DNA from: Elusimicrobia bacterium RIFOXYD2_FULL_34_15
GTDB taxonomy: Bacteria; Elusimicrobiota; UBA8919
NCBI GenBank assembly: GCA_001800605.1
Contig: MGVS01000068.1
Span: 14,028-78,027 of the forward strand
Direction of reading: 5' to 3'
DNA: 64,000 bases
How positions within the stretch are numbered: the stretch's first letter is position 1; the number at the start of each line of letters is the position of its first letter. Both the position numbers and the translations under genes were made by a program. The notes beneath the pieces are model-generated. The model saw nothing but the letters and a program-made list of their open reading frames with translations. It was not told the origin of the DNA and did not search any database. This document shows, piece after piece, positions 1-64,000 of the stretch.

Positions 1-108
1 CTTAAAGAAAAAGAAACAATAACACCGGAAGAAAAGAAAACGATAATTTCAAAAGCAGAATCTATTTCCAAAGATTCTTTGGTATCACCTGTAAGTTTTA
101 AAATATGA
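1..108 (+). CDS. 3' end of an unidentified upstream gene (partial; frame 1 reads ...LKEKETITPEEKKTIISKAESISKDSLVSPVSFKI then stop)
   Basis: Open frame running from the window edge to TGA at 106-108. Too short to assign a family. Confidence 0.25.
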   Translation, partial: LKEKETITPEEKKTIISKAESISKDSLVSPVSFKI

Positions 109-223
109 TAATTTTTAAAAATTATAAAAAAGTGAAGCTTACTGCTTTGTTCGGTTTTAGACGAGCAATTTAACTTATTTCTGTACCTCAAACAAAAAAT
201 TTTCTTTTAAAGCAAAAAAATGC

Positions 224-252
224 TTGACAATTAATGAATTATTCTTTATAAT
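224..252 (+). promoter_or_regulatory. Near-consensus sigma70 promoter upstream of pilM (TTGACA 224-229, 17-nt spacer, TATAAT 247-252)
   Basis: Exact -35 and -10 hexamers with a 17-nt spacer. The -10 ends 9 nt before the pilM ATG at 262, which implies a leaderless or near-leaderless transcript. Confidence 0.6.
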
Positions 253-261
253 TTTCTCATC

Positions 262-1422
262 ATGCAAACGACAGCGCAATTAAAAGGTATTACTGAAAAA
301 TTTAAAAACGTAAAACTTCCTTTCGGAAAACCAAAAGAAGTTGTTGCAGTTGATATTGGAAGTCATTCAGTTAAAATTGTTCAATTAAAACATACCGGTG
401 AAAAGTGGACGCTTGAAAAATATGCTTCCGCAATAGCCACTAGTCTCGATTCCGCTGAAGTAACACCTCTAGAAAGAAAACAAGTTGCTATTAACGCTAT
501 TAAAAAGTTACTTTCAGAAAATAAAATCTCAGCAAAAGACGCAGTAACTTCTGTCTCCGGTAATTCAGTTATTGTAAGATATGTAAAATTTCCAAAGCTC
601 ACACCGGAACAACTTTCAAAAACAATCCAATTTGAAGCAGAACCATTCATTCCTTTTCCAATTCAAGACGTAAACATCAGTTTCCAGATACTAGGCGACG
701 TAACAGAAGAAGGTTCGCAAAAAATGGAAACCATTTTAGTTGCAGCCAAAAAAGAAATAATACAAAATAAACTTGACATATTAATGGAAGCAGGTTTAAT
801 ACCTGTGGTTGTTGATGTCGATTCATTCGCACTTGAAAATGCAATATCAATAAATGCAACTGAAGAAGAAATAAAACAGGTATATTTAATAATAAATTGC
901 GGTATGTCTACAACAAATATAAGTATTGTTGAAGACGGCACTTCTCGCGTTGTAAGAGACGTGTTCACTGCTTCTTCGAGTTTCACAAAAGCAATTCAGA
1001 GAAATCTACAAGCTGACTGGAAACAATCAGAAGAAAAGAAATTTAAACATGGAATTCTTGTAACTCCTGAACAAAAAGAAGAAGCTCTCGCAAAAGGGAA
1101 TGATGAAGCGTTGCAAATTTCGACAATACTGATATCGGCCGTTAAAGAATTGGTTGCCGAATGCCAAAGATCTATTGATTTTTACCAAACGCAATCTGCT
1201 GCAGAAAAACCTGTAAACAAAATATATCTATGCGGCGGCGGTGCTCTACTTAAAGGTTTGGATAAATACATTGAGTCACAACTGCATTTACCTGTCGAAA
1301 TATTAAATCCTTTTGCAAAATTAACTGATAAAGCCGGCATTCCGGATGAAGAAATAAGGAAATTTTCACAGTATGCTGTTGCAGTAGGCCTGGCAACAAG
1401 AAGAAGAGGGGACGTAAAATAG
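262..1422 (+). CDS. pilM: Type IV pilus assembly ATPase-fold protein PilM
   Basis: 386 aa. N-terminal VVAVDIGSHSVKIV actin-like/FtsA-like fold typical of PilM. First gene of a pilMNOPQ order. Confidence 0.88.
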   Translation: MQTTAQLKGITEKFKNVKLPFGKPKEVVAVDIGSHSVKIVQLKHTGEKWTLEKYASAIATSLDSAEVTPLERKQVAINAIKKLLSENKISAKDAVTSVSGNSVIVRYVKFPKLTPEQLSKTIQFEAEPFIPFPIQDVNISFQILGDVTEEGSQKMETILVAAKKEIIQNKLDILMEAGLIPVVVDVDSFALENAISINATEEEIKQVYLIINCGMSTTNISIVEDGTSRVVRDVFTASSSFTKAIQRNLQADWKQSEEKKFKHGILVTPEQKEEALAKGNDEALQISTILISAVKELVAECQRSIDFYQTQSAAEKPVNKIYLCGGGALLKGLDKYIESQLHLPVEILNPFAKLTDKAGIPDEEIRKFSQYAVAVGLATRRRGDVK

Positions 1423-1429
1423 AATAAAT

Positions 1430-1993
1430 ATGACTAAAATAAACCTTATACCTAAGGAATCTATTATAAAAGAAAGCCATCCTGAGATGACTGCTCTTTT
1501 GTTAACTATAATTTCTTTATTAATTTTAGTTCTTGGTTATACATATATAGCCAAACTAACAAAGCGTTCCTCAATCAAAAAAGAAATTGTTGTTGTTGAT
1601 AGTGAATTAGCACAATTACAAACAGTAATAGATCAAATAGCCCGTATAAAAGCACAAAAAGATGCAATTAACGCAAAGAAAACTGCTCTTGAATCTTTGA
1701 ATAAATCACGATTAGTATATCCTATATTTATGGAAGATCTGGTAAAAATATTACCACCTGGAATGTGGCTTTTAAATTTAAATACAAAATCAGTTGAATC
1801 TATTATGCAAATTAATTTTAATGCATCTGCTTATGATAACTATATAATAGCTGATCTGCTTCAAGCTCTAGAAAATTCAAACAAATTTAATAGTCCGGAA
1901 ATTAGCGGAATAACAACTTCAGTTTCAGCTGATAGAGGAATAATAAAACAATTTTCTATAACGGTAAATTACATAAATCAGGAGTGGAAATAA
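1430..1993 (+). CDS. pilN: Type IV pilus inner-membrane assembly protein PilN
   Basis: 187 aa. Single N-terminal TM helix followed by a coiled-coil and periplasmic domain. Position between pilM and pilO. Confidence 0.8.
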   Translation: MTKINLIPKESIIKESHPEMTALLLTIISLLILVLGYTYIAKLTKRSSIKKEIVVVDSELAQLQTVIDQIARIKAQKDAINAKKTALESLNKSRLVYPIFMEDLVKILPPGMWLLNLNTKSVESIMQINFNASAYDNYIIADLLQALENSNKFNSPEISGITTSVSADRGIIKQFSITVNYINQEWK

Positions 1994-1999
1994 TATAAT

Positions 2000-2542
2000 A
2001 TGAAAAAACTAACCAACCAGGAAAAAGGTGCTCTACTAATTATAACTGTTGTTGGTTTATGGGCGTATTGGAAATATCTCTATTCACCAATAACACGTGA
2101 AATTACAGGTTTGCAGAGTGAGTTATCGGAAAAGCAAGCAAAACTTGAGGCAACCCGTCAGGCGGCACAAGAACTAGAAGTTTTACAGGCAGAATTCAAA
2201 ATAATAGAGATAGAAGCAAGAGAAATGGAAAAGAAACTACCAAAATCTAAGGATTTGCCAAAATTAATAAGAGATATAACAAGAGCGATGGAAAGGCATA
2301 GAATTAACGCTCAATCATTCACTCCTTCAAAAGAAATACAAAAAACTTATTTTTCTGAGATCCCAATAACACTAGCTGCAAGTTGTAATTATCATAACCT
2401 TGCTAATTTTATAGCTGATATCGGGCAATTTGAAAGAATAATTAATACATTTGATGTTGTTATGACTCCAAAACAAGCTACAAAAGAATCGCCAGATTCA
2501 TTAACAGTAAATTTTAGGCTTGCAACATACATGGCAAAATAA
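2000..2542 (+). CDS. pilO: Type IV pilus assembly protein PilO
   Basis: 180 aa. N-terminal TM helix, coiled coil and PilO-like C-terminal domain. Synteny. Confidence 0.78.
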   Translation: MKKLTNQEKGALLIITVVGLWAYWKYLYSPITREITGLQSELSEKQAKLEATRQAAQELEVLQAEFKIIEIEAREMEKKLPKSKDLPKLIRDITRAMERHRINAQSFTPSKEIQKTYFSEIPITLAASCNYHNLANFIADIGQFERIINTFDVVMTPKQATKESPDSLTVNFRLATYMAK

Positions 2543-2548
2543 AATATT

Positions 2549-3073
2549 ATGAAAATAAATAATAAAATTTGTTTATTACTAAATTTTTTGTTCCTAACTT
2601 CGTTGATAGTTAATTTCGGATGTAGTAAGAAAAAAGCTACGGATGATGCTCAGCAGGTTACTGCTCCCCGTCCAAAACCAAAAATTCCGGAATATGTCCC
2701 ACCGGTTCCTCCACGCAAATATATTTACAAAGGTGCTGCTTATCGTGACCCTTTGTTACCAGGCGGTGGCGGTATGGCTTATTCAGCTTTGGCTGAAAGT
2801 GGCGAAGGTACCGAAACGTTCACAAGTGAAAAATTAGCTACATTGCAATTAAAAGGAATATTTAGAGATAAGAATTCCAGACAAGCAATAGCCATGATAG
2901 GTGATTCTTCCGGTGGATCCTATATGTTAAAGGAAGGAAAACTCTATAATAGAAGAAACAAAATAGTTAATGACGTATCCGGTGTTGTAGGACAAAAATC
3001 AATTACTCTCATTTGTAATGATATTAAAGTTGAATTATCTTTGAAAAAATCTGAGGAGGAAAAAGAAAAATGA
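2549..3073 (+). CDS. pilP: Type IV pilus assembly lipoprotein PilP
   Basis: 174 aa. Lipoprotein signal (LIVNFGCSKKK), Pro-rich linker and C-terminal beta domain. Immediately precedes the secretin. Confidence 0.72.
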   Translation: MKINNKICLLLNFLFLTSLIVNFGCSKKKATDDAQQVTAPRPKPKIPEYVPPVPPRKYIYKGAAYRDPLLPGGGGMAYSALAESGEGTETFTSEKLATLQLKGIFRDKNSRQAIAMIGDSSGGSYMLKEGKLYNRRNKIVNDVSGVVGQKSITLICNDIKVELSLKKSEEEKEK

Positions 3074-4809
3074 AAATTAAATTATCTGAAATCCCTAAAA
3101 AGGTTCGTTTTACCTGTGCAACTTTTTCAATGATGTTTGTACTAATCTCATGCAGTATAGCTTCACAACTAACAGATATAATAACAAAATCGGAACCGAA
3201 TAGTGACTCTATCTCTATCATAGTTTCATCGAAAACAAAATTCAACGTTTATAGAATACAGGAACCCAATAGAATAGTAATTGAACTATCAAGTTGCGAA
3301 TATGTATCAGACAAAAAAGATTTGCAAGTAAATTCGCAATTCATTAAATCAATACGCGGCGGACAATATACAGACGCTCCTGTAAAAAAATCAAGAATAA
3401 TTGTTGATTTAAGTAAACCTGCAAAATATTCTTCAAAAGCAACTGCCACAGAAATAACAATTGATTTAACCGCAAAAGTTACTAATTCGAAAACAGCTAC
3501 ACCAAAAGCTAAAAAGGTTGAAACAGCAAAAACTGATCCAGCTCCTGGAAATACACCAGTGGACGGCCAAAAACCTGCTGCAAAAAAAGTAATCAAAGAG
3601 AAAACATTGCCTATTAAAAAAATAGTGCAAAAACCTATTAAACACGGTGAACTTCCAAAAGATATTGTAACTTTAGATTTTAATAATGCTGATATTAAAG
3701 ATGTATTTCAAATACTTGCAATAAAAACCGGAATGAATATAATTTATAGCGATGATGTTTCTGGAAATTTGACTATTCATCTCGAAAATGTCCCTTTCAA
3801 TGAAGCAATGAATCTTATTCTTCAAATGCAAGGCTTAATACTTCAGCAGGTTGGATCTAATGTAATTCGTATAATGACACCTGCGACTTTAGCCAAAGAA
3901 CGTGCAGATGCCATTCAGGTTTCACAAGTATTCCGTTTAAATTATTCAAAAGCTGTTGATATTAGCGGTAAAATTTCATCTATAATGAGTGCTGAAGGGC
4001 AAAAAGTAAGTTTACAAACTGATGAAAGAACAAATAGTATCATAGTTACCTCAACTCCTGAAGGCATTCAGGCTGCATTATCTTTAATGAACAAATTAGA
4101 TGTTAAACCTGAACAGGTAGTAATTGAAGCAAAAATTGTGGAAATATCAATAGGCGATACAAAAGATATTGGTATCGACTGGTCTTTAACGCGAGATATA
4201 ATGAATAATTCAAATTCAAGAATATCTGAAAATGCTCAGTCGCAAACACCCTCACAATCACAAGTTGGTTCTTTTACATTTGGATATTTGCGTAGTGATA
4301 TAGAACTCACGGCACGTCTTGCTGCAGCACAATCCAAGGGAAGAGCTAAAATATTATCACAACCCAGAATTGCTACTCTTAATAATATGTTGGCAAAAAT
4401 CGTTGTAGGCGGGCAGATACCATATACACAAACAAGTATTGGCTCTGGAGGCGTTTCGACTACGTCAACTGCTTTCATGACAGTTGGAATTCAGCTTGAA
4501 GTTACACCTACAATAAATGTTGATGGAAGAATAACAATGTTAGTAAGACCGAATGTATCCAATGTAACAAGGATTTCCGCTATAGGACCTGAAACAACTA
4601 CCAAAGAAGCAGAAACTACTGTACTAGTCAAAAACGGAGAGACTATAGTAATTGGCGGATTAATAACTAATAATGAAAGAAAAGATGCATCTCAAATACC
4701 ATTACTTGGCGATGTACCAATTTTAGGCCAATTCTTCAAGAGTTATCATGATGATAAACAAAATACTGAACTTATTATATTTGTAACCCCTTACATAATG
4801 AAAGACTAA
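3070..4809 (+). CDS. pilQ: Type IV pilus secretin PilQ (AMIN + N0/N1 + secretin domains)
   Basis: 579 aa. N-terminal AMIN-like region and a Lys/Pro-rich linker. C-terminal secretin signature (VVIGGLITNNERKDASQIPLLGDVPILGQFF). Confidence 0.9.
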   Translation: MKIKLSEIPKKVRFTCATFSMMFVLISCSIASQLTDIITKSEPNSDSISIIVSSKTKFNVYRIQEPNRIVIELSSCEYVSDKKDLQVNSQFIKSIRGGQYTDAPVKKSRIIVDLSKPAKYSSKATATEITIDLTAKVTNSKTATPKAKKVETAKTDPAPGNTPVDGQKPAAKKVIKEKTLPIKKIVQKPIKHGELPKDIVTLDFNNADIKDVFQILAIKTGMNIIYSDDVSGNLTIHLENVPFNEAMNLILQMQGLILQQVGSNVIRIMTPATLAKERADAIQVSQVFRLNYSKAVDISGKISSIMSAEGQKVSLQTDERTNSIIVTSTPEGIQAALSLMNKLDVKPEQVVIEAKIVEISIGDTKDIGIDWSLTRDIMNNSNSRISENAQSQTPSQSQVGSFTFGYLRSDIELTARLAAAQSKGRAKILSQPRIATLNNMLAKIVVGGQIPYTQTSIGSGGVSTTSTAFMTVGIQLEVTPTINVDGRITMLVRPNVSNVTRISAIGPETTTKEAETTVLVKNGETIVIGGLITNNERKDASQIPLLGDVPILGQFFKSYHDDKQNTELIIFVTPYIMKD

Positions 4810-4823
4810 CTTCAGGAGGAAAT

Positions 4824-5708
4824 ATGATAATCAAAAAGGAAATAACTAAAATGAAAAAATTATTGTTAATTGTTGTTTTATCTGTATTTGTTCTTATTCC
4901 TACTTTTACATTTTCTGAAGTTTTTGTTGAACCCTATGTTGGTTATAATTCATTCCAAAAAATCAATGCTCTAAATAATTTGATAGAAAATTATACATTT
5001 TTTGCTAATCCTCCTGCTACATTTTCAATAATTAAAGGCGGATGGGATTTTGGAGCAAAATTAGGAATTGAAATAACAAAACAGAAAAATTTGTTCCTTA
5101 CTGGAAAAATGTCATATCTTGATGCAGAAACAGATATGAGATATTTACAGCAAGTTAATGTTCCTGTAAACCAAGGAACACTGAATTGGTTTTTGGGTTA
5201 TCCTGACAATTTCAAAGTAAGTCTTTTGACAGGGCAAGTAGGTCTTCGGATTACACCTTATCAAACAAAGAAAGCTTCAGTTGGTTTTGATGTATCCGGT
5301 GGTCCTGCATCAGGTGAAGTAACAGTTGATGGAACCGGACTATTTTTCAATGGAACAAGTTCATTTACTTATACATTTGATAGTCCTTATAAAAAAACAT
5401 CAAGCGTATTTGAAGTTTCTGTTATATTTGAACTTAAACCATTTACCGCATCTTATGATAAACCAGATGATTTAACAAGCGGCGAACTATTCCCGGTAAA
5501 GGAAACAACTTTAACGCTAGCCATTGGAAGCAGATTTGCTAATATCGGAGATCTGAAATCTACCAAAAATATAGATTTAAACAGTGATGGAGTAATTGAT
5601 ATTCCTAAAGGTACTACGTTGAAAAATACTCTAATTAATCTTGGTGATCCTTTAAAATTGGATCTATCATCGTTATTTTTTAATGTCGGAGTTAATGTTA
5701 AGTTTTAA
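4824..5708 (+). CDS. Secreted/outer-membrane beta-barrel-like hypothetical protein (C-terminal Phe)
   Basis: 294 aa. Signal peptide MKKLLLIVVLSVFVLIPTFTFS, beta-rich composition, terminal ...NVKF aromatic residue typical of OMPs. Confidence 0.4.
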   Translation: MIIKKEITKMKKLLLIVVLSVFVLIPTFTFSEVFVEPYVGYNSFQKINALNNLIENYTFFANPPATFSIIKGGWDFGAKLGIEITKQKNLFLTGKMSYLDAETDMRYLQQVNVPVNQGTLNWFLGYPDNFKVSLLTGQVGLRITPYQTKKASVGFDVSGGPASGEVTVDGTGLFFNGTSSFTYTFDSPYKKTSSVFEVSVIFELKPFTASYDKPDDLTSGELFPVKETTLTLAIGSRFANIGDLKSTKNIDLNSDGVIDIPKGTTLKNTLINLGDPLKLDLSSLFFNVGVNVKF

Positions 5709-6319
5709 TGCCTACTAACGAGGAAATCCTTACCTATATAAAACAAGGCGACTCATTTAAACAATCCGATAATTTAACCGCGGCTATATCTGAGTTTCAA
5801 AAAGCATTAAAAATAGCACCTGATAATGTAGAAGTACTCTATAAACTTGGCCAAATTTACGAAATCAAAGGTGACCAGGAAGAAGAATCTGCATTTTATG
5901 TTCTTTCTCAACATGCATATGAAAAAGTAGTCACAAAAGATCCAAATAATGCTGAAGCGCATAATGCACTAATAACTCTCGGGGTCAAGCAAAACCGCAT
6001 TGATGAACTAATTAAATTATACAAGGAAAAACTTACCAAATATCCTGATAATAAGATAATAGCAGATTCAGTAAAAAAGTTAACAACAATATCTTTTGTA
6101 AGTATACCTCCCAGCTCTACAGATAGAGGCGACAGAAGGGGGTGTGCAAAGATTTTTCTTGATTATATTTTTCCTTTTATCGGAATAGTGCCATTGTTAC
6201 TCGGTACTATGATACCTAAAATAAAAATACTGCAGTCTCTAGGAATAATAATTTTACTAACCTACCTATTATATAAGTTTTCCACAGCAAAAAAATCAAG
6301 TAAACGTAAAAAGTGGTAA
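5708..6319 (+). CDS. TPR-repeat protein with C-terminal transmembrane anchor
   Basis: 203 aa. TPR-like N-terminus (ALKIAPDNVEVLYKLGQIY...) and two hydrophobic helices at the C-terminus. Confidence 0.5.
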   Translation: MPTNEEILTYIKQGDSFKQSDNLTAAISEFQKALKIAPDNVEVLYKLGQIYEIKGDQEEESAFYVLSQHAYEKVVTKDPNNAEAHNALITLGVKQNRIDELIKLYKEKLTKYPDNKIIADSVKKLTTISFVSIPPSSTDRGDRRGCAKIFLDYIFPFIGIVPLLLGTMIPKIKILQSLGIIILLTYLLYKFSTAKKSSKRKKW

Positions 6320-7779
6320 TTAATCTTTTTTTAACAATTATCCTAACAATCACACCATTATTTAGTGCTTCCTGGAATTTGTGGACACAAATAATAATTC
6401 ATATTTTATTATATCTTTGTCTGTTGCTCCTCATTTTAAAAAAAGAAATATCTATACCTTTTTATAAATATACAACTATACCTCTGCTTATTTTTGTGTT
6501 TTTCTGTTTTATATCTATCTTTACATCAGCTAATATTTATGAATCAAGAAATGGCTTTTTAAATATAATTGATTGTATAATAATTTATTTTCTTGCAAAA
6601 AACTCAGACGAAAAAACAATATTAACATCGATTCTTATTAGTGGTTCTATCTTATCACTCTACGCCATCTATCAAAGAATATTCATTAGTAATTACATTC
6701 CATCTTTAATGGTTAATCCTAACATTTTTGCCGGTTATCTAGTAGGTATTATATGCTTAACATTTAGTCTATTTTTTAAAAACTTGAATAAACAACAATT
6801 TATAAAAAATATATTCTATTTATTATTATTTTTGCTTTTTATAACAGCACTTTTTCTAACAAATTCTATTGCTGCTTGGTTATCAGTTATTTTTGGAATC
6901 TATATATTTTTGTATTTAAATAATATAAAAATTTCTTCTAAATATCGATTAATAATAATTACTGTGTCAATTTCACTGTTGATTTATAAAATCATTGAAA
7001 AGGACTCTTATAATCGAGTTATTTGGTGGCTATCAGCATTCAAAATGATATGGAAAAACCCTCTTTCCGGTGTAGGACTATCTGCATTTGGAGATGCATA
7101 CCAGAAATATAAAATAAGCGGCCTCAATTCAATCTATGCTCATAATTATTACTTGCAAATCGCTGCTGAAATAGGTATATTCGGGTTTTTTTCACTTATT
7201 TATTTTTTTAAAAAAATATTTTCAGAAATTAAAACAAACGATACTATACCATTTTTTATTGCAATTGGTGCGATGTTATTTCACGGGATTTTTGATTATT
7301 CATTAGCTATTCCGGCAAACGCTATTCTTTTTTGGACATTTGCAGGATTTACATCAAAAAATGAAGAAAAATATATTTTTAAAATTAAGGGGAATAAAAG
7401 AACAATTATTAATTGGTTAACTGTTTTCTTAATTTCATTGGGTGTTTATTCTTCGATAAATATTTTTTTAGGCAGCAGAGAAATGGCCCGAGGCAAATAT
7501 TTTCTGGATGAAAAAAACCTTGATATAGCTCAAGAACATATTGAAAAATCCTTAAACTTCGATAAATACAATCCGCAAACCTATCTTTATTTATCGGATA
7601 TATATCAACAGCTTTTTAAAATTACAAAATATCAATCATATTTGTATGAATCAGAAATTGAGCTTGAAAAAGCTTCAAAATTGCAAAAATATAACTCAAA
7701 AGTATATTTTGACACATATCTTAATAATGAAAGAAAAGACCTTAAAACAGCGTTATATGGGCTTAAAAAAGGCTTATGA
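6313..7779 (+). CDS. O-antigen ligase-like (Wzy_C/WaaL family) polytopic membrane protein with C-terminal TPR domain
   Basis: 488 aa. Many TM helices. The periplasmic-loop motif YAHNYYLQIAAEIGIFG is diagnostic of the Wzy_C/O-antigen ligase family. The soluble C-terminal tail is TPR-like. Confidence 0.72.
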   Translation: MVINLFLTIILTITPLFSASWNLWTQIIIHILLYLCLLLLILKKEISIPFYKYTTIPLLIFVFFCFISIFTSANIYESRNGFLNIIDCIIIYFLAKNSDEKTILTSILISGSILSLYAIYQRIFISNYIPSLMVNPNIFAGYLVGIICLTFSLFFKNLNKQQFIKNIFYLLLFLLFITALFLTNSIAAWLSVIFGIYIFLYLNNIKISSKYRLIIITVSISLLIYKIIEKDSYNRVIWWLSAFKMIWKNPLSGVGLSAFGDAYQKYKISGLNSIYAHNYYLQIAAEIGIFGFFSLIYFFKKIFSEIKTNDTIPFFIAIGAMLFHGIFDYSLAIPANAILFWTFAGFTSKNEEKYIFKIKGNKRTIINWLTVFLISLGVYSSINIFLGSREMARGKYFLDEKNLDIAQEHIEKSLNFDKYNPQTYLYLSDIYQQLFKITKYQSYLYESEIELEKASKLQKYNSKVYFDTYLNNERKDLKTALYGLKKGL

Positions 7780-7831
7780 ATCATCACCCAAATCTTTATA
7801 CCCCATTAGAGATTAGTTTATAAACTTATCT

Positions 7832-9562
7832 ATGAAATATAAAATAAATATAGAGATAATTAGATATTTGTTGTTATTTATATTAGTATCTGCACCATTT
7901 TTTAACGGTTTAAAAGATCCTGTTCCTCTTTTTGTATTTGAAACATTAGTTTTCATCTTGTCTTTTATTTTTATGTATTTTTTCAAAGTTAAAAAAACAG
8001 CTTTAGATTTACCGATTACTTTATTCTTTACTTTTTTGGCAATTTCCACTTCAACTTCGGTTTACTTTAATGCTTCCCTGAATACTATGTTAATGCTTCT
8101 ATCTTTCGTATTTCTCTTTTATGTAACTATATCAGTCTATGATGATAAATTTAAAAAATATTTTTATTATTGTTTTATATCCGTTTCTTTTATCATTTCA
8201 ATAATAATTATGGTACAGAGTTTTTTATCATATATCCCTAAGGCAACTTTGCCTAATCCAAATTTAGCAGCTGGGTATATTGCATGTGCATCAACAATTA
8301 TATTCTCATATACTATTTCTAATAAAATTTCAATCAAATTTAAAATTCTTAATGTTATTTTTTTTCTATTTCTTTGTTTTTCAATAATATTAACACATTC
8401 ACGTGGTGGCTTTTTTGCTTTAATCTGTGGAATATCATTTAATATTATATTGAAATTTAAAAAATGGGGAATTATATTAACGATTTTTACAGCTTTATTT
8501 ACATTTGTTATTTTACCTGCAAATTTTGTAAAAAATATAGCTAAAATTGATACTGGAGATACTTATTCATTAAAAAGAAGTGAAATTTGGAAATCAGCTA
8601 TAAAAATAATCATTGAAAAACCGTTTTTTGGCACCGGGCCCGGTAATTTTGAACTTTTGTTTTTCAAATATAATTTTCCTGTCGATAATGGAATTTCACG
8701 CTTCGGTAAACATACAAGATTTGCCCATAATGAATTTTTGCAAATTGCTGCTGAAAGCGGTATTTTCTCACTTTTTGCATTTATTTTCGTAATATTTATA
8801 ATATTTAAAAATATGAAAGGCAATCCAGTTTTCACGTCTGCTTTGATCGCAATCATTTCACATTCACTGGTAGACTTTAATCTTCACTTACCTGCAATTA
8901 CTATAATTGCTATATTTCTAACAGCTGATATTCTTTATAAAATAGAATATAACGATAATAACATTAATTCTAAATATTTAAAAATATTTTTGTTAATAAT
9001 CATAGTATTTAATTCAATAAATTTCTTTTTTAAACCTTTTGACTCTGTAAAATACAAGAAAACTGCAGATAAACTTATCGATAGATATCCTGAAAAAAGT
9101 CTCGAACTTTATAAAAAAGTAATTGAATTTTCACCTGACGATTTTGAATACAGAAGAATAATCGGTGAATTGTTTTATTCCAATAATAATAAATTACAAG
9201 CAATTGAGAACTTAAACATATCTATAAAACTTAATCCAAACAGTCCGTTTGCCATAACTTCACTTGCAAATATTTATTTTAATTTAAAAGAGTTTAACAA
9301 AGCCGAACCTTATTTTTTGAGAGCTTTGGAAATTGAACCCAACTATCTTCTTCCAAGATATTTTCTGGCAAAAATAGATGAAAGAAGGGGCAAAATTGAT
9401 TCTGCTACAAACGAATATAAAAATATAATTCTGACATATAATTATTTCAAAAATAATTATATGTCATTTTCAGGTTATGAGAAATTGCTGTTTTATATTG
9501 ATATTTCTTCTGTAAATAATTCTTTAAAATCAATTTCAGAATCTAAAGGCAAAACCCGTTAG
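7832..9562 (+). CDS. O-antigen ligase-like (Wzy_C family) membrane protein with C-terminal TPR repeats (paralog)
   Basis: 576 aa. Motifs HSRGG and FAHNEFLQIAAESGIFS (Wzy_C). C-terminal TPR repeats (NLNISIKLNPNSPFAITSLANIYFNLKEFNKAEPYFLRALEIEPN). Confidence 0.72.
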   Translation: MKYKINIEIIRYLLLFILVSAPFFNGLKDPVPLFVFETLVFILSFIFMYFFKVKKTALDLPITLFFTFLAISTSTSVYFNASLNTMLMLLSFVFLFYVTISVYDDKFKKYFYYCFISVSFIISIIIMVQSFLSYIPKATLPNPNLAAGYIACASTIIFSYTISNKISIKFKILNVIFFLFLCFSIILTHSRGGFFALICGISFNIILKFKKWGIILTIFTALFTFVILPANFVKNIAKIDTGDTYSLKRSEIWKSAIKIIIEKPFFGTGPGNFELLFFKYNFPVDNGISRFGKHTRFAHNEFLQIAAESGIFSLFAFIFVIFIIFKNMKGNPVFTSALIAIISHSLVDFNLHLPAITIIAIFLTADILYKIEYNDNNINSKYLKIFLLIIIVFNSINFFFKPFDSVKYKKTADKLIDRYPEKSLELYKKVIEFSPDDFEYRRIIGELFYSNNNKLQAIENLNISIKLNPNSPFAITSLANIYFNLKEFNKAEPYFLRALEIEPNYLLPRYFLAKIDERRGKIDSATNEYKNIILTYNYFKNNYMSFSGYEKLLFYIDISSVNNSLKSISESKGKTR

Positions 9563-9658
9563 AGATTAGTTTATAATATGAATACAGATATTTTTTAGTA
9601 TCACTGAAGCCGTAGGAAATGCTTCCTATCTCCTACGGGGTATATTCAAAAAGTACTT

Positions 9659-11578
9659 ATGAAAAAGAAAGATATTATTTGGATTATATTTATTTTAATT
9701 ATTGTTGTTTTTCAATATAATGAAATTATTTTTCATAAAAAAATATTTTTTATGCGAGATTTAACATATCTTTTTCATCCTTGGAAGACCGCAGTATCAG
9801 AATCATTACTAAAAGGAAACATACCTTTATGGAACCCTTATTCATACTGTGGAATGCCTCTTTTAGCCAATTTCCAATCAGCAGTTTTTTATCCTTTTTC
9901 AATACTTTTTTATGTCTTTGGATTTATCAACGGTTTAAAACTTTTTACAATATTACATACTTTTTTAGGATCTCTATTTGTTTTTTTGTATTTTCGCAAT
10001 AAGAAATTCAAAATAATGCCTTCTTTTACAGTTGGGATAATATTCTCATTAGGCGGTTATTTAATAACAAAAATAGAATTTTTAAGCTTATATGGAACAA
10101 CCATCTGGCTTCCCTTGTTTCTTATGCTTTCTCTAAATTCTAATATATTTATAGGAGCATTGGTTTTCTCTTTTATTATATTTGCAGGATATCCACCTAT
10201 TATAATATTTTTCTTGACTTTATTATTTATTGAAGCATTTTTTGATAAGAAATTAAAAAATATTTTATTAATATTACTTTCCGGGCTTTTAGTATCATCT
10301 ATCCAAATTTTACCTTCGATAGAACTAATTTTAAACTCTATAAGAAAAAGCGGTTTGTCTATAACAGACACAACTGTTTGGTCGGCAAATTTTTCTGATA
10401 TTATATCACTAATTTCACCTATATTTTTAAAAGTTGAACAAACAGGCCTGTTCAGTGGTGAAAAATATTTTTGGTTAAAATCATTTTGGATAGGATTTAT
10501 CGCAGCTTTTATGGCAATCCTTGGAATAATTATCACAATATTTAATAAAGATTTTTATTTAAATAGAAAAAAGTCTATCGTATATTTGTGTTTGGTTCTG
10601 TTTTCGCTGTTTTTCTCACTTGGCAGTAAAACACCAATTTATATTTTTATATATAAATATATACCCGTATTTAATTTAATCCGGTATCCAGCTTATATAT
10701 TGTTAATTCCTTTCTTTATATTTATAATCTATATTGCAACCGGACTTAATAATATAAAAAAAGCATCATTTTTACTTACTTTTTTAATAGTTTTTGAACT
10801 TTTAATATATACTCACAAAATACATCCGACAATAGAATATAATTACTATTCTGAAAAAGGTTCAATTACCAATTTTCTTCAGAAAGATAAAGATTATTTC
10901 AGGTTCTTTCTGACTCCAAAAACTGCTTGGTCCGAAAAAATAAAGATACCTGATTACGGGAATATCGGATGGTATATTCTAAAGGATCGTCTTCCGGGAA
11001 TAACGTCAATAACATCGCACCTTTTTGATGCAGGAGGAATAGGGGAACCCATTGAAACAATAGAACATTCAAGATTTATTAATCAAATTCAATTAAAAAA
11101 CAGTGCTGATGATGCAAATGAACTTTTATCAGATGCAAATGTAAAATATCTTTTATGCGATGATATTATTAATTCAAAATTCTGGAAATTAGCATATAAA
11201 TCGCATCTATTTATTTACAAAAATAGTAATTTTGTTGAAAGAAGTTTTGTCATAGATAAAAATAATAAAAAAAGGGCATCAAATATTATTTATTATTCAC
11301 CTGACAAAATAAAAGTTGAGACAGTAAATTCGGGTAATCTTTTATTTTTAGATTCTTATTATCCGGGCTGGCAGGCATATATCAATGGTAAAAAAAGCGC
11401 TATTCGTAAAGATAACTATATCTTCCGTGCAATAACTTTAAAAAATTCAGATAAATATTTAATACATTTTCTCTATCGTCCTATTTTATTTACTATTGGT
11501 GTGTTGATTTCTCTTATATCAATTTGTATAATTATAATCTGTGATATACTTACTTTTACCGGCATTCAACGAAGCTGA
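9659..11578 (+). CDS. YfhO-like GT-C fold membrane glycosyltransferase
   Basis: 639 aa polytopic protein. N-terminal motif NIPLWNPYSYCGMPLLANFQSAVFYPF matches the YfhO family signature. Large C-terminal extracytoplasmic domain. Confidence 0.6.
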   Translation: MKKKDIIWIIFILIIVVFQYNEIIFHKKIFFMRDLTYLFHPWKTAVSESLLKGNIPLWNPYSYCGMPLLANFQSAVFYPFSILFYVFGFINGLKLFTILHTFLGSLFVFLYFRNKKFKIMPSFTVGIIFSLGGYLITKIEFLSLYGTTIWLPLFLMLSLNSNIFIGALVFSFIIFAGYPPIIIFFLTLLFIEAFFDKKLKNILLILLSGLLVSSIQILPSIELILNSIRKSGLSITDTTVWSANFSDIISLISPIFLKVEQTGLFSGEKYFWLKSFWIGFIAAFMAILGIIITIFNKDFYLNRKKSIVYLCLVLFSLFFSLGSKTPIYIFIYKYIPVFNLIRYPAYILLIPFFIFIIYIATGLNNIKKASFLLTFLIVFELLIYTHKIHPTIEYNYYSEKGSITNFLQKDKDYFRFFLTPKTAWSEKIKIPDYGNIGWYILKDRLPGITSITSHLFDAGGIGEPIETIEHSRFINQIQLKNSADDANELLSDANVKYLLCDDIINSKFWKLAYKSHLFIYKNSNFVERSFVIDKNNKKRASNIIYYSPDKIKVETVNSGNLLFLDSYYPGWQAYINGKKSAIRKDNYIFRAITLKNSDKYLIHFLYRPILFTIGVLISLISICIIIICDILTFTGIQRS

Positions 11579-12272
11579 AGGTATTGAAGTTTTAGTAAGA
11601 AATATTTCTTTTCAGCTTTCTAATCAGCAACATTCCATAATTATTGTCAATGATGGTTCTTTCGACAACACTCCAGATATATTAAAAAAACTACAACCAG
11701 AATTAAATCTTAATATAATAAATCACGAAAAAAATCTTGGTTTAGGTAAGGCGATGCAAACCGGAATAAATTATGTTTCATCAGTCATTAATAAAAACGA
11801 TATTCTAATCACTATGGATGCTGATAATACCCACCCTGTTGATTTAATGCAAAAACTTGAAGAGAAAATCAATAACGGTTATGATATTGCGATTGCTTCA
11901 AGATATGCATCCGGAGGAAAAGAAGTAGGATTGAAAAAGTATAGAAAGATTTTAAGCGGCGGTGCAGGAATAATTTTAAAACTTTTTTTCCCGATAAACA
12001 ATGTATCGGATTATACAAGCGGTTACCGTGCATATTCCGGAAATATAATTAAAAAAGCAAAAGATTTTTACGGGCAAAAGCTAGTAACAGTCTCAGGTTT
12101 TACTTGCATGGCTGAAATCCTTATAAAACTATCTAAAATAAACGCCTCTATATCAGAAGTCGGCCTAGTTTTACGTTACGACCTGAAAAGGGGGAAAAGC
12201 AAAATAAAAATCTTAAAAACTATTTTAGCATATTTTCATCTTATTTTGAGGTTAAAATTTGAAAAAGGCTAA
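11541..12272 (+). CDS. GT2 family polyprenyl-phosphate sugar synthase (DPM1/CsbB/GtrB-like)
   Basis: 243 aa. LPAFNEAEG, VNDGSFDNT and MDADNTHP (DxD) motifs of GT-A family 2 enzymes. It has a 38-nt overlap with the upstream YfhO-like gene. Confidence 0.75.
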   Translation: MIYLLLPAFNEAEGIEVLVRNISFQLSNQQHSIIIVNDGSFDNTPDILKKLQPELNLNIINHEKNLGLGKAMQTGINYVSSVINKNDILITMDADNTHPVDLMQKLEEKINNGYDIAIASRYASGGKEVGLKKYRKILSGGAGIILKLFFPINNVSDYTSGYRAYSGNIIKKAKDFYGQKLVTVSGFTCMAEILIKLSKINASISEVGLVLRYDLKRGKSKIKILKTILAYFHLILRLKFEKG

Positions 12273-13833
12273 AGTATTATTGTTATTTTCAATATTAGTA
12301 TTGTTTTTCTTTTACGATATAATATTTACAGATAAAATGTATCTTTTCAGAGATATATTGAATTTATTTATGCCATACCGGCTTTTTGCAGCAGAAAATA
12401 TTCAAAATGGAACTGTACCTATATGGAACCCTTATTCTTTTTTTGGTCAACCTTTTTTAGCTAATCCGGAAACTTCTTTATTTTATCCTTTTACAATTCT
12501 TTTTTATCTTTTCAAATTCACAATCGCATATAAAGTTTTTGTCATTTTGCATTTCTATCTAGCTTCAATATTTTTTTATTTTTTGGCAAAAACTCTTAAA
12601 ATAAAAAATTCATATGCTATATTTGGTTCAATTTGCTGGGCATTTGGCGGATATCTAATCACCCGTGTTGAATTTTTAAGTATTCTTGGCGCAGCGATTT
12701 GGCTTCCTCTTGCATTGATTTTTTTAATGAATAAAAATAAAATTTTACTCGGCTTGGTATTTGTTATGCAAATTTTTGCAGGCCACCCTCAAATTATATT
12801 TTATACAATTTTGCTGCTTTTATTTTTTCTTAAGAAAAATATTATTTATACGTTTATATTTTCTATTTTTTTTGCTTTGTTTTTGTCGTCTATTCAGATA
12901 ATACCTTCGTTTGAATTTATTCGCAGTTCAAACAGAGCAAAAGGAATTACTTATCAGGAAGCTTCGAGTGTTTCAATTTCACCTGCTGAAATTATCAAAA
13001 ACATTTTACCAATGAAAAATATAGATATTACAGGCAATTTTTGGCTTAAATCATTTTATGTCGGTTTGATTCCTTTAATATTTATTTTTACTTACTTTTT
13101 TAATAGCGATAAAAAGCTTCTCTTGCCTCTGATTGTAATATTAATTTTGGCATTAGGCAGAAATACTCCGGTTTATGAATTTCTATACAAATATTTGTTA
13201 CCTTTTTCAAGAATAAGATACCCGGCAGCAATAATGTTTCTATTCTCGTTCATAATCTGTTTAATGATTTCTAAATCAAATATTTACGATCTTTCAAAAT
13301 TTACACCTTTATTTATTATACTTACAATTTTTGATTTATATTTATATTCATATAAGCTTAATCCTAAAATATCTTCGGAATTTATAAATATTAAAACTAA
13401 AAATATATTAAACCTTCAAAAAAATACTGATGACGGAAAATATCTTGTTTTGCCCGACGTTTATTCAAACACATTGAACTATTACGATTTTATTAATACT
13501 TTACCTGCAAATGTTAATATACCTCATCATATTTTTAATGCTTCAGGGTATGACCCTCTAACGACAGAAGGGATAGAAACATTTGTTGAAAAGTTAAAAA
13601 ATGATACCAATGCCAAGGAATTATCTAAATATAATATCAAATATGTAATAACAAATAAGAATATTGATAATGGCTGGCGAAAATTGAAAAATAATATTTT
13701 CGAAAATAAATATTACAATACAAGTATATCTATAAATCCGCAAACATTTCGGCCTTGTCATATTTACTTTTTAGTTGGAATATGCTTAACTATATTTAGT
13801 ACCGTATTTCTTGCACTATACATTAAAATATGA
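12259..13833 (+). CDS. YfhO-like GT-C fold membrane glycosyltransferase (paralog)
   Basis: 524 aa. Motif TVPIWNPYSFFGQPFLANPETSLFYPF as in 9659..11578. Polytopic. Confidence 0.6.
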   Translation: MKKAKVLLLFSILVLFFFYDIIFTDKMYLFRDILNLFMPYRLFAAENIQNGTVPIWNPYSFFGQPFLANPETSLFYPFTILFYLFKFTIAYKVFVILHFYLASIFFYFLAKTLKIKNSYAIFGSICWAFGGYLITRVEFLSILGAAIWLPLALIFLMNKNKILLGLVFVMQIFAGHPQIIFYTILLLLFFLKKNIIYTFIFSIFFALFLSSIQIIPSFEFIRSSNRAKGITYQEASSVSISPAEIIKNILPMKNIDITGNFWLKSFYVGLIPLIFIFTYFFNSDKKLLLPLIVILILALGRNTPVYEFLYKYLLPFSRIRYPAAIMFLFSFIICLMISKSNIYDLSKFTPLFIILTIFDLYLYSYKLNPKISSEFINIKTKNILNLQKNTDDGKYLVLPDVYSNTLNYYDFINTLPANVNIPHHIFNASGYDPLTTEGIETFVEKLKNDTNAKELSKYNIKYVITNKNIDNGWRKLKNNIFENKYYNTSISINPQTFRPCHIYFLVGICLTIFSTVFLALYIKI

Positions 13834-14972
13834 AACTAAAAATTTGCATGTTATTAGAAAGATTTCATCCTGTATTCGGTGGTACCGAATTGCAGGCACA
13901 AAGATTGGCAAGATCGCTTATAAACTCAGGGAATGATGTCTTTATACTTACTGCACGGCTTAAAAAGCTAAATAAATATGAATTATTGGATAATCTTCCA
14001 ATCTATAGAACCTTTTCTATTGGAAAAGGCCTTTTATCTTCTATTTGTTTCTTTATCTCATCTTTTTTATTTCTCTTTATTAATCGCAATAAATACGAAA
14101 TTATACATGTTCATTTAGCTTCTTCACATGCATTCTCTGCAATTTTAATAAAGAAGCTTTTTAAAAAAAGAATTATTTTAAAATTTGGCGGTGCAAGGAG
14201 CACAGGCGATATTGCTACTTCACTATCTAAACCTTTAGGAAAACTAAAACTAAATATACTAAAAAAATATTTTGATATTTACATTGTTCCTAGTAAAGAG
14301 GTTTTTGATGAAATAATTTCCGAAGGATTTTCTATAGATAAAACCCTTATAATTCCAAACGGCGTAAACACCGATATTTTTAAGCGAGTGGATTTGAATG
14401 AAAAAATAAACTTAAGAAAAGTTCTTGGTTTGCCTATTGACAAACAAATCTGTATCTATGTCGGAAGAATTGAAGAAGGGAAGGGTATTAATCTCCTTTT
14501 AAACATATGGAAAAATGTTACAGAAAATTACGTTCTTTTAATAATAGGTTCCGGTTCTTTACTTGAAAAATTTAAAAAATCTTTTCAAAATAAAAATATT
14601 GTTTTTTTGGGATTCAAGAATAATGTTAATAATTATTTACAAGCATCGGATTTATTCATACTGCCGTCTTTTGGTGAGGGCCTTTCCAACGCAATTCTTG
14701 AAGCAATGTCATGCGGTCTTGTTGCAGTAGCAAATAAAATACCCTCAAATGAGGAAATCATAATCGATAGGGACAATGGTATTCTTATAAATATAGATAC
14801 AATTAAGGATTTTCCCAATCTAATCAATCAGATTTTTTCAAACAAAGAAATGTTCAACAAATTATCTTTCTCTGCAGTTAAAACAATAGAAAATAGATTT
14901 TCTATTAATATCGTTACAAATTCATATATAAAACTATATAGAAACATTTTATCCAATTATAAACAAGCTTGA
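13830..14972 (+). CDS. Glycosyltransferase family 4 (GT-B, Glycos_transf_1)
   Basis: 380 aa. C-terminal EGLSNAILEAMSCGLVAVA motif typical of GT4. Confidence 0.8.
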   Translation: MKLKICMLLERFHPVFGGTELQAQRLARSLINSGNDVFILTARLKKLNKYELLDNLPIYRTFSIGKGLLSSICFFISSFLFLFINRNKYEIIHVHLASSHAFSAILIKKLFKKRIILKFGGARSTGDIATSLSKPLGKLKLNILKKYFDIYIVPSKEVFDEIISEGFSIDKTLIIPNGVNTDIFKRVDLNEKINLRKVLGLPIDKQICIYVGRIEEGKGINLLLNIWKNVTENYVLLIIGSGSLLEKFKKSFQNKNIVFLGFKNNVNNYLQASDLFILPSFGEGLSNAILEAMSCGLVAVANKIPSNEEIIIDRDNGILINIDTIKDFPNLINQIFSNKEMFNKLSFSAVKTIENRFSINIVTNSYIKLYRNILSNYKQA

Positions 14973-15049
14973 TAAATTTTATTTTATAAGTTAAATTAGT
15001 GACGAAAATAACAGATTTCTGTTCTTACTCTAAAGATTACTAACCAAAT

Positions 15050-16615
15050 ATGAAAATAACATTAATTTCAGTAACAGATGATATAACTGCATTCGGGTTA
15101 AGAAGTATTTCATCCTATTTAAAAAAGGCGGGACATTCCGTACGGATGATTTTCCTGCCTCAACCATTTTACAAAGGGCAACTTTCCGCAAAATATCCGG
15201 ATAATATTATTGACGAAGCGGTAAATCTATCTAAAGACTCCGATTTGATAGGTATATCTTTAATGACTAATCATTTTGAAAGGGCTGTGCAGATAACTCA
15301 AAATTTAAAAAAACATTTTGACATCCCGGTCATCTGGGGCGGAATTCATCCAACTGTTAAACCCGACGAAAGCCTAGAATACGCCGATATAGTTATTATT
15401 GGCGAAGGTGAGGAAACTTTGCAGGACTTAACTTCAAAAATAGATGAACTTCATAAAGTAAAAGGGATATACTTTAAAGATACGTCAGGTAAAATTGTAA
15501 AAAATGAAATGAGACCGCTAATCTGTGATTTGGACACAATACCGCCGCCAGATTATGATATTGAAGACCATTTTGTAATTGAAGGGAATAAAATTTACAA
15601 CATGAATGTTCCTCTTTTTAGAAAATATTTAGCAAGAACTTACAAACCCGATACTTACTACACAATGGCTACGCGGGGATGTATTATGAATTGTTCTTAT
15701 TGCTGCAACAATTTTTATTCTAGATATTATTCCGAACAGAAGAAATTCAGAAAAAGAAGCACAAAACATATAATTGACGAATTGAAAGCTATTTTGAAAA
15801 AATTCGATTTTATTAAGGTAATAGCATATTCAGATGATAGTTTTTTTTCAATTAGTTTCGACGAAATGAAGGATTTTTGCATTGAATACAAAAAAAATAT
15901 AGGAATGCCCCTTCAAATACCGGGCGTCTCTTACTGGAACTTCAGCGAAGAGAAACTTAAGCTTTGCCTTGATGCGGGACTTGAAAGAATACGTCTTGGA
16001 ATACAAACCTGCAGCGAGCGTACAAACAGAGAAATCTACAAACGTAATGTTTCAAATAAAAAATTGCTTGATATTATTAAAACTATAGATAAATACAAAT
16101 CACTTATGGAACCGCCGATGTACGATTTAATTCTTGATAATCCATGGGAGACCGATGATGATATAATCGAAACGTTAACTTTTTTGATTGAAATACCGAA
16201 ACCATATCATCTTTCTTTACATTCATTAACATTTTTTCCAGGAACTGAACTCTATGAAAGAGCAAAAAAAGAGAAACTAATTATTGATGATTTAAACGAT
16301 GTTTACCGTAAATACTATTGTGATTTTAAAAGAAATACTTATTTGAATAATTTATTTTTGCGCTTCTGGCTATGGAATATACCGAAACCTGTAGAAAAAT
16401 TACTAATAAATAAAACTCTCATTTCGACCGGATTGTATCGCGTTACTAACTTAATGATTAATTTTATAAGGTTAATCGAACTATTTTTCAAAGGATTAAA
16501 ATCTTTATTTAGGGGAAACTTATCTTCAATTTATTCTTACTTATTAGAGAGAATAAATACCTACAGAATAACAAAATCGTTATACAAAACATCCCGTAAA
16601 ACCGCTAAAAAATAG
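15050..16615 (+). CDS. B12-binding domain radical SAM enzyme (class B, candidate methyltransferase)
   Basis: 521 aa. N-terminal cobalamin-binding Rossmann domain (VIWGGIHPT, IIGEGEET) and CIMNCSYC (Cx3Cx2C) radical-SAM cluster motif. Confidence 0.85.
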   Translation: MKITLISVTDDITAFGLRSISSYLKKAGHSVRMIFLPQPFYKGQLSAKYPDNIIDEAVNLSKDSDLIGISLMTNHFERAVQITQNLKKHFDIPVIWGGIHPTVKPDESLEYADIVIIGEGEETLQDLTSKIDELHKVKGIYFKDTSGKIVKNEMRPLICDLDTIPPPDYDIEDHFVIEGNKIYNMNVPLFRKYLARTYKPDTYYTMATRGCIMNCSYCCNNFYSRYYSEQKKFRKRSTKHIIDELKAILKKFDFIKVIAYSDDSFFSISFDEMKDFCIEYKKNIGMPLQIPGVSYWNFSEEKLKLCLDAGLERIRLGIQTCSERTNREIYKRNVSNKKLLDIIKTIDKYKSLMEPPMYDLILDNPWETDDDIIETLTFLIEIPKPYHLSLHSLTFFPGTELYERAKKEKLIIDDLNDVYRKYYCDFKRNTYLNNLFLRFWLWNIPKPVEKLLINKTLISTGLYRVTNLMINFIRLIELFFKGLKSLFRGNLSSIYSYLLERINTYRITKSLYKTSRKTAKK

Positions 16616-16806
16616 TCTTAAATCAATTAACTGTTTTATAGTGTAAATAAGTTTTCAATTTATATTGTTACGAATTTATATCTAAAACTCTACCGGGACA
16701 TCCTATCAAAATGAGTTATAGAGTTTATTGAGTTCTTAGAGTTTTAGCGTTAGAATCCTATAACCCTATAACCCAAAAACCTATAAACTTCCTCTAAAAA
16801 AAGAGC

Positions 16807-16835
16807 TTGACAAATATTGAAATATTGTTTATACT
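16807..16835 (+). promoter_or_regulatory. Sigma70-type promoter (TTGACA 16807-16812, 17-nt spacer, TATACT 16830-16835) upstream of the GbsR-like regulator
   Basis: Direct sequence match in a 253-bp AT-rich intergenic region that also contains short CTATAACC-like direct repeats. Confidence 0.55.
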
Positions 16836-16867
16836 ATATTTAGAACGTTTAATACGTTTTAAACAAT

Positions 16868-17386
16868 ATGAATACTGATAATTTAAATATTAATTTTATA
16901 AGAATAATCGGCGAACTCGGCGCAAACTTGGGGTTAAACAGAAGTGTGGGCCAAATATACGGTCTTCTTTATATGAATGACGAACCATTATCACTTGATG
17001 ATATAGTCATTAAACTTAAAATGAGTAAAGGGAGTGTAAGTTTAAATATCCGTGAATTAGAAAGGTGGGAAGCTGTAAAAAAAATATGGGTAAGGGGTTC
17101 CCGCAAGGATTTCTATGAAGTTAATCCGGATTTTATTAATGTCATATACAAAAGAACGAATATCAGGACTAAGAAAATCTTAAATAGTTTTAATTCTGCT
17201 ATATCAGATTTCGAAAAAAACAATTCACTTAGTAAGGTTCAAAAAGAAAGACTCGTACAAATAAAAAAAATACAGGGTATTTTTCAAAGTATTTCAAATA
17301 ATTTGCCCGAGAATATTTCATTAAATATTATTTCAAAATTATCCTCATCATTATCAGTTTTAAAATCTATATTACCTAAAAAATAA
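16868..17386 (+). CDS. GbsR/MarR-family winged-helix transcriptional regulator
   Basis: 172 aa. The core RSVGQIYGLLYMNDEPLSLDDIVIKLKMSKGSVSLNIRELERWEAVKKIWVRGSRKDFYEV closely follows the GbsR-type MarR pattern (..GxxYGLLYLS..PLSLDEI...L..SKASVS...RELE.W..V..V). Confidence 0.7.
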   Translation: MNTDNLNINFIRIIGELGANLGLNRSVGQIYGLLYMNDEPLSLDDIVIKLKMSKGSVSLNIRELERWEAVKKIWVRGSRKDFYEVNPDFINVIYKRTNIRTKKILNSFNSAISDFEKNNSLSKVQKERLVQIKKIQGIFQSISNNLPENISLNIISKLSSSLSVLKSILPKK

Positions 17387-17395
17387 AGGTGAAAA

Positions 17396-18964
17396 ATGAG
17401 TACAAATATAAAAATTGCGAAAGCTTATGTCATTCTTATTACCGCAAGTGTTGTCGGCAGTATTTTGAGCTTAGGCAAAGAAATGCTTGTTGCCAAGTAT
17501 TTCGGAATTTCAAAAGCAATGGATGCTTTTTATACTGCTTTAACTATACCAAATTCTATTAACGCTATTACCGTCTCTACTTTTGGAATAACTTTTCTTC
17601 CTATTTTCGTGCAGTATAAAACTAAAGATAAAGAGGAAGCAAACCATCTGGCAAGTATTGCAATAAACTATATGTTTATTTTTCTTTTCTTAATTGCAAT
17701 AATTCTTTTTATTTTTTCTAAACAAATTGTAACTAATTTTTTTAATGGGTTGAACCCAGAAACATCTATGCTTGCAATAAATATATTGAAGATATTAAGC
17801 ATAACAATGATATTTACCGGTTTGGTCGGCACAATTACCTGGATATTAAACGCATTTGAAAATTTTTCTGCACCTTCATTTTCACAGATGTTTATAACAA
17901 TAAGCATTATAACCTTTATTTTCTTTTTTACTAAGAGTATGGGCGTTTATATTTTTGCATGGGGAACTCTTGCTGGTTTATTTATTCAATTTGTCTTTCT
18001 ACTGCCTTTTTTAAAAAGGAAAGGTTATAAACATTATTTTGATTTTAACATACGGCATCCTGCAATGAAAAAAACATTAAATTTCAGTTTGACATTTTTT
18101 TTGCTAGGAGTTATTTCAAGTTTGACAGCCATAATAAACAGATCTATGGCATCATGGCTGCCGTCCGGAAGTATTGCAGCGTTAGGCTATGCCGATAAAC
18201 TGGTGCAGGTGCCTTTGGTAATTTTTTCAGGTTCAATTGCAACCGCCATATACCCTTTTTTTGCGAGTCAATTTGCTGAAAATAAAATAGAGGACATGAA
18301 AGACACTCTTGCAACCAGCATAAAAATGACCGGTTTCATCTTTATACCTTTAGCCGTAGTTATGATTATTCTGTCAAAACCCACAATTCAAGCTCTATTT
18401 CAAAGGGGTGTTTTTGACGAACACGCAACAAATTTAACATCTATAATTTTTATATGCTATACACTTCAGCTTTTTTCCAATTTCGCAGTAGTAGTTATGG
18501 CAAGATTACTTCTTGTATTTCAGGATATGTTGAGTTATGTAAAAATAACAATAACCGGCATAGTGTTAACGGTAATACTAAATTTTATTTTTATTAAAAC
18601 GGTTAATCCGCCGGCAGCAGGAATCGCTCTTTCAACTTCCTTGGTGTGTCTAATTACTGCTATTCTTTATTTCATATATTTGAAGAAAAAAATACATAAT
18701 TTACATGGAATATCTATACTTAAATCGTTGAGTAAAACAACTTTTTTTGCTATAATATCAGGAATAATTATTTTTGTCGTTTTCCGAGAATTAAATGCAT
18801 TGATTCCAAAAATTTCACTTTTCAACCGGCTTTTTAAAATAATTTGTTCGGCATCTATAGGAATGGCATCTTTTATTGCAATATCATTTTTATTGAAATT
18901 TGAAGAAGCAGATAAAATTTATAAACTTGTAAAAACAAAAATTAGGAGTTTTGTTAAAAGATAA
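17396..18964 (+). CDS. MurJ/MviN-family (MOP superfamily) lipid-linked oligosaccharide flippase
   Basis: 522 aa with about 14 TM helices. N-terminal region ...GSILSLGKEMLVAKYFGISKAMDAFYTALTIPN matches MurJ/Wzx-type flippases. Confidence 0.75.
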   Translation: MSTNIKIAKAYVILITASVVGSILSLGKEMLVAKYFGISKAMDAFYTALTIPNSINAITVSTFGITFLPIFVQYKTKDKEEANHLASIAINYMFIFLFLIAIILFIFSKQIVTNFFNGLNPETSMLAINILKILSITMIFTGLVGTITWILNAFENFSAPSFSQMFITISIITFIFFFTKSMGVYIFAWGTLAGLFIQFVFLLPFLKRKGYKHYFDFNIRHPAMKKTLNFSLTFFLLGVISSLTAIINRSMASWLPSGSIAALGYADKLVQVPLVIFSGSIATAIYPFFASQFAENKIEDMKDTLATSIKMTGFIFIPLAVVMIILSKPTIQALFQRGVFDEHATNLTSIIFICYTLQLFSNFAVVVMARLLLVFQDMLSYVKITITGIVLTVILNFIFIKTVNPPAAGIALSTSLVCLITAILYFIYLKKKIHNLHGISILKSLSKTTFFAIISGIIIFVVFRELNALIPKISLFNRLFKIICSASIGMASFIAISFLLKFEEADKIYKLVKTKIRSFVKR

Positions 18965-18993
18965 CTAATTAATACAGAAATTCTAGGTAAAAT

Positions 18994-20595
18994 ATGAATA
19001 CTAAACCGAAAGTGTTATTGGTTCATCCGGCAAGTAAATCAAGAGGGTTTGCTTTTCCCATAGGATTGCTTTATGTTGCGCAATCGCTGATTAAAACAGA
19101 TATTGACGTTTCATTTGTTCATCTTGGAATTGACAGTGTTAAAAACATAAAACTTGAAAATTACCTTTTTGTCGGAATTAGTATGCTTACCAGCAAGATG
19201 ATATTGGACGGATTACATGTTGCAAAATTAGTAAAAAATTACAATAAAAATATCCCTATTGTTCTTGGCGGGGTTCATCCGTCGCTGCTCCCTGAAGAAT
19301 CCCTGCAAAACGAACTCGTTGATATTGTCGTTATAGGAGAAGGGGAAAAAACGGTACAAGAACTTGCCGTCTGCCTGCAAAATAAAGGTGATTTATCTAA
19401 AATAAACGGAATTGCCTTTAAAGACAATACAGGAAAAATAGTTGTGAATCCACCCCGTGATTTTATTGATATGAATGAATTGGACTTTGACCTTCCGTAT
19501 CACCTTTTGGGTAATAACATTTCATTATCGTATGAGCTTCCTCTTCACACTTCTCGGGGTTGTCCTTATAAATGCAGTTTTTGTTACAGTCCAGCTTTTC
19601 ATAAACGAAAATACAGATGTAAGAGTGCCGAGAGAGTTGTTGAGGAAATAGAATATCTTTATAAAAAATATAATATAAAAAGATTCGATGCCGGATATGA
19701 GGATGAATTCTTTCTAGATGTCAACAGAACTTATAAAATATTTAGTACTATTCTTAAAAAGGGATTAAAAATTCGTTGGAGTTCCTTCTGTAGATTTGAC
19801 ACATTTGATAATGCAGTTAAAAAATTTGGTGCTGATTTTGTAGATACAATAAAAAAATCCGGGTGCGACTATCTGGCTCTAGGCGCAGAATCAGGCTCTC
19901 AAAGATTATTGGATGAAATTATTAAGAAAGATATTAAAATTGAACAAATTTTAAGAGCTGTTGATTGGCTGAAAAAATATAACATACCTCACAGAGTAGG
20001 TTTTACATGCTGTTATCCTACCGAAACACAAGAAGATTTAAACGCTACCTTTGATCTTATTGATAAAATATCTTATAACAATTCAAATATGATATTAGGA
20101 ATTGGAAGGTTGATTCCATTGCCCGGAACTTCGGTTTTTGAATTATTAAAAAAAGAATATAACTACAAACCACCTTCTACCTTAGTAGGTTGGGGTGAAT
20201 ATAATCCATTTGATTCGTATAAAGAAGCTACATGGCTTTCTGAAAAACATGTAAAAATGTGTCATAATATGAGTTTATTAGCCGCCCCAGGTTTTGTTTT
20301 TTACAAAGATTTCAAATCTTATAAAATGTACAGAGAATTTATTTCCAGTTCAAATTCCGCTACCGTTTACCCGACAGGATATGTAGGTTATCTGATAACT
20401 AAAATTCAAAGATGGCGGTATAAGAAAAGAAAATTTAATAATATGATAGAGTCAATTTTATTTAATAAATTTAGAAAAATGCAGTTTTCTATGAAAAGAT
20501 ATATTGTCAATATTATTCTTAGAAAATATTTATCTCAAAAAGCCTACCAAAGATTGAAAATTTGGTTTGGCAATAAAAATGTGACAGAAAAATAG
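18994..20595 (+). CDS. B12-binding domain radical SAM enzyme
   Basis: 533 aa. LGGVHPS and VIGEGEKT B12-domain motifs. CPYKCSFC radical-SAM motif. Confidence 0.85.
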   Translation: MNTKPKVLLVHPASKSRGFAFPIGLLYVAQSLIKTDIDVSFVHLGIDSVKNIKLENYLFVGISMLTSKMILDGLHVAKLVKNYNKNIPIVLGGVHPSLLPEESLQNELVDIVVIGEGEKTVQELAVCLQNKGDLSKINGIAFKDNTGKIVVNPPRDFIDMNELDFDLPYHLLGNNISLSYELPLHTSRGCPYKCSFCYSPAFHKRKYRCKSAERVVEEIEYLYKKYNIKRFDAGYEDEFFLDVNRTYKIFSTILKKGLKIRWSSFCRFDTFDNAVKKFGADFVDTIKKSGCDYLALGAESGSQRLLDEIIKKDIKIEQILRAVDWLKKYNIPHRVGFTCCYPTETQEDLNATFDLIDKISYNNSNMILGIGRLIPLPGTSVFELLKKEYNYKPPSTLVGWGEYNPFDSYKEATWLSEKHVKMCHNMSLLAAPGFVFYKDFKSYKMYREFISSSNSATVYPTGYVGYLITKIQRWRYKKRKFNNMIESILFNKFRKMQFSMKRYIVNIILRKYLSQKAYQRLKIWFGNKNVTEK

Positions 20596-20602
20596 GATAT
20601 TT

Positions 20603-21601
20603 ATGATTATAACAAGAACGCCTCATAGAATATCGTTTTTCGGCGGCGGAACAGATTATCCTTCATGGTATCTAAAAAACGACGGGAAAGTGCTCGGCGT
20701 TGCAATTGATAAGTATTGCTATCTAATCGTCCGTAAACTGCCGCCTTTTTTTGAAAATAAATACAAAATTGTATATTCGCAGATGGAATTTCCAAAAACC
20801 ATAGACGAAATTAAACATCCTTCTGTAAGAGAAACTCTTAAATATTTTAATTATAAAGAAGGAGTTTCTATACACCACGACGGCGATATTCCTGCAAGAT
20901 CCGGGATGGGTTCAAGCTCTGCTTTTACCGTAGGTTTATTAAAAGCTATGTATGCGCTTGAAGGGAATATTATTTCGAAAAGTGATTTATTTAAACTTGC
21001 AATAAATATTGAACAAAATATCATAAAAGAAAATGTCGGTTCCCAGGACCAGGTTTTTGCTGCTTATGGGGGATTAAATAAGATTGATTTTTTAAAAAGC
21101 GGTGAAATCGTTGTAACTCCGGTAGTTTTAAAACAAGAAAATTTATCACTGTTCGACAAAAAATTTATGCTTTTTTTTACTGGAATATCGCGTAACGCAT
21201 CCGATATAGCAGAAGAACAGATAAAAAATACAAATAAAAATGAAAATGAACTTTTTAAACTAAGCAAACTTGTTGACGATGCTTATGATATTTTAACATC
21301 ATCAAAACCTGAGTTTGGATTATTCGGGAAACTTCTTAACGAAACATGGAAATTAAAACGAAGCCTGTCGGCAAAAATAAGCAATAGTTTAATAGATAAT
21401 ATTTATGATACTGCTATGAAAAATGGAGCAGCAGGAGGAAAATTGCTTGGTGCGGGAGGCGGCGGTTTTATGCTTTTTTATGTAGAACCTGAAAATCAAG
21501 TGAAAGTAAAAAATGCATTGAAAAATTTAATTAATATAACTTTTGAGTTTGATTTTTCCGGTTCTGAAATAATAGTTTATAAACCGGAATTTTATAAATA
21601 A
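20603..21601 (+). CDS. GHMP-family sugar kinase (HddA / fucokinase-like)
   Basis: 332 aa. PARSGMGSSSAFTVGL ATP-binding GHMP motif. C-terminal GAGGGGF motif. Confidence 0.75.
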   Translation: MIITRTPHRISFFGGGTDYPSWYLKNDGKVLGVAIDKYCYLIVRKLPPFFENKYKIVYSQMEFPKTIDEIKHPSVRETLKYFNYKEGVSIHHDGDIPARSGMGSSSAFTVGLLKAMYALEGNIISKSDLFKLAINIEQNIIKENVGSQDQVFAAYGGLNKIDFLKSGEIVVTPVVLKQENLSLFDKKFMLFFTGISRNASDIAEEQIKNTNKNENELFKLSKLVDDAYDILTSSKPEFGLFGKLLNETWKLKRSLSAKISNSLIDNIYDTAMKNGAAGGKLLGAGGGGFMLFYVEPENQVKVKNALKNLINITFEFDFSGSEIIVYKPEFYK

Positions 21602-21603
21602 TT

Positions 21604-22023
21604 ATGAATAAGAGTTTTGAAATATACAAACATAAAAATGAAGTTATAGCAATAGTGATAAGAAGCAATTTTAAAGGCAAAGATATGCGGTTCTTTACTG
21701 AAGACAGTTCTTCGCAGCAACTTGCATTTATATCGCATAAAAAGGGGAAAATAATAGAACCGCACAGGCATAATAAAATTAAAAGAGAAATATATTACAC
21801 ACAGGAAGTAGACATTCTAAAGAAAGGAAAGATAAAAGTATATCTTTATACAAAAAATGGTGAATTTTTCAAAAATGTAATTCTTAACAGCGGCGATTTA
21901 ATACTATTTGCTTCCGGCGGACACGGTTATAGGGTTATTAAGGATATCGAGATGATACTTGTTAAACAAGGTCCCTATGCGGGAGATAAAGATAAAACAT
22001 ACATAGACGATGATTTATCTTAA
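21604..22023 (+). CDS. Small cupin-fold protein (WbuC/sugar-isomerase-like)
   Basis: 139 aa. HRH..K motif followed by a beta-rich region ending GGHGYRV. This size and cupin character are common in O-antigen loci. Confidence 0.4.
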   Translation: MNKSFEIYKHKNEVIAIVIRSNFKGKDMRFFTEDSSSQQLAFISHKKGKIIEPHRHNKIKREIYYTQEVDILKKGKIKVYLYTKNGEFFKNVILNSGDLILFASGGHGYRVIKDIEMILVKQGPYAGDKDKTYIDDDLS

Positions 22024-22029
22024 TTTTTT

Positions 22030-22962
22030 ATGAATAAAGATTCTAAAATTTATATCGCAGGGCATAACGGACTTGTAGGTTCCGCCTTGGTTAAAAAATT
22101 AAAAGAAGAGGGCTTTCTAAATATCATTACCCGCTCTTCATTAGAATTGAATCTTGTAAATCAAAAAGAAGTAGAGGATTTTTTTAATAATGAAAAACCC
22201 GATTATGTATTTTTACTTGCAGCAAGCGTCGGAGGCATTATTGAAAACAGAGAAAAACCGGCTAATTTCATTTATCCTAATTTATTAATAGAAAGTAACA
22301 TAATTAACTCCGCATGGAAATCAAATGTAAAAAAGTTAATATTTTTGGCTTGTTCAATTATTTATCCGAAAGAATGCCAGCAACCGTTAAAAGAGGAATA
22401 TCTACTATCCGGTTATCCTGAGCCGACTAATCTTGCACATACCATTGCCAAAATTGCAGGTATTGTATTATGCCAATCTTATAACAAACAATACAAAACA
22501 AATTTTATCTCCTGTGTAGCGTCAAACATATTCGGTCCTAATGATAATTTCGATCAAACAGCAGGGCATGTAATACCCGCTTTTATAAGTAAATTTCATA
22601 ATGCAAAAATAAATAATGAACCAAGCGTAACTATGTGGGGAACGGGAAAACCGTTGAGAGATTTTATTTATGTAGATGATGTTGTAAATGCATGCCTATT
22701 TCTTACAGAAAAATATGATTCTTCTGAAATTATAAATGTCGGCTCAGGGAAAGATATTTCCATAGGAGAACTTGCAGAATTAATTAAAGAAGTTACAGGA
22801 TATAATGGTAAAATTATATTTGATACCACAAAACCTGACGGTGCACCCAAAAGATTACTTGATAACAGCAAGATAAGTTTGTTGGGTTGGCAATTAAATG
22901 TTCCATTAAAAGAAGGTTTAGAAAATACTTATAATTGGTGGCTGAATAAGTTTTTAAAGTGA
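22030..22962 (+). CDS. fcl: GDP-L-fucose synthase (GDP-4-keto-6-deoxy-D-mannose 3,5-epimerase/4-reductase, Fcl/WcaG family)
   Basis: 310 aa. N-terminal KIYIAGHNGLVGSAL. YPEPTNLAHTIAKIAGIVLCQSYNKQY (YxxxK region) and FGPNDNF are collinear with E. coli Fcl. Confidence 0.85.
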   Translation: MNKDSKIYIAGHNGLVGSALVKKLKEEGFLNIITRSSLELNLVNQKEVEDFFNNEKPDYVFLLAASVGGIIENREKPANFIYPNLLIESNIINSAWKSNVKKLIFLACSIIYPKECQQPLKEEYLLSGYPEPTNLAHTIAKIAGIVLCQSYNKQYKTNFISCVASNIFGPNDNFDQTAGHVIPAFISKFHNAKINNEPSVTMWGTGKPLRDFIYVDDVVNACLFLTEKYDSSEIINVGSGKDISIGELAELIKEVTGYNGKIIFDTTKPDGAPKRLLDNSKISLLGWQLNVPLKEGLENTYNWWLNKFLK

Positions 22963-22972
22963 GGATTAGAAA

Positions 22973-23950
22973 ATGAAAGTATTAATTACCGGTATTACCG
23001 GATTTGCCGGAAGTTATTTAGCTGATTATATTTTAGGCTTGGATAAAAATATTGAGGTTTACGGTACTAAAAGATATACTAGCTCGCTTAAAAATATAAA
23101 ACATATTCAAAATAAAATTACATTGTTGGAATGTGAATTACGGGATCAGAATTGTGTTGACGAAATTGTTTCAAAAATAAGACCCGATAAGATATTTCAC
23201 TTAGCAGCACAAACATATATTCCTGCAAGTTTCGCATATCCTCTAGATACTATTGTTACTAATATAACCAGCACAATGGCACTTTTAGAAGCTGTAAGAA
23301 AGTTTAAAACTGAATCTATTATTCATTTTTGCAGCAGTTCGGAAGTCTATGGCAGAGTTGAAAAATACGAAGTTCCTATTAACGAAAATAATCAAATGCG
23401 GCCTCAAAACCCGTATGCAGTAAGTAAATCCGCCTGTGATTTACTTGTCCAGCAATATTATGCTTCATATAAACTAAAAGTGTTAATAAGTAGAACCTTT
23501 GGATATATAGGACCCAGGGCAAAAGACGTTTTTGCATATTCTTCTTTTGCTAAACAAATTGTCGAGATTGAAAAAGGATTGAGAGAACCCGTTATTTACG
23601 TCGGAAATCTAAAATCTGTCAGAACTTTTCTGGATATCCGGGATGTAGCGGAAGCATACTGGCTTTTAACGGAGAAGTGCACTTACGGAGATGTTTATGT
23701 AATCGGCAGCAATGTTACAATGGAAATAAGTGAACTTTTATATAAATTACTTGATTTAAGCACTGTCGGTAAAAAGGTAAAAGTTGAAGTTGATAAAAAA
23801 TTACTGCGTCCTTCAGATGTCACACTACAGATTCCTGATAGTTCAAAATTCATTAAACAAACCGGTTGGACTCCTAAAATTTCTTTTGAACAAAGTATGC
23901 AGGATTTGCTAAATTATTGGAGAAATGAACTTGGAGATAACAAATGCTAA
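22973..23950 (+). CDS. GMD-family short-chain dehydratase/reductase (GDP-mannose 4,6-dehydratase-like / Rmd-like 4-reductase)
   Basis: 325 aa. VLITGITGFAGSYLADYIL N-terminus and TYIPASFAYPLDT region resemble GMD/Rmd. It is shorter than canonical GMD. Confidence 0.6.
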   Translation: MKVLITGITGFAGSYLADYILGLDKNIEVYGTKRYTSSLKNIKHIQNKITLLECELRDQNCVDEIVSKIRPDKIFHLAAQTYIPASFAYPLDTIVTNITSTMALLEAVRKFKTESIIHFCSSSEVYGRVEKYEVPINENNQMRPQNPYAVSKSACDLLVQQYYASYKLKVLISRTFGYIGPRAKDVFAYSSFAKQIVEIEKGLREPVIYVGNLKSVRTFLDIRDVAEAYWLLTEKCTYGDVYVIGSNVTMEISELLYKLLDLSTVGKKVKVEVDKKLLRPSDVTLQIPDSSKFIKQTGWTPKISFEQSMQDLLNYWRNELGDNKC

Positions 23951-24879
23951 AAATACTTGTTACAGGCGGGGCCGGTTATATCGGTTCCGTTTTGGTTCCT
24001 AAATTGTTACAAAATGGATTTGAAGTTGCTGTTGTCGATAATTTTACATATTCACAAAATTCCCTTGCTGATTGCTGTTACAATGACAATTTCAGTGTTA
24101 TACGCGGTGATGTACGCGACGAAAATCTTATGAAGTCGTTGCTTGAAAGTCCGGATATCATTATACCATTAGCTGCACTTGTCGGTGCTCCTTTATGTGA
24201 TAATGACAGAATTGGCGCAAAAACTATTAATACAGATGCGGTAAAATTTATCGCCGATAATACAAGCAAAAATCAACGGATTATAATACCGACTACTAAC
24301 AGCGGATACGGTATCGGACAAAAAGACAAATTTTGTACAGAAAAAACACCTTTAAATCCGATATCATTATACGGAACAACAAAAATGGAAGCTGAAAAAT
24401 CCGTATTGGATAGAGGTAATTCTATCAGTTTCCGCCTGGCAACAGTATTCGGAATGTCACCGAGAATGCGGCTTGATTTGATGGTCAACGATTTTGTTTA
24501 TCGTGCTGTTAACGACAGGTTTATCGTTTTATTTGAGGGGCATTTTAAAAGAAATTTTATACATATAAGAGATGTTGTTCGTGCATTCGAACATGCTATA
24601 AAGAATTTCGAAAAAATGAAAAATGAACCCTATAATGTCGGATTATCTGAAGCGAACCTTTCTAAACTTGAACTTTGTGAAAAAATAAAAAAATATATTC
24701 CGGATTTTGTTTACCTTGAAGCACCGGTAGGTGAAGATAAAGATAAAAGAGATTATATTGTCTCAAACGAAAAAATAGAAAAAACCGGTTTTAAACCGGA
24801 ATTTTCTCTCGATATTGGCATAAAAGAACTAATCAAGGGTTATAAAATAATAAAAAATACAAAATATGGAAACGTTTAA
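23944..24879 (+). CDS. NAD-dependent epimerase/dehydratase family protein
   Basis: 311 aa. ILVTGGAGYIGS Rossmann motif. YGTTK (YxxxK). Confidence 0.75.
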   Translation: MLKILVTGGAGYIGSVLVPKLLQNGFEVAVVDNFTYSQNSLADCCYNDNFSVIRGDVRDENLMKSLLESPDIIIPLAALVGAPLCDNDRIGAKTINTDAVKFIADNTSKNQRIIIPTTNSGYGIGQKDKFCTEKTPLNPISLYGTTKMEAEKSVLDRGNSISFRLATVFGMSPRMRLDLMVNDFVYRAVNDRFIVLFEGHFKRNFIHIRDVVRAFEHAIKNFEKMKNEPYNVGLSEANLSKLELCEKIKKYIPDFVYLEAPVGEDKDKRDYIVSNEKIEKTGFKPEFSLDIGIKELIKGYKIIKNTKYGNV

Positions 24880-24885
24880 AAATAT

Positions 24886-25725
24886 ATGATTCATCAAATA
24901 TGTAAAGATATTATAAAGCAGTTAAATATCAATAAATTTATTGAAACCGGCACTCACTTAGGCGGAACCGTCGCTGAAGTCAGCAGCTGGTTCCAAAACC
25001 TGGATCCGGATTTTGGAACTATTAAAACCAGCATAGCCGGTCCGCAACTTAACAAATTTGTCAGCCCTGAACAAAATATTTACCGTTATCCGGTTTTTGA
25101 AAATTCTTCTGATAAAGCAAAAACAAAACTTTATTCTATAGATATAGATAAACAAAGACAAAATATATTGCAAACTTTGTTTCAGAGCAATCCTAATATA
25201 AAATTAATTTCTGACTATTCTGATAAGTTCATAAAAAAAATGATAGATACAAATTTGATTTCGGATGAAGATAATTGTTTTTTTTATCTTGATGCACACG
25301 GAGGCGAATCCTGGCCTCTTAGAGATGAAATAAGTGAAATACTGAAATTAAAACGTTCTATTATTTCTATTGATGATTTTGTTGTACCTTTCCAGCCTAA
25401 TGCAGGATTTGATGTCTATGGAAATAAAATTTGCGACTGGTATTATATCAAAGATTTGTTTGAAAACCATAAAACATATTTATATTATCCTAATAAACCT
25501 GATACTGATAACAGGGGAAAGGTTTTCATTTTTGTAGGATACAACAAGAACGAATTAAAGTTTATGGAAAAATTACCCTGTTTTAAACCTCTATTTAAAG
25601 GCGATTTGTATATAACAACCTTAAAAGTCAGGTTGATTCATACCAAATTATATTCTTCAATAGAAAAAACAAAACTTTATTCTTTAATAAGAAAGAATAT
25701 ATTTAAGAAAATAGGAATATCATAA
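24886..25725 (+). CDS. Hypothetical protein, possible TylF/CmcI-like SAM-dependent O-methyltransferase
   Basis: 279 aa. The segment FIETGTHLGGTVAEV resembles the E-x-G-x-x-x-G-x-S motif of TylF/CmcI methyltransferases. Weak. Confidence 0.3.
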   Translation: MIHQICKDIIKQLNINKFIETGTHLGGTVAEVSSWFQNLDPDFGTIKTSIAGPQLNKFVSPEQNIYRYPVFENSSDKAKTKLYSIDIDKQRQNILQTLFQSNPNIKLISDYSDKFIKKMIDTNLISDEDNCFFYLDAHGGESWPLRDEISEILKLKRSIISIDDFVVPFQPNAGFDVYGNKICDWYYIKDLFENHKTYLYYPNKPDTDNRGKVFIFVGYNKNELKFMEKLPCFKPLFKGDLYITTLKVRLIHTKLYSSIEKTKLYSLIRKNIFKKIGIS

Positions 25726-25728
25726 TTT

Positions 25729-26634
25729 ATGCGTTCACCTACTTACGGAATTATCCCGAATATAGCAAAATCTATCAAGAGCGACATATTGCTTCAAATT
25801 TTCAATAATATGTGTCGTGTCAGATATTTTGAGTTAGGTTTGATTGAAGCATTCAAAGAAAAAATTTTTGATAAATTTGTATATCTTTCCTCCGGTCAGG
25901 AATCCATTGCTGCATCAATGTCCCTTGTAATTCCTGATTTTATGATTTTTGCGCAGCATAGATGCCACTCTACTTATTTGTCATTTGGAGGAGATCCTGT
26001 CGCATTACGCGATGAATTGATAGGCCTGCCCAGCGGTACCAGCGGAGGCAGGGCGGGATCAAACTGCCTGCAATATCACAAAAACAACATGACTATGTTC
26101 GGACATCACGGATTAATCGGGGAAAACGTTCCTTTCGGGGTCGGAGCTGCACTTGGAAGCGGAAAACCTGTGGTGTGTTTCTTTGGTGACGGAGCTGCAG
26201 AAGAGGATTATGTTTTTGCGGCAATGGGGTTTGCCGTAACACATAAACTGCCGGTATTTTTTGTATGTGAAGATAATAATCTGTCGGTCCTTACCACTAT
26301 TGATAAGCGGCGGTCATGGAGCATGACAGAAGTAGCAAAAGGACTTGGAATGCCTGCTGTGGATATTACGGATGACCCTTGGACCGTTTACAGAAAAACA
26401 CAGGAATTAAAAGATACTCTTCCGGCTTTTATTAATATCTATACCTGCAGGGCGTATTGGCACAATAGCGTAGGAACAGACGGGCCTCCCGAATGGGACA
26501 GGTTTAAAATAGTAAAAGATGAATTAATCAAATTGGGAATGGGAAAACAAATCGAAGAGATAGAAAATAAAATTAAAACTTCAATGGAACAAATATGGGA
26601 CAAAAAACTGTTGCAGAAACTATTAAAGAAATAA
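25729..26634 (+). CDS. Thiamine-diphosphate-dependent dehydrogenase E1 component, alpha subunit (standalone)
   Basis: 301 aa. SGQESIAASMSL, GDGAAEEDYVFAAMGFA and CEDNN motifs of the E1_dh family. Confidence 0.75.
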   Translation: MRSPTYGIIPNIAKSIKSDILLQIFNNMCRVRYFELGLIEAFKEKIFDKFVYLSSGQESIAASMSLVIPDFMIFAQHRCHSTYLSFGGDPVALRDELIGLPSGTSGGRAGSNCLQYHKNNMTMFGHHGLIGENVPFGVGAALGSGKPVVCFFGDGAAEEDYVFAAMGFAVTHKLPVFFVCEDNNLSVLTTIDKRRSWSMTEVAKGLGMPAVDITDDPWTVYRKTQELKDTLPAFINIYTCRAYWHNSVGTDGPPEWDRFKIVKDELIKLGMGKQIEEIENKIKTSMEQIWDKKLLQKLLKK

Positions 26635-27488
26635 CAAGAAAACATTTGACTGAAGACAACGGGCTTCTTCTGGGAGAAAGCATTACCGCCGTAGGATGGG
26701 TTAATAATACCGTTCCGGATTGTAAAGGTATTATTGAGCTTCCAATGACAGATGTTGCAGGCGCCGGCATTGCGGTTGGCGCTGCAATGGTCGGACGACG
26801 CCCGATATTTGTTATAAGATTTCAGGATTTTTTGGTTTTGAACGGTAGCCCTTTGATTTTCTTTGCGGCAAAAATAAAGGAACTGCACGGTAATTGCGCG
26901 CCTGTTTTTGTCAGGGCGATAGCGGCAGAAAATTTCGGGCCTTGCCACTCGGGAGTCCTTCATAGCATTTTTATGCATTTTCCCGGTTTCCGTGTCTGTT
27001 CACCGATGACGCCTGGAGAATATGAAAAAATCTGGCAGGATTATATGGAACATGACGACCCTATGATTGTTAGCGAACACCGCGCGAGCTATAAAAATAC
27101 GGAAGAGTTGAATGATGTCTTAGAAAAAAATGCAGATATAACACTTTACCCGGTTTCAGCAACAAGATTTGAAGCTGTAAAGGCGGCACAAATGCTGAAA
27201 AAGGAAGGAATAATATGCAACATTATAAATATTCTATGGCTGAAACCTTTCGAACTGACTAAACGTCTTATCGATCCTTTGACTGAAACAAAGAAAGGAC
27301 TGGTTATAGATCCGGGCCATGAAATAGCTGGCGCTTCCCGCTCAATCGCTTACGAACTTATGTATGCAACAAATTGTAAAGTCGGAGCGCTGGGTTTAGA
27401 AGATAAAACCAAATGTCTTTATGAACCGCTGCAAAACAAATATCCTGACGCGGAAAAAATTTACAAAGCAGTTAAAAATATGATTTAG
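26595..27488 (+). CDS. Thiamine-diphosphate-dependent dehydrogenase E1 component, beta subunit (transketolase-like pyrimidine-binding + C-terminal domain)
   Basis: 297 aa. Overlaps the alpha subunit by 40 nt. Pyrimidine-binding-domain-like N-terminus. No E2 or E3 nearby. Confidence 0.7.
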   Translation: MGQKTVAETIKEITRKHLTEDNGLLLGESITAVGWVNNTVPDCKGIIELPMTDVAGAGIAVGAAMVGRRPIFVIRFQDFLVLNGSPLIFFAAKIKELHGNCAPVFVRAIAAENFGPCHSGVLHSIFMHFPGFRVCSPMTPGEYEKIWQDYMEHDDPMIVSEHRASYKNTEELNDVLEKNADITLYPVSATRFEAVKAAQMLKKEGIICNIINILWLKPFELTKRLIDPLTETKKGLVIDPGHEIAGASRSIAYELMYATNCKVGALGLEDKTKCLYEPLQNKYPDAEKIYKAVKNMI

Positions 27489-27513
27489 ACATCCTATAAA
27501 GAAAAGGATGTCT
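27487..27513 (+). terminator. Perfect 9-bp inverted repeat (AGACATCCT-N9-AGGATGTCT) overlapping the E1-beta stop codon; terminator-like hairpin
   Basis: Seen directly in the sequence. No strong U-tract follows, so an intrinsic terminator is not certain. Confidence 0.4.
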
Positions 27514-27657
27514 GATTACACTGATTAAAAGGCAGATTACACAGATTATTTTAAAGGGTTCAGGTTCTAATCAGTGTAATCGGTGTTAAAAATCCCTGCC
27601 TGCCGGTAGGCAGGTGTGTAATCAGATATAATGTTAATTATATCAGGAGAAATAATT
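27514..27657 (+). promoter_or_regulatory. Structured leader/repeat element copy A: four GATTACAC/GTGTAATC octamers in both orientations, a GC-rich palindrome CCTGCC-N8-GGCAGG, a TATAAT box (27627-27632) and an AGGAG RBS (27645-27649)
   Basis: 60-bp core 27574-27633 is 100% identical to 39030-39089, followed by a shared ATTATATCAGGAG. Confidence 0.6.
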
Positions 27658-28203
27658 ATGAAAAGAGCTGTGATAATAACAGGACAAAATTTTCAGGATG
27701 AAGAATTCATTTACCCTTTTTACCGTTTGCAGGAAGCCGGATTCAAAGTGGATGTCGCAATTAAAGACAAAGTAATCACTAAAGGAAAATACGGCGTTCC
27801 GGCCAAACCAACCATTGACACAAAAGATTTAAAGGAATCGGATTATGATTTAGTAATATTACCCGGAGGCCATGAAGCGCCGGACAGAGTAAGACAGATT
27901 AAAGAGGTTTTGGACTTTGTGAAAGCCATGTATGATAAAGGTAAAGTAATTTCCACGATTTGTCACGGCCCCTGGATCCTTATCTCTGCCGGTATCGTAA
28001 AAGGTAAAAAAATATCCGGTTATATAGGGATTAAAGACGATATTATTAACGCAGGTGCAGAATACGTCGACGCTCCTGTGGTTGTTGACGGTAACATAAT
28101 CTCTTCTCCTCACTACAAATATAACGGCGACTGGATGAGAGAAACCCTAAAAATAATAGAAGCGGATCCTTCAACTTCGCTCAGGACAAGTAAACGCGGA
28201 TAA
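27658..28203 (+). CDS. DJ-1/PfpI-family protein (class I glutamine amidotransferase-like)
   Basis: Start moved from the track's 27631 to ATG 27658, which lies 8 nt after AGGAG. The track start sits inside the repeat element. The catalytic-elbow region ICHGPWILISAGI is typical of DJ-1/PfpI. Confidence 0.75.
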   Translation: MKRAVIITGQNFQDEEFIYPFYRLQEAGFKVDVAIKDKVITKGKYGVPAKPTIDTKDLKESDYDLVILPGGHEAPDRVRQIKEVLDFVKAMYDKGKVISTICHGPWILISAGIVKGKKISGYIGIKDDIINAGAEYVDAPVVVDGNIISSPHYKYNGDWMRETLKIIEADPSTSLRTSKRG

Positions 28204-28276
28204 AGAAAGCTGATTTTACGCAGATGACACAAAATGTCATCCTGAGCCATAGGCTAAGGATCCAGGAAGTAATTTT

Positions 28277-30004
28277 ATGAATAAAAATGATAAAATATAT
28301 GTTGCGGGACATAAAGGACTAGTGGGTTCTGCGATACTCCGCCGGCTTGAAAAAGACCGTTATAAAAATATCATAACAAAGGAACATGCCGAGCTGGATT
28401 TATGCGATCAGTATCAAGTTAAAGCATTTTTTGAAAGGGAAAAACCTAAATATGTGTTCCTTGCAGCTGCTAAAGTCGGCGGTGTTTTTGCAAACAATAC
28501 TTACCGCGCCGATTATATCTATGAAAACTTGATAATACAAAGTAACGTTATTCATCATTCTTTTTTAAATGAAGTTAGTAAACTTCTCTTTTTAAATTCT
28601 GCTGATGCTTATCCAAAAGACCATCAAAAATGCGCAAAAGAGGAAGATCTGCTAAAAGGCCCTTTGGAACCTACGTGCGAACCTTTCGCCACAGCTAAAA
28701 TTGCGGGAATTAAAATGTGTGAATCTTATAATCGCCAGTACGGGACCGATTTTATAGTAGTTACCGCGCCTAATGTTTACGGACCACACCAGCATTATGA
28801 CATACTCAATGCGCAGGTATTGCCTTCTCTGGTTAAGAAATTTCACGAAGCTAAAATTGCGGGTTCTAAAGAGGTTGTCATCTGGGGATCCGGCGGTGCT
28901 GTAAGAGATTTTTTATTTGTAGATGACCTTGCTGATGCGTGCATCTTTTTGATGAATAATTCTTCCGGCTGTGACTCTTTCAATACGGGAACCGGAAAAG
29001 GCCATACAATCCTTGAGTTAGCTGAAACAATTAAAAAGGTTATAGGATTCAAAGGTAGAATTTTATTTGATAAAACAAAACCAGAAGGCGTCAGCAAAAA
29101 ACTTCTGGACATATCGAAAATACGAAGTTTAGGCTGGAAATCAAAAACTAAACTGGAAGACGGAGTGAAAAACAGTTATAGTTCTTTTTTAGACGAGTTA
29201 GACAAGAAAGAAGTTAGGGTTTCAAAGATATTGAATATAAAAATCTGTGATAAAGATATCATTGCTTTAAACAGACTGAAATCGATTAAAAAAACTATTT
29301 CTGTAAGCGTTCAGCCGGATAATTATAAAAATAAGATTGTTGTAAAACCATGGGGGCATGAATTTTTAGTTTTTGAAAACGAAAAAACAGCGGTTTGGCT
29401 TTTATACATAGAAAAAGGCAACTCAACATCCATGCACTGCCACCCGCAAAAAAAGACATCGCTTATCATTTTATCCGGAAAAGCGATGAGCAATACCTTC
29501 CAATCTAAAAATTATTTGAAGGGCGGGGATACTATTATCATTGAGAAAGGAGTATTTCATTCCACTAAAGTTTTATCCGATAACGGACTTTTCATGTTAG
29601 AGATAGAATCTCCGCCGATTAAGACCGACCTTGTAAGGCTGGAGGACAGATATGGGCGGGAAACTTCCGGCTATGAAGGCATTGCAGAAATGGAAACTAA
29701 AAATCTTACTGAATACGGATATTTCAGTTTTGATGAATCTGATTGTTATAAAAAATATATTAAAGAAACCGAAAGATTTATTGTAAAATTTGAGGTTTTT
29801 CCCGATAATAAAGAATTTCAAAAACATTTTGAAACCAATGAAAACGGACTCTATACATCATGCAGAGGCAAGCTTATGGATAAAGAAAATAATATTGTAC
29901 TAAACCTTGCTGATACTCAAAAAACTTACAGTCTTTCAAATGTAAAAAAAATTCACATTTCCGAAAAAACTGTTCTATTAAAAACCATAACAAAGGATAA
30001 ATAA
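28277..30004 (+). CDS. Fusion protein: N-terminal GDP-L-fucose synthase-like domain (~310 aa) + C-terminal cupin domain
   Basis: 575 aa. N-terminal KIYVAGHKGLVGSAILRRL...EPTCEPFATAKIAGIKMCESYNRQYGTDF is strongly collinear with Fcl. Where E. coli Fcl has SSCIYPK (epimerase Cys) this protein has SADAYPK. The C-terminal PWGHEF...SMHCHPQKKTS matches the cupin G(x)5HxH...E metal-binding motifs. Confidence 0.8.
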   Translation: MNKNDKIYVAGHKGLVGSAILRRLEKDRYKNIITKEHAELDLCDQYQVKAFFEREKPKYVFLAAAKVGGVFANNTYRADYIYENLIIQSNVIHHSFLNEVSKLLFLNSADAYPKDHQKCAKEEDLLKGPLEPTCEPFATAKIAGIKMCESYNRQYGTDFIVVTAPNVYGPHQHYDILNAQVLPSLVKKFHEAKIAGSKEVVIWGSGGAVRDFLFVDDLADACIFLMNNSSGCDSFNTGTGKGHTILELAETIKKVIGFKGRILFDKTKPEGVSKKLLDISKIRSLGWKSKTKLEDGVKNSYSSFLDELDKKEVRVSKILNIKICDKDIIALNRLKSIKKTISVSVQPDNYKNKIVVKPWGHEFLVFENEKTAVWLLYIEKGNSTSMHCHPQKKTSLIILSGKAMSNTFQSKNYLKGGDTIIIEKGVFHSTKVLSDNGLFMLEIESPPIKTDLVRLEDRYGRETSGYEGIAEMETKNLTEYGYFSFDESDCYKKYIKETERFIVKFEVFPDNKEFQKHFETNENGLYTSCRGKLMDKENNIVLNLADTQKTYSLSNVKKIHISEKTVLLKTITKDK

Positions 30005-31549
30005 ATGTTAGATCTTCAAAATATTGCGATTGTCATATCCGAAAAGGATAATGTAGCTGTCGCAAAAACAAATATAAAAAAAGGCGTTATCGTCAAATAT
30101 GTAAGCGATACCTTTAAAATTTTAAATAATATTTCAAAAGGATTCAGATTTTCTATAAAAGACATTAAGAAAAACGAATTGGTTAAACAATATGGATATC
30201 CATTCGGAATATCCAAAGGTATAAAAAAGGGACAATTAATCAGTGCGGATAACGTCAAAGAATATTTTGTTAATTACAATAAAGTAATTAAACCTTCTCA
30301 AATAAATAAATATCAACACAAAAAAAATATTTTAAACAAAACCTTCAAAGGTTATGTAAGATCTAACGGGCAAGTAGGGACAAGAAATTATTATCTTATA
30401 GTACCTACATCCATGTGCGCAAGCGATGTCACTTCTAAAATTGCAAATTCTTTAGATAATGACAAATTATTAAAAAGTAAATATAAAAATATTGACGGAT
30501 TTGTAGCAGCCGCCCACACCGAAGGATGCGGTTGTAATGACGGCGATATCATAAACAGATTAATGCTAACCCTAAAAAACACAATCATTCATCCTAATGT
30601 TGGAGGAGCATTAATTGTTGATTTAGGTTGTGAGAAAACAAATAAATCGGTTATTTCTAAATATTTAGGAAATCTAAATAAATATAAAAAACCTATAGAC
30701 TTTATTACTATTCAGGATTTAGGCGGTACAGGTAAAGCAATAACATCAGGTCAAAATATAATTCTTAGCAGACTAAGTAAAGTTAATAACTTTTATAGGC
30801 AAGAAGTTGCTTTAAAACATCTTAAAATAGGGACTGAATGTGGCGCGTCTGATTCATTCTCCGGTATTACAGCAAATCCTTTAATCGGAAATACTGTAGA
30901 CAAAATAATCGATTTGGGCGGTTCAGCGATATTATCAGAAATCCCTGAGATGATAGGTGCAGAAGCAAACCTGATACAAAGAATGTTAAATAATCAAACC
31001 GTTAAAAAATTTAAAAACGGTATAAATTATTATAAAAATTTAGCCAGAACATTAAACGTATCAATGGACGGAAATCTTGTGGACGCCAATAAAAAAGGCG
31101 GATTGATAACCGTAACCTTAAAAAGTTTGGGAGCAATATTGAAAGGCGGTAGTTCAGAAGTTGTCGATTTTCTCGATTATGCAGAACTAATAAAAAAACA
31201 CGGTTTAAATATAATGAACGGACCAGGTAATGATTTAGAATCTATGACGGGTATAGTTGCTTCCGGAGCAAATCTAATCCTATTTTCTACAGGCTTGGGT
31301 GCTACTGAAGGAAGTTTAACTGCTCCTGTAATAAGAATTACTTCAACAACTGAACTTTATAATAAAATACCGGATGATATGGATTTCAACGCGGGTCGCC
31401 TGCTTGATGATAATAATACATCTTTAGACAAGTTAAGCAATGAACTCCTTGATTTAGTAATTGCTATTGCTTCAGGTCAGCGGTCTTGTTCAGAAGTCTG
31501 GAAAAAAAGGTCGTTCCAGATATGGACAGCCGGTAAATTATCTTTATGA
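30005..31549 (+). CDS. UxaA-family sugar-acid dehydratase (altronate/galactarate dehydratase-like; SAF + GD_AH_C domains)
   Basis: 514 aa. N-terminal SAF-like IAIVISEKDNVAVAKTNIKKG. AAAHTEGCGCNDGD cysteine cluster as in UxaA. Confidence 0.7.
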   Translation: MLDLQNIAIVISEKDNVAVAKTNIKKGVIVKYVSDTFKILNNISKGFRFSIKDIKKNELVKQYGYPFGISKGIKKGQLISADNVKEYFVNYNKVIKPSQINKYQHKKNILNKTFKGYVRSNGQVGTRNYYLIVPTSMCASDVTSKIANSLDNDKLLKSKYKNIDGFVAAAHTEGCGCNDGDIINRLMLTLKNTIIHPNVGGALIVDLGCEKTNKSVISKYLGNLNKYKKPIDFITIQDLGGTGKAITSGQNIILSRLSKVNNFYRQEVALKHLKIGTECGASDSFSGITANPLIGNTVDKIIDLGGSAILSEIPEMIGAEANLIQRMLNNQTVKKFKNGINYYKNLARTLNVSMDGNLVDANKKGGLITVTLKSLGAILKGGSSEVVDFLDYAELIKKHGLNIMNGPGNDLESMTGIVASGANLILFSTGLGATEGSLTAPVIRITSTTELYNKIPDDMDFNAGRLLDDNNTSLDKLSNELLDLVIAIASGQRSCSEVWKKRSFQIWTAGKLSL

Positions 31550-31604
31550 ATGCACAGGGTCTGATAAACACAAATAAAAGGGACAATAATCTTTATTTAT
31601 TTAA

Positions 31605-32237
31605 ATGAAAAAATATAAAGCTGTATTATTTGATTTTGACGGGGTTATCGGTAAAACAATGGATGACAATTATAATGCCTGGAGATATGCACTTTCAAAA
31701 TATAATATAGATATTACTAAAAATGAATATTTTCAATTAGAAGGTATGAGCACTACAAAAACTGCTGAATATTTTTTAAGTGAAAACTCTAAAAGTATCC
31801 GTAAAGCGAAAGAAGTAGTCGAAGATAAAGAAGATTATTTTTTAAAAAACAACAAATTTTCCGTCTATACTGATGTTAAATCTTTGCTTCCTTATTTAAA
31901 AAAGAAGGGTTATTCACTCGGATTAGTATCCGGCGGTTCTTTTAAAAGAATTGCTAAATCTTTAAGTAATAAATTACTCAAGTACTTTGACGTTGTTTTA
32001 ACGAGCGATAGAGTAAAAAAATGCAAACCGCATCCCGAACCTTATTTGACAGCGGCAAAAATGCTTTCAGTAAAACCTTATTATTGTTTAGCTGTAGAAA
32101 ATGCACCTTTAGGCATCGAATCGGCAAAAAGGGCTAAAATGGATTGCATAGCAATAACTTCAACTTTGGATAAAAAATATTTAAAAAAAGCAGATAAAAT
32201 AATAAAAAAACTGGGAGAACTTCGTAGAATACTTTAA
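31605..32237 (+). CDS. HAD-superfamily (subfamily IA) phosphatase/phosphomutase
   Basis: 210 aa. VLFDFDGVIGKT motif I (DxD). GLVSGGS motif. Confidence 0.8.
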   Translation: MKKYKAVLFDFDGVIGKTMDDNYNAWRYALSKYNIDITKNEYFQLEGMSTTKTAEYFLSENSKSIRKAKEVVEDKEDYFLKNNKFSVYTDVKSLLPYLKKKGYSLGLVSGGSFKRIAKSLSNKLLKYFDVVLTSDRVKKCKPHPEPYLTAAKMLSVKPYYCLAVENAPLGIESAKRAKMDCIAITSTLDKKYLKKADKIIKKLGELRRIL

Positions 32238-32238
32238 T

Positions 32239-33231
32239 ATGGCAGAAAACAACAATTATCTGAATAATAAAACTATCTTCTTAGCAGGTGCAACCGGTTC
32301 TGTAGGCAGCGCAATTATACAATATATAATTGACAATTATCCGTCAACAAAAATCCGGGCTGCTTATAGAAAAACAAAACCTTTTATCGAACACGAACGC
32401 ATTGAATATATAAAAGGTGATTTACGGCTAATAGAAGATTGTAGAAAAATAGCAAATGGATGCGATTGCGCTATAATGGCTGCTTCTCATTCCGGCGGTT
32501 CAAAAGTAATGACATCGGAACCATGGACGTTTTTAAATGACAATATAATAATGAATACGCAGATGTTAGAAGCATTCTTTCGGGAAAACGTTAAACGTGT
32601 TTTATATATCGGCACTTCGACAGTATACCAGGAATTTGAAGGTTATATCAAAGAAAATGAGCTGGACTTTAACAAAGAACCCAATTCCGCATATTTCGGG
32701 GTCGGCTGGATATCAAGATTTATTGAAAAACTATGCGAGTTCTGGCATATGAAAACCGGTATGGAAACGATGATGGTCAGGGCATCTAACATTTTCGGGC
32801 CATATTCAAGCTTTGATCCTTCATCATCTTATTTTGTACCGGCAATTATAAGAAAAGCAGAGAGCAAAATGGATCCTTTTGAAGTTTGGGGCAGTCCTGA
32901 TGTAACAAGGGATGTTATTTATTCGGAAGATTTTGCATCGGCAATTACTACGATCCTTAGTGCTGATAATTTAAAATTTGAAGTTTTTAATGTCGGTTCC
33001 GGAACAAAAACAACCGTCGGAGATGTGGTTAATTATTCAATTAAATATGCAGATTATAAACCTTCAAAAATAAATTATGATTTAAGTAAACCGACTACAA
33101 TTAAATTTAGGGCATTGGATATTTCAAAAGCGAAAAAAATATTGAATTGGCAGCCAAAGTATTCTACAGGAGACGGCATCAAAAAAACCATGGACTGGTG
33201 GATAAAAAATAAGGGAAACTGGAAAAAATGA
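32239..33231 (+). CDS. NAD-dependent epimerase/dehydratase family protein
   Basis: 330 aa. FLAGATGSVGSAI Rossmann motif. SDR-extended fold. Confidence 0.7.
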   Translation: MAENNNYLNNKTIFLAGATGSVGSAIIQYIIDNYPSTKIRAAYRKTKPFIEHERIEYIKGDLRLIEDCRKIANGCDCAIMAASHSGGSKVMTSEPWTFLNDNIIMNTQMLEAFFRENVKRVLYIGTSTVYQEFEGYIKENELDFNKEPNSAYFGVGWISRFIEKLCEFWHMKTGMETMMVRASNIFGPYSSFDPSSSYFVPAIIRKAESKMDPFEVWGSPDVTRDVIYSEDFASAITTILSADNLKFEVFNVGSGTKTTVGDVVNYSIKYADYKPSKINYDLSKPTTIKFRALDISKAKKILNWQPKYSTGDGIKKTMDWWIKNKGNWKK

Positions 33232-34187
33232 AAAAGAAAATTTTAATTTGCGGAAGTACAGGTCTATTAGGCAGGAACGTGGCCGAATCATTTGCAGAAA
33301 ATGACGATTTTGAAGTTTACGGAACTTATCTAAAATCCAAACCTTTAGATAATCCTAAAATCAAAATGATAAAAGCAGATCTTACAGATAAAAATGACGT
33401 AAACAACGTAATAAAGGGAATGGATATCATTATTCAGGCAGCTGCAACAACTTCCGGTGTAAAAGATATTCTCTCAAAACCATATTACCATGTTACGGAT
33501 AATACCATAATGAACGCGCTTATATTCAGGGCAGCGTTTGACCACAAAGTATCTCATTTATTATTTTTAAGCTGTACCGTAATGTATCAATCAAGCGATA
33601 AACCGCTCAAAGAAACAGATTTTGACGCTAATAAAGAAATGTACCCAAGTTATTTTGGCGGAGCATGGATGAAAGTTTACAACGAAAAAATGTGCGAGTT
33701 CTATTCCAGGATAGGAACAACTAAATTTACCGTTGTCAGACATTCCAATATCTACGGACCATACGACAAATACGACCTGGAAAGATCCCATGTTTTTGGA
33801 GCTACCATTACCAAAGTTATGACAACAAAGGATGGAGGAAAAATTAAGGTCTGGGGAGAAGGAACCGAAGAAAGAGATTTGATGCACGTTGACGATGTTG
33901 TCGATTTTATAAAACTTGCACTTAGTAAGCAGACAAGTAAATTTGAACTTTTTAACGCCGGATGCGGTAGTTCTATCTCCGTGAGCAATCTTATTAAAAA
34001 AATTATTCAAATTTCCGGTAAAAATATATCCATTGAATATGACCTTACAAAACCAACGGTAAAAACTAAAGTATGTCTTGATTCCACAAAAGCAAAAAAT
34101 ATGCTCGGATGGGAATCAAAAATTTCACTGGATGAAGGTATTAAAAAAACCATAGACTGGTATAAGAATAATTTTAAAGTGATATAA
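33228..34187 (+). CDS. NAD-dependent epimerase/dehydratase family protein
   Basis: 319 aa. ILICGSTGLLGRNV Rossmann motif. 4-nt overlap with the upstream gene. Confidence 0.7.
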   Translation: MKKKILICGSTGLLGRNVAESFAENDDFEVYGTYLKSKPLDNPKIKMIKADLTDKNDVNNVIKGMDIIIQAAATTSGVKDILSKPYYHVTDNTIMNALIFRAAFDHKVSHLLFLSCTVMYQSSDKPLKETDFDANKEMYPSYFGGAWMKVYNEKMCEFYSRIGTTKFTVVRHSNIYGPYDKYDLERSHVFGATITKVMTTKDGGKIKVWGEGTEERDLMHVDDVVDFIKLALSKQTSKFELFNAGCGSSISVSNLIKKIIQISGKNISIEYDLTKPTVKTKVCLDSTKAKNMLGWESKISLDEGIKKTIDWYKNNFKVI

Positions 34188-34191
34188 CTAT

Positions 34192-34785
34192 TTGGTTATG
34201 AATAAAATGAAATTAAAAAAACGGGATTCCAATAAATTCTGGAAAGTACTCTCGGAAAAAAAAGTTTTTGAATTTAAAAATAGATTTTCCGTTTCTATCC
34301 AAAAAGTTAAATTACCTGATGGAAGAATAATAAATGATTACCATCACATGGAATTCGCAGAATCCGCAGTAATTGTTGCGCGTACCGATAAAAGCAATAT
34401 ACTATTTTCAAGACAATATTTACACGGACCTGATGCCATAAGCTTTGTATTACCCGGAGGTAAAATAGAAAATAATGAAAAACCTTTGGTAGCAGCTAAA
34501 AGAGAATTGCTTGAAGAAACCGGATATGTTTCAAATAAATGGAAATTTCTCGGTGATTTTGTATTGCATATAAACTACGGCTGCGGAAGAGTGCATTTTT
34601 ATTTTGCCGATGATGTTAAAAAAACAGCTCCGCCAAAATCCGGTGACCTTGAAGAAATGGAAATATTGCAATTATCCGAACAGCAAATTATTAAAGCTTT
34701 GAAAAAAGGGAATATTCTTTGTCTAGCCAGCATTTCAGCTTTGATGCTGGGAAAAGTATTTATCAGCAAAGGTGAATTATGTTAA
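34192..34785 (+). CDS. NUDIX hydrolase
   Basis: 197 aa. Nudix box PGGKIENNEKPLVAAKRELLEETGY (Gx5Ex7REUxEExGU). Confidence 0.85.
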   Translation: MVMNKMKLKKRDSNKFWKVLSEKKVFEFKNRFSVSIQKVKLPDGRIINDYHHMEFAESAVIVARTDKSNILFSRQYLHGPDAISFVLPGGKIENNEKPLVAAKRELLEETGYVSNKWKFLGDFVLHINYGCGRVHFYFADDVKKTAPPKSGDLEEMEILQLSEQQIIKALKKGNILCLASISALMLGKVFISKGELC

Positions 34786-36104
34786 AAATCGGTTTTATTT
34801 TTCCAAGCAGTGAATATCTGCACGACCCTTTCAGGGGTGACCCGCATACACATTTTCAAATATTGACCGTTTTAGAATCTCATTTCGGTAAAAAAGTTGA
34901 CCTTTCATTGATTGATTTAAGGGGTATTAAAAAAGAGTTTGCAATATATCATATACCCGAATGCGATGTTTATCTTCATTCAATTTACACTCTTGATTAT
35001 GCAGAGCAAGAATCGATTGTAAGTAATTTGCGTGCACGTTATCCAAAGGCCAAGCATATTGCAGGCGGGCCGCACGCCGCAGTTTTTCAGAAAAAAAGTT
35101 TAAAAGTATTTGATGCACTAATTCTCGGAGATGGAGAAGAATCGATTATTAAAGCAATTCAGGATATTTTGAAGTCAAAACTTAAAAAGATTTATGAACA
35201 AAACAAAATAATAGATATAAACCGCTATCCGTATCCAAGCAGAAAATATTTGCCGGAATCTACCATAGCCAGAAAGGGATTGATATCTTTAAAAGATACA
35301 AGGGGTTACGAAGATTTGTTAAGTACTACCGTTATTTTTAGCAGAGGTTGTCCCTATAACTGTGCCTTCTGTGCAATGCCGCAAATAAAAAAATATAATC
35401 CGCAAGTACGTTATAAACACCCTCATCTTGTTGAAGAAGAAATTGAATATTTAAAACGGGACTACGGTATAAAAGCTATCAGCCTACTCGACGAAATCGC
35501 TATACCGCCCAACCCTAAAAAAGCTATTCCTTATTTAGAAGCTATCGGCAGGACAGGAATAATATGGAAAGCGCAGTGCAGAGTTGACAGCATTACTCCT
35601 GAAATAGCAAAATTACTGAAGAAAACCGGTTGTGTAATCATGTGCTTTGGAATTGAGAGCGTTTGTCAAAATTCGTTAGATATTATAAATAAAAAGATTA
35701 ACATTGAAAGAACAAAAGAATCAATAAAACTTATGAAACAAAACGGCATTGAATGCAGAGTATATATGATTATCGGCCTTCCAAATGAACCCGAAGATAT
35801 AGTTGAGCAAACATGGTCGTTCATTAAAGAAACTGCGCCTGATTTAGTTTATTTATGCCTGTTAACCATAAGACCCGGGACTGTAATGTACAATAATCCG
35901 GAAAAATTTGGGATTAAAAATATAACAAACGACTGGTCAAAAACAATGCATATGTATAGCCGGTATGATAGTGAAATGCCAAGCCTGACATTTGAATACG
36001 AAAAAAATACACCTTGGGGAAAGGGAACAAGCCAGGAAAAGATAATAAAAAACTATTTAGAATTGCAGAGAAGATTAAAAGAAGCTAACCTGGCTATCAG
36101 ATAA
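34779..36104 (+). CDS. B12-binding domain radical SAM enzyme
   Basis: 441 aa. AGGPHAA and ILGDGEES B12-domain motifs. CPYNCAFC radical-SAM motif. Confidence 0.85.
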   Translation: MLKIGFIFPSSEYLHDPFRGDPHTHFQILTVLESHFGKKVDLSLIDLRGIKKEFAIYHIPECDVYLHSIYTLDYAEQESIVSNLRARYPKAKHIAGGPHAAVFQKKSLKVFDALILGDGEESIIKAIQDILKSKLKKIYEQNKIIDINRYPYPSRKYLPESTIARKGLISLKDTRGYEDLLSTTVIFSRGCPYNCAFCAMPQIKKYNPQVRYKHPHLVEEEIEYLKRDYGIKAISLLDEIAIPPNPKKAIPYLEAIGRTGIIWKAQCRVDSITPEIAKLLKKTGCVIMCFGIESVCQNSLDIINKKINIERTKESIKLMKQNGIECRVYMIIGLPNEPEDIVEQTWSFIKETAPDLVYLCLLTIRPGTVMYNNPEKFGIKNITNDWSKTMHMYSRYDSEMPSLTFEYEKNTPWGKGTSQEKIIKNYLELQRRLKEANLAIR

Positions 36105-36105
36105 A

Positions 36106-37518
36106 ATGAAAATACTTTTAGTTAATCCTCCGGTACCTGAAACATATTATAACAGGGAATTTTATGTTCCTTCAGGCCTATTATATTTGGCCTCCGTTTT
36201 GAAGAAAAACGGAGAAGAAGTAAAACTGCTAGATTTGAAATGCCCAAAATATGAATCTAAAATTAATCGGCACAAACATTTTGAAGAAATATTGATTGAT
36301 ACAGTCGCTTCTTATAAACCGTATATTATCGGTTTTGGGTGTTTATTTTCCGGTAATTTTCCTGACGTTTTAAAATTCACGGAGACAACGAAAAAAGCCT
36401 TCAGCAATATTCCGATTATTATCGGCGGAATTCATCCGACCATCTATCCGGAAAAAATTCTGGGTAACTGCCCGTCTATTGATTGGCTTATTTTGGGTGA
36501 AGGAGAACAAGCTATAGTGCAATTGATTAATACTATTAAGAATAAATCATTCGAGTTTGATAAAATTGACGGTTTTGCATACAGAAATAACGGCAAAATA
36601 TTCGTCAATCCTAAAAAATGTTTTATTGAAAATATTGATACTATACCTTTCCCTGCATACGATATTATAGATTTGAAAGATTATTATATTGATACTTCTG
36701 ACTGGTACAATCCAAAAAATCTTCCTATAAACACATCCATCCCGATTATTTCCAGCAGGAGCTGTCCAAACAGATGCAACTTTTGTTCTATGTATACCGT
36801 TATGGGACCGAGGTGGAGGGCAAGAACTCCCAAAAATGTAGTTGATGAAATAGAATTAGTTTATAAAAAATTTAAACTGCAGCATTTCTCAATTATGGAT
36901 GATAATTTTTCATTAAATAAAAAACGCGTGCTTGAAATTTGCAGTATGATAAAAGAAAGAAAATTAGATATCCTATTTGAAACTCCTAACGGACTTTCAA
37001 TAAATACTTTAGATGAAGAAGTGCTGGATGCATTGGTTTCTACCGGTTTAACAAGGGTTTCTTTAGCAATAGAAAGCGGTTCCGACTTCATACGCAATAA
37101 AGTAATGGGTAAACACCTTAGCAGGGAGAAAATATTCGAAATAATAAATATTACAAGAAAATATAAGGATTTATATGTCAAAGCCTTTTTTGTAATAGGT
37201 ATGCCTGAAGAGACCAGTGAAACATTAATGGAAACTTATAATCTGATAAAAGAAATAAATGTAGACAGAATATACTTGCATAATATTATACCTTTTCCCG
37301 GGACAAAAGTATTTGAACAGGCTTTAAGGGATAATCTCTTTATAGATATTAATCCAAATGAATTTTATAAATCCGACGATTTGTATATAACAAATTTTAA
37401 CCGTTTTTTTATTAAACCATATAAACTGACTTTGAAAGATTTACAAGAGTTCAGAAGTAAATGTGAAATATTAATCAATGAACTAAAAACAAATAGGATT
37501 GGATCTGTAATAAAATAA
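36106..37518 (+). CDS. B12-binding domain radical SAM enzyme
   Basis: 470 aa. IGGIHPT and ILGEGEQA B12-domain motifs. CPNRCNFC radical-SAM motif. Confidence 0.85.
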   Translation: MKILLVNPPVPETYYNREFYVPSGLLYLASVLKKNGEEVKLLDLKCPKYESKINRHKHFEEILIDTVASYKPYIIGFGCLFSGNFPDVLKFTETTKKAFSNIPIIIGGIHPTIYPEKILGNCPSIDWLILGEGEQAIVQLINTIKNKSFEFDKIDGFAYRNNGKIFVNPKKCFIENIDTIPFPAYDIIDLKDYYIDTSDWYNPKNLPINTSIPIISSRSCPNRCNFCSMYTVMGPRWRARTPKNVVDEIELVYKKFKLQHFSIMDDNFSLNKKRVLEICSMIKERKLDILFETPNGLSINTLDEEVLDALVSTGLTRVSLAIESGSDFIRNKVMGKHLSREKIFEIINITRKYKDLYVKAFFVIGMPEETSETLMETYNLIKEINVDRIYLHNIIPFPGTKVFEQALRDNLFIDINPNEFYKSDDLYITNFNRFFIKPYKLTLKDLQEFRSKCEILINELKTNRIGSVIK

Positions 37519-37547
37519 TGATGTTAGGGCAGAGAGGAGATAAGTTT

Positions 37548-38945
37548 ATGAACGATGCTAAAAACGAACTAAACGAAAAATTAATAATAGAATTAATGAA
37601 AAAATATAATGATGATTTATTTCCTATGTATGTGGAATTTCCGCACAAGAGTTTCTGGTCAGAAAAACTTAAAGAAGAAGATTATAAAAATGCCCTGAAA
37701 AATTTATTTTCTACTGATTATAAAAAAAAAGCTCCTTTATTGTTATATGTCCATATTCCTTATTGTCCTAAACAATGCTGGTTTTGCATATGCTATTCAA
37801 AAGTAACAAAAGATTACGAACAAGTAAAAAGGTATCTGGATTATCTTTTCCGGGAAATAGATATGTTAAAAAAGTTTTTTGACGAAAACGGAATAACACC
37901 TAACTTTCACGATATACATCTGGGCGGCGGTTCACCTACATATTTAAAAGAAGAAGATTTTGACAGTTTAATCGAAAAATTGAAATCTATTGTTGACTTC
38001 AAAAATATCAGAGAATTCACAATTGAGATTGATCCGAGAGCGGTTACGGGAGAAACACTGAAGTATTATCATTCAAAAGGGATTAACAGGATATCCCTCG
38101 GCATACAGGATTTTGACCCGGAAGTTCAAAAAGCGGTAAATAGAATACAGCCGGTCGAACTGATAGAAAAATTACTTACGCCTGAAATAAGAAAAAACTT
38201 CAGCGGCGTTAATTTTGACATACTATGCGGCCTGCCCAGGCAAACCAGAGAATCTTTCAGAAAAACAATAGAAACAGTTATAAAACTTTCGCCGGACCGT
38301 ATTTGCAACGTATTTGTCACCTACGCTACCAGCTATAGAAAACATCAAAAATTGATTAAAGAAAAGGAAGTTCCGGATATTTATGAAAGAACAATACTAT
38401 TTTATGAATCAGTCCAAACGCTTATAAAAAACGGTTATGTCCGTATAGGATTTGATCACTTTGCAAAATCTACGGATCAACTGGCAAAAGCATTCTCAAA
38501 CAAGTCTATTCATTGGAATGGTTTAGGTTATAGGGCAGGGGAGTTCATGGATACAATAGGTATCGGAACAAGCAGTGCAAGCCGGGTTACACCTTATTAT
38601 TATTCGCAAAACTATTATGAATTGCCTTTGTATGAAAAAGCTATTGACGAAGGTAAATTACCCATATACCGCGGATATAAAATGAATTCAAATGATGTTA
38701 TCCGACGGGAAATTATACATACGATGCGAAGTTTCTTTTCTCTTGATTTCCATAAAATTGAACAGTTATATAATATCAAATTCAAAGAATATTTTAAAAA
38801 AGAACTTAAAACTTTACAAATTTTTGAAAAAGATAATTTATTAAATGTCTCCGATGATATGATCGATATTACAGAACTTGGAAAATATTTTATATATCAA
38901 ATATGTCAAGTCTTTGACACTTATATTCCGTATAAATCAAAATAA
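37548..38945 (+). CDS. HemN-like (class C) radical SAM enzyme, coproporphyrinogen-III-oxidase family
   Basis: Start placed at ATG 37548, which lies 8 nt after GAGGAG. The track ORF begins at 37518. YVHIPYCPKQCWFCICY is a HemN-type Cx3Cx2C motif. Length (~465 aa) and the HemN_C-like tail also fit. Confidence 0.75.
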   Translation: MNDAKNELNEKLIIELMKKYNDDLFPMYVEFPHKSFWSEKLKEEDYKNALKNLFSTDYKKKAPLLLYVHIPYCPKQCWFCICYSKVTKDYEQVKRYLDYLFREIDMLKKFFDENGITPNFHDIHLGGGSPTYLKEEDFDSLIEKLKSIVDFKNIREFTIEIDPRAVTGETLKYYHSKGINRISLGIQDFDPEVQKAVNRIQPVELIEKLLTPEIRKNFSGVNFDILCGLPRQTRESFRKTIETVIKLSPDRICNVFVTYATSYRKHQKLIKEKEVPDIYERTILFYESVQTLIKNGYVRIGFDHFAKSTDQLAKAFSNKSIHWNGLGYRAGEFMDTIGIGTSSASRVTPYYYSQNYYELPLYEKAIDEGKLPIYRGYKMNSNDVIRREIIHTMRSFFSLDFHKIEQLYNIKFKEYFKKELKTLQIFEKDNLLNVSDDMIDITELGKYFIYQICQVFDTYIPYKSK

Positions 38946-38946
38946 T

Positions 38947-38973
38947 GAGATTGTTGAAAAACCCAACAATCTC
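38947..38973 (+). terminator. Perfect 10-bp inverted repeat (GAGATTGTTG-N7-CAACAATCTC) directly after the stop codon, followed by TGATTTC
   Basis: Seen directly in the sequence. The downstream T-tract is weak. Confidence 0.45.
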
Positions 38974-38996
38974 TGATTTCAATGATTAAACGACAA

Positions 38997-39111
38997 GATT
39001 ACACAGATTAGTACCAGACTGCAGTATCTGTGTAATCGGTGTTAAAAATCCCTGCCTGCCGGTAGGCAGGTGTGTAATCAGATATAATGAACATTATATC
39101 AGGAGTTTTAT
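38997..39111 (+). promoter_or_regulatory. Structured leader/repeat element copy B (GATTACACAGAT / ATCTGTGTAATC 12-bp inverted repeat, CCTGCC..GGCAGG palindrome, TATAAT 39083-39088, AGGAG RBS)
   Basis: 60-bp core 39030-39089 is identical to copy A. Sits upstream of the epimerase gene at 39112. Confidence 0.6.
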
Positions 39112-40107
39112 ATGATTAAGGATGAAGTATTATCAAGTTTTAAAAATAAAAATGTTCTGGTAACAGGCGGAACAGGGCTAATCGGAAGACAAGTGGTTGA
39201 TATTTTGAGCAACGCCGGAGCAAATATTAAAATAGTTTCTCTGGATAAAATAAAAGTAAATAATAAAGCTGAGCATATCATAGGTGATCTTACAAGTTTT
39301 GATTATTGCAAGGAAATAACAAAAGATATCGATTTTGTATTCCATTTGGCAGGCATTAAAGGTTCTATAGAAATAACAGAAAAAAAACCTGCAAGTATTT
39401 TTGTAACTATTTTGATGATGAATACAAATGTCCTTGAAGCTTGCAGAATAAATAAAGTAAAAAAGCTTGTATATACGAGCACTATCGGGACATATTCAAG
39501 TGCAGAAATATTTAAGGAATCGGAATATCGCCTGGACAGCATGCCCATGGAATTTACAAGCTGGAGCAAAAGAATGGCTGAACTGCAAATACAGGCTTAT
39601 AAAACTCAATATAATATGAATAATTTCGCTATAGTAAGGCCTGCTAACATATACGGACCCGGCGACAATTTCGATCCAAAAAATGCTATGGTAATACCAT
39701 CTCTTATGTACCGCATATATTCAAAAGAAGATCCTTTGATGGTGTGGGGCGACGGAACCGCTATAAGAGATTTCGCATTCAGCAGAGATGTCGCTGAAGG
39801 AGTTATACTAGCCCTGTATCACGGTACAAAATCATCTTTTGTAAATCTTGGCAGTAGTAAAGGTACTTCTATAAAAGAATTAGTTGAAACTCTACACAGT
39901 TTTATCGATTTCAATTATAAATTTGATACTACTAAACCTGCAGGCTTCCCGAGAAGGGTTATGGATATTTCTTTGGCAAAAAAAATAATTGATTATAATC
40001 CCACAACTTCCCTGGCAGACGGCTTGAAGGAAACATGGAACTGGTTTTTGAAAAATAAGGACGAATATCTTCAGAAAAAAAATTATTTTACCGACAATAC
40101 TTTTTAA
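39112..40107 (+). CDS. NAD-dependent epimerase/dehydratase family protein
   Basis: 331 aa. VLVTGGTGLIGRQV Rossmann motif. Confidence 0.75.
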   Translation: MIKDEVLSSFKNKNVLVTGGTGLIGRQVVDILSNAGANIKIVSLDKIKVNNKAEHIIGDLTSFDYCKEITKDIDFVFHLAGIKGSIEITEKKPASIFVTILMMNTNVLEACRINKVKKLVYTSTIGTYSSAEIFKESEYRLDSMPMEFTSWSKRMAELQIQAYKTQYNMNNFAIVRPANIYGPGDNFDPKNAMVIPSLMYRIYSKEDPLMVWGDGTAIRDFAFSRDVAEGVILALYHGTKSSFVNLGSSKGTSIKELVETLHSFIDFNYKFDTTKPAGFPRRVMDISLAKKIIDYNPTTSLADGLKETWNWFLKNKDEYLQKKNYFTDNTF

Positions 40108-40118
40108 ATTGATATATC

Positions 40119-41348
40119 ATGGATAAATCTAAAACTTTATTTCTTACACATTCATTCAACGAATCTACAATTGATTCCGTTAATAATATTGCAAAAGTTA
40201 TGATGGATAATAATGTTTATTGTTTAGATTATATGGAGCTTTATTATAAATACGGATATCGCGGTTTTCAGAATTTTTTACTAAATTATATAGATAAAAA
40301 TAAAATTAATACTATTATTTTCGCTTATTATTCAGCCGATTTTTACTTTGATTTGTCATTTCTAGAAAAACTCAGGAAAAACGTTTTTTTGGTAAGAATC
40401 TCCGGTGACACGGAACATTTTTTTGAAGTAAAAGATCAATATGATGCGCAGACAATGGATTTAACCCTCGTTAACAGCCCTTTTGCACAAGCTAAATTGA
40501 AACAGATGGGTTTTAATTCAATTGTTTATTTTGAATGGTTTAATGGGGATAGGTTAAAAAAATATGAGAATATACAAAAAAATATTGACGTATCCTTTGT
40601 CGGACTTATAACTGGAAGGGAAAAAAGATCAAACTATATAAATTTCCTTTTAGATAACGGGATAAAAGTCCAATATTTCGGCTATGGTTCGCCTCACGGC
40701 ATAGTATCTATTGAAGAAAAAGCAAAAATTTTTAATAACAGTAAAATAAACCTGAATTTTAGCGATGTTGCGGAACAAACAATCTTAACCAGAAATCATA
40801 AAATATCCAGACATCTTAAAGGCATCAAAGGGAATAATTTTGAAATTGCCCTCTGCGGGGGATTCATATTGTCGGAATACGCATTTGGAATTGAAAACTT
40901 TTTTAAAATAGATAATGAAATAACCGTTTTCCACGGCAAGGCTGATTTGCTCGAAAAAATCAAATACTATCTTGCACATGAAAAAGAGAGGGAACAAATT
41001 GCATTAAACTGTTATGAAAAAGCGGTAAAGTATTTTAACGCGACATTAACTATCCCTAAATTGCTGTCGACAATAGACGAATTTAGAATGAAAAAAACTT
41101 ACTGTTCTACAGAGATATATCTTGACGAAGAATTTATCAGAAACCATACAACTTTCAGAGTTCTTTTAATATTGAAATTTTTAAAAACAGGAAAATTGAA
41201 ATTTGCATTAGAAGAATTAAATATTATTATAAAATATAGAAAACTCGACTGGTATCAAATATCTGAATTTTTAAAAGAAGAATTCTTGGATAGTTTTCCG
41301 AAAATTAAATCGGTATTAAAGTTTCTATTTAAAAAGAAAAAAGCATAA
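40119..41348 (+). CDS. CgeB-like glycosyltransferase (DUF3880 + Glyco_trans_1_2-like) / hypothetical
   Basis: 409 aa. The C-terminal region EIALCGGFILSEY...ITVFHGKADLLEKIKYYLAHEKEREQIALNCYEKAVKYF resembles the CgeB/Glyco_trans_1_2 family. Confidence 0.45.
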   Translation: MDKSKTLFLTHSFNESTIDSVNNIAKVMMDNNVYCLDYMELYYKYGYRGFQNFLLNYIDKNKINTIIFAYYSADFYFDLSFLEKLRKNVFLVRISGDTEHFFEVKDQYDAQTMDLTLVNSPFAQAKLKQMGFNSIVYFEWFNGDRLKKYENIQKNIDVSFVGLITGREKRSNYINFLLDNGIKVQYFGYGSPHGIVSIEEKAKIFNNSKINLNFSDVAEQTILTRNHKISRHLKGIKGNNFEIALCGGFILSEYAFGIENFFKIDNEITVFHGKADLLEKIKYYLAHEKEREQIALNCYEKAVKYFNATLTIPKLLSTIDEFRMKKTYCSTEIYLDEEFIRNHTTFRVLLILKFLKTGKLKFALEELNIIIKYRKLDWYQISEFLKEEFLDSFPKIKSVLKFLFKKKKA

Positions 41349-41359
41349 AAATATTATTT

Positions 41360-42535
41360 ATGGAAAAGAAAGAATTTAACATAGTTAAAAAAATTAAATT
41401 TACGCTTAAAAACCCGAAAATAGTCTTGTGGCTGATTAAATGTAGAATCAGAAACCTGATCTTTTCAAAATTCGGGTACAGATTCCTATCTGAACATAGC
41501 TCTCCTCCGGTCAACATATTTTTGTATCCTACCCTCAAATGCAATTTATTTTGCAAAATGTGCGATATAGGTTTTTCAAGAAAAAGTAAGTTGACCGATT
41601 CCTATAAAGATATCTCGTTAAAAGATGAACTCAGCGCAGATAAGTACGAACCTTTCATAAAAGAACTGACTCAATTCAAACCAAATATTTCAATAACTGG
41701 TGGAGAACCTCTTCTATATTCTGATTTGAAAAATCTTTTATACCTTTTAATTTCTAAATATAAATTAACAACATCCATTATTACTAACGGTTTATTGTTA
41801 GAAAAAAACGCAGAAATGCTGGTTGATGCCGGCCTTCGCGAACTAATGATTTCAATTGATGGGCTCGACGAAACCGTTGATAAGATCCGCGGCGTTAAAG
41901 GCTTGTTTAAAAAAACTGTTTCCGGATTAGAAAAAGTTTTGGAACTCAAAAAAATTCAAAATAGCCGTTTAAAAATAATATTAAATTTTACGATAACACC
42001 TATAAATGTTTCCGAATTAGTAAAATTTGTGGAATTCTTCTCAAAATATGACATTGAATCAATAACATTTTTTCATATGCTTTTCAAAACTAATGAAATG
42101 ATAAGCCAGTATACCTGCCAATATCCTAACATGAGCAATGAATATATCCTTAAACCGTCCTCAATATCAGAAATAAATCCGAAAGATATGGATATTGACA
42201 TCTTAAGACATGAAATCGAGCAAATTAAAACCAAATATTCAAAATATAAAATAAATTTCGCTCCTGAAATTTTAGGCAATAATTTAAATGTTCACTATCA
42301 GGAACATGATAAATTTACATTTAGAAAAAAATGCTTTATGCCGTGGAACAATGCGTATATAGCAGCTAACGGTGATGTCCAAACATCATTATTGTGTTTT
42401 CATAAAATTATGGGAAATATTTTGAAGGAACCTTTTTTAAAAATCTGGAATAATGAGGAGTATAAAAAATTAAGGAAATTGCTGATTAAAGAAGGTGCCT
42501 TTCCGGTCTGTTCAAGATGCTGCAACATTTTTTAG
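41360..42535 (+). CDS. Radical SAM protein with SPASM-like C-terminal cysteine-rich domain
   Basis: 391 aa. YPTLKCNLFCKMC (Cx3Cx2C). C-terminal CFMPW...C.....FPVCSRCCN auxiliary-cluster-like motifs. Confidence 0.7.
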   Translation: MEKKEFNIVKKIKFTLKNPKIVLWLIKCRIRNLIFSKFGYRFLSEHSSPPVNIFLYPTLKCNLFCKMCDIGFSRKSKLTDSYKDISLKDELSADKYEPFIKELTQFKPNISITGGEPLLYSDLKNLLYLLISKYKLTTSIITNGLLLEKNAEMLVDAGLRELMISIDGLDETVDKIRGVKGLFKKTVSGLEKVLELKKIQNSRLKIILNFTITPINVSELVKFVEFFSKYDIESITFFHMLFKTNEMISQYTCQYPNMSNEYILKPSSISEINPKDMDIDILRHEIEQIKTKYSKYKINFAPEILGNNLNVHYQEHDKFTFRKKCFMPWNNAYIAANGDVQTSLLCFHKIMGNILKEPFLKIWNNEEYKKLRKLLIKEGAFPVCSRCCNIF

Positions 42536-42572
42536 ATTTAAAATATTCAAAATTATAACTTAAGGTGTAAAT

Positions 42573-44063
42573 ATGATTGCTCTTGTAAATATTACCTCAA
42601 AATTTCGCGGAGTAGAAGATACTACCAGACCTCCGTCTGGACTGTTGTATTTGGGCAACTCTCTTAAAAAAGCGGGATATGAAGTGACAGTTTTTCACAT
42701 TGTTGAAAATGAAATTGATGAGACAGTTGAAAAAATTATTAATTTAAAACCTTCATATGTAGGGTTTTCCGTCTTTACCGGATACCCTTGTTATACTTCG
42801 TCAATAATGTCCAAAAAAATAAAAGAACGCAACAGCAATATTCCGGTCATCTGGGGCGGTATACATCCTTCTCTCACTCCTGAAGAATGCTTAAAAGAAA
42901 AATTCATAGATTTAGTGGTTATTGGTGAAGGCGAAGAAACAATTCTTGAGTTAAGTCAAGAACTTTTAGGAAATCATAATTATGAAAATATTAAAGGAAT
43001 AGGTTATAAAAAAGCAGGGGCAATTAAAATAAATCCGCGAAGAGAACTTATTGCAAACTTAGACAATTATAAAATGGACTGGTCATTAGTTAATATAAAT
43101 AATTATATTCGACCGGGCAGCGATAACGAAAAAACACTATGCTTTATTACATCCAGAGGATGTCCGTTCAATTGCGGATTTTGTTATAACGAAAAATTCA
43201 ATAACCGCAAATGCCGCGCTCACTCAATTGATTTTGTCATTAATGAAGTAAAAGCGTTAAAAGAAAAGACTGGGATAACAAGAATATCCTTTGACGATGA
43301 TCATTTTATGGTTAATATTAAAAGAGGTTTTTCAATTTTATCGGAGTTAAAAAAAATAGGAATTACATGCGATTGGATGGAATTTCACCTGGATTTCGTG
43401 ACTAATGAAAACATGGAAAAATTAGCAGATTTGGGCGTAAAAAGGATTTTCTTCGGTTGGGAATCAGGGAATAACAGGATACTGAAGTTAATCAATAAAC
43501 ACTTTACAAAAGAAATTATATTAGATAAATGTAAAATTCTGGCTAAATTCCCGAACATAAACTATGATGCATCCGCTATTATAGGTTTTCCTACGGAAAC
43601 TTGGAAAGATGTAGCAATTACGATAGATACGGCATTGGAAATGGCAGAAATTCTACCGAATGTCAATTTTAATTTAGGAACTTATATGCCTTACCCCGGT
43701 ACTCCTCTTTATAATTTAACAATTAAAGAAGGATTCAACCCGCCGACAAATGTCGAGGGATGGAAAGAATTTGATATGCTTGAAGGTAAAGTCAATATTG
43801 ACTGGCTGCCATGGGCAAATATTAAAACAAAAAAAATATTTTCTTTAATAGATGCTTACGCAAAATGCTTGGATGTTCCAAAAAAAATGTCTGAAAAGAA
43901 AAGTATGTTTAAAAGAACCGGAAAATTATTTCTTTACTTTTTAGCAAAGTGGCGTTTAAAAAGAAAGTTCTTTCTTTTTCCTTTTGAAATATATTTTTAT
44001 GCGTTATGGATGAAAAAAAGCATTGCCAGAAATATAAAAAAATTTAAAACAAGTAATAACTAA
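42573..44063 (+). CDS. B12-binding domain radical SAM enzyme
   Basis: 496 aa. VIWGGIHPS and VIGEGEET B12-domain motifs. CPFNCGFC radical-SAM motif. Confidence 0.85.
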   Translation: MIALVNITSKFRGVEDTTRPPSGLLYLGNSLKKAGYEVTVFHIVENEIDETVEKIINLKPSYVGFSVFTGYPCYTSSIMSKKIKERNSNIPVIWGGIHPSLTPEECLKEKFIDLVVIGEGEETILELSQELLGNHNYENIKGIGYKKAGAIKINPRRELIANLDNYKMDWSLVNINNYIRPGSDNEKTLCFITSRGCPFNCGFCYNEKFNNRKCRAHSIDFVINEVKALKEKTGITRISFDDDHFMVNIKRGFSILSELKKIGITCDWMEFHLDFVTNENMEKLADLGVKRIFFGWESGNNRILKLINKHFTKEIILDKCKILAKFPNINYDASAIIGFPTETWKDVAITIDTALEMAEILPNVNFNLGTYMPYPGTPLYNLTIKEGFNPPTNVEGWKEFDMLEGKVNIDWLPWANIKTKKIFSLIDAYAKCLDVPKKMSEKKSMFKRTGKLFLYFLAKWRLKRKFFLFPFEIYFYALWMKKSIARNIKKFKTSNN

Positions 44064-44069
44064 AAATAT

Positions 44070-45176
44070 ATGCATATTACACTCATTATTTCTTCTTTAT
44101 CACCGGGCGGTGCAGAGAAAGTCATGGCTGCTATGGCTAACTACTGGGCAGGAAATAATCAGGATATAACATTAATAACTTTCGATTCAAGAAACAGTGA
44201 CTCTTACATTTTTAATGACAGGATAAAACGGCATGCTTTGGAACTATTAACAGACTCAAAAAATATTTTGGAAAGCCTTGCTAATAATTATAAACGCATT
44301 AAACGCCTGCGTAGCATACTTGTTGATTCCAAACCGGATATAATTATAAGTTTCATTGATAAAACAAATATTCTTGCTATTTTATCCAACATAGGGCTAA
44401 AATATCCGTTAATTATATGTGAAAGAGTAAACCCGAGAAAATACCGCATAGGCCGGTTCTGGCGCTTACTACAAAAAATGTTATATCCGCTATCCGATGC
44501 TTTAGTTGTACAAACAGAGGCTACAAAATTATGGTTTAAACAGAAATTGAAATTCCCGGAAGAAAAAACTTATGTGATACCAAATCCTGTTATTATTTCT
44601 TCTCAAAATAGTAAAAATATTATAAAAGAAAAATTAAACATCATTTCTATGGGAAGATTAGTCCGGCAAAAAGGATTTGATATTCTTTTAGACTCTTTCT
44701 CTAAAATAGCTGAAAAATATCCTGACTGGACGCTAACGATAATAGGTAAAGGTGAAGAAGAGAATAATTTAAAATCTCAGGCAAAATATCTTGGGATTGA
44801 AAAACAGGTCATTTTTACAGGATTTATAAAAAATCCTTTCGAATACCTTCAAAATGCGGATTTATTTGTTATGCCGTCCCGTTTTGAAGGTTTTCCAAAT
44901 GCACTTATAGAAGCGATGTCTTATGGTTTAGCAGCAATCAGTTTTAATTGCCCAAGCGGCCCGTCTGATATAATCAGAAATGGTACGGACGGTATTTTAG
45001 TAAATTGTGAAGATACTGACGGATTGACTGCCGCAATGGATGATTTAATGTCAAATAAAGAAAAAAGAGGACAGTTTTCCAAACGGGCAAGAGAAGTAAG
45101 CGAGCGGTTCAAACTGGAAAAAATAATAGGAATGTGGAATAATTTATTAGAAGAAGTTATCCGGAGAAAAAAATGA
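44070..45176 (+). CDS. Glycosyltransferase family 4 (GT-B)
   Basis: 368 aa. GGAEKV N-terminus. EGFPNALIEAMSYGLAAIS motif. Confidence 0.8.
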   Translation: MHITLIISSLSPGGAEKVMAAMANYWAGNNQDITLITFDSRNSDSYIFNDRIKRHALELLTDSKNILESLANNYKRIKRLRSILVDSKPDIIISFIDKTNILAILSNIGLKYPLIICERVNPRKYRIGRFWRLLQKMLYPLSDALVVQTEATKLWFKQKLKFPEEKTYVIPNPVIISSQNSKNIIKEKLNIISMGRLVRQKGFDILLDSFSKIAEKYPDWTLTIIGKGEEENNLKSQAKYLGIEKQVIFTGFIKNPFEYLQNADLFVMPSRFEGFPNALIEAMSYGLAAISFNCPSGPSDIIRNGTDGILVNCEDTDGLTAAMDDLMSNKEKRGQFSKRAREVSERFKLEKIIGMWNNLLEEVIRRKK

Positions 45177-45973
45177 ATGAAAAAAGTAATGAGCGGTTCA
45201 AATTTGGTGACAACTGGAAACATTTTTTAAAACATCTAGACAATGAGCGGATATCGTCAGCTGAAAAATCACTTCGTGAAATGTTGGAAACAGATAATTT
45301 AAAAAAGAAAAATTTCATTGATGTCGGTTCCGGCAGTGGGTTATTTTCGCTTGCTGCCATGAATTTAGGCGCTGAAAGCGTTTTTTCATTTGACTATGAT
45401 ACACAAAGTGTCGCATGCACAAAAGAAACCAAGCAAAGGTATTTACCAAATGCTAAAAACTGGAATATTGAACAGGGTTCTGTATTAGACCAGGATTATC
45501 TAAAAAAGCTCGGACAGTTTGATATAGTTTATTCGTGGGGTGTTTTACATCATACAGGTGAGATGTGGAAAGCGCTAGAAAATGTCATTCCTCTAGTGAA
45601 AAACGGCGGTAAATTATTTATAGCTATATATAATGATCAGGGTGGAACTAGTCAGCGATGGAAAAAAGTTAAAATTCTTTACAATAAATTACCCAAAGTT
45701 TTAAAATTCTTATATGTAGTTTTAATAATGATTCCTTTCGAATTTAAATACGCTTTGGCACGCTTATTAAAAGGCAAATCTCCGTTTCCTCCGAAAGATG
45801 AACGGGGAATGAAAAAATATTACGATTGGGTAGACTGGATCGGCGGGTATCCGTTTGAAGTTGCAAAACCAGAAGAAATTTTTCAGTTTTACAAGAATAA
45901 AGGATTCCTGCTAGAGAAACTAAAAACTTGCGGCGGCGGTTTGGGAAATAATGAGTTCGTATTTATAAGATGA
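45173..45973 (+). CDS. Class I SAM-dependent methyltransferase
   Basis: 266 aa. Motif I DVGSGSGLFSLAAMNLGAESVFSFDYD. Confidence 0.8.
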   Translation: MNEKSNERFKFGDNWKHFLKHLDNERISSAEKSLREMLETDNLKKKNFIDVGSGSGLFSLAAMNLGAESVFSFDYDTQSVACTKETKQRYLPNAKNWNIEQGSVLDQDYLKKLGQFDIVYSWGVLHHTGEMWKALENVIPLVKNGGKLFIAIYNDQGGTSQRWKKVKILYNKLPKVLKFLYVVLIMIPFEFKYALARLLKGKSPFPPKDERGMKKYYDWVDWIGGYPFEVAKPEEIFQFYKNKGFLLEKLKTCGGGLGNNEFVFIR

Positions 45974-47538
45974 ATAAAAACTTGTCAGAAAAAAACTTTC
46001 ATATAGTTATAATATCACTGTATAGTTACGGTGCTTTTGGTAGCAGGATTTTAAAAGATATTTTGAAAAACAACGGTTATACGGTATCATGCATATATTT
46101 CAAGAAAGACAAAACTAACTCCATGGGATTACCGTCAGAACACGAAAACACTTTATTATTAGAACTTATTAAGAAACTAAAACCCAACCTTATCGGTATT
46201 AGTACTCGTTCCACATTTTTTCCTGTTGCAAAAGATATTACAAAAAAAATGAAAGATATCACTAATTCACCTATAATTTGGGGAGGGGCTCATCCGACAA
46301 TCTGTTCGGAAGAATCAATTCAATTCGCGGATATGATTTGTATCGGCGAAGGTGAAAAAACAATACTTGAATTAGCAAATAAACTTTATAAACACGAGGA
46401 TATTTCCAAAATTAAAGGTCTCTGGGTTAAAAATAACAATTCTATTATAAAAAACGAACCCAACTTTTTATTTGAGGATTTAAATACATTGCCTTTTCCT
46501 GATTTTGACAATAAAGATACTTACGCGATTGAAAACAACTGTATTATTGAACACGATCCGTTATATAACGACGATTTGACATATTATAATTTTATGAGCG
46601 GAAGGGGATGTCCTTTCCATTGTTACTTTTGCAGTAACAGCATATTAAAAAAAATCTTTGATGACAAAGGACATTTTATAAGACAAAGAACCGTCGAAAA
46701 TGTCATTGAAGAATTAAAAATTGCAAAAAATCGCTTTAAAAAACTTAAAGTTGTTTCAAGTAATGACGAGGTTTTTACATTAAACAAAGAATGGCTGAAA
46801 GAGTTCTGCGAAAAATATAAAAAAGAAATTGGTTTACCCTTTCACTGCGATATACATCCGAATTACGTAAATGAAAACATAATAGAATATTTAAAATACG
46901 CCGGCTTGAAAACAATTACAATGGGAATACAGAGTGGCTCCGAAAGAATACGTACGGATTTATACGGCAGAAAAACACCTGATGCGATACTGGAAAAAAA
47001 TGCTCAAATTCTCAAAAAATTTAAAATATTTCCTTCTTTTGACCTGATATTTGATAATCCCCTTGAAACTGAGAATGACATAAAAACAACTTATGAATTC
47101 ATGTTAAAATTGCCAAGACCTTATAGAATAAATATGTATTCAATGCAACATCATCCAAAAACAAAACTAACGGAAATGCTTTTAAATGAAAAGCTAATAA
47201 CCTCAAACGATGTAGATGGTATTTCTACTAAGGGATTTGATCAATGGCATGTAAATTTTGATTATAAAAAAAGTAAACCGGAATTAATACATTACTACAA
47301 ACTTTTTGAATTATTATCCAGTTTTATTGTATTAAGTAAAAATAATCCGGGAAAGGTAATTTTTGTTTTTCCAAAGTGGTTTATCCGTTTTATTGAAAAT
47401 AGTAAATTTTTCAAAAGATACCCTCGCTCAACCGATTGGATAGCATTAATGCCTAAGATAACTTTTGGTTTGGGTTTATTAATTCAGGGAGAATATAAAA
47501 GATTATTCAAAAGTGCTAAGAGTTTTTTAGCGAATTAA
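45970..47538 (+). CDS. B12-binding domain radical SAM enzyme
   Basis: 522 aa. IIWGGAHPT and CIGEGEKT B12-domain motifs. CPFHCYFC radical-SAM motif. Confidence 0.85.
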   Translation: MNKNLSEKNFHIVIISLYSYGAFGSRILKDILKNNGYTVSCIYFKKDKTNSMGLPSEHENTLLLELIKKLKPNLIGISTRSTFFPVAKDITKKMKDITNSPIIWGGAHPTICSEESIQFADMICIGEGEKTILELANKLYKHEDISKIKGLWVKNNNSIIKNEPNFLFEDLNTLPFPDFDNKDTYAIENNCIIEHDPLYNDDLTYYNFMSGRGCPFHCYFCSNSILKKIFDDKGHFIRQRTVENVIEELKIAKNRFKKLKVVSSNDEVFTLNKEWLKEFCEKYKKEIGLPFHCDIHPNYVNENIIEYLKYAGLKTITMGIQSGSERIRTDLYGRKTPDAILEKNAQILKKFKIFPSFDLIFDNPLETENDIKTTYEFMLKLPRPYRINMYSMQHHPKTKLTEMLLNEKLITSNDVDGISTKGFDQWHVNFDYKKSKPELIHYYKLFELLSSFIVLSKNNPGKVIFVFPKWFIRFIENSKFFKRYPRSTDWIALMPKITFGLGLLIQGEYKRLFKSAKSFLAN

Positions 47539-47540
47539 TT

Positions 47541-49427
47541 ATGTGCGGAATAATCGGACTTTATAATTTTGGAAATAGCAAACCTATAGAAAAACACATT
47601 TTGCAGAAAATGTGTGATGTAATTAAACACCGCGGACCTGATTCCGAAGGCATTTTTTTTAATAATTCGACCGGGCTTGGAATACGCCGGCTGGCTATTA
47701 TTGATTTGCAGACGGGGAACCAGCCAATCCACAACGAAGATAAAACCCTTTGGTTGGTTTTAAACGGCGAAATTTACAATTTCCTTGAACTACGCGAAAA
47801 GTTGGAAAAAAACCATACTTTTTACACCAAAACCGATACGGAAGTTATTATTCATCTTTATGAACAATACGGCGAAAAATGTGTAGAACACTTGAGAGGG
47901 ATGTTTGCTTTTGCAATATGGGACGAGAAAAATAAAAAATTATTTGTAGCAAAAGATCGGGTCGGCAAAAAACCTCTTTATTATACCTCAGTAAATGGTT
48001 CTTTCATATTTGCTTCAGAAATAAAATCTATATTGGAATATTTAAATAAAACACCCGAGATAGACCTGGAGGCTATTGACCTTTATTTAACATACCAGTA
48101 TATTCCTTCACCCAAAACAATATTTAAAAATATTAAATCACTTTTACCGGCACATACACTAACTTGTGATAAGAACGGGAATATAAATACCGAAAAATAC
48201 TGGGATTTAGACTTTACTCGGAAAACCGATTTATCTTTTGGCGAAGCATGCGAGAAGACAAAATCGATACTCACGGAAGCAACAAAACTTAGAATGATTT
48301 CAGACGTACCTTTAGGTGCATTTCTATCAGGCGGCCACGATTCAAGCATTATCGTAGGCCTTATGAGCCGGCTTTCTACACAACCTGTAAAAACATTTTC
48401 TATCGGTTTTGACGAAGCCGAGTTTTCGGAATTGAAATATGCAAAAATTGTTGCAAACCATTTCAAAACGGATCATCATGAATTTATTGTAAAAGCTAAT
48501 TTTATAGACATATTGCCTAAACTCGCATGGCATTACGGCCAGCCGTATGCCGATTCATCGGCGTTACCGTCATATTTTGTTTCAAACGAAACCAGGAAAC
48601 ATGTAACGGTCGCTCTAAACGGTGACGGGGGAGACGAAACTTTCGGCGGATATTTAAGGTACAAAGCGATGAAAGGTTCTATGTTTTTCTCTTTTCCGTT
48701 TCAGATGCTAGGAAGTAATTTAACAAAAAAAATAGCGTCTTTTATACCTTATTCCGAAGAGAAAAGATTCTTCAGATATATGAAACGTATGATTTCCGCG
48801 CTATCAAACTCGCCTGAATTAAGGAATCTTCAATGGCATTATTATTTTTCTAATGAAGCAAAAGAAAAACTATATACAAATTCAATGAAACAGAATTTTA
48901 ATAATAACACGTATAAGTATCTTGCGGGAATTTTCAAAAACGCACCGGCAAACAATACAATGGACAGGACTTTTTACACGGACATTAAAGCTTACTTGCC
49001 GGAATGCCTGCTTGTTAAGATGGATATTGCATCTATGGCAAATTCACTGGAAGCAAGAAGCCCGTTTTTAGACCACAAAGTTATGGAATTTTCGGCGTCT
49101 CTTCCGCCTTCGTGGAAGGTACACGGATTAACGACAAAATATATCCTTAAAAAAACATTCAATAATTTTTTACCAAAAGAAATTATAAATAGAAAAAAAA
49201 TGGGGTTTGGAATACCTGTCGGTAAATGGTTCAGAAATGAATGGAAAAATTATTTTATTGAAACCGTAATGTCAAAAAAAGCGTTAGAACGCGGATATTT
49301 TAAAAAAGAATCTTTAGAACAACTATTTAAAGAACATCAGGAAAGTAAAAGAGATAACGGTTACCGTTTGTGGGCGTTATTAATGCTGGAACTGTGGCAC
49401 AGAGTTTATGTTGACAAATCTGTGTAA
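47541..49427 (+). CDS. asnB: Asparagine synthase (glutamine-hydrolysing) family amidotransferase (AsnB/WbpS-like)
   Basis: 628 aa. N-terminal MCGIIG Ntn-Cys. SGGHDSS PP-loop motif. Confidence 0.88.
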   Translation: MCGIIGLYNFGNSKPIEKHILQKMCDVIKHRGPDSEGIFFNNSTGLGIRRLAIIDLQTGNQPIHNEDKTLWLVLNGEIYNFLELREKLEKNHTFYTKTDTEVIIHLYEQYGEKCVEHLRGMFAFAIWDEKNKKLFVAKDRVGKKPLYYTSVNGSFIFASEIKSILEYLNKTPEIDLEAIDLYLTYQYIPSPKTIFKNIKSLLPAHTLTCDKNGNINTEKYWDLDFTRKTDLSFGEACEKTKSILTEATKLRMISDVPLGAFLSGGHDSSIIVGLMSRLSTQPVKTFSIGFDEAEFSELKYAKIVANHFKTDHHEFIVKANFIDILPKLAWHYGQPYADSSALPSYFVSNETRKHVTVALNGDGGDETFGGYLRYKAMKGSMFFSFPFQMLGSNLTKKIASFIPYSEEKRFFRYMKRMISALSNSPELRNLQWHYYFSNEAKEKLYTNSMKQNFNNNTYKYLAGIFKNAPANNTMDRTFYTDIKAYLPECLLVKMDIASMANSLEARSPFLDHKVMEFSASLPPSWKVHGLTTKYILKKTFNNFLPKEIINRKKMGFGIPVGKWFRNEWKNYFIETVMSKKALERGYFKKESLEQLFKEHQESKRDNGYRLWALLMLELWHRVYVDKSV

Positions 49428-49796
49428 TAATATAGAATCTAATAAACTTCATGTTTTTGGAAATTCGGAAATTGGAGCTCCAAATGATAGTCATTAAATA
49501 GAATACCTTATACGCTTTGGAGCGGAAATCCCTGCCTACAGGCAGTGTAGTTGTTCAGTATTTTGGTAGCAGTTTTTAGGTATTTCATCAAGTGTAGTCA
49601 TTGCGAGGAATAAAATGACGAAGCAATCTCATGAAATATTTGTCCGACTAAGGAAAGATTGCCGCATCCGATTTTATCGGCTTCGCAATGACAACTTAAT
49701 TTGGTAAACAGATGTTACCGAAATTGTGAAGTACTACACGGCAGGCAGGCGCGAGGCGATCCCGATACTTTATCGGGACGCGAAGGCGGACAACAT
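49428..49796 (+). promoter_or_regulatory. 369-bp highly structured intergenic region (candidate leader RNA/regulatory region) upstream of the GT2 gene
   Basis: Contains a degenerate copy of the CCTGCC..GGCAG palindrome (49531-49545), a long-range inverted repeat GTCATTGCGAgG / CTTCGCAATGAC (~49599/49681), the hairpin CCGATtttATCGG, and a GC-rich segment with the hairpin ATCCCGATacttTATCGGGAC (49759-49779). Confidence 0.45.
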
Positions 49797-50498
49797 ATGA
49801 TTAAAAAACTTTCAATAATTATTCCCTGTTACAATGAAGAAGATACAATACTGCAAGTCGTAGATAAAATAAAACATGTACCGTTAAATTTAGAAAAAGA
49901 AATAATTATCGTATGCGACGGTTCAAGCGACGGCACGAAAGAACTTCTGCAAAAGCATTTTCCCTTGCAGGATAAAAATATTAAAACGGTATTTCACGAA
50001 AAGAATATGGGAAAAGGCAAGGCTGTTAAAACAGGGATTGAGGTTGCAACAGGGGATTACCTGATAGTACAGGATGCCGACCTTGAGTTAAACCCGGACG
50101 ATTACATTGCTTTACTTCAACCTATACAGAGCGGTAACGCTACCGTTGTTTTCGGTTCCCGTAAAGCAAAAGGTTTTAAAAAACTTTATTTTCATTCCGT
50201 TTTCGCCAATTTTGTCGTAACTTTCCTGACAAATTTTTTATACGGTTCAAAACTTACCGACCAGGCCTGCGGTTATAAAATATTACCGGTTTCACTGTTT
50301 AAATCTCTGGATTTAGAATCATTCGGATTTGAATTTTGTTCCGAACTAACCGCAAAGATTCTAAGAACCAAAAAATATATAATAAGCGAAGTTGACGTGG
50401 ATTATTTTCCGAGAACATACAAACAAGGCAAGAAGATAAGCTGGAAAGACGGTTTTATTGCCATTTGGACTTTGCTTAAATATAAAATAACCAAATGA
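49797..50498 (+). CDS. GT2 family glycosyltransferase (DPM1/GtrB-like)
   Basis: Start moved from the track's 49701 to ATG 49797 ([16 protein letters not shown]). VCDGSSDGT and QDADLE (DxD) motifs. Confidence 0.8.
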
Positions 50499-50614
50499 AG
50501 TTCCATCCCGATAACAATCGGGATAATATTTTTTTGCTTCTGGATTCTACGGAGCGTCCGCCACGGCGGATGCCCGCCAAGGCTTCGGACTTGACTGGCT
50601 GCATTATAAATTTT
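50496..50614 (+). repeat. ~120-bp GC-rich direct repeat, copy 1 (contains the hairpin ATCCCGATaacaATCGGGAT); left boundary of the islet
   Basis: About 85% identical over ~120 bp to 55248-55365. Both copies end immediately at a start codon. Confidence 0.7.
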
Positions 50615-52195
50615 ATGAAAAAAAATAATTCAAATGGTGGAAATATTGGTTTTGAAGAGAAACTGTGGAAAACAGCGGATAAACTGCGTAATAATATGGA
50701 TGCTGCTGAGTATAAGCATATAGTATTAGGTCTGATTTTTCTTAAGTATATCTCTGACGCATTTGAAGAACGTTATAAAATACTTGAAAAAGAAGTTACT
50801 GATCCAAAAAGTAATCAATACATAAAAGAACCAAAAGTCCTACATGAAATAATGGAAGATAGAGATGAATATAAATCTGTTAATGTGTTTTATGTTCCGG
50901 AGAAATCTCGTTGGTCACGTCTACAGAAAAATGCAAAACAACCCACAATAGGTAAAATCATAGATGATGCAATGGATGTCTTAGAAAAGGAAAATTCAAC
51001 CCTTAAAGGTGTTCTTCCTAAAAATTATGCAGACCCTAAACTTGATAAACAACGTCTTGGTGAACTGATAGACCTTATAGGTACAATTAGTTTAGGAGAT
51101 TACGAAAATCGCAGTAAGGATATTTTAGGTAGAGTTTACGAATATTTTTTAGGACAATTTGCAGATTCGGAAGGTAAACGAGGCGGACAATTTTACACTC
51201 CTCGAAGTATAGTGCAATTACTTGTTGAAATGATGGAGCCATATAAAGGCCGTATTTTTGATCCCTGCTGCGGTTCCGGCGGTATGTTTGTGCAAAGCGA
51301 AAAATTTGTAAAAATACACGGTGGTAAATTAGGCGATATTGCTATTAACGGACAGGAATCCAATCAAACCACCTGGCGTCTCTGCAAAATGAACTTAGCA
51401 ATCCGCGGCATAGATGCAAATATAGCCTGGAATAACGAAGGTAGTTTCTTAAAAGATGAACATAAAGATTTAAAAGCAGATTTTATATTAGCCAATCCAC
51501 CGTTTAATGACAGCGACTGGAAGGGCGAGCAATTAAGAGATGATGTAAGATGGAAATACGGCGTCCCGCCGACAGGCAATGCTAATTTCGCTTGGGTTCA
51601 GCATTTTATTTATCATCTATCGCCAAAAGGCATAGCAGGTTTTGTATTAGCAAACGGTTCTATGTCTTCTAACCAGTCAAACGAAGGTGAAATAAGAAAA
51701 AATATAATTGAGGCAGACATAGTGGATTGTATGGTTTCTTTACCAACACAACTTTTCTACAATGTAATGATACCTGCTTGTCTGTGGTTTGTTTCCCGTG
51801 ATAAGAAAAATCACAAATTCAAAGACAGAAGAGGCAAAGTTCTTTTCATCGATGCTAGGAAAATGGGGCTAATGATTGACCGCAGACACAGGGAACTAAC
51901 TGAAAAAGAAATAAATAAAATTGCTGATATTTATCACGCTTGGCGTGGAGAAGGCGGCAGGTATAAAGATGAAAAGGGCTTCTGTAAATCGACAACTCTT
52001 GAAGAAATAAAATCACAGGGCTATATTTTGACTCCCGGAAGATATGTAGGCACAGAAGAAGTGGAAGAAGACGATGAAAAGTTTAATGAAAAAATGAAAC
52101 GACTTACCAAAGAACTTTCAGAACAATTCGAAAAATCCATCGAACTTGAAAAAGAAATAAAAAAAAATCTGAAGGGTTTGGGCTATGAAATATGA
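50615..52195 (+). CDS. hsdM: Type I restriction-modification system N6-adenine DNA methyltransferase subunit HsdM (orphan: no HsdS or HsdR present)
   Basis: Start moved from the track's 50495 to ATG 50615; upstream of it the frame merely reads through the repeat. HsdM_N domain ([34 protein letters not shown]). Motif [12 protein letters not shown]. Catalytic NPPF (ILANPPFN). Confidence 0.88.
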
Positions 52196-52971
52196 AATTT
52201 ACAATTATTTGTGATGAAAGTGGTACTGAGAATAGGCATTTGGTTATAGGGGCACTTGTTATTCCAAGAATTAACCATACTTTACTTATTGAGGAGATGA
52301 AAACCTTAAAGAAAGAGTTACATCTGCGATGGGAAGGTGAAATCAAATGGGGTAAAGTGAGCAAAAAATATATTGAAAAATATAAGAAAATCACCGAGTG
52401 GTTTTTCAATCACCTTAAGTCAAACCATTTAAAATTCCGTGCTCATGTGATTGATACCGCAAAGAAAGAATACCGCGAATATGGGGAAGGCGACAAAGAG
52501 AATTCTTTTTATAAGGTTTTCTTTCATCTCCTTATGCAATGCATTAAACGGTTGGCTATAGAAGAAGAAGGTAGCAATGTGCTGATACTATTAGATGATA
52601 AAAAGAATAGATATCCTTTTAGATTACCACTTTTAAAGAAAACTTTAAATAAAGCGTTAAAAAGGGATTTGAAATTACACGAAATAGTGGCTAATGTAGA
52701 ACCAAGACATTCCAGCGGTAACCGAGTAGAAGGACTTATACAAATAGTAGATGTTTTGATTGGAGCTATTGGATATGTTAGGAATGAATCTTGTAAATTA
52801 CCAAATGCGTCACCTGCAAAAGTAGAAATGATTGGCTTTTTGGAAAATCTGATTGGCACAAAGTTTGAATACGATACTAATGCAGGGGCACTATTTAATA
52901 TTTGGACATTTGATGTTACTGTGCCGTTAGAAAAGAAAAAGTATTATAAAAAAAATCGCCCTATCACCTAG
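52192..52971 (+). CDS. DUF3800-family protein
   Basis: 259 aa. N-terminal [13 protein letters not shown] is characteristic of DUF3800. ATGA overlap with the hsdM stop suggests translational coupling. Confidence 0.65.
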
Positions 52972-53138
52972 CTCCCAAAAGAGCACCCCTTTCGGGGAAC
53001 TACGCCATAAGGCGTAGGTTTCAGTAATAGTAGCGACTTATAAGTTTAGTATACATAAAAAAAAATAAAAAGCAATAAAATAAAAAAACAAAAATATTTT
53101 TTTAATTGTAGGAACGGTTCACGCAATAGTCCAATAGT

Positions 53139-53687
53139 AATATTACAGGAAAGGACAGAATAGAAATATTCAATCCCGGTCAATTTCCTTATGAATATGA
53201 GCCGGAAGATTTTTTTAAAGGCAATCTTCCGAGCGTGCCGCGCAATCCGTTGATTGCAGAAGTGTTTTATCTTTCCGAAGATATTGAAAAATGGGGCTCC
53301 GGCTTGCGCCGTATAAGTCAGGAATGTAAAACAGCAGGAGTCAAAGTTATTTTTAAGAAGATTAAAAGCGGATTTGTTGTTACTTTTTACCGTCCTAATA
53401 TTACCGGCATACCGGCAAAAGAAGAGGAAGGCAAGAATGTAAAAGACACTGTAAAAGACACTGTAAAAGACACTGTAAAAATGCTCAGTGAAAAAGAAAA
53501 TAAGATTTTGGAAATATTGAATAAAGAACCGAAAACTACTGCCAGAATGCTTGCAGAAGTTTTGAAAATCAATTTAAGAAATACCAAAAAATACCTATCC
53601 ATGTTACAAGAACAAGGGTTGCTTAAACGCATCGGCTCCGATAAAAGCGGCCGCTGGGAAGTGATTTTAAGAGGTATGGAAAAATGA
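53139..53687 (+). pseudogene. 5'-truncated remnant of an AlbA_2/HATPase_c_4 ('RecG C-terminal-like ATP-binding transcriptional regulator') gene
   Basis: The open frame begins right after a stop at 53136-53138. It reads ...DRIEIFNPGQFPYEYEPEDFFKGNLPSVPRNPLIAEV, which is the ERIEIxNPG core of HATPase_c_4. The N-terminal AlbA_2 domain is absent. The track's Met start at 53235 is internal. Confidence 0.6.
53439..53480 (+). repeat. 12-bp tandem repeat (GTAAAAGACACT x3.5) encoding KDTVKDTVKDTVK
   Basis: Seen directly in the sequence inside the truncated gene. Confidence 0.8.
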
Positions 53688-54142
53688 AAGACAATCAGAC
53701 AATAAAAATTTATATTTTTGAGATCTGGCTTGAGGAAAATGAGGGAAAAGTCTCCCGCCGGATTCAGATTGCCGGGAAGGATGCTCTTTACAATTTCGCC
53801 AAAATTATAACCAAATCCTTTGGTTTTTATTTTGACCATTGTTTCGGATTTTATGATAATTTTAATCGTCTTAACAATTCAACGAAAGCATTTGAATTAT
53901 TTGTTGATGTCGGTGAAACACCTTTATCAGAAATCACCAAGGGCGTTAAAAAGACAAAAGTCAGTCAGGCATTTGAAAATATCGGAGAGAAAATGCTTTT
54001 CTTTTTTGATTATGGTGATGAATGGCGGTTTACGGTAAAACTAATAGATATAAAAGATGTTTCAAAAGATATAAAAATAAAACCGGCAGTATTACAAAAA
54101 ATTGGCAAATCTCCTATGCAGTATCCGTCTTGTGATGAATGA
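53684..54142 (+). CDS. Plasmid pRiA4b ORF-3-like (PRiA4_ORF3 family) protein
   Basis: 152 aa. IKIYIFEIWL...FFFDYGDEWRFTVKLIDI matches the family's Y.FDFGD.W.H.I signature. Confidence 0.55.
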   Translation: MKDNQTIKIYIFEIWLEENEGKVSRRIQIAGKDALYNFAKIITKSFGFYFDHCFGFYDNFNRLNNSTKAFELFVDVGETPLSEITKGVKKTKVSQAFENIGEKMLFFFDYGDEWRFTVKLIDIKDVSKDIKIKPAVLQKIGKSPMQYPSCDE

Positions 54143-54247
54143 ATAATTAATATCGGTGCGTTCGTGGAACGCACCCTACAATGAAATCTGAAAAAAATGG
54201 CAAAAATAAAAATCAAGCACACCTAATTAATTGACATAATAGAAACT

Positions 54248-54925
54248 ATGAAACCAAGCTATATTGGGCATCGGAAGAGGCTCAAGGAAAAATACAAAAA
54301 AAACGGAATAAACGGCTGGCTTGATTACGAAGTGTTGGAACTGGCATTATCATATGCGATTCCGCGCAAAGATACAAAACCGATTGCAAAGGAACTGATT
54401 AGCAGGTTTAAGACCATTAATGGAGTGTTGGATGCAGATAGAAAATATTTAGAAGAAGTTAAAGGAATTTCTGAACATACCGCATTTTTTCTAAAATTGT
54501 TGAAAGATGTAGCAATTCTATATATGGAGAAAGGTATTCATAATAAAGATTTGCTTTCGTCACCGCAGCTTGTTTATGATTATTTGAAAACTTCTCTAAG
54601 AGGTGCATCTGACGAAGAATTTAAAATACTTTTTTTGGATAATAGGAACAAGCTGATTGGTATTGAGACCTTTGAAAGCGGTACTGTGAACCACGCTGTT
54701 GTATATCCAAGAAAGGTTGTTGAGAGAGCACTATATAATCATGCGGTTGGCGTTATTATTGCACATAATCATCCGTCAGGAGCGTTACAACCGTCACAGG
54801 ATGATATAGATGTAACTAAAACCATTAAGAATGCTCTCAGAACAGTTGAAATAACATTATTGGATCATATCATTATTGGTCATAACGATTATTACAGCTT
54901 TAAAAATAAAAACGAAACTCTTTAG
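54248..54925 (+). CDS. radC: RadC-like JAB/MPN-domain protein
   Basis: 225 aa. JAMM motif HNHPSGALQPSQDDIDVTK. N-terminal helix-hairpin-helix-like region. Confidence 0.85.
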   Translation: MKPSYIGHRKRLKEKYKKNGINGWLDYEVLELALSYAIPRKDTKPIAKELISRFKTINGVLDADRKYLEEVKGISEHTAFFLKLLKDVAILYMEKGIHNKDLLSSPQLVYDYLKTSLRGASDEEFKILFLDNRNKLIGIETFESGTVNHAVVYPRKVVERALYNHAVGVIIAHNHPSGALQPSQDDIDVTKTIKNALRTVEITLLDHIIIGHNDYYSFKNKNETL

Positions 54926-55247
54926 GGAAAGGGGAAACAAAAGAAGATTTTAATGAAACTCTTGAAATTGCTAAATCCGTAGGATTTGAAATTATAGATT
55001 ATCCCACCATATCCCGCAATTATTCCGCAGTATTAGGAAGTAGTGGCAAGATATCCTTGCCTAAAACGGTGTTGAAATTTATTTGTGCATTGGGATAATG
55101 GGGATAAAACCAACTATTTTTAATGGAACCACCTAATTGCGACAGCTTTTGGCGAGTATTACTTGAAAAAGAAAACAAATTAAATATAATGGTTTTATAA
55201 GGGATTAAGTTAATATCAGAAATTCAAGATTCAAGACCTGCCCTCTT

Positions 55248-55365
55248 AATGAAGCTCCATCCCGATAACAATCGGGATTATAACATCTACCTTAAGGATT
55301 CTAGGAGCGTCCGCTGCGACGGATGCCCGCCAAGGTCCCGGCCTTGACTGGATGCAGGATACATT
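55248..55365 (+). repeat. ~120-bp GC-rich direct repeat, copy 2 (hairpin ATCCCGATaacaATCGGGAT at 55258-55279); right boundary of the islet, directly upstream of the radical SAM gene
   Basis: Aligns with 50496-50614 with compensatory differences in internal hairpins. Confidence 0.7.
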
Positions 55366-56814
55366 ATGTTAAATGTTTTACTAATCAGTGCTCCGTATGT
55401 TGATTTATATGGACCCATTAAGTCCGCAGCCGGGAGGTATTTTCCTTTAGGCTTGGGATATATCGCATCTTTCCTTAAAAAAAACGGGTACTCAGTATCT
55501 CTTTACGAACCTGAAGCTCAAAAATTAAACATAGAAGAAATAAGTAAAATCTTCGCCGAAAAGAAACCTGACATAGTCGGTATCGGCAGTGCAACACCCA
55601 ATTTTTACAACGCCGTTGAACTGGCAAAACTAGCTAAAAAAACCTGCAATTGCAAGGTAATACTCGGAGGTATTCACGCGAGCGCTATTCCAGAATTCAT
55701 CATTGAAAAATATCATACTTGCTTTGACTATTTAGTTGTCGGTGAAGGTGAATACACAATGCTGGAACTCTTAAAATGCCTGGAAAATAAACAAATGCCT
55801 GATAGTGTTCCCGGCCTATGTTTTTGGCATGAAAATAAGGTTAATTTAACTCCATGCCGTCCATTCATCATGGATTTAGATAGTTTGCCTTATCCTGCCA
55901 GGGATATGATACCGCAAGAACTGTTTTATCCAAATTTACACAACGCAAGATACAGCAAGTGTTTTACTATACTTACCAGCAGAGGATGTCCTTTTAATTG
56001 TTCTTTTTGTGCTTCCGGATTAACTTTAGGTAAAAAATACAGGGTTAACAGTGCAGAATATGTGCTTGGTGAAATGTCTATGTTAAAAGAACAGTACGGG
56101 GCCAGGCAACTACTAATTACAGATGATACTTTCACTATCAATAAAAATAGATTACTTGAAATATGCGAAGGTATGATAAAAAAGAAACTGAACCTGGAAT
56201 GGTTTTGTTTTTCTCAGATAACTGCTGTAGATGAAGAAACCTTAAAACTAATGAAACGTGCGGGTTGCTATAATATAGGTTTCGGTATAGAATCGGCATC
56301 TCCGAGAATTTTGAAAATAATGGGCAAGCCGTATTCTCCGCAACAATGCAAAACTGTTATTGACGCCGCTAACCGTTTGGGAATGAAAACGCAGGCGTTT
56401 TTTGTTTTCGGCGAACCGGAAGAAACCATAGAAGAAATTAACAGTACGGTTAATTTTGCTATCGATATTAATCCGACATTATCATTTTTCAATATGCTGG
56501 TTCCGTATCCCGGCACAAAAGATTTCCAATATTTTTTCAAAGATATACCGCTGGATCAGATTGACTGGAAAAACTTTGTTGCTATAGGAACTAAATCCGT
56601 TATCAATAAAAATAGCAATTTAGATTTGGAAAAAATAGTCTTTAACGCCAATTTAAAATTTTATATGAGACCGCGCCAATTATTACATATCATATCAAAA
56701 ATTAAAACTTTTCATGAACTCTATTCGTATATTAAAGGCGGCTTAGGACTGCTCGCACAAATGATAACTTGGAAAACAGAAACCCGGCAAACAGATGAAA
56801 ATACTCTTAATTAA
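55366..56814 (+). CDS. B12-binding domain radical SAM enzyme
   Basis: 482 aa. ILGGIHAS and VVGEGEYT B12-domain motifs. CPFNCSFC radical-SAM motif. Confidence 0.85.
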   Translation: MLNVLLISAPYVDLYGPIKSAAGRYFPLGLGYIASFLKKNGYSVSLYEPEAQKLNIEEISKIFAEKKPDIVGIGSATPNFYNAVELAKLAKKTCNCKVILGGIHASAIPEFIIEKYHTCFDYLVVGEGEYTMLELLKCLENKQMPDSVPGLCFWHENKVNLTPCRPFIMDLDSLPYPARDMIPQELFYPNLHNARYSKCFTILTSRGCPFNCSFCASGLTLGKKYRVNSAEYVLGEMSMLKEQYGARQLLITDDTFTINKNRLLEICEGMIKKKLNLEWFCFSQITAVDEETLKLMKRAGCYNIGFGIESASPRILKIMGKPYSPQQCKTVIDAANRLGMKTQAFFVFGEPEETIEEINSTVNFAIDINPTLSFFNMLVPYPGTKDFQYFFKDIPLDQIDWKNFVAIGTKSVINKNSNLDLEKIVFNANLKFYMRPRQLLHIISKIKTFHELYSYIKGGLGLLAQMITWKTETRQTDENTLN

Positions 56815-58216
56815 TCCGCCAAACACAAACATGATTTTAACGCATTTACCTTCATATATCGATGAAGAATCCGGTATTTTTCCGCCATTGGGATTGATGT
56901 ATCTTGCCTCGTCTTTATCAAATAAGACCGGCATAAATGTTGAAATTCTGGATGCACTTTTAAATAAAATAAGCCTAAATAATATAGCAAATAAAATTAC
57001 AAATTATTTGCCGGACTTAGTAGGAATAACCGCGACTTCTTTCACGCTTATAGATGCTTTACTTATTGCCAAAACAGTAAAAGAAGTCAATCAAAATATA
57101 CATGTCACTATGGGCGGACCTCATGTAAGTATTTATCCTAATGAGACACTTTTGCAGAAAGATGTTGATTCTGTAGTCATCGGAGAGGGGGAAAAGACAT
57201 TCTCCGATTTAGTCAATAATTTAAACGAAGGAAAAAATCTTGAAGGAATTCCGGGATTAGCATTTAAAAATAAACAGGGACAAATAATAAATAACGGATA
57301 CAGGGATTTTATTGAAAATTTAGATGAGATTCCTTTACCCGACCGGAATCTTACTCCGTATAAAGAATATTATTCCATACTCGGAGAAAAACATCCTATT
57401 ACTACAATCATCACAAGCCGAGGCTGTCCGTTTAGATGCTCTTTTTGCTATCATTTCCTGGGTAAAAAATGGAGAACACGCTCTGCTAAAAACGTAATTG
57501 AAGAATTAGAGTCTTGCGTAAATATAGGAATTAGAGAATTCTGGTTTTTTGATGAAACATTTACAATTGATAAAAAAAGAGTCCTGGACATATGTGACGG
57601 TATAATCTCAAAAAAATTAAATATAAAATGGAATATCCGTAGCAGGGTAGATACAATCGATAAAAACATGATGGAGAGATTAAAACTGGCCGGCTGCGAA
57701 AAAATCTCATTTGGCATAGAATCGGCATTATCCAAGACTTTAAAAGTATTGCAGAAAGAAATAAATCCTGATAAATCCAAAGAAATTGTTTTACTGGCGA
57801 AATCATTAGGATTCGAAACTTCCACAGATTTTATGATAGGTTCCCCGGGAGAAACACGTGAAGACATTTTAGAAACAATATCTTTTTCATTAAAATTAGA
57901 CCCGGATTATGCCACATTTTCCATAACCACGCCTTTTCCTTGTACACAACTTTATAATTCATTGCTTGAAAATAAATTTTTTGACCGTGATTATTGGAAA
58001 GATTTCAGCATTTCACCAAGTAAAGATTTTATACCTAACCTTTGTAATGAATATTTATCCAGGGAAGAATTAGCTCATTTGCAGAATTATGCTTATAAAA
58101 AATTCTATCTGCGCCCGAAATATATTTTAAAGAAAATGTTAAAGCTAAAATCACCGATTGATTTTCTCAGAAAAGCAAAGGTTTCGCTAAGAATGCTTGC
58201 AAGCCGGGAAAAATGA
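56795..58216 (+). CDS. B12-binding domain radical SAM enzyme
   Basis: 473 aa. MGGPHVS and VIGEGEKT B12-domain motifs. CPFRCSFC radical-SAM motif. 20-nt overlap with the upstream paralog. Confidence 0.85.
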   Translation: MKILLINPPNTNMILTHLPSYIDEESGIFPPLGLMYLASSLSNKTGINVEILDALLNKISLNNIANKITNYLPDLVGITATSFTLIDALLIAKTVKEVNQNIHVTMGGPHVSIYPNETLLQKDVDSVVIGEGEKTFSDLVNNLNEGKNLEGIPGLAFKNKQGQIINNGYRDFIENLDEIPLPDRNLTPYKEYYSILGEKHPITTIITSRGCPFRCSFCYHFLGKKWRTRSAKNVIEELESCVNIGIREFWFFDETFTIDKKRVLDICDGIISKKLNIKWNIRSRVDTIDKNMMERLKLAGCEKISFGIESALSKTLKVLQKEINPDKSKEIVLLAKSLGFETSTDFMIGSPGETREDILETISFSLKLDPDYATFSITTPFPCTQLYNSLLENKFFDRDYWKDFSISPSKDFIPNLCNEYLSREELAHLQNYAYKKFYLRPKYILKKMLKLKSPIDFLRKAKVSLRMLASREK

Positions 58217-59790
58217 AGAAAACCATAATTTTATTAGTTATTCTTATCGCAAGTGCCGTCATACGGTTAACAGGAATCCAATGGGGACTGCCAAATAAGT
58301 TTCATACCGTAACATATCATCCCGATGAAAATACTCATCTTGTAAAACTTCAGGCAATGAATCCTTCAAAATTAAATTTTAACCCGGTTAGCGAAAGAGA
58401 CCCTTATGCTTTAGGAGAAGGTACTTTTTTCCTTTATCAATACGCTGCTACTTTAAAAATTTTGTCTTTTATTAAATATATTAAAATTGTAAACAATGAA
58501 GAATATTATTTCAATAATATCAATGAATGGAGAAAATTCTTTTTAGTCGGCCGTTTACTTTCAGTTATTTACGGGGTTTTAACCATTTTGGTTACTTTTA
58601 TAGTCGCAAAAAAAATGTACGGATTCAGAACCGGTATTCTTGCGGCGCTTTTTTTAGGTCTTGCACCGGTCCACGTAACCTATTCACAGTACCTGTTAAT
58701 GAATGTACCGGGAGTTCTCTGGATTGTCCTTGCTTTTGTTTTCTTTAAAAATATTTTAGATTCCGGAAAACAAAAAGATTATATTTTAGCCGGGGTATGC
58801 ATCGGTTTTGCGATTTCAACACGGTACTCTGCAGGGCCTTTATTATTAGTATTAATTGTCACACACTTTCTACGCAAAGAAATAAAAGAATTAAAAAAAC
58901 TGGTTTTCGGCCTGACAGCAATGGTTTTTTCTTTTTTAATCGGCACTCCTTATGCAATTCTCGATTATCCTAATTTTATAAAAGGGATAAAATCGCCGAT
59001 AGCTGTAGCAGGCATATCTTCCGCTAATTATTCGATTTTACCGCTGTATGGAAGTTTTTTGGAAAGCTTTGGAATATTTTTACTTATTTTATGCCTGATA
59101 GGTATTTTATATGCAATAATAAAAAGAAAATCAGAAGATTATATTATTCTTACATGGATTTTTATTTTACTTTTCTTTTTTATAAGAGCAGGAGTAAACG
59201 CTTTTCCAGGTAGAATACTGCCAATTGTTCCTTTTTTAATAATTCTGGGGGCAAATCTAACAAATAATATATGGAATAAAAAAGCTGTTTTAGGTCTGTT
59301 TATGACTATATTAATTCTTCTTACTATTTTACCTTTTTCGCTTGCCTTGTTAAAATTAAGAACCGAACCCGATTTAAGGGATGTTTCTTCCGAATGGATA
59401 GAAAATAATATCACTGCGGGCTCAAGCATCGGACTGCTCCGCGAACCGTCGTGGTTTTCACCTGGTATAGTTGATAGAAAATACCGGCATCCGGAGTATT
59501 TAAACTTGCCTAATTATAAGTTTATACTATTAAACGGAGATTTACCTTCTTATCCCGGATATATCAAACTTAAAAAAAATTTACCTGATTACTTAATAAT
59601 AAGTGATGTTGAAATTAATTTGCTAAATGAACCTGGATTCCTAAATAAACTAAAAGAAAAATATCACTATGAAAATATCGAAAATTTTGATAAAAGTTTC
59701 AGTATTTTCAATATACGAGTAAACCGGCAAATACCCGAGATGATTCGCGTACCGAACTACATATCAATCTTCAAGAAAAACAAATCTTAA
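58213..59790 (+). CDS. GT-C fold membrane glycosyltransferase (ArnT/PMT_2-like)
   Basis: 525 aa with about 11 TM helices. First-loop motif YHPDENTH (DE) as in ArnT/PMT-type GT-C enzymes. C-terminal soluble domain. Confidence 0.5.
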   Translation: MKKTIILLVILIASAVIRLTGIQWGLPNKFHTVTYHPDENTHLVKLQAMNPSKLNFNPVSERDPYALGEGTFFLYQYAATLKILSFIKYIKIVNNEEYYFNNINEWRKFFLVGRLLSVIYGVLTILVTFIVAKKMYGFRTGILAALFLGLAPVHVTYSQYLLMNVPGVLWIVLAFVFFKNILDSGKQKDYILAGVCIGFAISTRYSAGPLLLVLIVTHFLRKEIKELKKLVFGLTAMVFSFLIGTPYAILDYPNFIKGIKSPIAVAGISSANYSILPLYGSFLESFGIFLLILCLIGILYAIIKRKSEDYIILTWIFILLFFFIRAGVNAFPGRILPIVPFLIILGANLTNNIWNKKAVLGLFMTILILLTILPFSLALLKLRTEPDLRDVSSEWIENNITAGSSIGLLREPSWFSPGIVDRKYRHPEYLNLPNYKFILLNGDLPSYPGYIKLKKNLPDYLIISDVEINLLNEPGFLNKLKEKYHYENIENFDKSFSIFNIRVNRQIPEMIRVPNYISIFKKNKS

Positions 59791-59871
59791 ACATTCCTCC
59801 TTTTAGAAGCATTTTCAGTCATTAAAATTGCTTGAATTAAATCGAAATAAAATATATAATAATATAAATAT

Positions 59872-60861
59872 ATGCAAAATAAAAAAATTACAATCGGACT
59901 GATTGGTTTTGGATATTGGGGTCCTATTTTATTACGGAATTTTCATAATAATGAAAATTTTGAGGTTCTAAAAGTTTGTGATCATAATTCCGAAAAACTT
60001 TCAAATGTTGTTGATATTTCTAAAAACATTAAAACCTGCCTTGATTACAAAGATATACTTAAAGATAAAGAAATTGATACCGTTGTTATTGATACACAGG
60101 CACGCTCACATTATAGCCTGATTCGGGAAGCTTTAATAAATAACAAAAATATTTTTGTAGAAAAACCTTTTACGTTAAGTTCAAAAGAAGCTTTGGATAT
60201 TATTAAACTGAACCAAAAGAAAAAAAAGATAATAATGGTAGATCATTCATATTTATTCACTCCACAATACAGAATATTAAAAAAATTAATTAAAAACAAA
60301 TATTTAGGCAACATTCTGCATTTTCACTCAACCAGGGCTGATTTCGGGTTATTTCAAAAAGATACCAATATATTATGGCATCTTTTATATCATGATGCTT
60401 ATATCTTGCTGGATCTTTTTGGAAAACAAAAAATAACGAATATTAAAACGAGCGGTTTTTCACATATAGTAGATAAAGTTGCGGATACGGCATATACTTC
60501 ATTTCAATACGATTCCGGATTTAGCGCTGAAGTTTTAGTTAATATGCTATTCCCTGTGAAGGAGAGAAAAATAGTTATTACAGGAACTAAAAGAATTCTT
60601 TACTGGGATGATACCGCAGCAGATAAATTGAAAATTTACAATAAATCTGCCGTTTTCGATACAAAAAGCAAAACTTTCAAATATAAACTTGAAAAAGATT
60701 TTGAGACAGTCGCAGTTCCTAAGGCAGAAGCGATAAAAACAGAAGTTGAATATTTTTCTAATTGTTTAAAGAATAAAATAACTCCCGCAAATGATGAAAA
60801 CTCAGCTTACAGTGTAGTTAAATTAATAGAAAAGCTGGAATCTTCAGTGCATAAGAATTAG
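59872..60861 (+). CDS. Gfo/Idh/MocA-family NAD(P)-dependent oxidoreductase
   Basis: 329 aa. ITIGLIGFGYWGP Rossmann N-terminus. EKP motif. Confidence 0.8.
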   Translation: MQNKKITIGLIGFGYWGPILLRNFHNNENFEVLKVCDHNSEKLSNVVDISKNIKTCLDYKDILKDKEIDTVVIDTQARSHYSLIREALINNKNIFVEKPFTLSSKEALDIIKLNQKKKKIIMVDHSYLFTPQYRILKKLIKNKYLGNILHFHSTRADFGLFQKDTNILWHLLYHDAYILLDLFGKQKITNIKTSGFSHIVDKVADTAYTSFQYDSGFSAEVLVNMLFPVKERKIVITGTKRILYWDDTAADKLKIYNKSAVFDTKSKTFKYKLEKDFETVAVPKAEAIKTEVEYFSNCLKNKITPANDENSAYSVVKLIEKLESSVHKN

Positions 60862-60873
60862 TCCGGTTAAAAT

Positions 60874-61620
60874 ATGAAAAATTTAAGTTTGGAAATAACT
60901 ATTCCTGTACTCAACGAAGAAAAAAGGCTGGAATACGGCTTGTCTACAACAATAGAATTTCTTCAGAAAAATAACATATCTAATTATAAAATTGTTATAG
61001 CAGATAACGGTTCGAAAGACAGAACCGAAGAAATAGCAACATTGCTTGAAAAAAAATATCCCCAGGTACGTTATATTAAAGTTGGGCAAAAAGGGGTTGG
61101 TTTAGCATTAAAAAAATCATGGAATGCTTCAAATGCCGACATCATTGGATATATGGACGTTGATCTGGCTACTGATCTTACCCATCTATTAGATGTAATT
61201 AGTAAGATGCAAAATGATGAAATAGATATAGTAAACGGTTCAAGAATACTGCCTGGTTCTAAAGTCATTAATAGGTCAGCATTGAGAGAAACCACTTCCA
61301 GAGGATTTAATTTTATTTTGAAAGCTATTCTTAACGTTAATTTTTCAGACGGTATGTGCGGTTTTAAATTTATAAAAAGAACTGCATTTAACAAATTGAT
61401 GAAAGCCGGTATTGATAATAATGACTGGTTTTTTTGTACCGAAATGCTTATTAAAGCTGAATGGTCAGGATTGAATATTTATGAACTTCCGGTTCAATGG
61501 AAAGATGACGGGGATTCAAGGGTTGATATTTCAAAAACTATTTACAAATACATGAAAGAAATATTTAAGTTGAGATTTAGTAAAAACTTATGGCTAAAGA
61601 AAACTACTTCGATTTCGTAA
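60874..61620 (+). CDS. GT2 family polyprenyl-phosphate sugar synthase (ArnC/DPM1-like)
   Basis: 248 aa. ITIPVLNEEKRL, ADNGSKDRT and MDVDLATD motifs. Confidence 0.78.
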   Translation: MKNLSLEITIPVLNEEKRLEYGLSTTIEFLQKNNISNYKIVIADNGSKDRTEEIATLLEKKYPQVRYIKVGQKGVGLALKKSWNASNADIIGYMDVDLATDLTHLLDVISKMQNDEIDIVNGSRILPGSKVINRSALRETTSRGFNFILKAILNVNFSDGMCGFKFIKRTAFNKLMKAGIDNNDWFFCTEMLIKAEWSGLNIYELPVQWKDDGDSRVDISKTIYKYMKEIFKLRFSKNLWLKKTTSIS

Positions 61621-62723
61621 TTTTTGGAGCAGGCATTTACGGATTTTATGCTTCTTATTTATTAGCTAAGAAAAATCTTAATGTTGCTTTAATTGAATGC
61701 GATAACGAAGTCTTTAAAAGAGCGTCGGATATAAATCAGAGACGGGTTCATAAAGGATATCATTACTTGCGAAGTGTAAGTACTGCTAAGACATCTTCAA
61801 AGTATTTCAACCGATTCTGTGAAGAATTTAAACCCGCCATTCACTCTTCATTTAAAAAAATTTATGCGGTATCCAACAGGAATTCTTATACATCACACAG
61901 GCAATTTTTGAAATTTTGCGAATTTTGTGAAATTCCTGTTTTAGAAGTGAATCCGTCTATCTATTTCAATCCGGGTACAATTGAGGGTGCTTATGAAACG
62001 GAAGAATACGCTTTTGATTCGGAAATAATAAAAGACGTGCTTGTTCAGAAGGTTAACAATTTTGACAACTTTAAATTATTTTTAAATAAGCGGGTTGTTA
62101 AAACTGAAAAAGATAACGAATTTTATTATTTGACTTTTGAAGACGGTTCACGTATTAAAACAAAAGGCGTCTTTAACTGTACTTATGCCAGCGTAAATCA
62201 GATCTTAAGCTTATTTGGCTTTGAATTATTTGATTTGAAATATGAGATTTGCGAAGTGATTTTATGCAGTGTAAACCAGCAGCTTAAAAATATAGGGATA
62301 ACGGTAATGGACGGCCCTTTTTTTTCGACCATGCCTTATGGAAAGAGCGGTTATCATTCCCTTACAGCCGTTGAATTTACTCCGCATAATACATCTTATA
62401 ACCGCTTGCCTGTTTTTAAATGCCAGAAGGTTAATACATCCTGCACAGCAAATGTTTTGCAAAATTGTAATACTTGTAAAACTAGGCCCAAAGAATCATA
62501 CGTTTATATGAGACAATTAGCATACAAATATCTTAAACCGGCATATGAACTCAATTTTAAAGAATCACTTTTTTCAATTAAGCCAATTATGATGGCATCT
62601 GAAATAGACGATTCCCGTCCTACTGTTATAAAAAAATATAATGAAAGTCCTTTATTTATTTCTGTATTATCAGGTAAAATTAATACAATTTATGAATTGG
62701 AGGAGATAATCAATGCAATATAA
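61590..62723 (+). CDS. FAD-dependent oxidoreductase
   Basis: 377 aa. N-terminal dinucleotide-binding motif FVIFGAGIYGFYASYLLAKKNLNVALIE. Confidence 0.6.
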   Translation: MAKENYFDFVIFGAGIYGFYASYLLAKKNLNVALIECDNEVFKRASDINQRRVHKGYHYLRSVSTAKTSSKYFNRFCEEFKPAIHSSFKKIYAVSNRNSYTSHRQFLKFCEFCEIPVLEVNPSIYFNPGTIEGAYETEEYAFDSEIIKDVLVQKVNNFDNFKLFLNKRVVKTEKDNEFYYLTFEDGSRIKTKGVFNCTYASVNQILSLFGFELFDLKYEICEVILCSVNQQLKNIGITVMDGPFFSTMPYGKSGYHSLTAVEFTPHNTSYNRLPVFKCQKVNTSCTANVLQNCNTCKTRPKESYVYMRQLAYKYLKPAYELNFKESLFSIKPIMMASEIDDSRPTVIKKYNESPLFISVLSGKINTIYELEEIINAI

Positions 62724-63645
62724 AGAAAAACCTTTTGTTTCAATCGTGGTTTATTTACACAATTCTTCAAAAGAAATAGAAACTTTTATCAAAAATATTA
62801 ATCAGGTTATTTCATCTAAATTTGAAAATTATGAATATATACTTGTTGATGATTTTTCGCAAGACGGAACATACGAAAAAGCGGTTGAAGTTACTAAATT
62901 GATGAAAATCAAGGTATCCATCATCCGGCTTGCCCGCAAACATAATAAAGAACTTGCACTGCTTGCCGGCGCAGATAAATCTGTAGGCGATTACATCTTT
63001 GAATTCGAGACTCCGACCATTGATTATCCCTTGGAGTTGATTAATGAAATGTACGACAGAACCAAAAAGGGTTATGATGTTGTTACCCTTGAACCGACAA
63101 AAAGGGCATTTTTTACAAAAGTATTTTACTTTCTATTCAACAAATTTTCCTATATTGACTCTGATGTATATTCTGAACGGATTATTTTTTATAGCAGGCG
63201 CGCTATGAATTCCATATTAAATATAAACGAGAAAATCCGCAACAGAAAAGCACTTTTATTTTTAACAGGTTTCATGAAAACAAATATTAGATTTAAACCA
63301 GTAAATAATGATTATAAAGATACAAGAAAGTTCTTTGAGAAGGTTCAAATAGCAGTTGAGTTTCTTGTTTCTTATTCAAGTATAGGAACAAAACTTCCGA
63401 TTTTTCTTTCAATTGTATTTATTCTGTTTTCGATTTGTGCTTCACTGTTCGCCGTATATATCAGGTTTTTTAAGGCAGGGATCGTAAGCGGCTGGGCAAG
63501 CATGATAATTTTTCTTTCTATCTCTTTTGCCGGTCTGTTTTTTATATTGGGAATACTAAGTGAATATATTTCAAAGATATTAAAAGAAAGTATCAATATT
63601 CCTTTATATACAATTCAAAAAATGTATTCCGGCAATGACATTTAA
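62713..63645 (+). CDS. GT2 family glycosyltransferase with C-terminal TM helices (GtrB/bactoprenol-sugar synthase-like)
   Basis: 310 aa. VSIVVYLHNSSKEI...VDDFSQDGT. Two C-terminal hydrophobic helices as in GtrB. Confidence 0.75.
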   Translation: MQYKEKPFVSIVVYLHNSSKEIETFIKNINQVISSKFENYEYILVDDFSQDGTYEKAVEVTKLMKIKVSIIRLARKHNKELALLAGADKSVGDYIFEFETPTIDYPLELINEMYDRTKKGYDVVTLEPTKRAFFTKVFYFLFNKFSYIDSDVYSERIIFYSRRAMNSILNINEKIRNRKALLFLTGFMKTNIRFKPVNNDYKDTRKFFEKVQIAVEFLVSYSSIGTKLPIFLSIVFILFSICASLFAVYIRFFKAGIVSGWASMIIFLSISFAGLFFILGILSEYISKILKESINIPLYTIQKMYSGNDI

Positions 63646-63669
63646 TCCTATCAGTATTTAAAATTAATT

Positions 63670-64000
63670 ATGGATGTTCTGTTAGTTCAACCGGTAAAAA
63701 ATAAAAATCATACAATAAATCTAACACCTCCTTTGGGATTGGGATATTTAGCTTCTTCTATAAGAAAGCAGCACAATGTAAGAATTTTAGATTGTGTAAA
63801 AGAAGGGCTTGATCTTGACAGTTTTAGAGATTATGTGCAAAAAAATCCGACTGATGTTATAGGTTTTAATGTATATTCCTGTGATATTGAAAATGTAAAA
63901 AAAAGCATCGAGATAGTTAATGAGATAAATCCCGATATAATAACTCTTGCCGGCGGGCCGCATCCGTCCGGTGATCCGGAAGAGACGATGCTTTACTTAG
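63670..64000 (+). CDS. B12-binding domain radical SAM enzyme (partial; continues past the window end)
   Basis: N-terminal B12 domain. LGLGYLASS...LAGGPHPSGDPEET follows the same pattern as the other eight paralogs. Confidence 0.7.
   Translation, partial: MDVLLVQPVKNKNHTINLTPPLGLGYLASSIRKQHNVRILDCVKEGLDLDSFRDYVQKNPTDVIGFNVYSCDIENVKKSIEIVNEINPDIITLAGGPHPSGDPEETMLYL

Follow-up and report, generated by a model that had tools for sequence, protein, structure and literature searches.

Wzy_C enzymes and TPR-tailed glycosyltransferases

Bioconjugate-vaccine engineering works with O-oligosaccharyltransferases (O-OTases) that belong to the Wzy_C family. No more than four classes of them have been characterised, all from Proteobacteria (PMC9829042). 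PglL from Neisseria (structure 9RMK) and PglS act on internal sequons, have pilin among their substrates and combine a Wzy_C core carrying an Arg-Arg-His triad with an extra C-terminal periplasmic domain; they are marked by the domains PglL_A and Wzy_C_2 found beside Wzy_C (PMC3643930; PMC12645811). TfpO (PilO) and TfpM, pilin-specific O-OTases which are encoded with type IV pilus genes, are proteins of 420–470 aa that carry no extra C-terminal domain and modify a Ser/Thr at the C-terminus of pilin (PMC9829042). The known pilin OTases are encoded beside their substrate (PMC3643930; PMC9829042; PMC12645811).

Other described enzymes associate glycosyl transfer with TPR repeats. WsfB from Paenibacillus alvei, a predicted S-layer protein O-oligosaccharyltransferase, consists of Wzy_C followed by a C-terminal TPR domain; WsaB from Geobacillus stearothermophilus, likewise a predicted enzyme of this kind, is devoid of TPR, but the gene just 5' of its own specifies a small TPR protein, WsaA (168 aa) (PMC2943079). 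TfpW, the arabinosyltransferase of Pseudomonas aeruginosa group IV pilin, is a GT-C enzyme whose C-terminal part is a TPR domain in the periplasm; its gene accompanies that of the pilin it modifies (bioRxiv 10.1101/2020.04.19.049825). As WsfB and TfpW illustrate, TPR tails on protein-glycosylating enzymes have precedents.

The two Elusimicrobia proteins addressed here, A and B, plausibly constitute a TPR-type protein (pilin) O-oligosaccharyltransferase system. Judging from its published description, WsfB has the same architecture as B, and a 203-aa TPR protein (TPR203) is encoded just 5' of A, as WsaA is 5' of WsaB; A and B together with TPR203 thus display both forms of the WsfB-type organization (Wzy_C then TPR, or a separate 5' TPR protein). 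In each case the genes open a cluster for glycan biosynthesis. However, WsfB and WsaB are single enzymes from Gram-positive Firmicutes whose acceptor is an S-layer protein, whereas A and B are two paralogues from diderm Elusimicrobia encoded in a pilus operon. TfpW is likewise polytopic and TPR-tailed and works as A and B are proposed to do below, but it has an ArnT/PMT-type GT-C fold instead of Wzy_C and uses a polyprenyl-monophosphate sugar as donor.

Gene order of the locus

The window, i.e. the whole 64-kb stretch of DNA that was analysed, originates from the uncultured Elusimicrobia MAG RIFOXYD2_FULL_34_15.

A block pilMNOPQ (262..4809), identified by Pfam and NCBIfam matches with the exception of its pilP-like gene, comprises pilM (262-1422; PilM_2, 190 bits), pilN (1430-1993; PilN, 40 bits), pilO (2000-2542; PilO, 94 bits), a gene for a pilP-like lipoprotein (2549-3073; lipobox visible in the sequence, no family match) and pilQ (3070-4809), which encodes a secretin with an AMIN domain (Secretin, 161 bits; TIGR02515 PilQ, 291 bits). 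It is followed by a gene kept 3' of pilQ in close relatives (4824..5708), whose 294-aa product carries a signal peptide, ends in ..VNVKF and hence in Phe, matches no Pfam family and may be an outer-membrane-like protein. The TPR203 gene (5708..6319), kept directly 5' of A in relatives, runs 7 nt into A. TPR203 is devoid of signal peptide and displays N-terminal TPR (TPR_11, 50 bits) and a C-terminal TM hairpin (hydrophobic segments aa 149-169 and 174-188). Then come A (6313..7779, 488 aa) and B (7832..9562, 576 aa). The earlier note had located the pair at 6313-9562 and quoted one motif from each protein (..SIYAHNYYLQIAAEIGIFG.. in A and ..TRFAHNEFLQIAAESGIFS.. in B), correctly in both respects; its statement that the pair is directly downstream of pilMNOPQ needs amending, as the genes for the 294-aa protein and TPR203 separate pilQ from A.

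Downstream of B are found a YfhO-like GT-C gene (9659-11578), a GT2 gene of the polyprenyl-phosphate-sugar synthase type (11541-12272), a second YfhO-like GT-C gene (12259-13833) and a GT4 gene (13830-14972), a module kept together with the A/B pair. Within the window the YfhO match falls short of the threshold (25 bits for a cut-off of 28.5), but the homologue from a close relative, L012, backs the assignment (75.5 bits; phmmer E 2e-90). A MurJ/MOP-type flippase gene (17396-18964), sugar epimerase/dehydratase genes and many radical-SAM genes are found further 3', so that A and B do head a glycan locus, as had been proposed. No initiating phosphoglycosyltransferase gene was found within the window.

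All the genes from pilM to the GT4 gene lie on the + strand, separated by at most 96 nt and in several cases overlapping. A promoter-like site with a perfect sigma-70 consensus (TTGACA-17-TATAAT, 224..252, + strand) is located just 5' of pilM, and the next + strand site of similar strength over the scanned positions 1-18000 is at 16807-16835 (11/12). Given this promoter and these short gaps, the genes from pilM through the GT4 gene appear to be co-transcribed.

Architecture and predicted topology of A and B

Both proteins exceed the Pfam cut-off for Wzy_C (PF04932, IPR007016; 31.7 bits), with 47.0 bits for A and 76.6 bits for B, which bears out the family assignment previously made. AF2 models (pLDDT 84.1 for A and 91.7 for B) and the charge bias of the short loops (K+R in/out 10/0 in A and 15/3 in B) lead to the prediction that each has a cytoplasmic N-terminus, 13 TM helices and a TPR domain in the periplasm. 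In these models, the polytopic core of both proteins includes a large periplasmic loop bearing conserved residues.

The membrane domain of B (aa 1-404, nt 7832-9043) contains the 13 TM helices and precedes a TPR domain (aa 405-576, nt 9044-9559; repeats clear over aa ~405-571; TPR_1, 48.2 bits for a cut-off of 27.8) that matches TPR structures in the PDB, the TPR of OGT being among the closest structural matches. The membrane domain of A (aa 1-~385, nt 6313-7467) ends with the 13th helix (aa ~362-383) and is followed by a three-repeat TPR tail (aa ~400-488, nt 7510-7776). With the single sequence, this tail gives no Pfam TPR match; the A-family profile matches TPR proteins, and in the AF2 model aa ~400-487 fit onto 3-TPR domains at about 1.7 Å. 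The description of both proteins as Wzy_C-TPR fusions is thus true, the TPR being clear in B and only weakly visible, by profile and model, in A.

Catalytic residues and nearest solved relatives

B carries a full triad, R191 (nt 8402-8404), R249 (nt 8576-8578) and H299 (nt 8726-8728), aligned with the essential residues R224/R298/H349 of PglL and R215/R288/H338 of E. coli WaaL (hhalign probability 47% for the latter). Among 28 B homologues, these residues are conserved in 24, 28 and 27, respectively. B also has an invariant NPN (aa 142-144) and D348. The triad and the many residues of the periplasmic loop that are invariant across deep divergence indicate that the active site of B is maintained. 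A conserves two of the three residues, R235 (nt 7015-7017) and H277 (nt 7141-7143), I186 occupying the place of WaaL R215 and PglL R224. Close A orthologues have I, L or V at this first position, and so does the A-like half of the fusion proteins described below.

The loss of one catalytic Arg in A, the weak resemblance to PilW, Tgl and GltE seen with NCBIfam TPR models and the presence of A and B in the same operon as pilMNOPQ would suit mainly structural or accessory pilus components, in which Wzy_C would have little or no catalytic role and the TPR would assist secretin assembly, as with PilF/PilW/Tgl, or form an envelope-spanning scaffold. Such a role seems highly improbable in view of the invariant residues of B. 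Furthermore, the known pilotins are outer-membrane lipoproteins rather than inner-membrane proteins with 13 TM helices, and the fused relatives have no pilus context.

WaaL ligases have 12 TM helices and no TPR, transfer to lipid A-core and are usually encoded in core-LPS clusters. When the A+B profile is compared with the PDB, the top solved match is the WaaL of Cupriavidus metallidurans (7TPG; 54.7 bits, E 7.8e-14), ahead of PglL 9RMK (33 bits, E 3e-7); by sequence, the A/B family seems somewhat nearer WaaL than PglL. Neither PglL_A (PF15864) nor Wzy_C_2 (PF11846) gives a match at E<=0.01 in A or B, and both are absent from the precomputed Pfam lists among the ~190 homologues listed; where PglL and PglS carry these domains, A and B have TPR.

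The acceptor could be a lipid or a glycan instead of a protein. A would then be a Wzy-like polymerase and B a WaaL-like ligase, together building a surface glycoconjugate devoid of protein, for instance LPS O-antigen or a different polymer anchored to lipid or glycan; the location beside pilMNOPQ would be an inherited order that has no functional meaning, and the TPR would scaffold an export or assembly machinery, as do AlgK, BcsC and PelB. This explanation, which we regard as rather unlikely, agrees with the WaaL match, with the location at the head of a large sugar-modification locus that includes a MOP flippase and with the fact that Wzy_C alone cannot tell apart WaaL, Wzy and O-OTases (PMC3643930; PMC12645811). 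Wzy polymerases act with a Wzx flippase and a Wzz/PCP co-polymerase from one cluster. However, no Wzz/PCP, Wza/OPX exporter or LPS-core genes (heptosyltransferase, Kdo, lpx) were found within the window, and transfer to lipid A-core does not call for a domain that binds proteins; A and B also differ from WaaL by their 13th helix, periplasmic TPR and pilus operon. Furthermore, a Patescibacteria-labelled MAG (P0038) and small-genome contigs contain remote Wzy_C-TPR homologues, for which a role in LPS would be unlikely if these contigs come from monoderms.

Linkage to pilus genes in relatives

In 17 of the 19 relatives' genomes that could be assessed, pilMNOPQ lies within 10 kb, a count that overstates independence, as the loci are phylogenetically related; the corresponding figure for remote Wzy_C loci is 0/26. 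The A/B pair is found with pilus genes in three arrangements, one of them, in some relatives, being pilC-pilin-pilD-B-B'-pilMNOPQ and another, in L012, pilin-B-x-prepilin peptidase. In the latter, the B orthologue is immediately 3' of the pilin gene and, as a TfpW-like feature, a PMT_2+TPR GT-C is encoded nearby, beside the pilin.

Relatives of A and B also adjoin aro genes. It is known that pilMNOPQ retains functionally unrelated neighbours, such as aroK-aroB, so that part of the pilus synteny could be an inherited order, as a polymerase and ligase for a non-protein glycoconjugate would imply. Nevertheless, inherited order alone explains poorly the existence of three different arrangements, including one between pilin and prepilin peptidase genes.

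The location of the L012 gene recalls TfpO and TfpM. However, A and B are larger and have a 13th TM helix and TPR, and all the associated pilins of relatives (6/6) have Trp as C-terminal residue, which excludes an acceptor of the TfpO/TfpM type, i.e. a C-terminal Ser/Thr; neither size, nor C-terminal domain, nor pilin end assigns A and B to this type.

Their gene context makes it probable that A and B glycosylate pilus proteins or other proteins of the surface. The reading of the pair as candidate pilin O-OTases, put forward in the earlier note, is partly sustained, by the family, the periplasmic TPR tails and the type IV pilus link, and weakened by the missing PglL_A and Wzy_C_2, the somewhat greater proximity to WaaL, the catalytic residue missing in A, the pilins ending in Trp and the lack of any pilin gene within the window.

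Pairing, fusion and proposed roles of A and B

A and B are old paralogues. Their homologues occur on the same contigs, the pair being always together, and among the best 150 cluster representatives about 22 unite an A-like domain, a B-like domain and a TPR tail in one protein of 1020-1144 aa. This constant co-occurrence and these fusions suggest that A and B probably act together. The fused relatives adjoin genes encoding a GT2 and a WecA-like phosphoglycosyltransferase, or YfhO-like genes, and no pilus genes were found beside them; therefore, the wider A/B family is not tied to pili. Because A-B fusions lie beside glycan-initiation genes, A and B may be a single enzyme in two parts, for example a polymerase and a transferase, and not two O-OTases that work independently. 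A polymerase and a ligase for a non-protein glycoconjugate would also be compatible with these data, as a double Wzy_C fusion suits two consecutive steps on one lipid-linked glycan, the GT2 found with the phosphoglycosyltransferase is of the processive type, and one fused relative (L065) has KdsA/KdsD nearby.

Our preferred reading, held tentatively and at somewhat less than an even chance, is that B is a glycan transferase, acting most likely onto type IV pilin, and A its obligate partner. A and B belong to the Wzy_C/O-antigen-ligase (WaaL-PglL) superfamily and would work together as inner-membrane enzymes, each with a 12-helix catalytic core that includes the large periplasmic loop and a 13th helix that puts the C-terminal TPR in the periplasm. 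With undecaprenyl pyrophosphate as carrier, B would most likely transfer the glycan en bloc to a hydroxyl group; in the Elusimicrobia clade this acceptor would most likely be type IV pilin, and other proteins of the envelope may serve as well. The role of the TPR would be to hold the protein acceptor or to attach the enzyme to the PilMNOPQ machine. As A is always found with B, is fused to it elsewhere and is devoid of the first Arg, it would most likely serve B as an obligate partner, by extending the lipid-linked glycan as a Wzy-like polymerase or by forming a second subunit of the transferase. Family membership, conserved residues, predicted topology, pairing, fusion and synteny are shown by the analysis, the donor, the protein acceptor, the function of the TPR and the sharing of work between A and B being inferred. 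Against this reading stand the fused relatives outside pilus contexts and the lack, within the window, of an initiating phosphoglycosyltransferase gene.

A bolder and unlikely extension would make the obligate A-B enzyme a fifth, TPR-type class of bacterial O-OTases, glycosylating pilins at PilMNOPQ. The enzyme would be a heterodimer here and a single polypeptide elsewhere, one Wzy_C module preparing or polymerising the lipid-linked glycan and the other transferring it to pilins. The periplasmic TPRs would dock on PilMNOPQ, pilus subunits being glycosylated at the machine during assembly. This class would be widely distributed across uncultivated phyla, and its acceptor-recognition domain would be unrelated to those of PglL, PglS, TfpO and TfpM.

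If true, a TPR-tailed class that recognises its acceptors in another way and has a second Wzy_C module built in would enlarge the engineering toolbox and help to trace the basis of acceptor specificity. It would also mean that dedicated operon-encoded machinery glycosylates the type IV pili of Elusimicrobia and of related uncultured groups, pili presumed to be central to interaction with surfaces and hosts. More generally, the A-B fusions offer a testable statement on the cooperation of two ligase-like modules and bear on the relationship of Wzy polymerases to WaaL-type ligases.

Breadth of a possible protein substrate

Protein glycosylation by A and B could also be general, the TPR recognising many periplasmic and outer-membrane proteins, with pilin one of them, as in the case of Neisseria PglL. 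We consider this decidedly unlikely, as the strong linkage to pilus genes in the clade points to a dedicated substrate and the domains that mark PglL were not found in A or B. It would nonetheless fit the fused relatives outside pilus contexts and the window itself, in which the pair has no adjacent pilin gene. TPRs are broad-specificity peptide binders, and the OGT match of B is in line with this property. Some of the PglL-specific residues (Schulz et al.) also have equivalents in B: N144 corresponds to N180, G267/G269 to G316/G318 and D348 to E404. However, GVGVGQF is present in C. metallidurans WaaL too, and these equivalences may therefore be ancestral to the whole family.

Gene organization

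The adjacent proteins A (488 aa, gene 6313-7779, + strand) and B (576 aa, gene 7832-9562, + strand), which both combine a Wzy_C domain with a TPR tail, are tentatively interpreted as a pair acting on an Und-PP-linked glycan. B would transfer this glycan to pilin and perhaps also to further proteins of the envelope, while recognition of the acceptor or of the machine would fall to the periplasmic TPR. A would be an obligate partner that acts either as a polymerase or as a second subunit of the transferase. This is the reading that we infer in preference to the three alternatives discussed below. The kind of system to which such a TPR-tailed pair belongs is already known; what is new here is the TPR-tailed paralogue pair itself, its fusion elsewhere and, in an uncultured phylum, its location within pilus operons.

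In the groundwater Elusimicrobia MAG RIFOXYD2_FULL_34_15, the source of the window, B corresponds to A2539_04410 (100% identity). The earlier note had placed both genes directly downstream of pilMNOPQ, at the head of a glycan locus. They do lie downstream of pilM (262-1422), pilN (1430-1993), pilO (2000-2542), a gene encoding a PilP-like lipoprotein (2549-3073) and a pilQ with an AMIN domain (3070-4809), but not directly, as two genes intervene. These encode an outer-membrane-like protein of 294 aa (4824-5708) and TPR203 (203 aa; 5708-6319), in which an N-terminal TPR is combined with a TM hairpin at the C-terminus. A and B are followed by genes encoding a YfhO-like GT-C (9659-11578), a GT2 (11541-12272), a second YfhO-like GT-C (12259-13833) and a GT4 (13830-14972). 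From pilM to GT4, all genes are on the + strand, with gaps of at most 96 nt and several overlaps. A perfect sigma-70-type site (TTGACA-17-TATAAT) is found at 224-252 on the + strand and, in a scan of positions 1-18000, the next + strand site of similar strength lies only at 16807-16835; therefore, the genes from pilM to GT4 look like a single operon.

The TPR203 gene is translationally coupled to that of A and is kept in relatives. As TPR203 has no signal peptide and carries a C-terminal TM hairpin as anchor with a strongly basic tail, its TPR domain is probably cytoplasmic. The GT2 is short, of the polyprenyl-phosphate-sugar synthase type, and its gene overlaps both YfhO-like genes (9659-13833). 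This trio, which accompanies the A/B pair in relatives, looks like a second periplasmic glycosylation route using a monophosphate donor, for which CsbB/YfhO and Ppm1/Pmt are the systems of comparison. A minus-strand ORF within the B gene (8563-8856) was taken as spurious. Horizontal transfer was considered for the low GC content of the A and B genes (0.26 versus 0.32-0.34) and set aside, since the adjoining membrane-protein genes are equally AT-rich and synteny is kept.

Domains, topology and catalytic residues

The Wzy_C motifs quoted in the earlier note occur in both sequences, and Pfam recognizes the domain in A (47.0 bits) and B (76.6 bits) for a cut-off of 31.7. The TPR tail that had been attributed to both proteins is unambiguous in B; that of A gives no Pfam TPR match and is seen only by an A-family profile, which matches TPR structures, and in the AF2 model, whose residues ~400-487 superpose on 3-TPR domains at ~1.7 Å. 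The initial observation was thus right in substance, with two corrections, the weakly visible TPR of A and the two intervening genes. Single-sequence searches of the PDB gave no match for A and, among the 60 matches listed for B, TPR matches only.

In both confident AF2 models (B, pLDDT 91.7 and pTM 0.88; A, pLDDT 84.1 and pTM 0.86), nine TM helices precede a periplasmic loop that spans ~60-80 residues, after which come four further TM helices and the TPR. The Lys and Arg residues of the short loops, 15 inside versus 3 outside for B and 10 versus 0 for A, fit a predicted N-in topology with 13 TM helices. The 13th helix, an addition to the 12 TM helices of the WaaL core (PDB 7TPG), places the TPR of both models in the periplasm.

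A profile of the joint A and B membrane-domain alignment matched only two relevant solved structures, the WaaL of C. metallidurans (7TPG; 54.7 bits, E 7.8e-14) and a 610-aa 'oligosaccharyltransferase' whose residue numbering agrees with N. meningitidis PglL (9RMK; 33 bits, E 3e-7). A polymerase and ligase pair devoted to LPS or another non-protein glycoconjugate is a serious rival, possible but less probable than the pilin transferase pair. KdsA/KdsD genes are found near one locus encoding a fused A-B protein; within the window, no LPS-core genes and no Wzz/PCP or OPX exporter were found.

In the joint alignment, N144, S190, R249, W253, G267, G269, H299, Q304, E308, G310 and D348 (B numbering) are invariant. 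Profile alignments and an hhalign comparison with E. coli WaaL equate R191, R249 and H299 of B with R224, R298 and H349 of PglL and with R215, R288 and H338 of WaaL, all of which are essential (PMC3643930). Among B homologues, R191 is present in 24/28, R249 in 28/28 and H299 in 27/28; among A homologues, R235 is found in 20/20 and H277 in 17/20, and close A orthologues carry I, L or V at the position of the first catalytic Arg. A mainly structural role as pilus accessory, the last of the alternatives in our ranking, appears very improbable.

An NPN motif is near-invariant in both families (B aa 142-144, ~8255-8263; A aa 135-137, ~6715-6723), and N180 of PglL aligns with its N144 in B. The same pattern, as 'NPNL', is reported to mark the IctB-like group of Wzy_C proteins in cyanobacteria (PMC4594306). 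Membership of A and B in this group was rejected: TIGR00947 is their best NCBIfam match, yet with 41-44 bits for a cut-off of 366.

Comparison with known enzymes

PglL and PglS carry additional PglL_A and Wzy_C_2 domains, whereas neither is found in A, B or the homologues listed, among which there is no characterized protein. TfpO and TfpM are short, are encoded beside the pilin and modify its C-terminal Ser/Thr (PMC9829042), whereas A and B are longer and the pilins associated here end in Trp. A precedent for the architecture of A and B is WsfB, a predicted S-layer O-OTase with Wzy_C and a C-terminal TPR, and the position of TPR203 upstream of A resembles that of WsaA, a separate small TPR protein encoded upstream of WsaB in Geobacillus (PMC2943079). 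TfpW, an unrelated pilin glycosyltransferase, likewise has a C-terminal periplasmic TPR. In literature searches, no paper linked an O-antigen ligase with both TPR and type IV pili; Wzy_C with TPR retrieved only an S-layer review, a survey of cyanobacterial EPS and a paper on export in Myxococcus, and WsfB nothing further.

Linkage with pilus genes

One genome per species was scanned with a B-only alignment, which identified full-length B homologues at 24 loci, in Elusimicrobia MAGs and in secretin-encoding MAGs nevertheless labelled 'bacterium' or 'Clostridia bacterium'. pilMNOPQ lies within 10 kb at 17 of the 19 loci with enough flank, in genomes that are related to one another, versus none of 26 remote Wzy_C loci from Verrucomicrobia, Acidobacteria and Desulfobacterota.

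Three arrangements were found. The first, as in the window, is pilMNOPQ-(OMP)-TPR203-A-B-YfhO. The second (L009, L030, L032, L034) is pilC-pilin-prepilin peptidase-B-B'-pilMNOPQ-A'-YfhO. In the third (L012), genes for a PMT_2 GT-C, a PMT_2+TPR GT-C, a GT2 and a pilin precede a B orthologue (56% identity), a small ORF and a prepilin peptidase gene. Furthermore, PilQ or PilC is encoded near more distant unfused relatives in L097, L111 and L112, and another such relative comes after pilMNO in L061. The window itself contains no pilin gene within its 64 kb. The pilins associated with the B family have ~135-145 residues, a variable region rich in Ser, Thr, Asn and Gly, and an invariant C-terminus, TDTK...W.

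The pilins near Wzy_C-TPR genes in six genomes (L009 8649-9167; L012 9393-9866; L018 1183-1719; L020 513-1040; L025 397-1044; L030 8560-9042) form one conserved short type IVa family with N-terminus FTLIELMIVVAIIGILAA. B-family genes occur in seven 'Clostridia bacterium' MAGs, of which five (L018, L020, L021, L023, L028) also carry the A/B pair and pilMNOPQ with a secretin; on the short contigs of the other two (L022, L031), only B and a YfhO-like gene are present. As a secretin implies an outer membrane, the 'Clostridia' label may be unreliable.

Pairing and fusion of A and B

A and B homologues are found on the same contigs and are adjacent at every locus examined. In a neighbour-joining tree without support values, built from the sequences of the loci and with E. 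coli WaaL as root, the A clade is separate from the B clade, suggesting an old duplication. An exhaustive profile search (E≤1e-30) recovered 6,969 cluster representatives; two Wzy_C matches are present in ~22 of the best 150, in proteins of 1020-1144 aa (including P0156-P0159, P0161 and P0166-P0169; loci L065-L069, L071, L078, L094, L132 and L135). These consist of an A-like module (TKSIGG, without Arg, and YAHNYYLQ) devoid of its own 13th helix and TPR, then a B-like module (TxSRGG, FAHNEYLQ, DFNLHLP) and a single TPR tail, in the same order as the genes here. That A and B serve one process is well supported by the fusions, and both proteins probably work as a complex.

The fused genes have no adjoining pilus genes. 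Their neighbours encode a processive-type GT2 and a WecA/MraY-family PGT (L065-67, L069, L071, L078, L132, L135) or YfhO-like proteins (L068, L074, L079, L094). The coupling to lipid-linked glycan synthesis is thus general to the family and that to pili clade-specific. A general protein O-glycosylation system, ranked below the polymerase and ligase pair and above a structural accessory, is rather unlikely. Together with the WecA-like PGT and the GT2, the fusion usually makes up a compact glycan module of three genes that lacks an obvious flippase.

For the preferred pilin transferase pair, part of the pilus linkage could be inherited gene order. Dehydroquinase or other aro genes adjoin several relatives; in Proteobacteria, pilMNOPQ classically has aro genes beside it that are unrelated to it in function. 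On three unrelated contigs, Wzy_C-TPR genes lie directly beside them (L061 7943-11537; L065 3116-7046; L135 9518-13051). In L061, the genes run pilMNO(P)-aroC-aroK-aroB-Wzy_C-TPR-aroQ, and in the stretch displayed no gene for a secretin separates aroC from the fourth pil gene. The association of pil, aro and the Wzy_C-TPR family may reflect an ancient gene order that has been conserved. Two remote Wzy_C-TPR homologues (P0099, P0096) are encoded divergently from mreB-PBP2, a position often occupied by rodA, on contigs whose housekeeping genes are small and densely packed (L062 7865-11025; L063 7879-11055).

The wider glycan locus

No initiating phosphoglycosyltransferase was found in the window. 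Downstream of the GT4 gene are encoded a MurJ-type flippase, many NAD-dependent sugar epimerases/dehydratases, GT2 and GT4 proteins, an asparagine-synthase homologue, a PMT_2 GT-C and unusually many B12-binding radical-SAM proteins. At least eight genes of the last type are found within 15050-58216 (15050-16615, 18994-20595, 34779-36104, 36106-37518, 42573-44063, 45970-47538, 55366-56814 and 56795-58216), besides a SPASM (41360-42535) and a HemN-like (37518-38945) radical-SAM gene. They alternate with the epimerase/dehydratase, GT2/GT4 and asparagine-synthase genes, and this richness suggests sugars that are heavily C-methylated or otherwise modified. The locus also includes a small mobile- or defence-like insert (50495-54925) encoding HsdM (a type I R-M methylase), a DUF3800 protein, an HTH protein, a PRiA4_ORF3-like protein and RadC.

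Follow-up and report, generated by a model that had tools for sequence, protein, structure and literature searches.

A radical SAM-rich envelope-glycan locus with a nucleotide-sugar cassette and repeated putative lipid-carrier modules in an uncultivated Elusimicrobia bacterium

In the hopanoid pathway, the glycosyltransferase HpnI acts first, HpnK second and HpnJ third, and HpnJ carries out the ring contraction of lipid-linked glucosamine; a comparable example is calditol synthase (PMC13459092). Other B12-type radical SAM (rSAM) enzymes act on lipids, among them HpnP, HpnR, GrsA/B, Gmm and the ladderane enzymes (PMC13459092). Among characterised class B enzymes, C-methylases form the largest group and occur throughout the similarity network, and a 2026 review found non-methylating members indistinguishable from methylases (PMC12931638). 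For Elusimicrobia lineages IV and V, Meheust et al. described up to 13 radical SAM genes beside nif-like genes; B12 domains occur in some of these and HemN_C in others, and a tetrapyrrole or cofactor role was proposed for such suites adjoining nitrogenase-like paralogs (10.1101/765248).

Here we analysed a window of 64,000 nucleotides (the whole stretch of DNA considered below) from the metagenome-assembled genome (MAG) Elusimicrobia bacterium RIFOXYD2_FULL_34_15, an uncultivated groundwater bacterium. The window covers the greater part of an envelope-glycan super-locus, roughly 60-70 kb long, whose genes are co-directional. The literature searched yielded no publication describing such loci, in agreement with an earlier sequence-only reading of this DNA, which had proposed a candidate undescribed sugar-modification pathway.

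Gene content of the locus

Overall, the locus has two layers, a nucleotide-sugar cassette and repeated lipid-carrier modules. The sequence-only reading had placed its start at 15050. Glycan genes are already found from about 6313 (two Wzy_C, two YfhO-like, one GT2 and one GT4). That the radical SAM genes are integral to a glycan locus was borne out by overlapping starts and stops and by synteny kept in other genomes. The two Wzy_C proteins are O-antigen ligase-, polymerase- or O-oligosaccharyltransferase-like; pilMNOPQ lies directly 5' of their genes. The features are as follows, with evidence in parentheses.

6313-7779, +, Wzy_C-domain membrane protein 1 (PF04932 47 bits; nine TM-like segments)
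7832-9562, +, Wzy_C-domain membrane protein 2, C-terminal TPR (PF04932 77 bits; nine TM-like segments)
9659-11578, +, YfhO-like GT-C (Pfam, sub-threshold 25 bits)
11541-12272, +, GT2 (Pfam; NCBIfam best PpgS, Dol-P-hexose transferase, ArnC, sub-threshold)
12259-13833, +, YfhO-like GT-C (Pfam, sub-threshold 25 bits)
13830-14972, +, GT4 (Pfam)
15050-16615, +, B12-type rSAM a, 521 aa (PF02310 72.7, PF04055 60.6 bits; CIMNCSYC at residue 211)
17396-18964, +, MurJ-type MOP flippase (TIGR01695 270 bits; fourteen TM-like segments)
18994-20595, +, B12-type rSAM b, 533 aa (PF02310, PF04055, CxxxCxxC)
20603-21601, +, GHMP sugar kinase (Pfam; best HddA, heptose-7-phosphate kinase, NF049969 160 bits, cutoff 600)
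from 22030, +, Fcl-like (Pfam, NCBIfam)
from 22973, +, NDP-hexose 4,6-dehydratase (Pfam, NCBIfam)
from 23944, +, SDR (Pfam, NCBIfam)
from 24886, +, protein without assigned family (in conserved block 22030-34785)
from 25729 and 26595, +, PDH-E1 alpha/beta-like TPP enzyme (Pfam, NCBIfam)
from 27631, +, DJ-1/PfpI (Pfam, NCBIfam)
from 28277, +, Fcl-cupin fusion (Pfam, NCBIfam)
from 30005, +, UxaA/galactarate-dehydratase-like (Pfam, NCBIfam)
from 31605, +, HAD (Pfam, NCBIfam)
from 32239 and 33228, +, two SDRs (Pfam, NCBIfam)
from 34192, +, NUDIX (Pfam, NCBIfam)
34779-36104, +, B12-type rSAM c (PF04055; PF02310 sub-threshold; CxxxCxxC)
36106-37518, +, B12-type rSAM d (PF02310, PF04055, CxxxCxxC)
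37518-38945, +, HemN-type rSAM (TIGR00538 423 bits)
from 39112, +, SDR (Pfam)
from 40119, +, Glyco_trans_1_2 (Pfam)
from 41360, block end 42535, +, radical SAM/SPASM (Pfam; no curated family cutoff reached)
from 42573, +, B12-type rSAM e (PF02310, PF04055, CxxxCxxC)
from 44070, +, GT4 (Pfam)
from 45173, +, class I SAM methyltransferase, overlapping f (Pfam)
from 45970, +, B12-type rSAM f (PF02310, PF04055, CxxxCxxC)
from 47541, block end 49427, +, AsnB-type amidotransferase (Pfam)
49701-50498, +, GT2, polyprenyl-phosphate type (structures DPMS 5mlz, ArnC, GtrB; NCBIfam best AglJ)
50494-55373, +, island: HsdM, DUF3800, HTH fragment, PRiA4_ORF3, RadC (Pfam)
55366-56814, +, B12-type rSAM g (PF02310, PF04055, CxxxCxxC)
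56795-58216, +, B12-type rSAM h (PF02310, PF04055, CxxxCxxC)
58213-59790, +, PMT_2 (ArnT/Pmt-like) GT-C (PF13231, PF02366; eight TM-like segments)
from 59872, +, GFO/IDH/MocA oxidoreductase (Pfam)
from 60874, +, GT2 (Pfam)
from 61590, +, FAD/NAD oxidoreductase (Pfam)
from 62713, block end 63645, +, GtrB-type GT2, two C-terminal TM segments (full-length alignment to GtrB 5ekp, ArnC)
63670-64000, +, B12-type rSAM i, cut by window end (PF02310; full gene in L084, L085)

Nine B12-type rSAM ORFs, all on the + strand, start exactly where they had been reported (15050, 18994, 34779, 36106, 42573, 45970, 55366 and 56795, with the cut ORF at 63670); the HemN-like gene (37518) and the SPASM rSAM (41360) are likewise present. 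A B12-binding-like domain was detected in all nine paralogs and the rSAM core in all eight complete ones. PF04055 (Radical_SAM) exceeded the Pfam gathering threshold in the latter, and PF02310 did so in eight of nine, the exception being c (27.5 bits, cutoff 32.1); the partial gene at 63670 holds the B12 domain alone within the window. CxxxCxxC occurs at residues 190-220 in the eight complete paralogs and GGxH in all nine. Most paralogs also fit the stricter B12 motifs described earlier; c (GGPHAA), f (GGAHPT), h (GGPHVS) and g (VVGEGE) deviate, and the xxGEGE motif was not found in f. Identity among the paralogs is only 23-35%, which marks them as old, distinct families and not recent duplications. 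On overlapping public contigs the ninth gene, i, is complete (463 aa) and is followed by rSAM j, PMT_2, AsnB, GT2, PMT_2 and rSAM k (L084, L085). These two further B12-type rSAMs (515 aa and >476 aa) bring the total to at least 11, so the earlier count of at least nine was an understatement.

A 4.75-kb island (50.5-55.2 kb) interrupts the glycan locus. Direct repeat copies of about 125 nt flank it (50494-50620 and 55248-55373; 80-82% identity), and the contigs of other samples are broken near position 55264. The island is inserted and is not part of the pathway.

The nucleotide-sugar cassette and its HemN-type gene

The cassette (about 22-41 kb) holds rSAMs c and d plus the HemN-type rSAM. Synteny is kept in 12 of 13 related loci, where c, d and HemN accompany SDR, NUDIX, HAD, UxaA-like, Fcl-cupin, DJ-1 and TPP genes, so that the cassette is not unique to RIFOXYD2_FULL_34_15. 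Nor is the locus a one-off: its core cassette is kept in other Elusimicrobia genomes and metagenome contigs with GC contents from 0.32 to 0.63, which counts in part against the sequence-only reading. The block 22030-34785 is syntenic at 46-88% identity in L088, L089 and L093-L109. Orthologs of c (58-77% identity) and d (57-68%) stand in the same order in 11 of the 13 related loci; of the other two, L090 lacks c (d and HemN present) and L093 lacks HemN (c and d present). Three loci (L094, L101, L108) carry b orthologs (56-58% identity), there between NUDIX and c, and GHMP kinase orthologs in cassette loci share 51-58% identity. More distant d relatives (41-48% identity) still adjoin GHMP, Fcl-like and dehydratase genes.

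Genes c and d are packed tightly between NUDIX on the upstream side and HemN on the downstream side. The start codon of the HemN-type gene overlaps the stop codon of d, and of the 13 related loci 12 have HemN no more than two genes 3' of d: the HemN-like gene is operon-locked to d. It carries the HemN hallmark motifs HIPYCPKQCWFCIC and GGGSPT and passes the cutoff of the true HemN model TIGR00538 (423 bits vs 325), whereas it fails that of the class C methylase model ChuW/HutW (158 bits vs 400). This argues against the class C methylase role that had been suggested for it.

The sugar assignment needed several corrections. Two Fcl-like genes are indeed present; they score 421 and 408 bits as GDP-fucose synthase, under the cutoff of 500. 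The supposed GMD/Rmd at 22973 scored 167 bits for RmlB, 155 for LegB and 147 for Gmd (cutoff 415) and was reassigned as a generic NDP-hexose 4,6-dehydratase. A GDP-6-deoxyhexose is an approximate assignment only. Four further SDR epimerase/dehydratase genes were counted, not five. The reported flippase passes the murJ equivalog model (TIGR01695, 270 bits vs 235.6).

Putative lipid-carrier modules and their conservation

Elsewhere in the locus one gene order is repeated: an ArnC/GtrB/DPMS-like GT2, then one or two B12-type rSAMs, then a GT-C transferase. The pairs g/h and i/j and the single k are placed between such GT2s and GT-C transferases. Five GT-C genes (two YfhO-like and three PMT_2) were found in the window and overlapping contigs. 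All four window GT2s are most similar to polyprenyl-phosphate glycosyltransferases: their best NCBIfam matches were PpgS, AglJ, PgfS, ArnC or Dol-P-hexose transferase, each sub-threshold, and the solved structures nearest to the GT2s at 49701 and 62713 were DPMS, ArnC and GtrB. A GtrB-type C-terminal TM hairpin occurs in two of five GT2s; the other three have no TM segments. The sole flippase in the window is the MurJ equivalog; small flippases of the GtrA or ArnE/F type were not found there.

Over 3,760 homologues belong to family h, and its 388 genome loci come from more than 20 phyla, DPANN archaea and CPR bacteria among them. In 33 of 57 loci, again from more than 20 phyla and with archaea represented, the gene immediately upstream of h on the same strand is a GT2, while about 40% of h loci have no GT2 upstream. 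This GT2 often overlaps the h start codon (a gap of -3 in roughly half of the cases detected by blast), and in Brocadia the partner can be aligned with ArnC over its entire length. In 26 of 32 cases the GT2 preceding an h ortholog was closest, among window GT2s, to the one at 49701, and we therefore read the latter as the partner of the g/h module. Immediately downstream of h (n = 54) lie a class I methyltransferase (14), a flippase-like LPG_synthase_TM (11), another B12-type rSAM (9), PMT_2 (5) or GT87 (2). The order GT2, h, PMT_2 is kept in three Elusimicrobia loci (L010, L015, L055), with orthologs of the PMT_2 at 58213 sharing 37-45% identity, and a g-like gene lies 3' of h in five loci (L016, L017, L020, L022, L057). 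Relatives of i show the order GT2, PMT_2, i in Omnitrophica and rSAM, SPASM, GT2, MTase, rSAM, SPASM, PMT_2, GT2, i on a Nanoarchaeota contig; one Portnoybacteria relative is isolated among housekeeping genes. SPASM homologues again adjoin relatives of h, d and i. This conserved-partner evidence applies to paralogs other than a, b, e and f.

The strongest context signal is thus the polyprenyl-phosphate-type GT2s, which fits the earlier suggestion that the target is a sugar "or its lipid carrier". The hopanoid pathway provides a precedent, in which a glycosyltransferase comes first and an rSAM then acts on the lipid-linked sugar (PMC13459092).

Candidate substrates and chemistry

None of the paralogs reached the cutoff of a curated NCBIfam model. 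Their best partial matches were HpnJ, BchE, ApyD, the P-methyltransferases Sden_1168/PhpK, and MJ_1487. HpnJ was the best match of a (106 bits, cutoff 578) and the best curated family of h (239 bits, with nearly the full model covered). The solved structure closest to h (AF2 model, pLDDT 89) is that of AprD4, which dehydrates sugar 1,2-diols and works without cobalamin (PMC12931638); even the B12 dependence of the paralogs is therefore only inferred.

The sequence-only reading took all paralogs for cobalamin C-methyltransferases that put several methyl groups on a GDP-6-deoxyhexose "as GenK and Fom3 do", with the HemN-like gene as a class C methylase. The abundance of C-methylases among characterised enzymes, the NDP-sugar dehydratase, Fcl-like and GHMP genes found alongside d relatives at different tiers of identity, and two Fcl-like genes near threshold would suit this reading, which we nevertheless consider unlikely. 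The C-methylase models (KedN5, HpnR, TsrM, PoyC-type/rSAM_ocin_1, MgmA) were all sub-cutoff and, for nearly every paralog, were outscored by HpnJ, BchE, ApyD and P-methylase models. The top structural match, AprD4, is non-methylating, the supposed GMD is not specific for GDP-mannose, and the HemN-like gene scores as a true HemN. Moreover, at least five paralogs (g to k) adjoin lipid-carrier GT2 and GT-C genes, not nucleotide-sugar genes. Methylases cannot be told apart from other members (PMC12931638), and C-methylation by the paralogs is not established.

It is improbable that the rSAMs modify lipids instead of sugars, by methylation, cyclisation or cross-linking of the polyprenyl chain or membrane lipids, while the GT2 and flippase-like neighbours make or move glycolipids. 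Known lipid-acting relatives, the LPG_synthase_TM downstream of h in 11 of 54 loci, the presence of family h in Brocadia and archaea, and scores of 80-163 bits for all paralogs with TIGR04072 (a lipid/ladderane B12-rSAM model) speak for it. However, TIGR04072, HpnR and related models stay far under their cutoffs, Pfam found no SHC, isoprenoid or fatty-acid synthesis genes within the window, and c and d lie among sugar-nucleotide enzymes.

Very doubtful is a tetrapyrrole or cofactor role for BchE-like d and HemN, merely embedded in a glycan locus. It would recall the multi-rSAM suites of other Elusimicrobia (10.1101/765248), and HemN passes its equivalog cutoff; but BchE scores (d 185, h 209 bits) are well under 481, no nifH, nifD, nifK-like or tetrapyrrole gene occurs in the window or 10 kb downstream, and the d-HemN pair sits in SDR, NUDIX, HAD and GT context in 12 of 13 related loci. 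Least probable of all is modification of proteins or peptides (pilins, RiPP-like) that PMT_2, of the protein O-mannosyltransferase family, would O-glycosylate. In its favour, pilMNOPQ and two Wzy_C genes adjoin the locus, and the RiPP enzyme ApyD is the best match of g (201 bits) and b (141 bits). These scores lie far under the cutoff of 750, and among the conserved neighbours a GT2 is the strongest, rather than a peptide or a protease.

On balance, we lean towards two units in which the rSAMs edit nucleotide-linked and polyprenyl-phosphate-linked sugars. Both units, with their domain content, gene order and overlapping starts and stops, are conserved in other genomes; from gene neighbourhood we infer the substrates, step order, chemistry, cobalamin use and final acceptor. 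The first unit would be a nucleotide-sugar tailoring cassette with an NDP-hexose 4,6-dehydratase, Fcl-like epimerase/reductases, further SDRs, GHMP kinase, HAD phosphatase, NUDIX hydrolase, PDH-E1-like thiamine enzyme and UxaA-like dehydratase, where c, d, often b, and the HemN-type rSAM may act on an activated deoxy-sugar intermediate. The second would comprise at least three lipid-carrier modules. In each, an ArnC/GtrB/DPMS-like GT2 would put a sugar on polyprenyl phosphate at the cytoplasmic face, and one or two rSAMs (g and h; i and j; k) would edit it at an unactivated carbon, with methylation, HpnJ-type ring contraction or AprD4-type deoxygenation as candidate edits. The lipid-linked sugar would then be flipped and moved by a GT-C (PMT_2/ArnT-like or YfhO-like) to a periplasmic acceptor, which may be a glycan, a lipid or a protein (pilin, for instance).

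The earlier interpretation is thus supported in part: the envelope-glycan locus stands, while C-methylation and the class C HemN are weakened or unsupported. The gene modules recur in many uncultivated bacteria and archaea without a characterised member, which points to a surface-sugar chemistry not yet described.

Layout of the locus and divergence of its radical SAM paralogs

The locus belongs to a Rifle groundwater metagenome-assembled genome (proteins OGS44920-OGS44964). The GC content of the window is about 32%, and all domain-bearing ORFs of at least 150 aa lie on the + strand. We ran Pfam on 55 ORFs (>=150 aa) and on the cut ORF at 63670, and contigs overlapping the window end extended the gene order:

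262-4809, +: type IV pilus genes pilMNO(P)Q
6313 and 7832, +: two Wzy_C proteins
9659-14972, +: YfhO-like gene, GT2, YfhO-like gene, GT4
15050, +: rSAM a, then a small HTH-like ORF
17396, 18994 and 20603, +: MurJ-type flippase, rSAM b and GHMP kinase
22030-34785, +: sugar-nucleotide block
34779-38945, +: rSAM c, rSAM d, HemN
39112-42535, +: SDR, Glyco_trans_1_2, SPASM rSAM
42573-50498, +: rSAM e, GT4, methyltransferase, rSAM f, AsnB, GT2
between GT2 49701 and rSAM g: island with HsdM, DUF3800, PRiA4 and RadC
55366-59790, +: rSAM g, rSAM h, PMT_2
59872-63645, +: GFO oxidoreductase, GT2, FAD oxidoreductase, GT2
63670 to the window end, +: rSAM i, truncated
beyond the window (overlapping contigs): rSAM i complete at 463 aa, then rSAM j (515 aa), PMT_2, AsnB, GT2, PMT_2, rSAM k

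The sequence-only reading had placed nine cobalamin-binding radical SAM (rSAM) paralogs, here called a to i, at 15050, 18994, 34779, 36106, 42573, 45970, 55366, 56795 and 63670, and ORF calling reproduced these starts exactly. Pfam likewise bore out their domains. All eight complete genes (a to h) scored 60-90 bits for PF04055, and PF02310 scored 51-76 bits in eight of the nine genes, above its gathering threshold of 32.1 bits, with c below it at 27.5 bits. Since contigs overlapping the window end add j and k, the locus contains at least eleven B12-type rSAMs; j scored 39.8 bits for PF02310, and precomputed Pfam annotation lists B12-binding for i, j and k. The motif CxxxCxxC occurs at residues 190-220 in the eight complete genes and was also found in i, j and k. 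As for the other motifs claimed earlier, GGxH proved universal, and the narrower patterns fit most copies rather than all. We assign the architecture to class B. Pairwise identity among all eleven paralogs is 23-35%, which rules out a recent gene amplification, and they are best regarded as distinct old families.

Against the curated NCBIfam models, none of a to h reached any family cutoff. We used these bit scores, together with sequence and structure matches in the PDB, as a coarse stand-in for a tree of the paralogs with GenK, Fom3, TsrM, HpnP and CysS. The cutoffs of the best partially matching models range from 251 to 750 bits.

Best partial NCBIfam matches of the complete paralogs (bits)
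rSAM a: HpnJ 106
rSAM b: ApyD 141, MJ_1487 132
rSAM c: PhpK 109, BchE 106
rSAM d: Sden_1168 P-methylase 204, BchE 185
rSAM e: HpnJ 144, BchE 140
rSAM f: MJ_1487 110
rSAM g: ApyD 201, BchE 190
rSAM h: HpnJ 239, BchE 209

The C-methylase models tested scored below these best partial hits in nearly every paralog, and no paralog reached their cutoffs: KedN5 (26-101 vs 700 bits), HpnR (31-136 vs 650), TsrM (at most 76 vs 500), the PoyC-type model rSAM_ocin_1 (42-112 vs 282) and MgmA (31-122 vs 360); GenK and Fom3 are without a model in the NCBIfam set. In sequence comparisons, h and d came closest to the solved chains of AprD4, MgmA, OxsB, TokK, TsrM and CysS. An AlphaFold model of h (mean pLDDT 89) matched AprD4 best (TM 0.71-0.73), followed by TsrM, OxsB, MgmA, CysS and TokK. 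AprD4, a sugar 1,2-diol dehydratase, works independently of cobalamin despite its Rossmann-like domain, and a 2026 review of 83,589 B12-type rSAMs in more than 100 groups reports no features separating the non-methylating members from the methylases (PMC12931638). Because AprD4 is the best match and non-methylating members look like methylases, the sequences of the paralogs do not tell whether they methylate or use cobalamin. The proposal that they C-methylate as GenK and Fom3 do was thus not borne out, no methylase cutoff having been reached and the nearest structure being AprD4. More broadly, GenK, GenD1, Fms7, MoeK5 and AprD4 have the two-domain architecture in common with the paralogs and act on unactivated carbons of carbohydrates. 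Their targets are free aminoglycoside or phosphoglycolipid intermediates of secondary metabolism, and with 25-113 bits against the AprD4 model (cutoff 500) the relatedness is at superfamily level only.

For h, the public gene call begins at a later start codon than our ORF, and the homologue P0001 is 100% identical. In an alignment of this family (A1), 18 homologues from many phyla all share C267 and C301 besides the cysteines of CxxxCxxC, and the C-terminal 50 residues form conserved basic helices.

At the 5' end of the window, the Wzy_C pair (6313-9562, one protein fused to TPR repeats) lies directly 3' of pilMNOPQ. Because the pair adjoins these genes, pilin is raised as a possible glycan acceptor. 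The MurJ-type flippase (17396-18964) is the sole flippase of the locus; since it passes the curated equivalog cutoff for MurJ, the lipid II flippase, it may be a housekeeping peptidoglycan flippase rather than a dedicated glycan flippase. An Rfam scan of the whole window gave no matches, and promoter and terminator counts at 47-58.5 kb were not above those in shuffled sequence.

A conserved nucleotide-sugar cassette with a HemN-type gene

A search of JGI metagenomes, with four aligned d orthologs as the query, gave 78 loci, which we annotated by BLAST against the window proteins. Thirteen distinct loci with GC contents of 0.32-0.63, three of them found via HemN, carry d at 57% identity or more. 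They share the following order, in which brackets mark variable members: (4,6-dehydratase) (TPP E1 alpha and beta) (DJ-1) (Fcl-cupin) (UxaA-like) (HAD) SDR SDR (NUDIX) (b) c d HemN (SDR) (GHMP) (Glyco_trans_1_2). HemN lies within two genes 3' of d in 12 of the 13. This recurring order shows that the window between 22 and 41 kb is a conserved cassette, not peculiar to RIFOXYD2_FULL_34_15. Since even distant relatives of d (41-48% identity) still adjoin sugar genes, namely GHMP kinase, Fcl-like and dehydratase genes, as well as SPASM genes, the conserved neighbourhood ties family d to activated-sugar metabolism.

The identity of the sugar is less specific than had been read from the sequence. 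The assignment to GDP-6-deoxyhexose, made by Gmd and Fcl, did not hold at curated cutoffs: the two Fcl-like genes came near the NCBIfam threshold (421 and 408 vs 500 bits), and the dehydratase is generic, with RmlB (167 bits) and LegB (155) outscoring Gmd (147, cutoff 415). The GHMP kinase best matched the heptose-7-phosphate kinase HddA (160 vs 600 bits). The TPP enzyme is PDH-E1-like, below the NCBIfam threshold, and split into alpha and beta genes (25729-27488) that are a conserved part of the cassette, with 47-78% identity in the related loci L093, L098, L103, L104 and L106. Such alpha/beta pairs are implicated in two-carbon branching of deoxysugars in some antibiotic pathways. Here the pair could attach a two-carbon branch to a keto-sugar independently of the rSAMs, which would make a second route to C-branching, a non-radical one.

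Two further genes of the cassette stood out. The DJ-1/PfpI gene (27631-28203) lies in a local GC peak (41% vs ~32%). It shares 88% identity with its counterparts in L101 and L104, its neighbours 56-78%; such conservation is unusually strong, given that the gene has no evident part in a sugar pathway. The 279-aa ORF at 24886-25725 gave no significant Pfam match, has a faint likeness to rhamnosyl O-methyltransferase/CmcI (14.7 bits, E 0.026) and, unlike its neighbours, is without a homologue in the related cassette loci.

The gene at 37518 scored 423 bits against the hemN equivalog TIGR00538 (cutoff 324.95), aligning to model positions 5-445 of 454, and carries HIPYCPKQCWFCIC and GGGSPT, the HemN-type hallmarks YxHxPxCxxxCxFCxC and GGGxPT. 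In equivalog score, motifs and full model length it is therefore like HemN, the oxygen-independent coproporphyrinogen III dehydrogenase. Unlike HemN, it is translationally coupled to d, whose stop codon its start codon overlaps, and it sits in a sugar/rSAM operon with no heme genes nearby. The closest homologues (56-60% identity) have the same arrangement in other Elusimicrobia genomes, in the order SDR, SDR, NUDIX, c, d, HemN, further B12-type rSAMs and Glyco_trans_1_2. We regard 37518 as a HemN-type enzyme and, by its gene context, as a dedicated member of the sugar/rSAM pathway. The presence of a HemN-like enzyme in the cluster was hence confirmed. Its suggested role as a class C methyltransferase is neither supported nor excluded by its 157.7 bits against ChuW/HutW (TIGR04107, cutoff 400), the model that served as the class C test, NosN, TbtI and Jaw5 having none in the NCBIfam set.

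The SPASM rSAM at 41360 has the SPASM/twitch architecture (PF04055 at 76.7 bits and PF13186 at 46.4 bits) and reached no specific NCBIfam family cutoff. Its homologues repeatedly adjoin relatives of h, d and i.

Putative lipid-carrier modules and their distribution across phyla

Other rSAMs of the locus stand with GT2s and GT-C enzymes:

module: GT2 49701, island, rSAM g, rSAM h, PMT_2
module: GT2 62713, rSAM i, rSAM j, PMT_2
module, downstream of the window: GT2, PMT_2, rSAM k
upstream set: YfhO, GT2, YfhO, GT4, rSAM a

For the four GT2s of the window, the best NCBIfam models were PpgS, AglJ, PgfS, ArnC and Dol-P-hexose transferase, all below threshold, and the nearest PDB chains were DPMS, ArnC and GtrB, with a full-length alignment for 62713. 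Of five GT2s, two have a GtrB-type C-terminal TM pair: 62713 and the 287-aa enzyme downstream. PMT_2 at 58213 scored 48 bits, above gathering, and two more downstream scored 44 and 61 bits; the two YfhO-like genes remained sub-threshold (25 vs 28.5 bits). A GT2 and a GT-C enzyme (PMT_2 or YfhO) in one operon, as here, are also the arrangement of ArnC/ArnT (lipid A Ara4N), GtrA/B/C, CsbB/YfhO and Ppm1/Pmt. Unlike in those systems, one or two B12-type rSAMs, often with a SPASM rSAM or methyltransferase, stand between the GT2 and the GT-C. In contrast to Gtr and Arn, no dedicated small flippase of the GtrA or ArnE/F type was found by Pfam among the 55 ORFs of at least 150 aa. ArnD, which deformylates Und-P-Ara4FN, is a precedent for editing on the carrier. 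We know of no characterised member of the GT2-rSAM-GT-C module.

The island inside the first module is 4.75 kb long and bounded by a GC-rich direct repeat of about 125 nt (50494-50620 and 55248-55373, 80-82% identical). The left copy ends at the in-frame ATG of HsdM (50615) and the right copy at the ATG of rSAM g (55366). Both fold into three similar hairpins (z-scores -3.2 and -2.1), Rfam gave only noise for the repeat, and the window holds no third copy. Duplication of a leader may explain the repeat, or it may serve as an attachment site. Assemblies of three other sequencing runs (L001, L002, L003 and L085) break at about 55264, inside the right copy, which suggests that the island varies between strains or samples; the ENA scaffold L084 includes it. 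An HTH-fragment ORF of the island contains a perfect 12-nt tandem repeat (TGTAAAAGACAC, about 3.5 copies, 53438-53480).

Family h is large, with more than 3,760 homologues at E <=1e-20 and 388 loci in GTDB representative genomes, where the closest match is 54% identical. As the source genome is not among the representatives, synteny in closer relatives was examined on metagenome and NCBI contigs. Its bacterial hosts include Nitrospirota, Elusimicrobia, Omnitrophota, Brocadia and other Planctomycetota, Chloroflexota, Desulfobacterota, Armatimonadota, Patescibacteria and Saccharibacteria, and its archaeal hosts Woese-, Aenigmat-, Iain- and Altiarchaeota. Among 80 loci fetched, a GT2 was the immediate same-strand ORF 5' of h in 33 of 57 cases, often overlapping the start of h (gap -3 in about half of the BLAST-detected cases), and the Brocadia partner aligned end to end with ArnC. 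Immediately 3' of h (n=54) we found a class I methyltransferase (14), LPG_synthase_TM (11), another B12-type rSAM (9), PMT_2 (5) or GT87 (2), and one h homologue, P0007, carries a fused methyltransferase domain. Elusimicrobia h loci retain the order GT2, h, PMT_2, AsnB.

Family i, too, has a wide distribution. One locus, from Omnitrophica, has the order GT2, PMT_2, i, three methyltransferases, rSAM, GT2(TM), GT4, PMT_2, PMT_2, and a Portnoybacteria copy stands alone amid housekeeping genes. A nanoarchaeotal contig (L170, ENA ERZ27247117 k141_37814) holds three B12-type rSAMs, two SPASM rSAMs, two GT2s, a methyltransferase and PMT_2 in about 10 kb; the rSAM cluster of this DPANN archaeon adjoins large RHS/YD-repeat proteins. 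Of the loci at least 15 kb long, 11 of the 44 with h and 14 of the 20 with d contain two to five B12-type rSAMs; at nine in 49 kb, the window marks the far end of this continuum.

A candidate pathway and its implications

Radical editing of a lipid-linked sugar has precedents. In the hopanoid pathway, HpnI and HpnK act before HpnJ, which contracts the glucosamine ring to a cyclitol ether, and calditol synthase (Cds) is another radical edit of a lipid-linked sugar (PMC13459092). In both systems a glycosyltransferase loads a hexosamine or hexose on a lipid and an rSAM with a B12-type domain rearranges the sugar. Our modules share the GT2-then-rSAM order with HpnI-HpnJ, and HpnJ is the top curated family for h, a and e. 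Unlike HpnJ, the best paralog, h, reaches 239 bits (TIGR03471, cutoff 577.6; model positions 48-451 of 472), and Pfam found no hopanoid genes (shc, hpnH, hpnG, hpnI or hpnK) in the window. Because the partner GT2 resembles ArnC, GtrB and DPMS, the lipid is likely polyprenyl phosphate, not bacteriohopanetetrol; because a GT-C transferase follows the rSAMs, the sugar would be passed on rather than kept on the lipid.

The simplest account of the observed domains, gene order, overlaps and conservation is a two-part one, for which we infer substrates, chemistry, cofactor and acceptor. In the cassette, c and d, often with b, and the HemN-type enzyme would modify a deoxy-sugar in its activated form. 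In the modules, an ArnC/GtrB-like GT2 would make a polyprenyl-phosphate sugar, the adjacent rSAMs would edit it at unactivated carbons, and the GT-C enzyme would then transfer the edited sugar outside the membrane, where LPS or a different glycolipid, pilin or some other protein could accept it. We tentatively propose, as possible rather than probable, that these are widespread uncharacterised modules in which B12-type rSAMs edit a polyprenyl-phosphate sugar before GT-C transfer to the cell surface, and that at least three of them are stacked here on a conserved cassette with two or three B12-type rSAMs and a repurposed HemN-type enzyme. The edit might be C-alkylation, a carbocycle-forming ring contraction or deoxygenation; SPASM rSAMs and methyltransferases would be frequent companions, and the hosts would include Elusimicrobia, Omnitrophota, anammox Planctomycetota, CPR bacteria and DPANN archaea.

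Other explanations fit the gene contexts less well. Pure C-methylation of a GDP-6-deoxyhexose, the version of the sequence-only reading, is compatible with the activated-sugar neighbourhood of d, and it meets with the unreached methylase, Gmd and Fcl cutoffs. Modification of lipid tails by the rSAMs also accords less with the gene contexts. Tetrapyrrole or cofactor chemistry was proposed by Meheust et al. (2020) for rSAM suites beside group VI nitrogenase-like paralogs in Elusimicrobia lineages IV and V (10.1101/765248). Those suites come from the same phylum and also bring many rSAM genes together, some with B12 domains and some with HemN_C. Our locus, by contrast, has a sugar-nucleotide and glycosyltransferase context in a low-GC (~32%) lineage, its window contains no nif-like or tetrapyrrole genes, and group VI nifH/nifD/nifK-like genes were found neither in the window nor in the 10 kb downstream. 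Identity with the nif-paralog rSAM cluster was therefore rejected. Modification of proteins or RiPP-like peptides also agrees less well with the gene contexts.

Within the open-access literature, we found no report of B12-type rSAMs in O-antigen/capsule-type, polysaccharide, CPR or Elusimicrobia glycan loci, nor of the GT2-rSAM-GT-C module. The superfamily and the glycosylation logic are already known; their combination is uncharacterised and conserved across many phyla. Class B rSAMs number more than 80,000 sequences, and their largest groups are without known function (PMC12931638). The locus offers a concrete, testable context for several such groups. The first is in the modules, where an ArnC-like GT2 and the B12-type rSAM that follows it make up a conserved pair, thousands of members strong and spread over more than 20 phyla; the second is the conserved sugar cassette with c, d and HemN.

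If lipid- or nucleotide-linked sugars are indeed edited by these enzymes, radical C-H chemistry would join the repertoire of envelope glycan biosynthesis, and a bona fide HemN-scoring protein could hold a dedicated non-heme role. The small two- or three-gene modules would then be suited to in vitro reconstitution. The proposed editing would also imply surface glycans with several radical-installed modifications, of kinds unseen so far in bacterial glycans, and hence new sugar structures, possibly biomarkers, in anaerobes not yet cultivated, CPR bacteria and DPANN archaea among them.

What the first reader, a model, noticed from the sequence alone, without database searches (positions are those of the whole stretch)
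28277..30004. GDP-L-fucose synthase fused to a cupin domain, with the epimerase cysteine replaced (SSCIYPK to SADAYPK)
The first ~310 aa are an unmistakable Fcl/GMER homolog. It is fused to a ~260-aa C-terminal region carrying cupin metal-binding motifs (PWGHEF ... HCHPQ). At the position where E. coli GMER has its epimerisation acid/base Cys (GSSCIYPK) this paralog has SADAYPK, while the SDR Ser/Tyr/Lys and the His of YGPH are retained. Cupins in sugar pathways are often 3,5-epimerases or 3,4-ketoisomerases (RmlC, FdtA). The fusion may therefore have shifted epimerisation or isomerisation to the cupin while the SDR domain only reduces. That would yield a GDP-6-deoxyhexose stereoisomer other than L-fucose. 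A canonical unfused fcl (22030) is also present.
Basis: partly seen in the sequence, partly recalled or inferred. Interest (0 to 1): 0.6.

Follow-up and report, generated by a model that had tools for sequence, protein, structure and literature searches.

The report
Remodelled fucose-synthase domain fused to bicupin

Summary
The 575-aa ORF (28277-30004, +) is real. Its fusion architecture is conserved in about 69 protein clusters from Elusimicrobiota, Brocadia, Nitrospirae, Desulfobacterota and others.

The N-terminal 310 aa are a close GMER/Fcl homolog. The Cys109-to-Asp change is confirmed and holds in 69/70 fused proteins.
- The SDR catalytic Tyr is Phe (F137).
- The true epimerase His (E. 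coli H179) is Gln (Q180). The "YGPH" His is a non-catalytic, variable position.

The "canonical" fcl at 22030 is also non-canonical (C107/I109/H136).

The C-terminal 265 aa fold confidently as a bicupin with an invariant 3-His site. By sequence it is closest to type II phosphomannose isomerase cupins, not to RmlC or FdtA.

This bicupin family has more than 2,200 representatives and is usually a standalone gene. It sits just after a DJ-1/PfpI gene, next to a HAD phosphatase and a thiamine-dependent enzyme, and is sometimes fused to the phosphatase or to the ThDP enzyme. The Fcl-like gene lies between DJ-1 and the bicupin in one clade and has fused to the bicupin at least twice.

Best reading: an NADPH reductase that no longer epimerises, joined to a metal-dependent isomerase, in a ThDP-dependent GDP-sugar branching or extension pathway. 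The mechanism is inferred, not shown.

The parts
28277..30004 (+). Whole fusion ORF, 575 aa. Its stop codon abuts the start of the next gene.
   Evidence: full-length homologs P0001-P0069 at 45-77% identity and about 100% coverage
28277..29206 (+). GMER/Fcl-derived extended SDR domain (res 1-310). The G11/G14/G17 cofactor motif is at least 90% conserved; the predicted guanine-contact pair V181/W203 is invariant.
28598..28606 (+). S108-A109-D110, aligned with E. coli GMER S107-S108-C109. The epimerase base Cys is replaced by Asp.
28685..28699 (+). F137-A-T-A-K141, aligned with E. coli Y136-x-x-x-K140. The SDR catalytic Tyr is replaced by Phe and the Lys is kept.
28814..28816 (+). Q180, aligned with E. 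coli GMER His179 (the epimerase acid).
29207..29335 (+). Linker plus the N-terminal strand and helix of the bicupin module (res 311-353). Standalone bicupins start at about res 318.
29336..29680 (+). Cupin barrel 1 (res 354-468). It carries KPWGHEF, invariant H387/H389/H428 (the putative metal site), invariant K392, E442 and E444, and the PMI-type C-terminal motif KTDLVRLEDRYGRETSGYEG.
29681..30001 (+). Second, less conserved beta-barrel of the bicupin (res 469-575).
27631..28203 (+). DJ-1/PfpI family gene directly upstream. It is the most constant neighbour of the bicupin family.
25729..27488 (+). Overlapping E1-alpha-like and E1-beta-like ThDP enzyme genes (25729-26634 and 26595-27488).
30005..31549 (+). 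UxaA/GarD-family acid-sugar dehydratase. An enolase-superfamily (MR_MLE) dehydratase replaces it in some unfused cassettes.
31605..32237 (+). HAD phosphatase of the beta-phosphoglucomutase/YqaB type. It is fused to the bicupin in other organisms.
20603..24879 (+). Upstream sugar-nucleotide block: HddA-like GHMP kinase, WbuC-like small cupin, a second non-canonical Fcl-like SDR, an NDP-sugar 4,6-dehydratase, and an SDR of about 311 aa.

Best explanation
The gene encodes a two-module tailoring enzyme of a conserved, uncharacterised GDP-sugar pathway.

Module 1 (res 1-310) descends from GDP-L-fucose synthase. It still appears to bind NADP(H) and a GDP-sugar, but it has lost both epimerisation residues (C109D, H179Q) and the classical Tyr acid (Y136F). 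I infer that it acts only as a stereospecific ketoreductase. Asp110, together with Ser108 and Lys141, would take over proton delivery, as Tyr109 is thought to do in MlghC. The reduced carbonyl could be the ring 4-keto group or an acyl-branch carbonyl.

Module 2 (res about 318-575) is a bicupin related to type II phosphomannose isomerases, with three invariant His residues. I infer a metal-dependent proton-transfer (enediol) isomerisation or epimerisation of an alpha-hydroxy-carbonyl intermediate.

Both modules would work around the ThDP-dependent step catalysed by the E1-alpha/beta genes here, which builds a branched or chain-extended sugar. The DJ-1/PfpI, acid-sugar dehydratase and HAD genes would supply or process the 2-oxo-acid or keto partner.

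Shown here: the architecture, the residue changes, the fold, the gene neighbourhood and the recurrent fusions. Inferred: every catalytic step and the substrates.
For: - Homology and residue mapping are direct: the HMMER alignment to 1bsv is ungapped across the catalytic region, and family counts are.
- Of eight positions that separate fused proteins from 48 canonical Fcl, three are the catalytic C109, Y136 and H179.
- The cofactor glycines (G11/G14/G17), K141, N166, and V181/W203 are invariant or nearly invariant in 48 fused proteins. V181/W203 align with the guanine-binding Val/Trp described in PMC7949155. This argues against a dead domain.
- MlghC is an active C4 reductase with Ser/Phe/Lys and a Tyr at the Cys109 position (PMC7949155).
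- Bicupin model: pLDDT 91.5, pTM 0.89. Foldseek best hits are bicupins, with type I PMIs further down the list.
- PF01050 scores above its gathering cut-off for the query and is hit by 28/34 members. TIGR01479 aligns to the end of its PMI domain.
- The order DJ-1, Fcl-like, bicupin, [dehydratase], HAD, E1a, E1b recurs across phyla, fused or unfused.
- The Fcl-like/bicupin fusion arose at least twice.
- Bicupin-ThDP, bicupin-HAD and ATP-grasp-bicupin fusions exist.
- The NTP transferase of the cassette is closest to mannose-1-P/heptose-1-P guanylyltransferases, and the kinase is closest to HddA.
- Precedent for ThDP-built branched sugars followed by NAD(P)H reduction: PMC9306805 and PMC4753412.
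Against: - No biochemical data exist for any member.
- In the unfused cassette proteins the SDR Ser is also replaced (Cys in 18 of 19). The redox chemistry may therefore be non-classical or absent.
- The full-length AF2 model has pTM 0.61, so there is no evidence that the two active sites face each other.
- 37 of 75 bicupin loci lack an adjacent Fcl-like gene, so the bicupin's core job does not depend on this SDR.
- Fusion of the bicupin to a HAD sugar phosphatase and its PMI-type sequence fit a small phosphorylated substrate at least as well as a GDP-sugar.
- This window contains no recognisable NTP transferase or DegT gene.
Confidence: 0.4

Rival explanations
1. The cupin is a 3,5-epimerase or 3,4-ketoisomerase acting on GDP-4-keto-6-deoxy-D-mannose, and the SDR then reduces C4 or C3. 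The product is an unbranched GDP-6-deoxyhexose stereoisomer.
For: - Loss of the GMER dyad.
- Precedent of cupin epimerase plus Fcl-like reductase pairs, DdahB/C and MlghB/C.
- The HxH motif is also the catalytic pair of FdtA-type isomerases (my own knowledge, not tested).
- Fusion implies coupled steps.
- A 4,6-dehydratase lies nearby.
Against: - No sequence match to RmlC or FdtA families; the best match is the PMI type II cupin.
- The bicupin family occurs without an Fcl-like neighbour in about half of the loci. It is tied instead to DJ-1, HAD and ThDP enzymes, including direct fusions.
- The invariant 3-His site suggests a metal, which RmlC-type epimerases do not use (my knowledge).
Confidence: 0.15
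2. The bicupin works on a small non-nucleotide substrate, such as a sugar phosphate, sugar acid or oxo-aldehyde. Together with DJ-1, HAD and the dehydratase (or Ldh_2) it feeds the ThDP enzyme or the GHMP-kinase/guanylyltransferase route. Its fusion to the Fcl-like reductase would then join non-consecutive steps of one pathway, as the PMI cupin is joined to GDP-mannose pyrophosphorylase in ManC.
For: - PMI-type sequence signature.
- Bicupin-HAD fusions, and HAD of the sugar-phosphatase type.
- UxaA, MR_MLE and Ldh_2 alternate at the same place in the cassette. All three turn a 2-hydroxy acid into a 2-oxo acid, the usual ThDP donor.
- An HddA-like kinase and an HddC-like transferase are present, but no SIS-type isomerase was seen in the cassettes.
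- pTM 0.61 suggests independent domains.
Against: - Minimal clusters contain little besides NDP-sugar enzymes plus the module.
- Two independent fusions to a GDP-sugar SDR and strict adjacency favour consecutive steps.
- The predicted PMI ligand set (Gln/His/Glu/His, from my knowledge) is not kept.
Confidence: 0.3
3. The SDR half is catalytically inert. It would be an 'atypical SDR' that only binds the nucleotide sugar and/or NADP(H) and presents it to the bicupin or to the ThDP enzyme.
For: Tyr136, Cys109 and His179 are all replaced, and Ser107 is also replaced in the unfused relatives.
Against: - Lys141, Asn166 and the cofactor glycines are at least 90% conserved (K141 invariant), and Asp110 is fixed in 69/70.
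- MlghC shows that Ser/Phe/Lys Fcl homologs can be active reductases.
Confidence: 0.1
4. The fusion is an assembly or frameshift artefact that joins two adjacent genes.
For: In many genomes the two parts are separate adjacent genes about 55-65 nt apart.
Against: About 69 independent clusters from NCBI, JGI, ENA and Logan assemblies carry the same full-length architecture with a conserved linker. They form a monophyletic clade with their own signature, Asp110.
Confidence: 0.01

Closest known systems
GDP-L-fucose synthase (GMER/Fcl/WcaG, E. coli, PDB 1BSV)
   Same: Same extended SDR fold. There is about 45-60% identity to bacterial Fcl over 310 aa. The cofactor motif, Ser, Lys and the guanine-contact Val/Trp are kept.
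   Different: Tyr136 is Phe, Cys109 is Asp and His179 is Gln. The protein scores below the NCBIfam equivalog cut-off (408 vs 500). It carries a 265-aa bicupin at the C-terminus.
Campylobacter jejuni heptose C4 reductases DdahC/MlghC (PDB 7ANH/7ANC) with cupin epimerases DdahB/MlghB
   Same: These are Fcl homologs that only reduce and that rely on a separate cupin. 7ANH is the best PDB hit (3.4e-96). MlghC also has Ser/Phe/Lys.
   Different: The partner cupins there are small RmlC-like, metal-free epimerases. Here the partner is a PMI-type bicupin with a 3-His site. Position 109 is Asp here, against Tyr or Thr there. No ThDP, DJ-1 or HAD module is described there.
Type II phosphomannose isomerase cupin domain of ManC/AlgA (Pfam PF01050, TIGR01479)
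   Same: It is the best-matching curated family. It shares the KPWG start motif and the D-x-x-R-x-x-D-x-YGR end motif, and it is likewise fused to a GDP-sugar pathway enzyme.
   Different: The score is weak (25-28 bits). There is a second barrel. The fusion partner is an SDR rather than a nucleotidyltransferase. The expected Gln/Glu ligands are not kept (the last point is from my own knowledge of the motif).
ThDP-dependent branched-sugar pathways (YerE/YerF, ErwE/ErwF, AviB1/AviB2, Pau11/Pau12)
   Same: NDP-keto-sugar enzymes, a ThDP carboligase (ALS-type or E1-alpha/beta-type) and NAD(P)H reductases lie in one cluster. An acid-sugar dehydratase or Ldh_2 could supply hydroxylated 2-oxo acids.
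   Different: None of the three papers I read or searched by keyword on these pathways mentions a bicupin, a DJ-1/PfpI protein or a HAD phosphatase. The nucleotide here is probably GDP. No aldolase is present.

Membership tests
GDP-L-fucose synthase (GMER/Fcl, EC 1.1.1.271) | Extended SDR fold with an N-terminal GxxGxxG cofactor motif and overall sequence homology | tested here: met
   Pfam Epimerase 1.5e-54; 1bsv 1.3e-94 over residues 5-310; G11/G14/G17 at least 90% conserved
GDP-L-fucose synthase (GMER/Fcl, EC 1.1.1.271) | Ser107-Tyr136-Lys140 catalytic triad | tested here: not met
   S108-F137-K141; Phe in 63/70 fused homologs
GDP-L-fucose synthase (GMER/Fcl, EC 1.1.1.271) | Cys109/His179 acid-base pair for C3 and C5 epimerisation (PMC7949155) | tested here: not met
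   D110 and Q180; 69/70 Asp and 66/70 Gln in the family
GDP-L-fucose synthase (GMER/Fcl, EC 1.1.1.271) | Score above the curated equivalog cut-off (NCBIfam NF047922) | tested here: not met
   408 bits against a cut-off of 500
GDP-L-fucose synthase (GMER/Fcl, EC 1.1.1.271) | [quoted passage not shown] | not testable with these tools
   Needs an enzyme assay
Reductase-only Fcl homologs (DdahC/MlghC type) | Fcl fold without the Cys/His dyad | tested here: met
   7anh is the best PDB hit
Reductase-only Fcl homologs (DdahC/MlghC type) | A proton donor is retained: Tyr136 in DdahC, or Tyr at position 109 when 136 is Phe in MlghC | tested here: not met
   F137 and D110. Whether Asp can substitute is unknown
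Reductase-only Fcl homologs (DdahC/MlghC type) | Works with an RmlC-like cupin C3/C5 epimerase | tested here: not met
   The attached cupin gives no RmlC-family hit and is PMI-like
RmlC-like NDP-sugar 3,5-epimerases / FdtA-type 3,4-ketoisomerases | Sequence membership in the respective Pfam families | tested here: not met
   No such family at E<=0.01 for any of the 34 C-terminal sequences or at E<=0.1 for the query
RmlC-like NDP-sugar 3,5-epimerases / FdtA-type 3,4-ketoisomerases | Single small cupin barrel, metal-independent | tested here: not met
   Two barrels and an invariant 3-His cluster. Actual metal binding was not tested
Type II phosphomannose isomerase cupin (PF01050) | Pfam score above the gathering threshold | tested here: met
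   25.3 bits (full protein) and 28.4 bits (domain alone) against 23.6; 28/34 members hit at E<=0.01
Type II phosphomannose isomerase cupin (PF01050) | Canonical metal and substrate ligands, and Man-6-P/Fru-6-P isomerase activity | tested here: inconclusive
   The HxH and the distal His are conserved, but the expected Gln/Glu positions are His and Thr/Lys (plus my recollection of the motif). Activity cannot be tested here
Bicupin fold | Two consecutive double-stranded beta-helix barrels | tested here: met
   AF2 pLDDT 91.5, pTM 0.89. Foldseek top hits are oxalate decarboxylase, quercetinase and seed globulins at E about 1e-9, though TM is only 0.3-0.4

The most novel reading that the evidence does not exclude
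The Fcl-like/bicupin protein is a sugar 'reductoisomerase'. A metal-dependent rearrangement or isomerisation of the alpha-hydroxy-ketone made by the neighbouring ThDP carboligase would be followed by NADPH reduction. This is the same logic as acetolactate synthase followed by KARI, and DXS followed by DXR. It would operate in a widespread, undescribed pathway (core module: DJ-1/PfpI, bicupin, ThDP enzyme, HAD) that builds branched or chain-extended GDP-sugars for pilin, flagellin or LPS glycosylation in many uncultured phyla.
Probability: 0.12. Interest if true: 0.8.

Novelty: new variant of a known kind. Interest (0 to 1): 0.55.

Why it matters
If the reading holds, the locus gives three things.

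1. A natural example of a GDP-fucose synthase scaffold stripped of all three textbook catalytic residues yet under strong purifying selection. That would inform how SDR active sites are re-engineered.
2. A first functional handle on a large bicupin family (more than 2,200 representatives at 50% identity) and on DJ-1/PfpI proteins inside glycan clusters. No function has been proposed for either in that setting.
3. A likely new route to branched or higher-carbon sugars that decorate the surfaces of Elusimicrobia, anammox bacteria, candidate-phyla-radiation (CPR) bacteria and DPANN (ultrasmall) archaea. Their glycans are essentially unknown.

The fusion itself points to which enzymes should be assayed together.

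Tried and rejected
- Sequence and profile searches of the bicupin against PDB chains gave only weak generic cupin or cysteine-dioxygenase hits.
- I rejected an O2-dependent dioxygenase role. Many hosts (Elusimicrobiota, Brocadia, Desulfobacterota) are anaerobes. This is an inference, not a test.
- The full-length AF2 model gave no fixed domain arrangement (pTM 0.61).
- Literature searches for the cassette (altronate dehydratase, transketolase or E1, PfpI, cupin, glycosylation island) found nothing relevant.
- I considered phosphonate, coenzyme-M-like, methionine-salvage (HAD plus ARD cupin) and heptose (GmhA-replacement) analogies. None fits all the conserved genes. They are kept only as ideas within the second rival.
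- The weak bicupin/DJ-1 pairs in Brenneria and Serratia (first barrel only, reversed order) were not pursued and may be an unrelated family.
Full report
**Observation**

The window carries one uninterrupted ORF at 28277..30004 on the + strand, 575 aa. Its TAA stop is followed directly by the ATG of the next gene.

Residues 7-229 match Pfam Epimerase (1.5e-54). Residues 353-457 match PF01050, the C-terminal cupin of type II mannose-6-phosphate isomerases (25.3 bits, gathering cut-off 23.6). Cupin_2 scores just below its threshold.

NCBIfam's GDP-L-fucose synthase equivalog scores 408 bits, below its cut-off of 500. TIGR01479 (GMP/PMI) aligns residues 332-461 to the very end of its PMI domain.

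**The SDR half**

The phmmer alignment to E. coli GMER (1bsv, 1.3e-94) has no gaps across the catalytic region, so positions can be read directly:

| E. coli GMER | Query | Role in GMER |
|---|---|---|
| Ser107 | S108 | SDR triad |
| Cys109 | D110 | epimerase base |
| Tyr136 | F137 | SDR triad, proton donor |
| Lys140 | K141 | SDR triad |
| His179 | Q180 | epimerase acid |

PMC7949155 confirms these roles: Ser107/Tyr136/Lys140 are the reduction triad, Cys109 is the base and His179 the acid for both epimerisations.

Two other statements are wrong. The Tyr is not retained. The His of 'YGPH' is E. coli His170, which is N, G or H in ordinary Fcl proteins.

In 70 fused proteins the pattern is fixed: Asp 69/70, Phe 63/70, Lys 70/70, Gln 66/70. 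In 52 unfused top hits Cys, Tyr and His dominate (49, 48 and 49).

Eight positions separate the fused family from 48 canonical Fcl: C109D, N133C, Y136F, T164P, D171Q, H179Q, A183S and E210D.

K141, V181 and W203 are invariant in 48 fused sequences, and the cofactor glycines and N166 are at least 90% conserved. V181 and W203 align with the guanine-contacting Val and Trp named in PMC7949155. The domain is therefore under selection to keep binding cofactor and GDP-sugar.

MlghC of C. jejuni is an active Fcl-like C4 reductase with Ser/Phe/Lys and a Tyr at the Cys109 position. Loss of Tyr136 therefore does not by itself mean loss of reductase activity.

**The cupin half**

An AlphaFold model of residues 311-575, built with 34 homologs, is confident (pLDDT 91.5, pTM 0.89). 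It shows two beta-barrels.

Foldseek against the PDB returns bicupins at E about 1e-9, including oxalate decarboxylase, quercetinase YxaG and seed globulins; type I PMIs appear further down at about 2-4e-8. TM-scores are only 0.3-0.4, so the fold class is clear but the function is not.

Invariant residues cluster in barrel 1: KPWGxE, TSxHxHxxK, FHxTK and ExExPxxKxDLxRxxDxYGRxxxGYE. They include three His residues, H387, H389 and H428.

PF01050 is hit by 28 of 34 family members. No RmlC or FdtA family appears. No solved structure is close in sequence.

**The fusion is real and recurrent**

About 69 clusters of 570-585 aa share the architecture at 45-77% identity. They come from Elusimicrobiota, Thermodesulfobacteriota, Candidatus Brocadia and others. 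The nearest (77%) is from an Elusimicrobiota MAG, so the window is probably from that phylum.

The bicupin alone is far more common as a standalone protein of about 260 aa (1,855 hits). A search of the 50%-identity representatives gives 2,219 hits at E<=1e-3.

In unfused loci the gene order matches the window: DJ-1/PfpI, Fcl-like SDR (312-316 aa), bicupin, then a UxaA-like or MR_MLE dehydratase (absent in some loci, e.g. L007), HAD, E1-alpha, E1-beta.

The unfused Fcl-like proteins carry Phe at 136 (19/20) and Leu, Pro or Gln at 179. They also carry Cys at the Ser107 position (18/19).

In an NJ tree all cassette Fcl-likes form one clade, apart from canonical Fcl. The main fused group of 67 sequences, including the query, is monophyletic. 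P0068 is a separate fusion that keeps the unfused-type active site. The two genes have therefore fused at least twice.

**What the bicupin is really tied to**

The 75 genome loci with a bicupin divide as follows:

| Class | Loci |
|---|---|
| Fused to Fcl-like | 17 |
| Unfused Fcl-like directly upstream | 21 |
| No adjacent Fcl-like | 37 |

A DJ-1/PfpI gene is present in 67 of the 75 loci, normally directly upstream.

Other architectures in the family are bicupin-ThDP enzyme (ALS/YerE type, about 850 aa; roughly 18 of the top 150 by length, of which four were Pfam-checked), bicupin-HAD (467-469 aa) and ATP-grasp-bicupin.

In clusters without E1-alpha/beta, an ALS-type ThDP enzyme, an Ldh_2 dehydrogenase and a HAD phosphatase lie in the same cluster as the bicupin, in L074 directly after it.

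The conserved module is thus DJ-1 + bicupin + ThDP enzyme + HAD, plus either Ldh_2 or an acid-sugar dehydratase. It is embedded among an NTP transferase, a 4,6-dehydratase, DegT and SDR genes. The transferase is closest to mannose-1-P and heptose-1-P guanylyltransferases, and the kinase is closest to HddA.

UxaA, MR_MLE and Ldh_2 all convert a 2-hydroxy acid into a 2-oxo acid, the usual ThDP donor. This fits the published scheme in which ThDP enzymes attach acyl groups from (hydroxylated) 2-oxo acids to NDP-4-keto sugars and an NAD(P)H reductase follows (PMC9306805). AviB1/AviB2 are a two-protein complex proposed to do this with pyruvate (PMC4753412).

**Mechanism**

I commit to the following, as inference.
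- The SDR half is an NADPH ketoreductase that no longer epimerises. Asp110 is a candidate replacement proton donor.
- The bicupin is a metal-dependent enediol-type isomerase or epimerase acting next to the ThDP step.
- The product is a branched or extended GDP-sugar rather than a plain 6-deoxyhexose.

The strongest rival is that the bicupin handles a small phosphorylated or acidic precursor. Its fusion to the SDR would then join non-consecutive steps, as in ManC.

The full-length AF2 model gives confident domains but pTM 0.61. It neither supports nor excludes a shared active site.

I found no paper describing this cassette.

**Verdict**

The object is a new variant of known kinds: a GMER-derived SDR with a remodelled active site, joined to an uncharacterised PMI-like bicupin. 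It lies inside a widespread, unstudied sugar pathway. Interest is moderate to high for enzymologists and glycobiologists.

Noticed in passing
window 21604-23950: A second cupin plus Fcl-like pair. A 139-aa WbuC-like cupin (35.5 bits, cut-off 42) is followed by the 'fcl' at 22030, which has Cys, Ile and His at the GMER Ser107, Cys109 and Tyr136 positions and keeps His179. An NDP-sugar 4,6-dehydratase follows. This arrangement resembles the DdahA/B/C layout.
   Followed up: partly
window 15050-16615, 18994-20595, 34779-38945, 41360-44063, 45970-47538, 55366-58216: An unusually high density of radical SAM genes in one glycan cluster: at least nine with B12-binding domains, one HemN-like and one SPASM-type. 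This suggests extensive C-methylation or other radical tailoring of the sugar.
   Followed up: no
window 262-9562: A type IV pilus assembly operon (PilM to the PilQ secretin) is followed by two Wzy_C (O-antigen-ligase-like) membrane proteins, one with TPR repeats. The downstream sugar cluster may therefore serve pilin or other protein O-glycosylation. In Candidatus Brocadia pituitae the homologous cassette lies next to flagellin, FliW and CsrA (L001).
   Followed up: partly
window 26001-30000: G+C rises to 0.41 (26-28 kb) and 0.36 (28-30 kb) against 0.26-0.34 elsewhere. The rise covers E1-beta, DJ-1 and the fusion gene. It may reflect the strongly conserved, horizontally shared core of the cassette.
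   Followed up: no
window 50495-52971: A type I restriction-modification methylase (HsdM) and a DUF3800 gene sit between blocks of glycan-biosynthesis genes.
   Followed up: no
L006 2593-3642; L089 7777-8823; L074 12546-13586: At the cassette position held by the UxaA-like dehydratase in the window, other genomes carry an enolase-superfamily (MR_MLE) dehydratase or an Ldh_2-family dehydrogenase. This looks like non-orthologous replacement of a step that makes a 2-oxo acid.
   Followed up: partly
window 47541-49427: A glutamine-dependent asparagine-synthase-type amidotransferase lies inside the cluster. ATP-grasp-bicupin fusions occur elsewhere (P0294). Both hint that the final sugar carries a carboxyl group that is amidated.
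   Followed up: no
window 24886-25725 and 16868-17386: Two ORFs (279 aa and 172 aa) inside the cluster have no Pfam hit. The 279-aa one also has no NCBIfam hit. It sits between the SDR and the E1-alpha gene.
   Followed up: no
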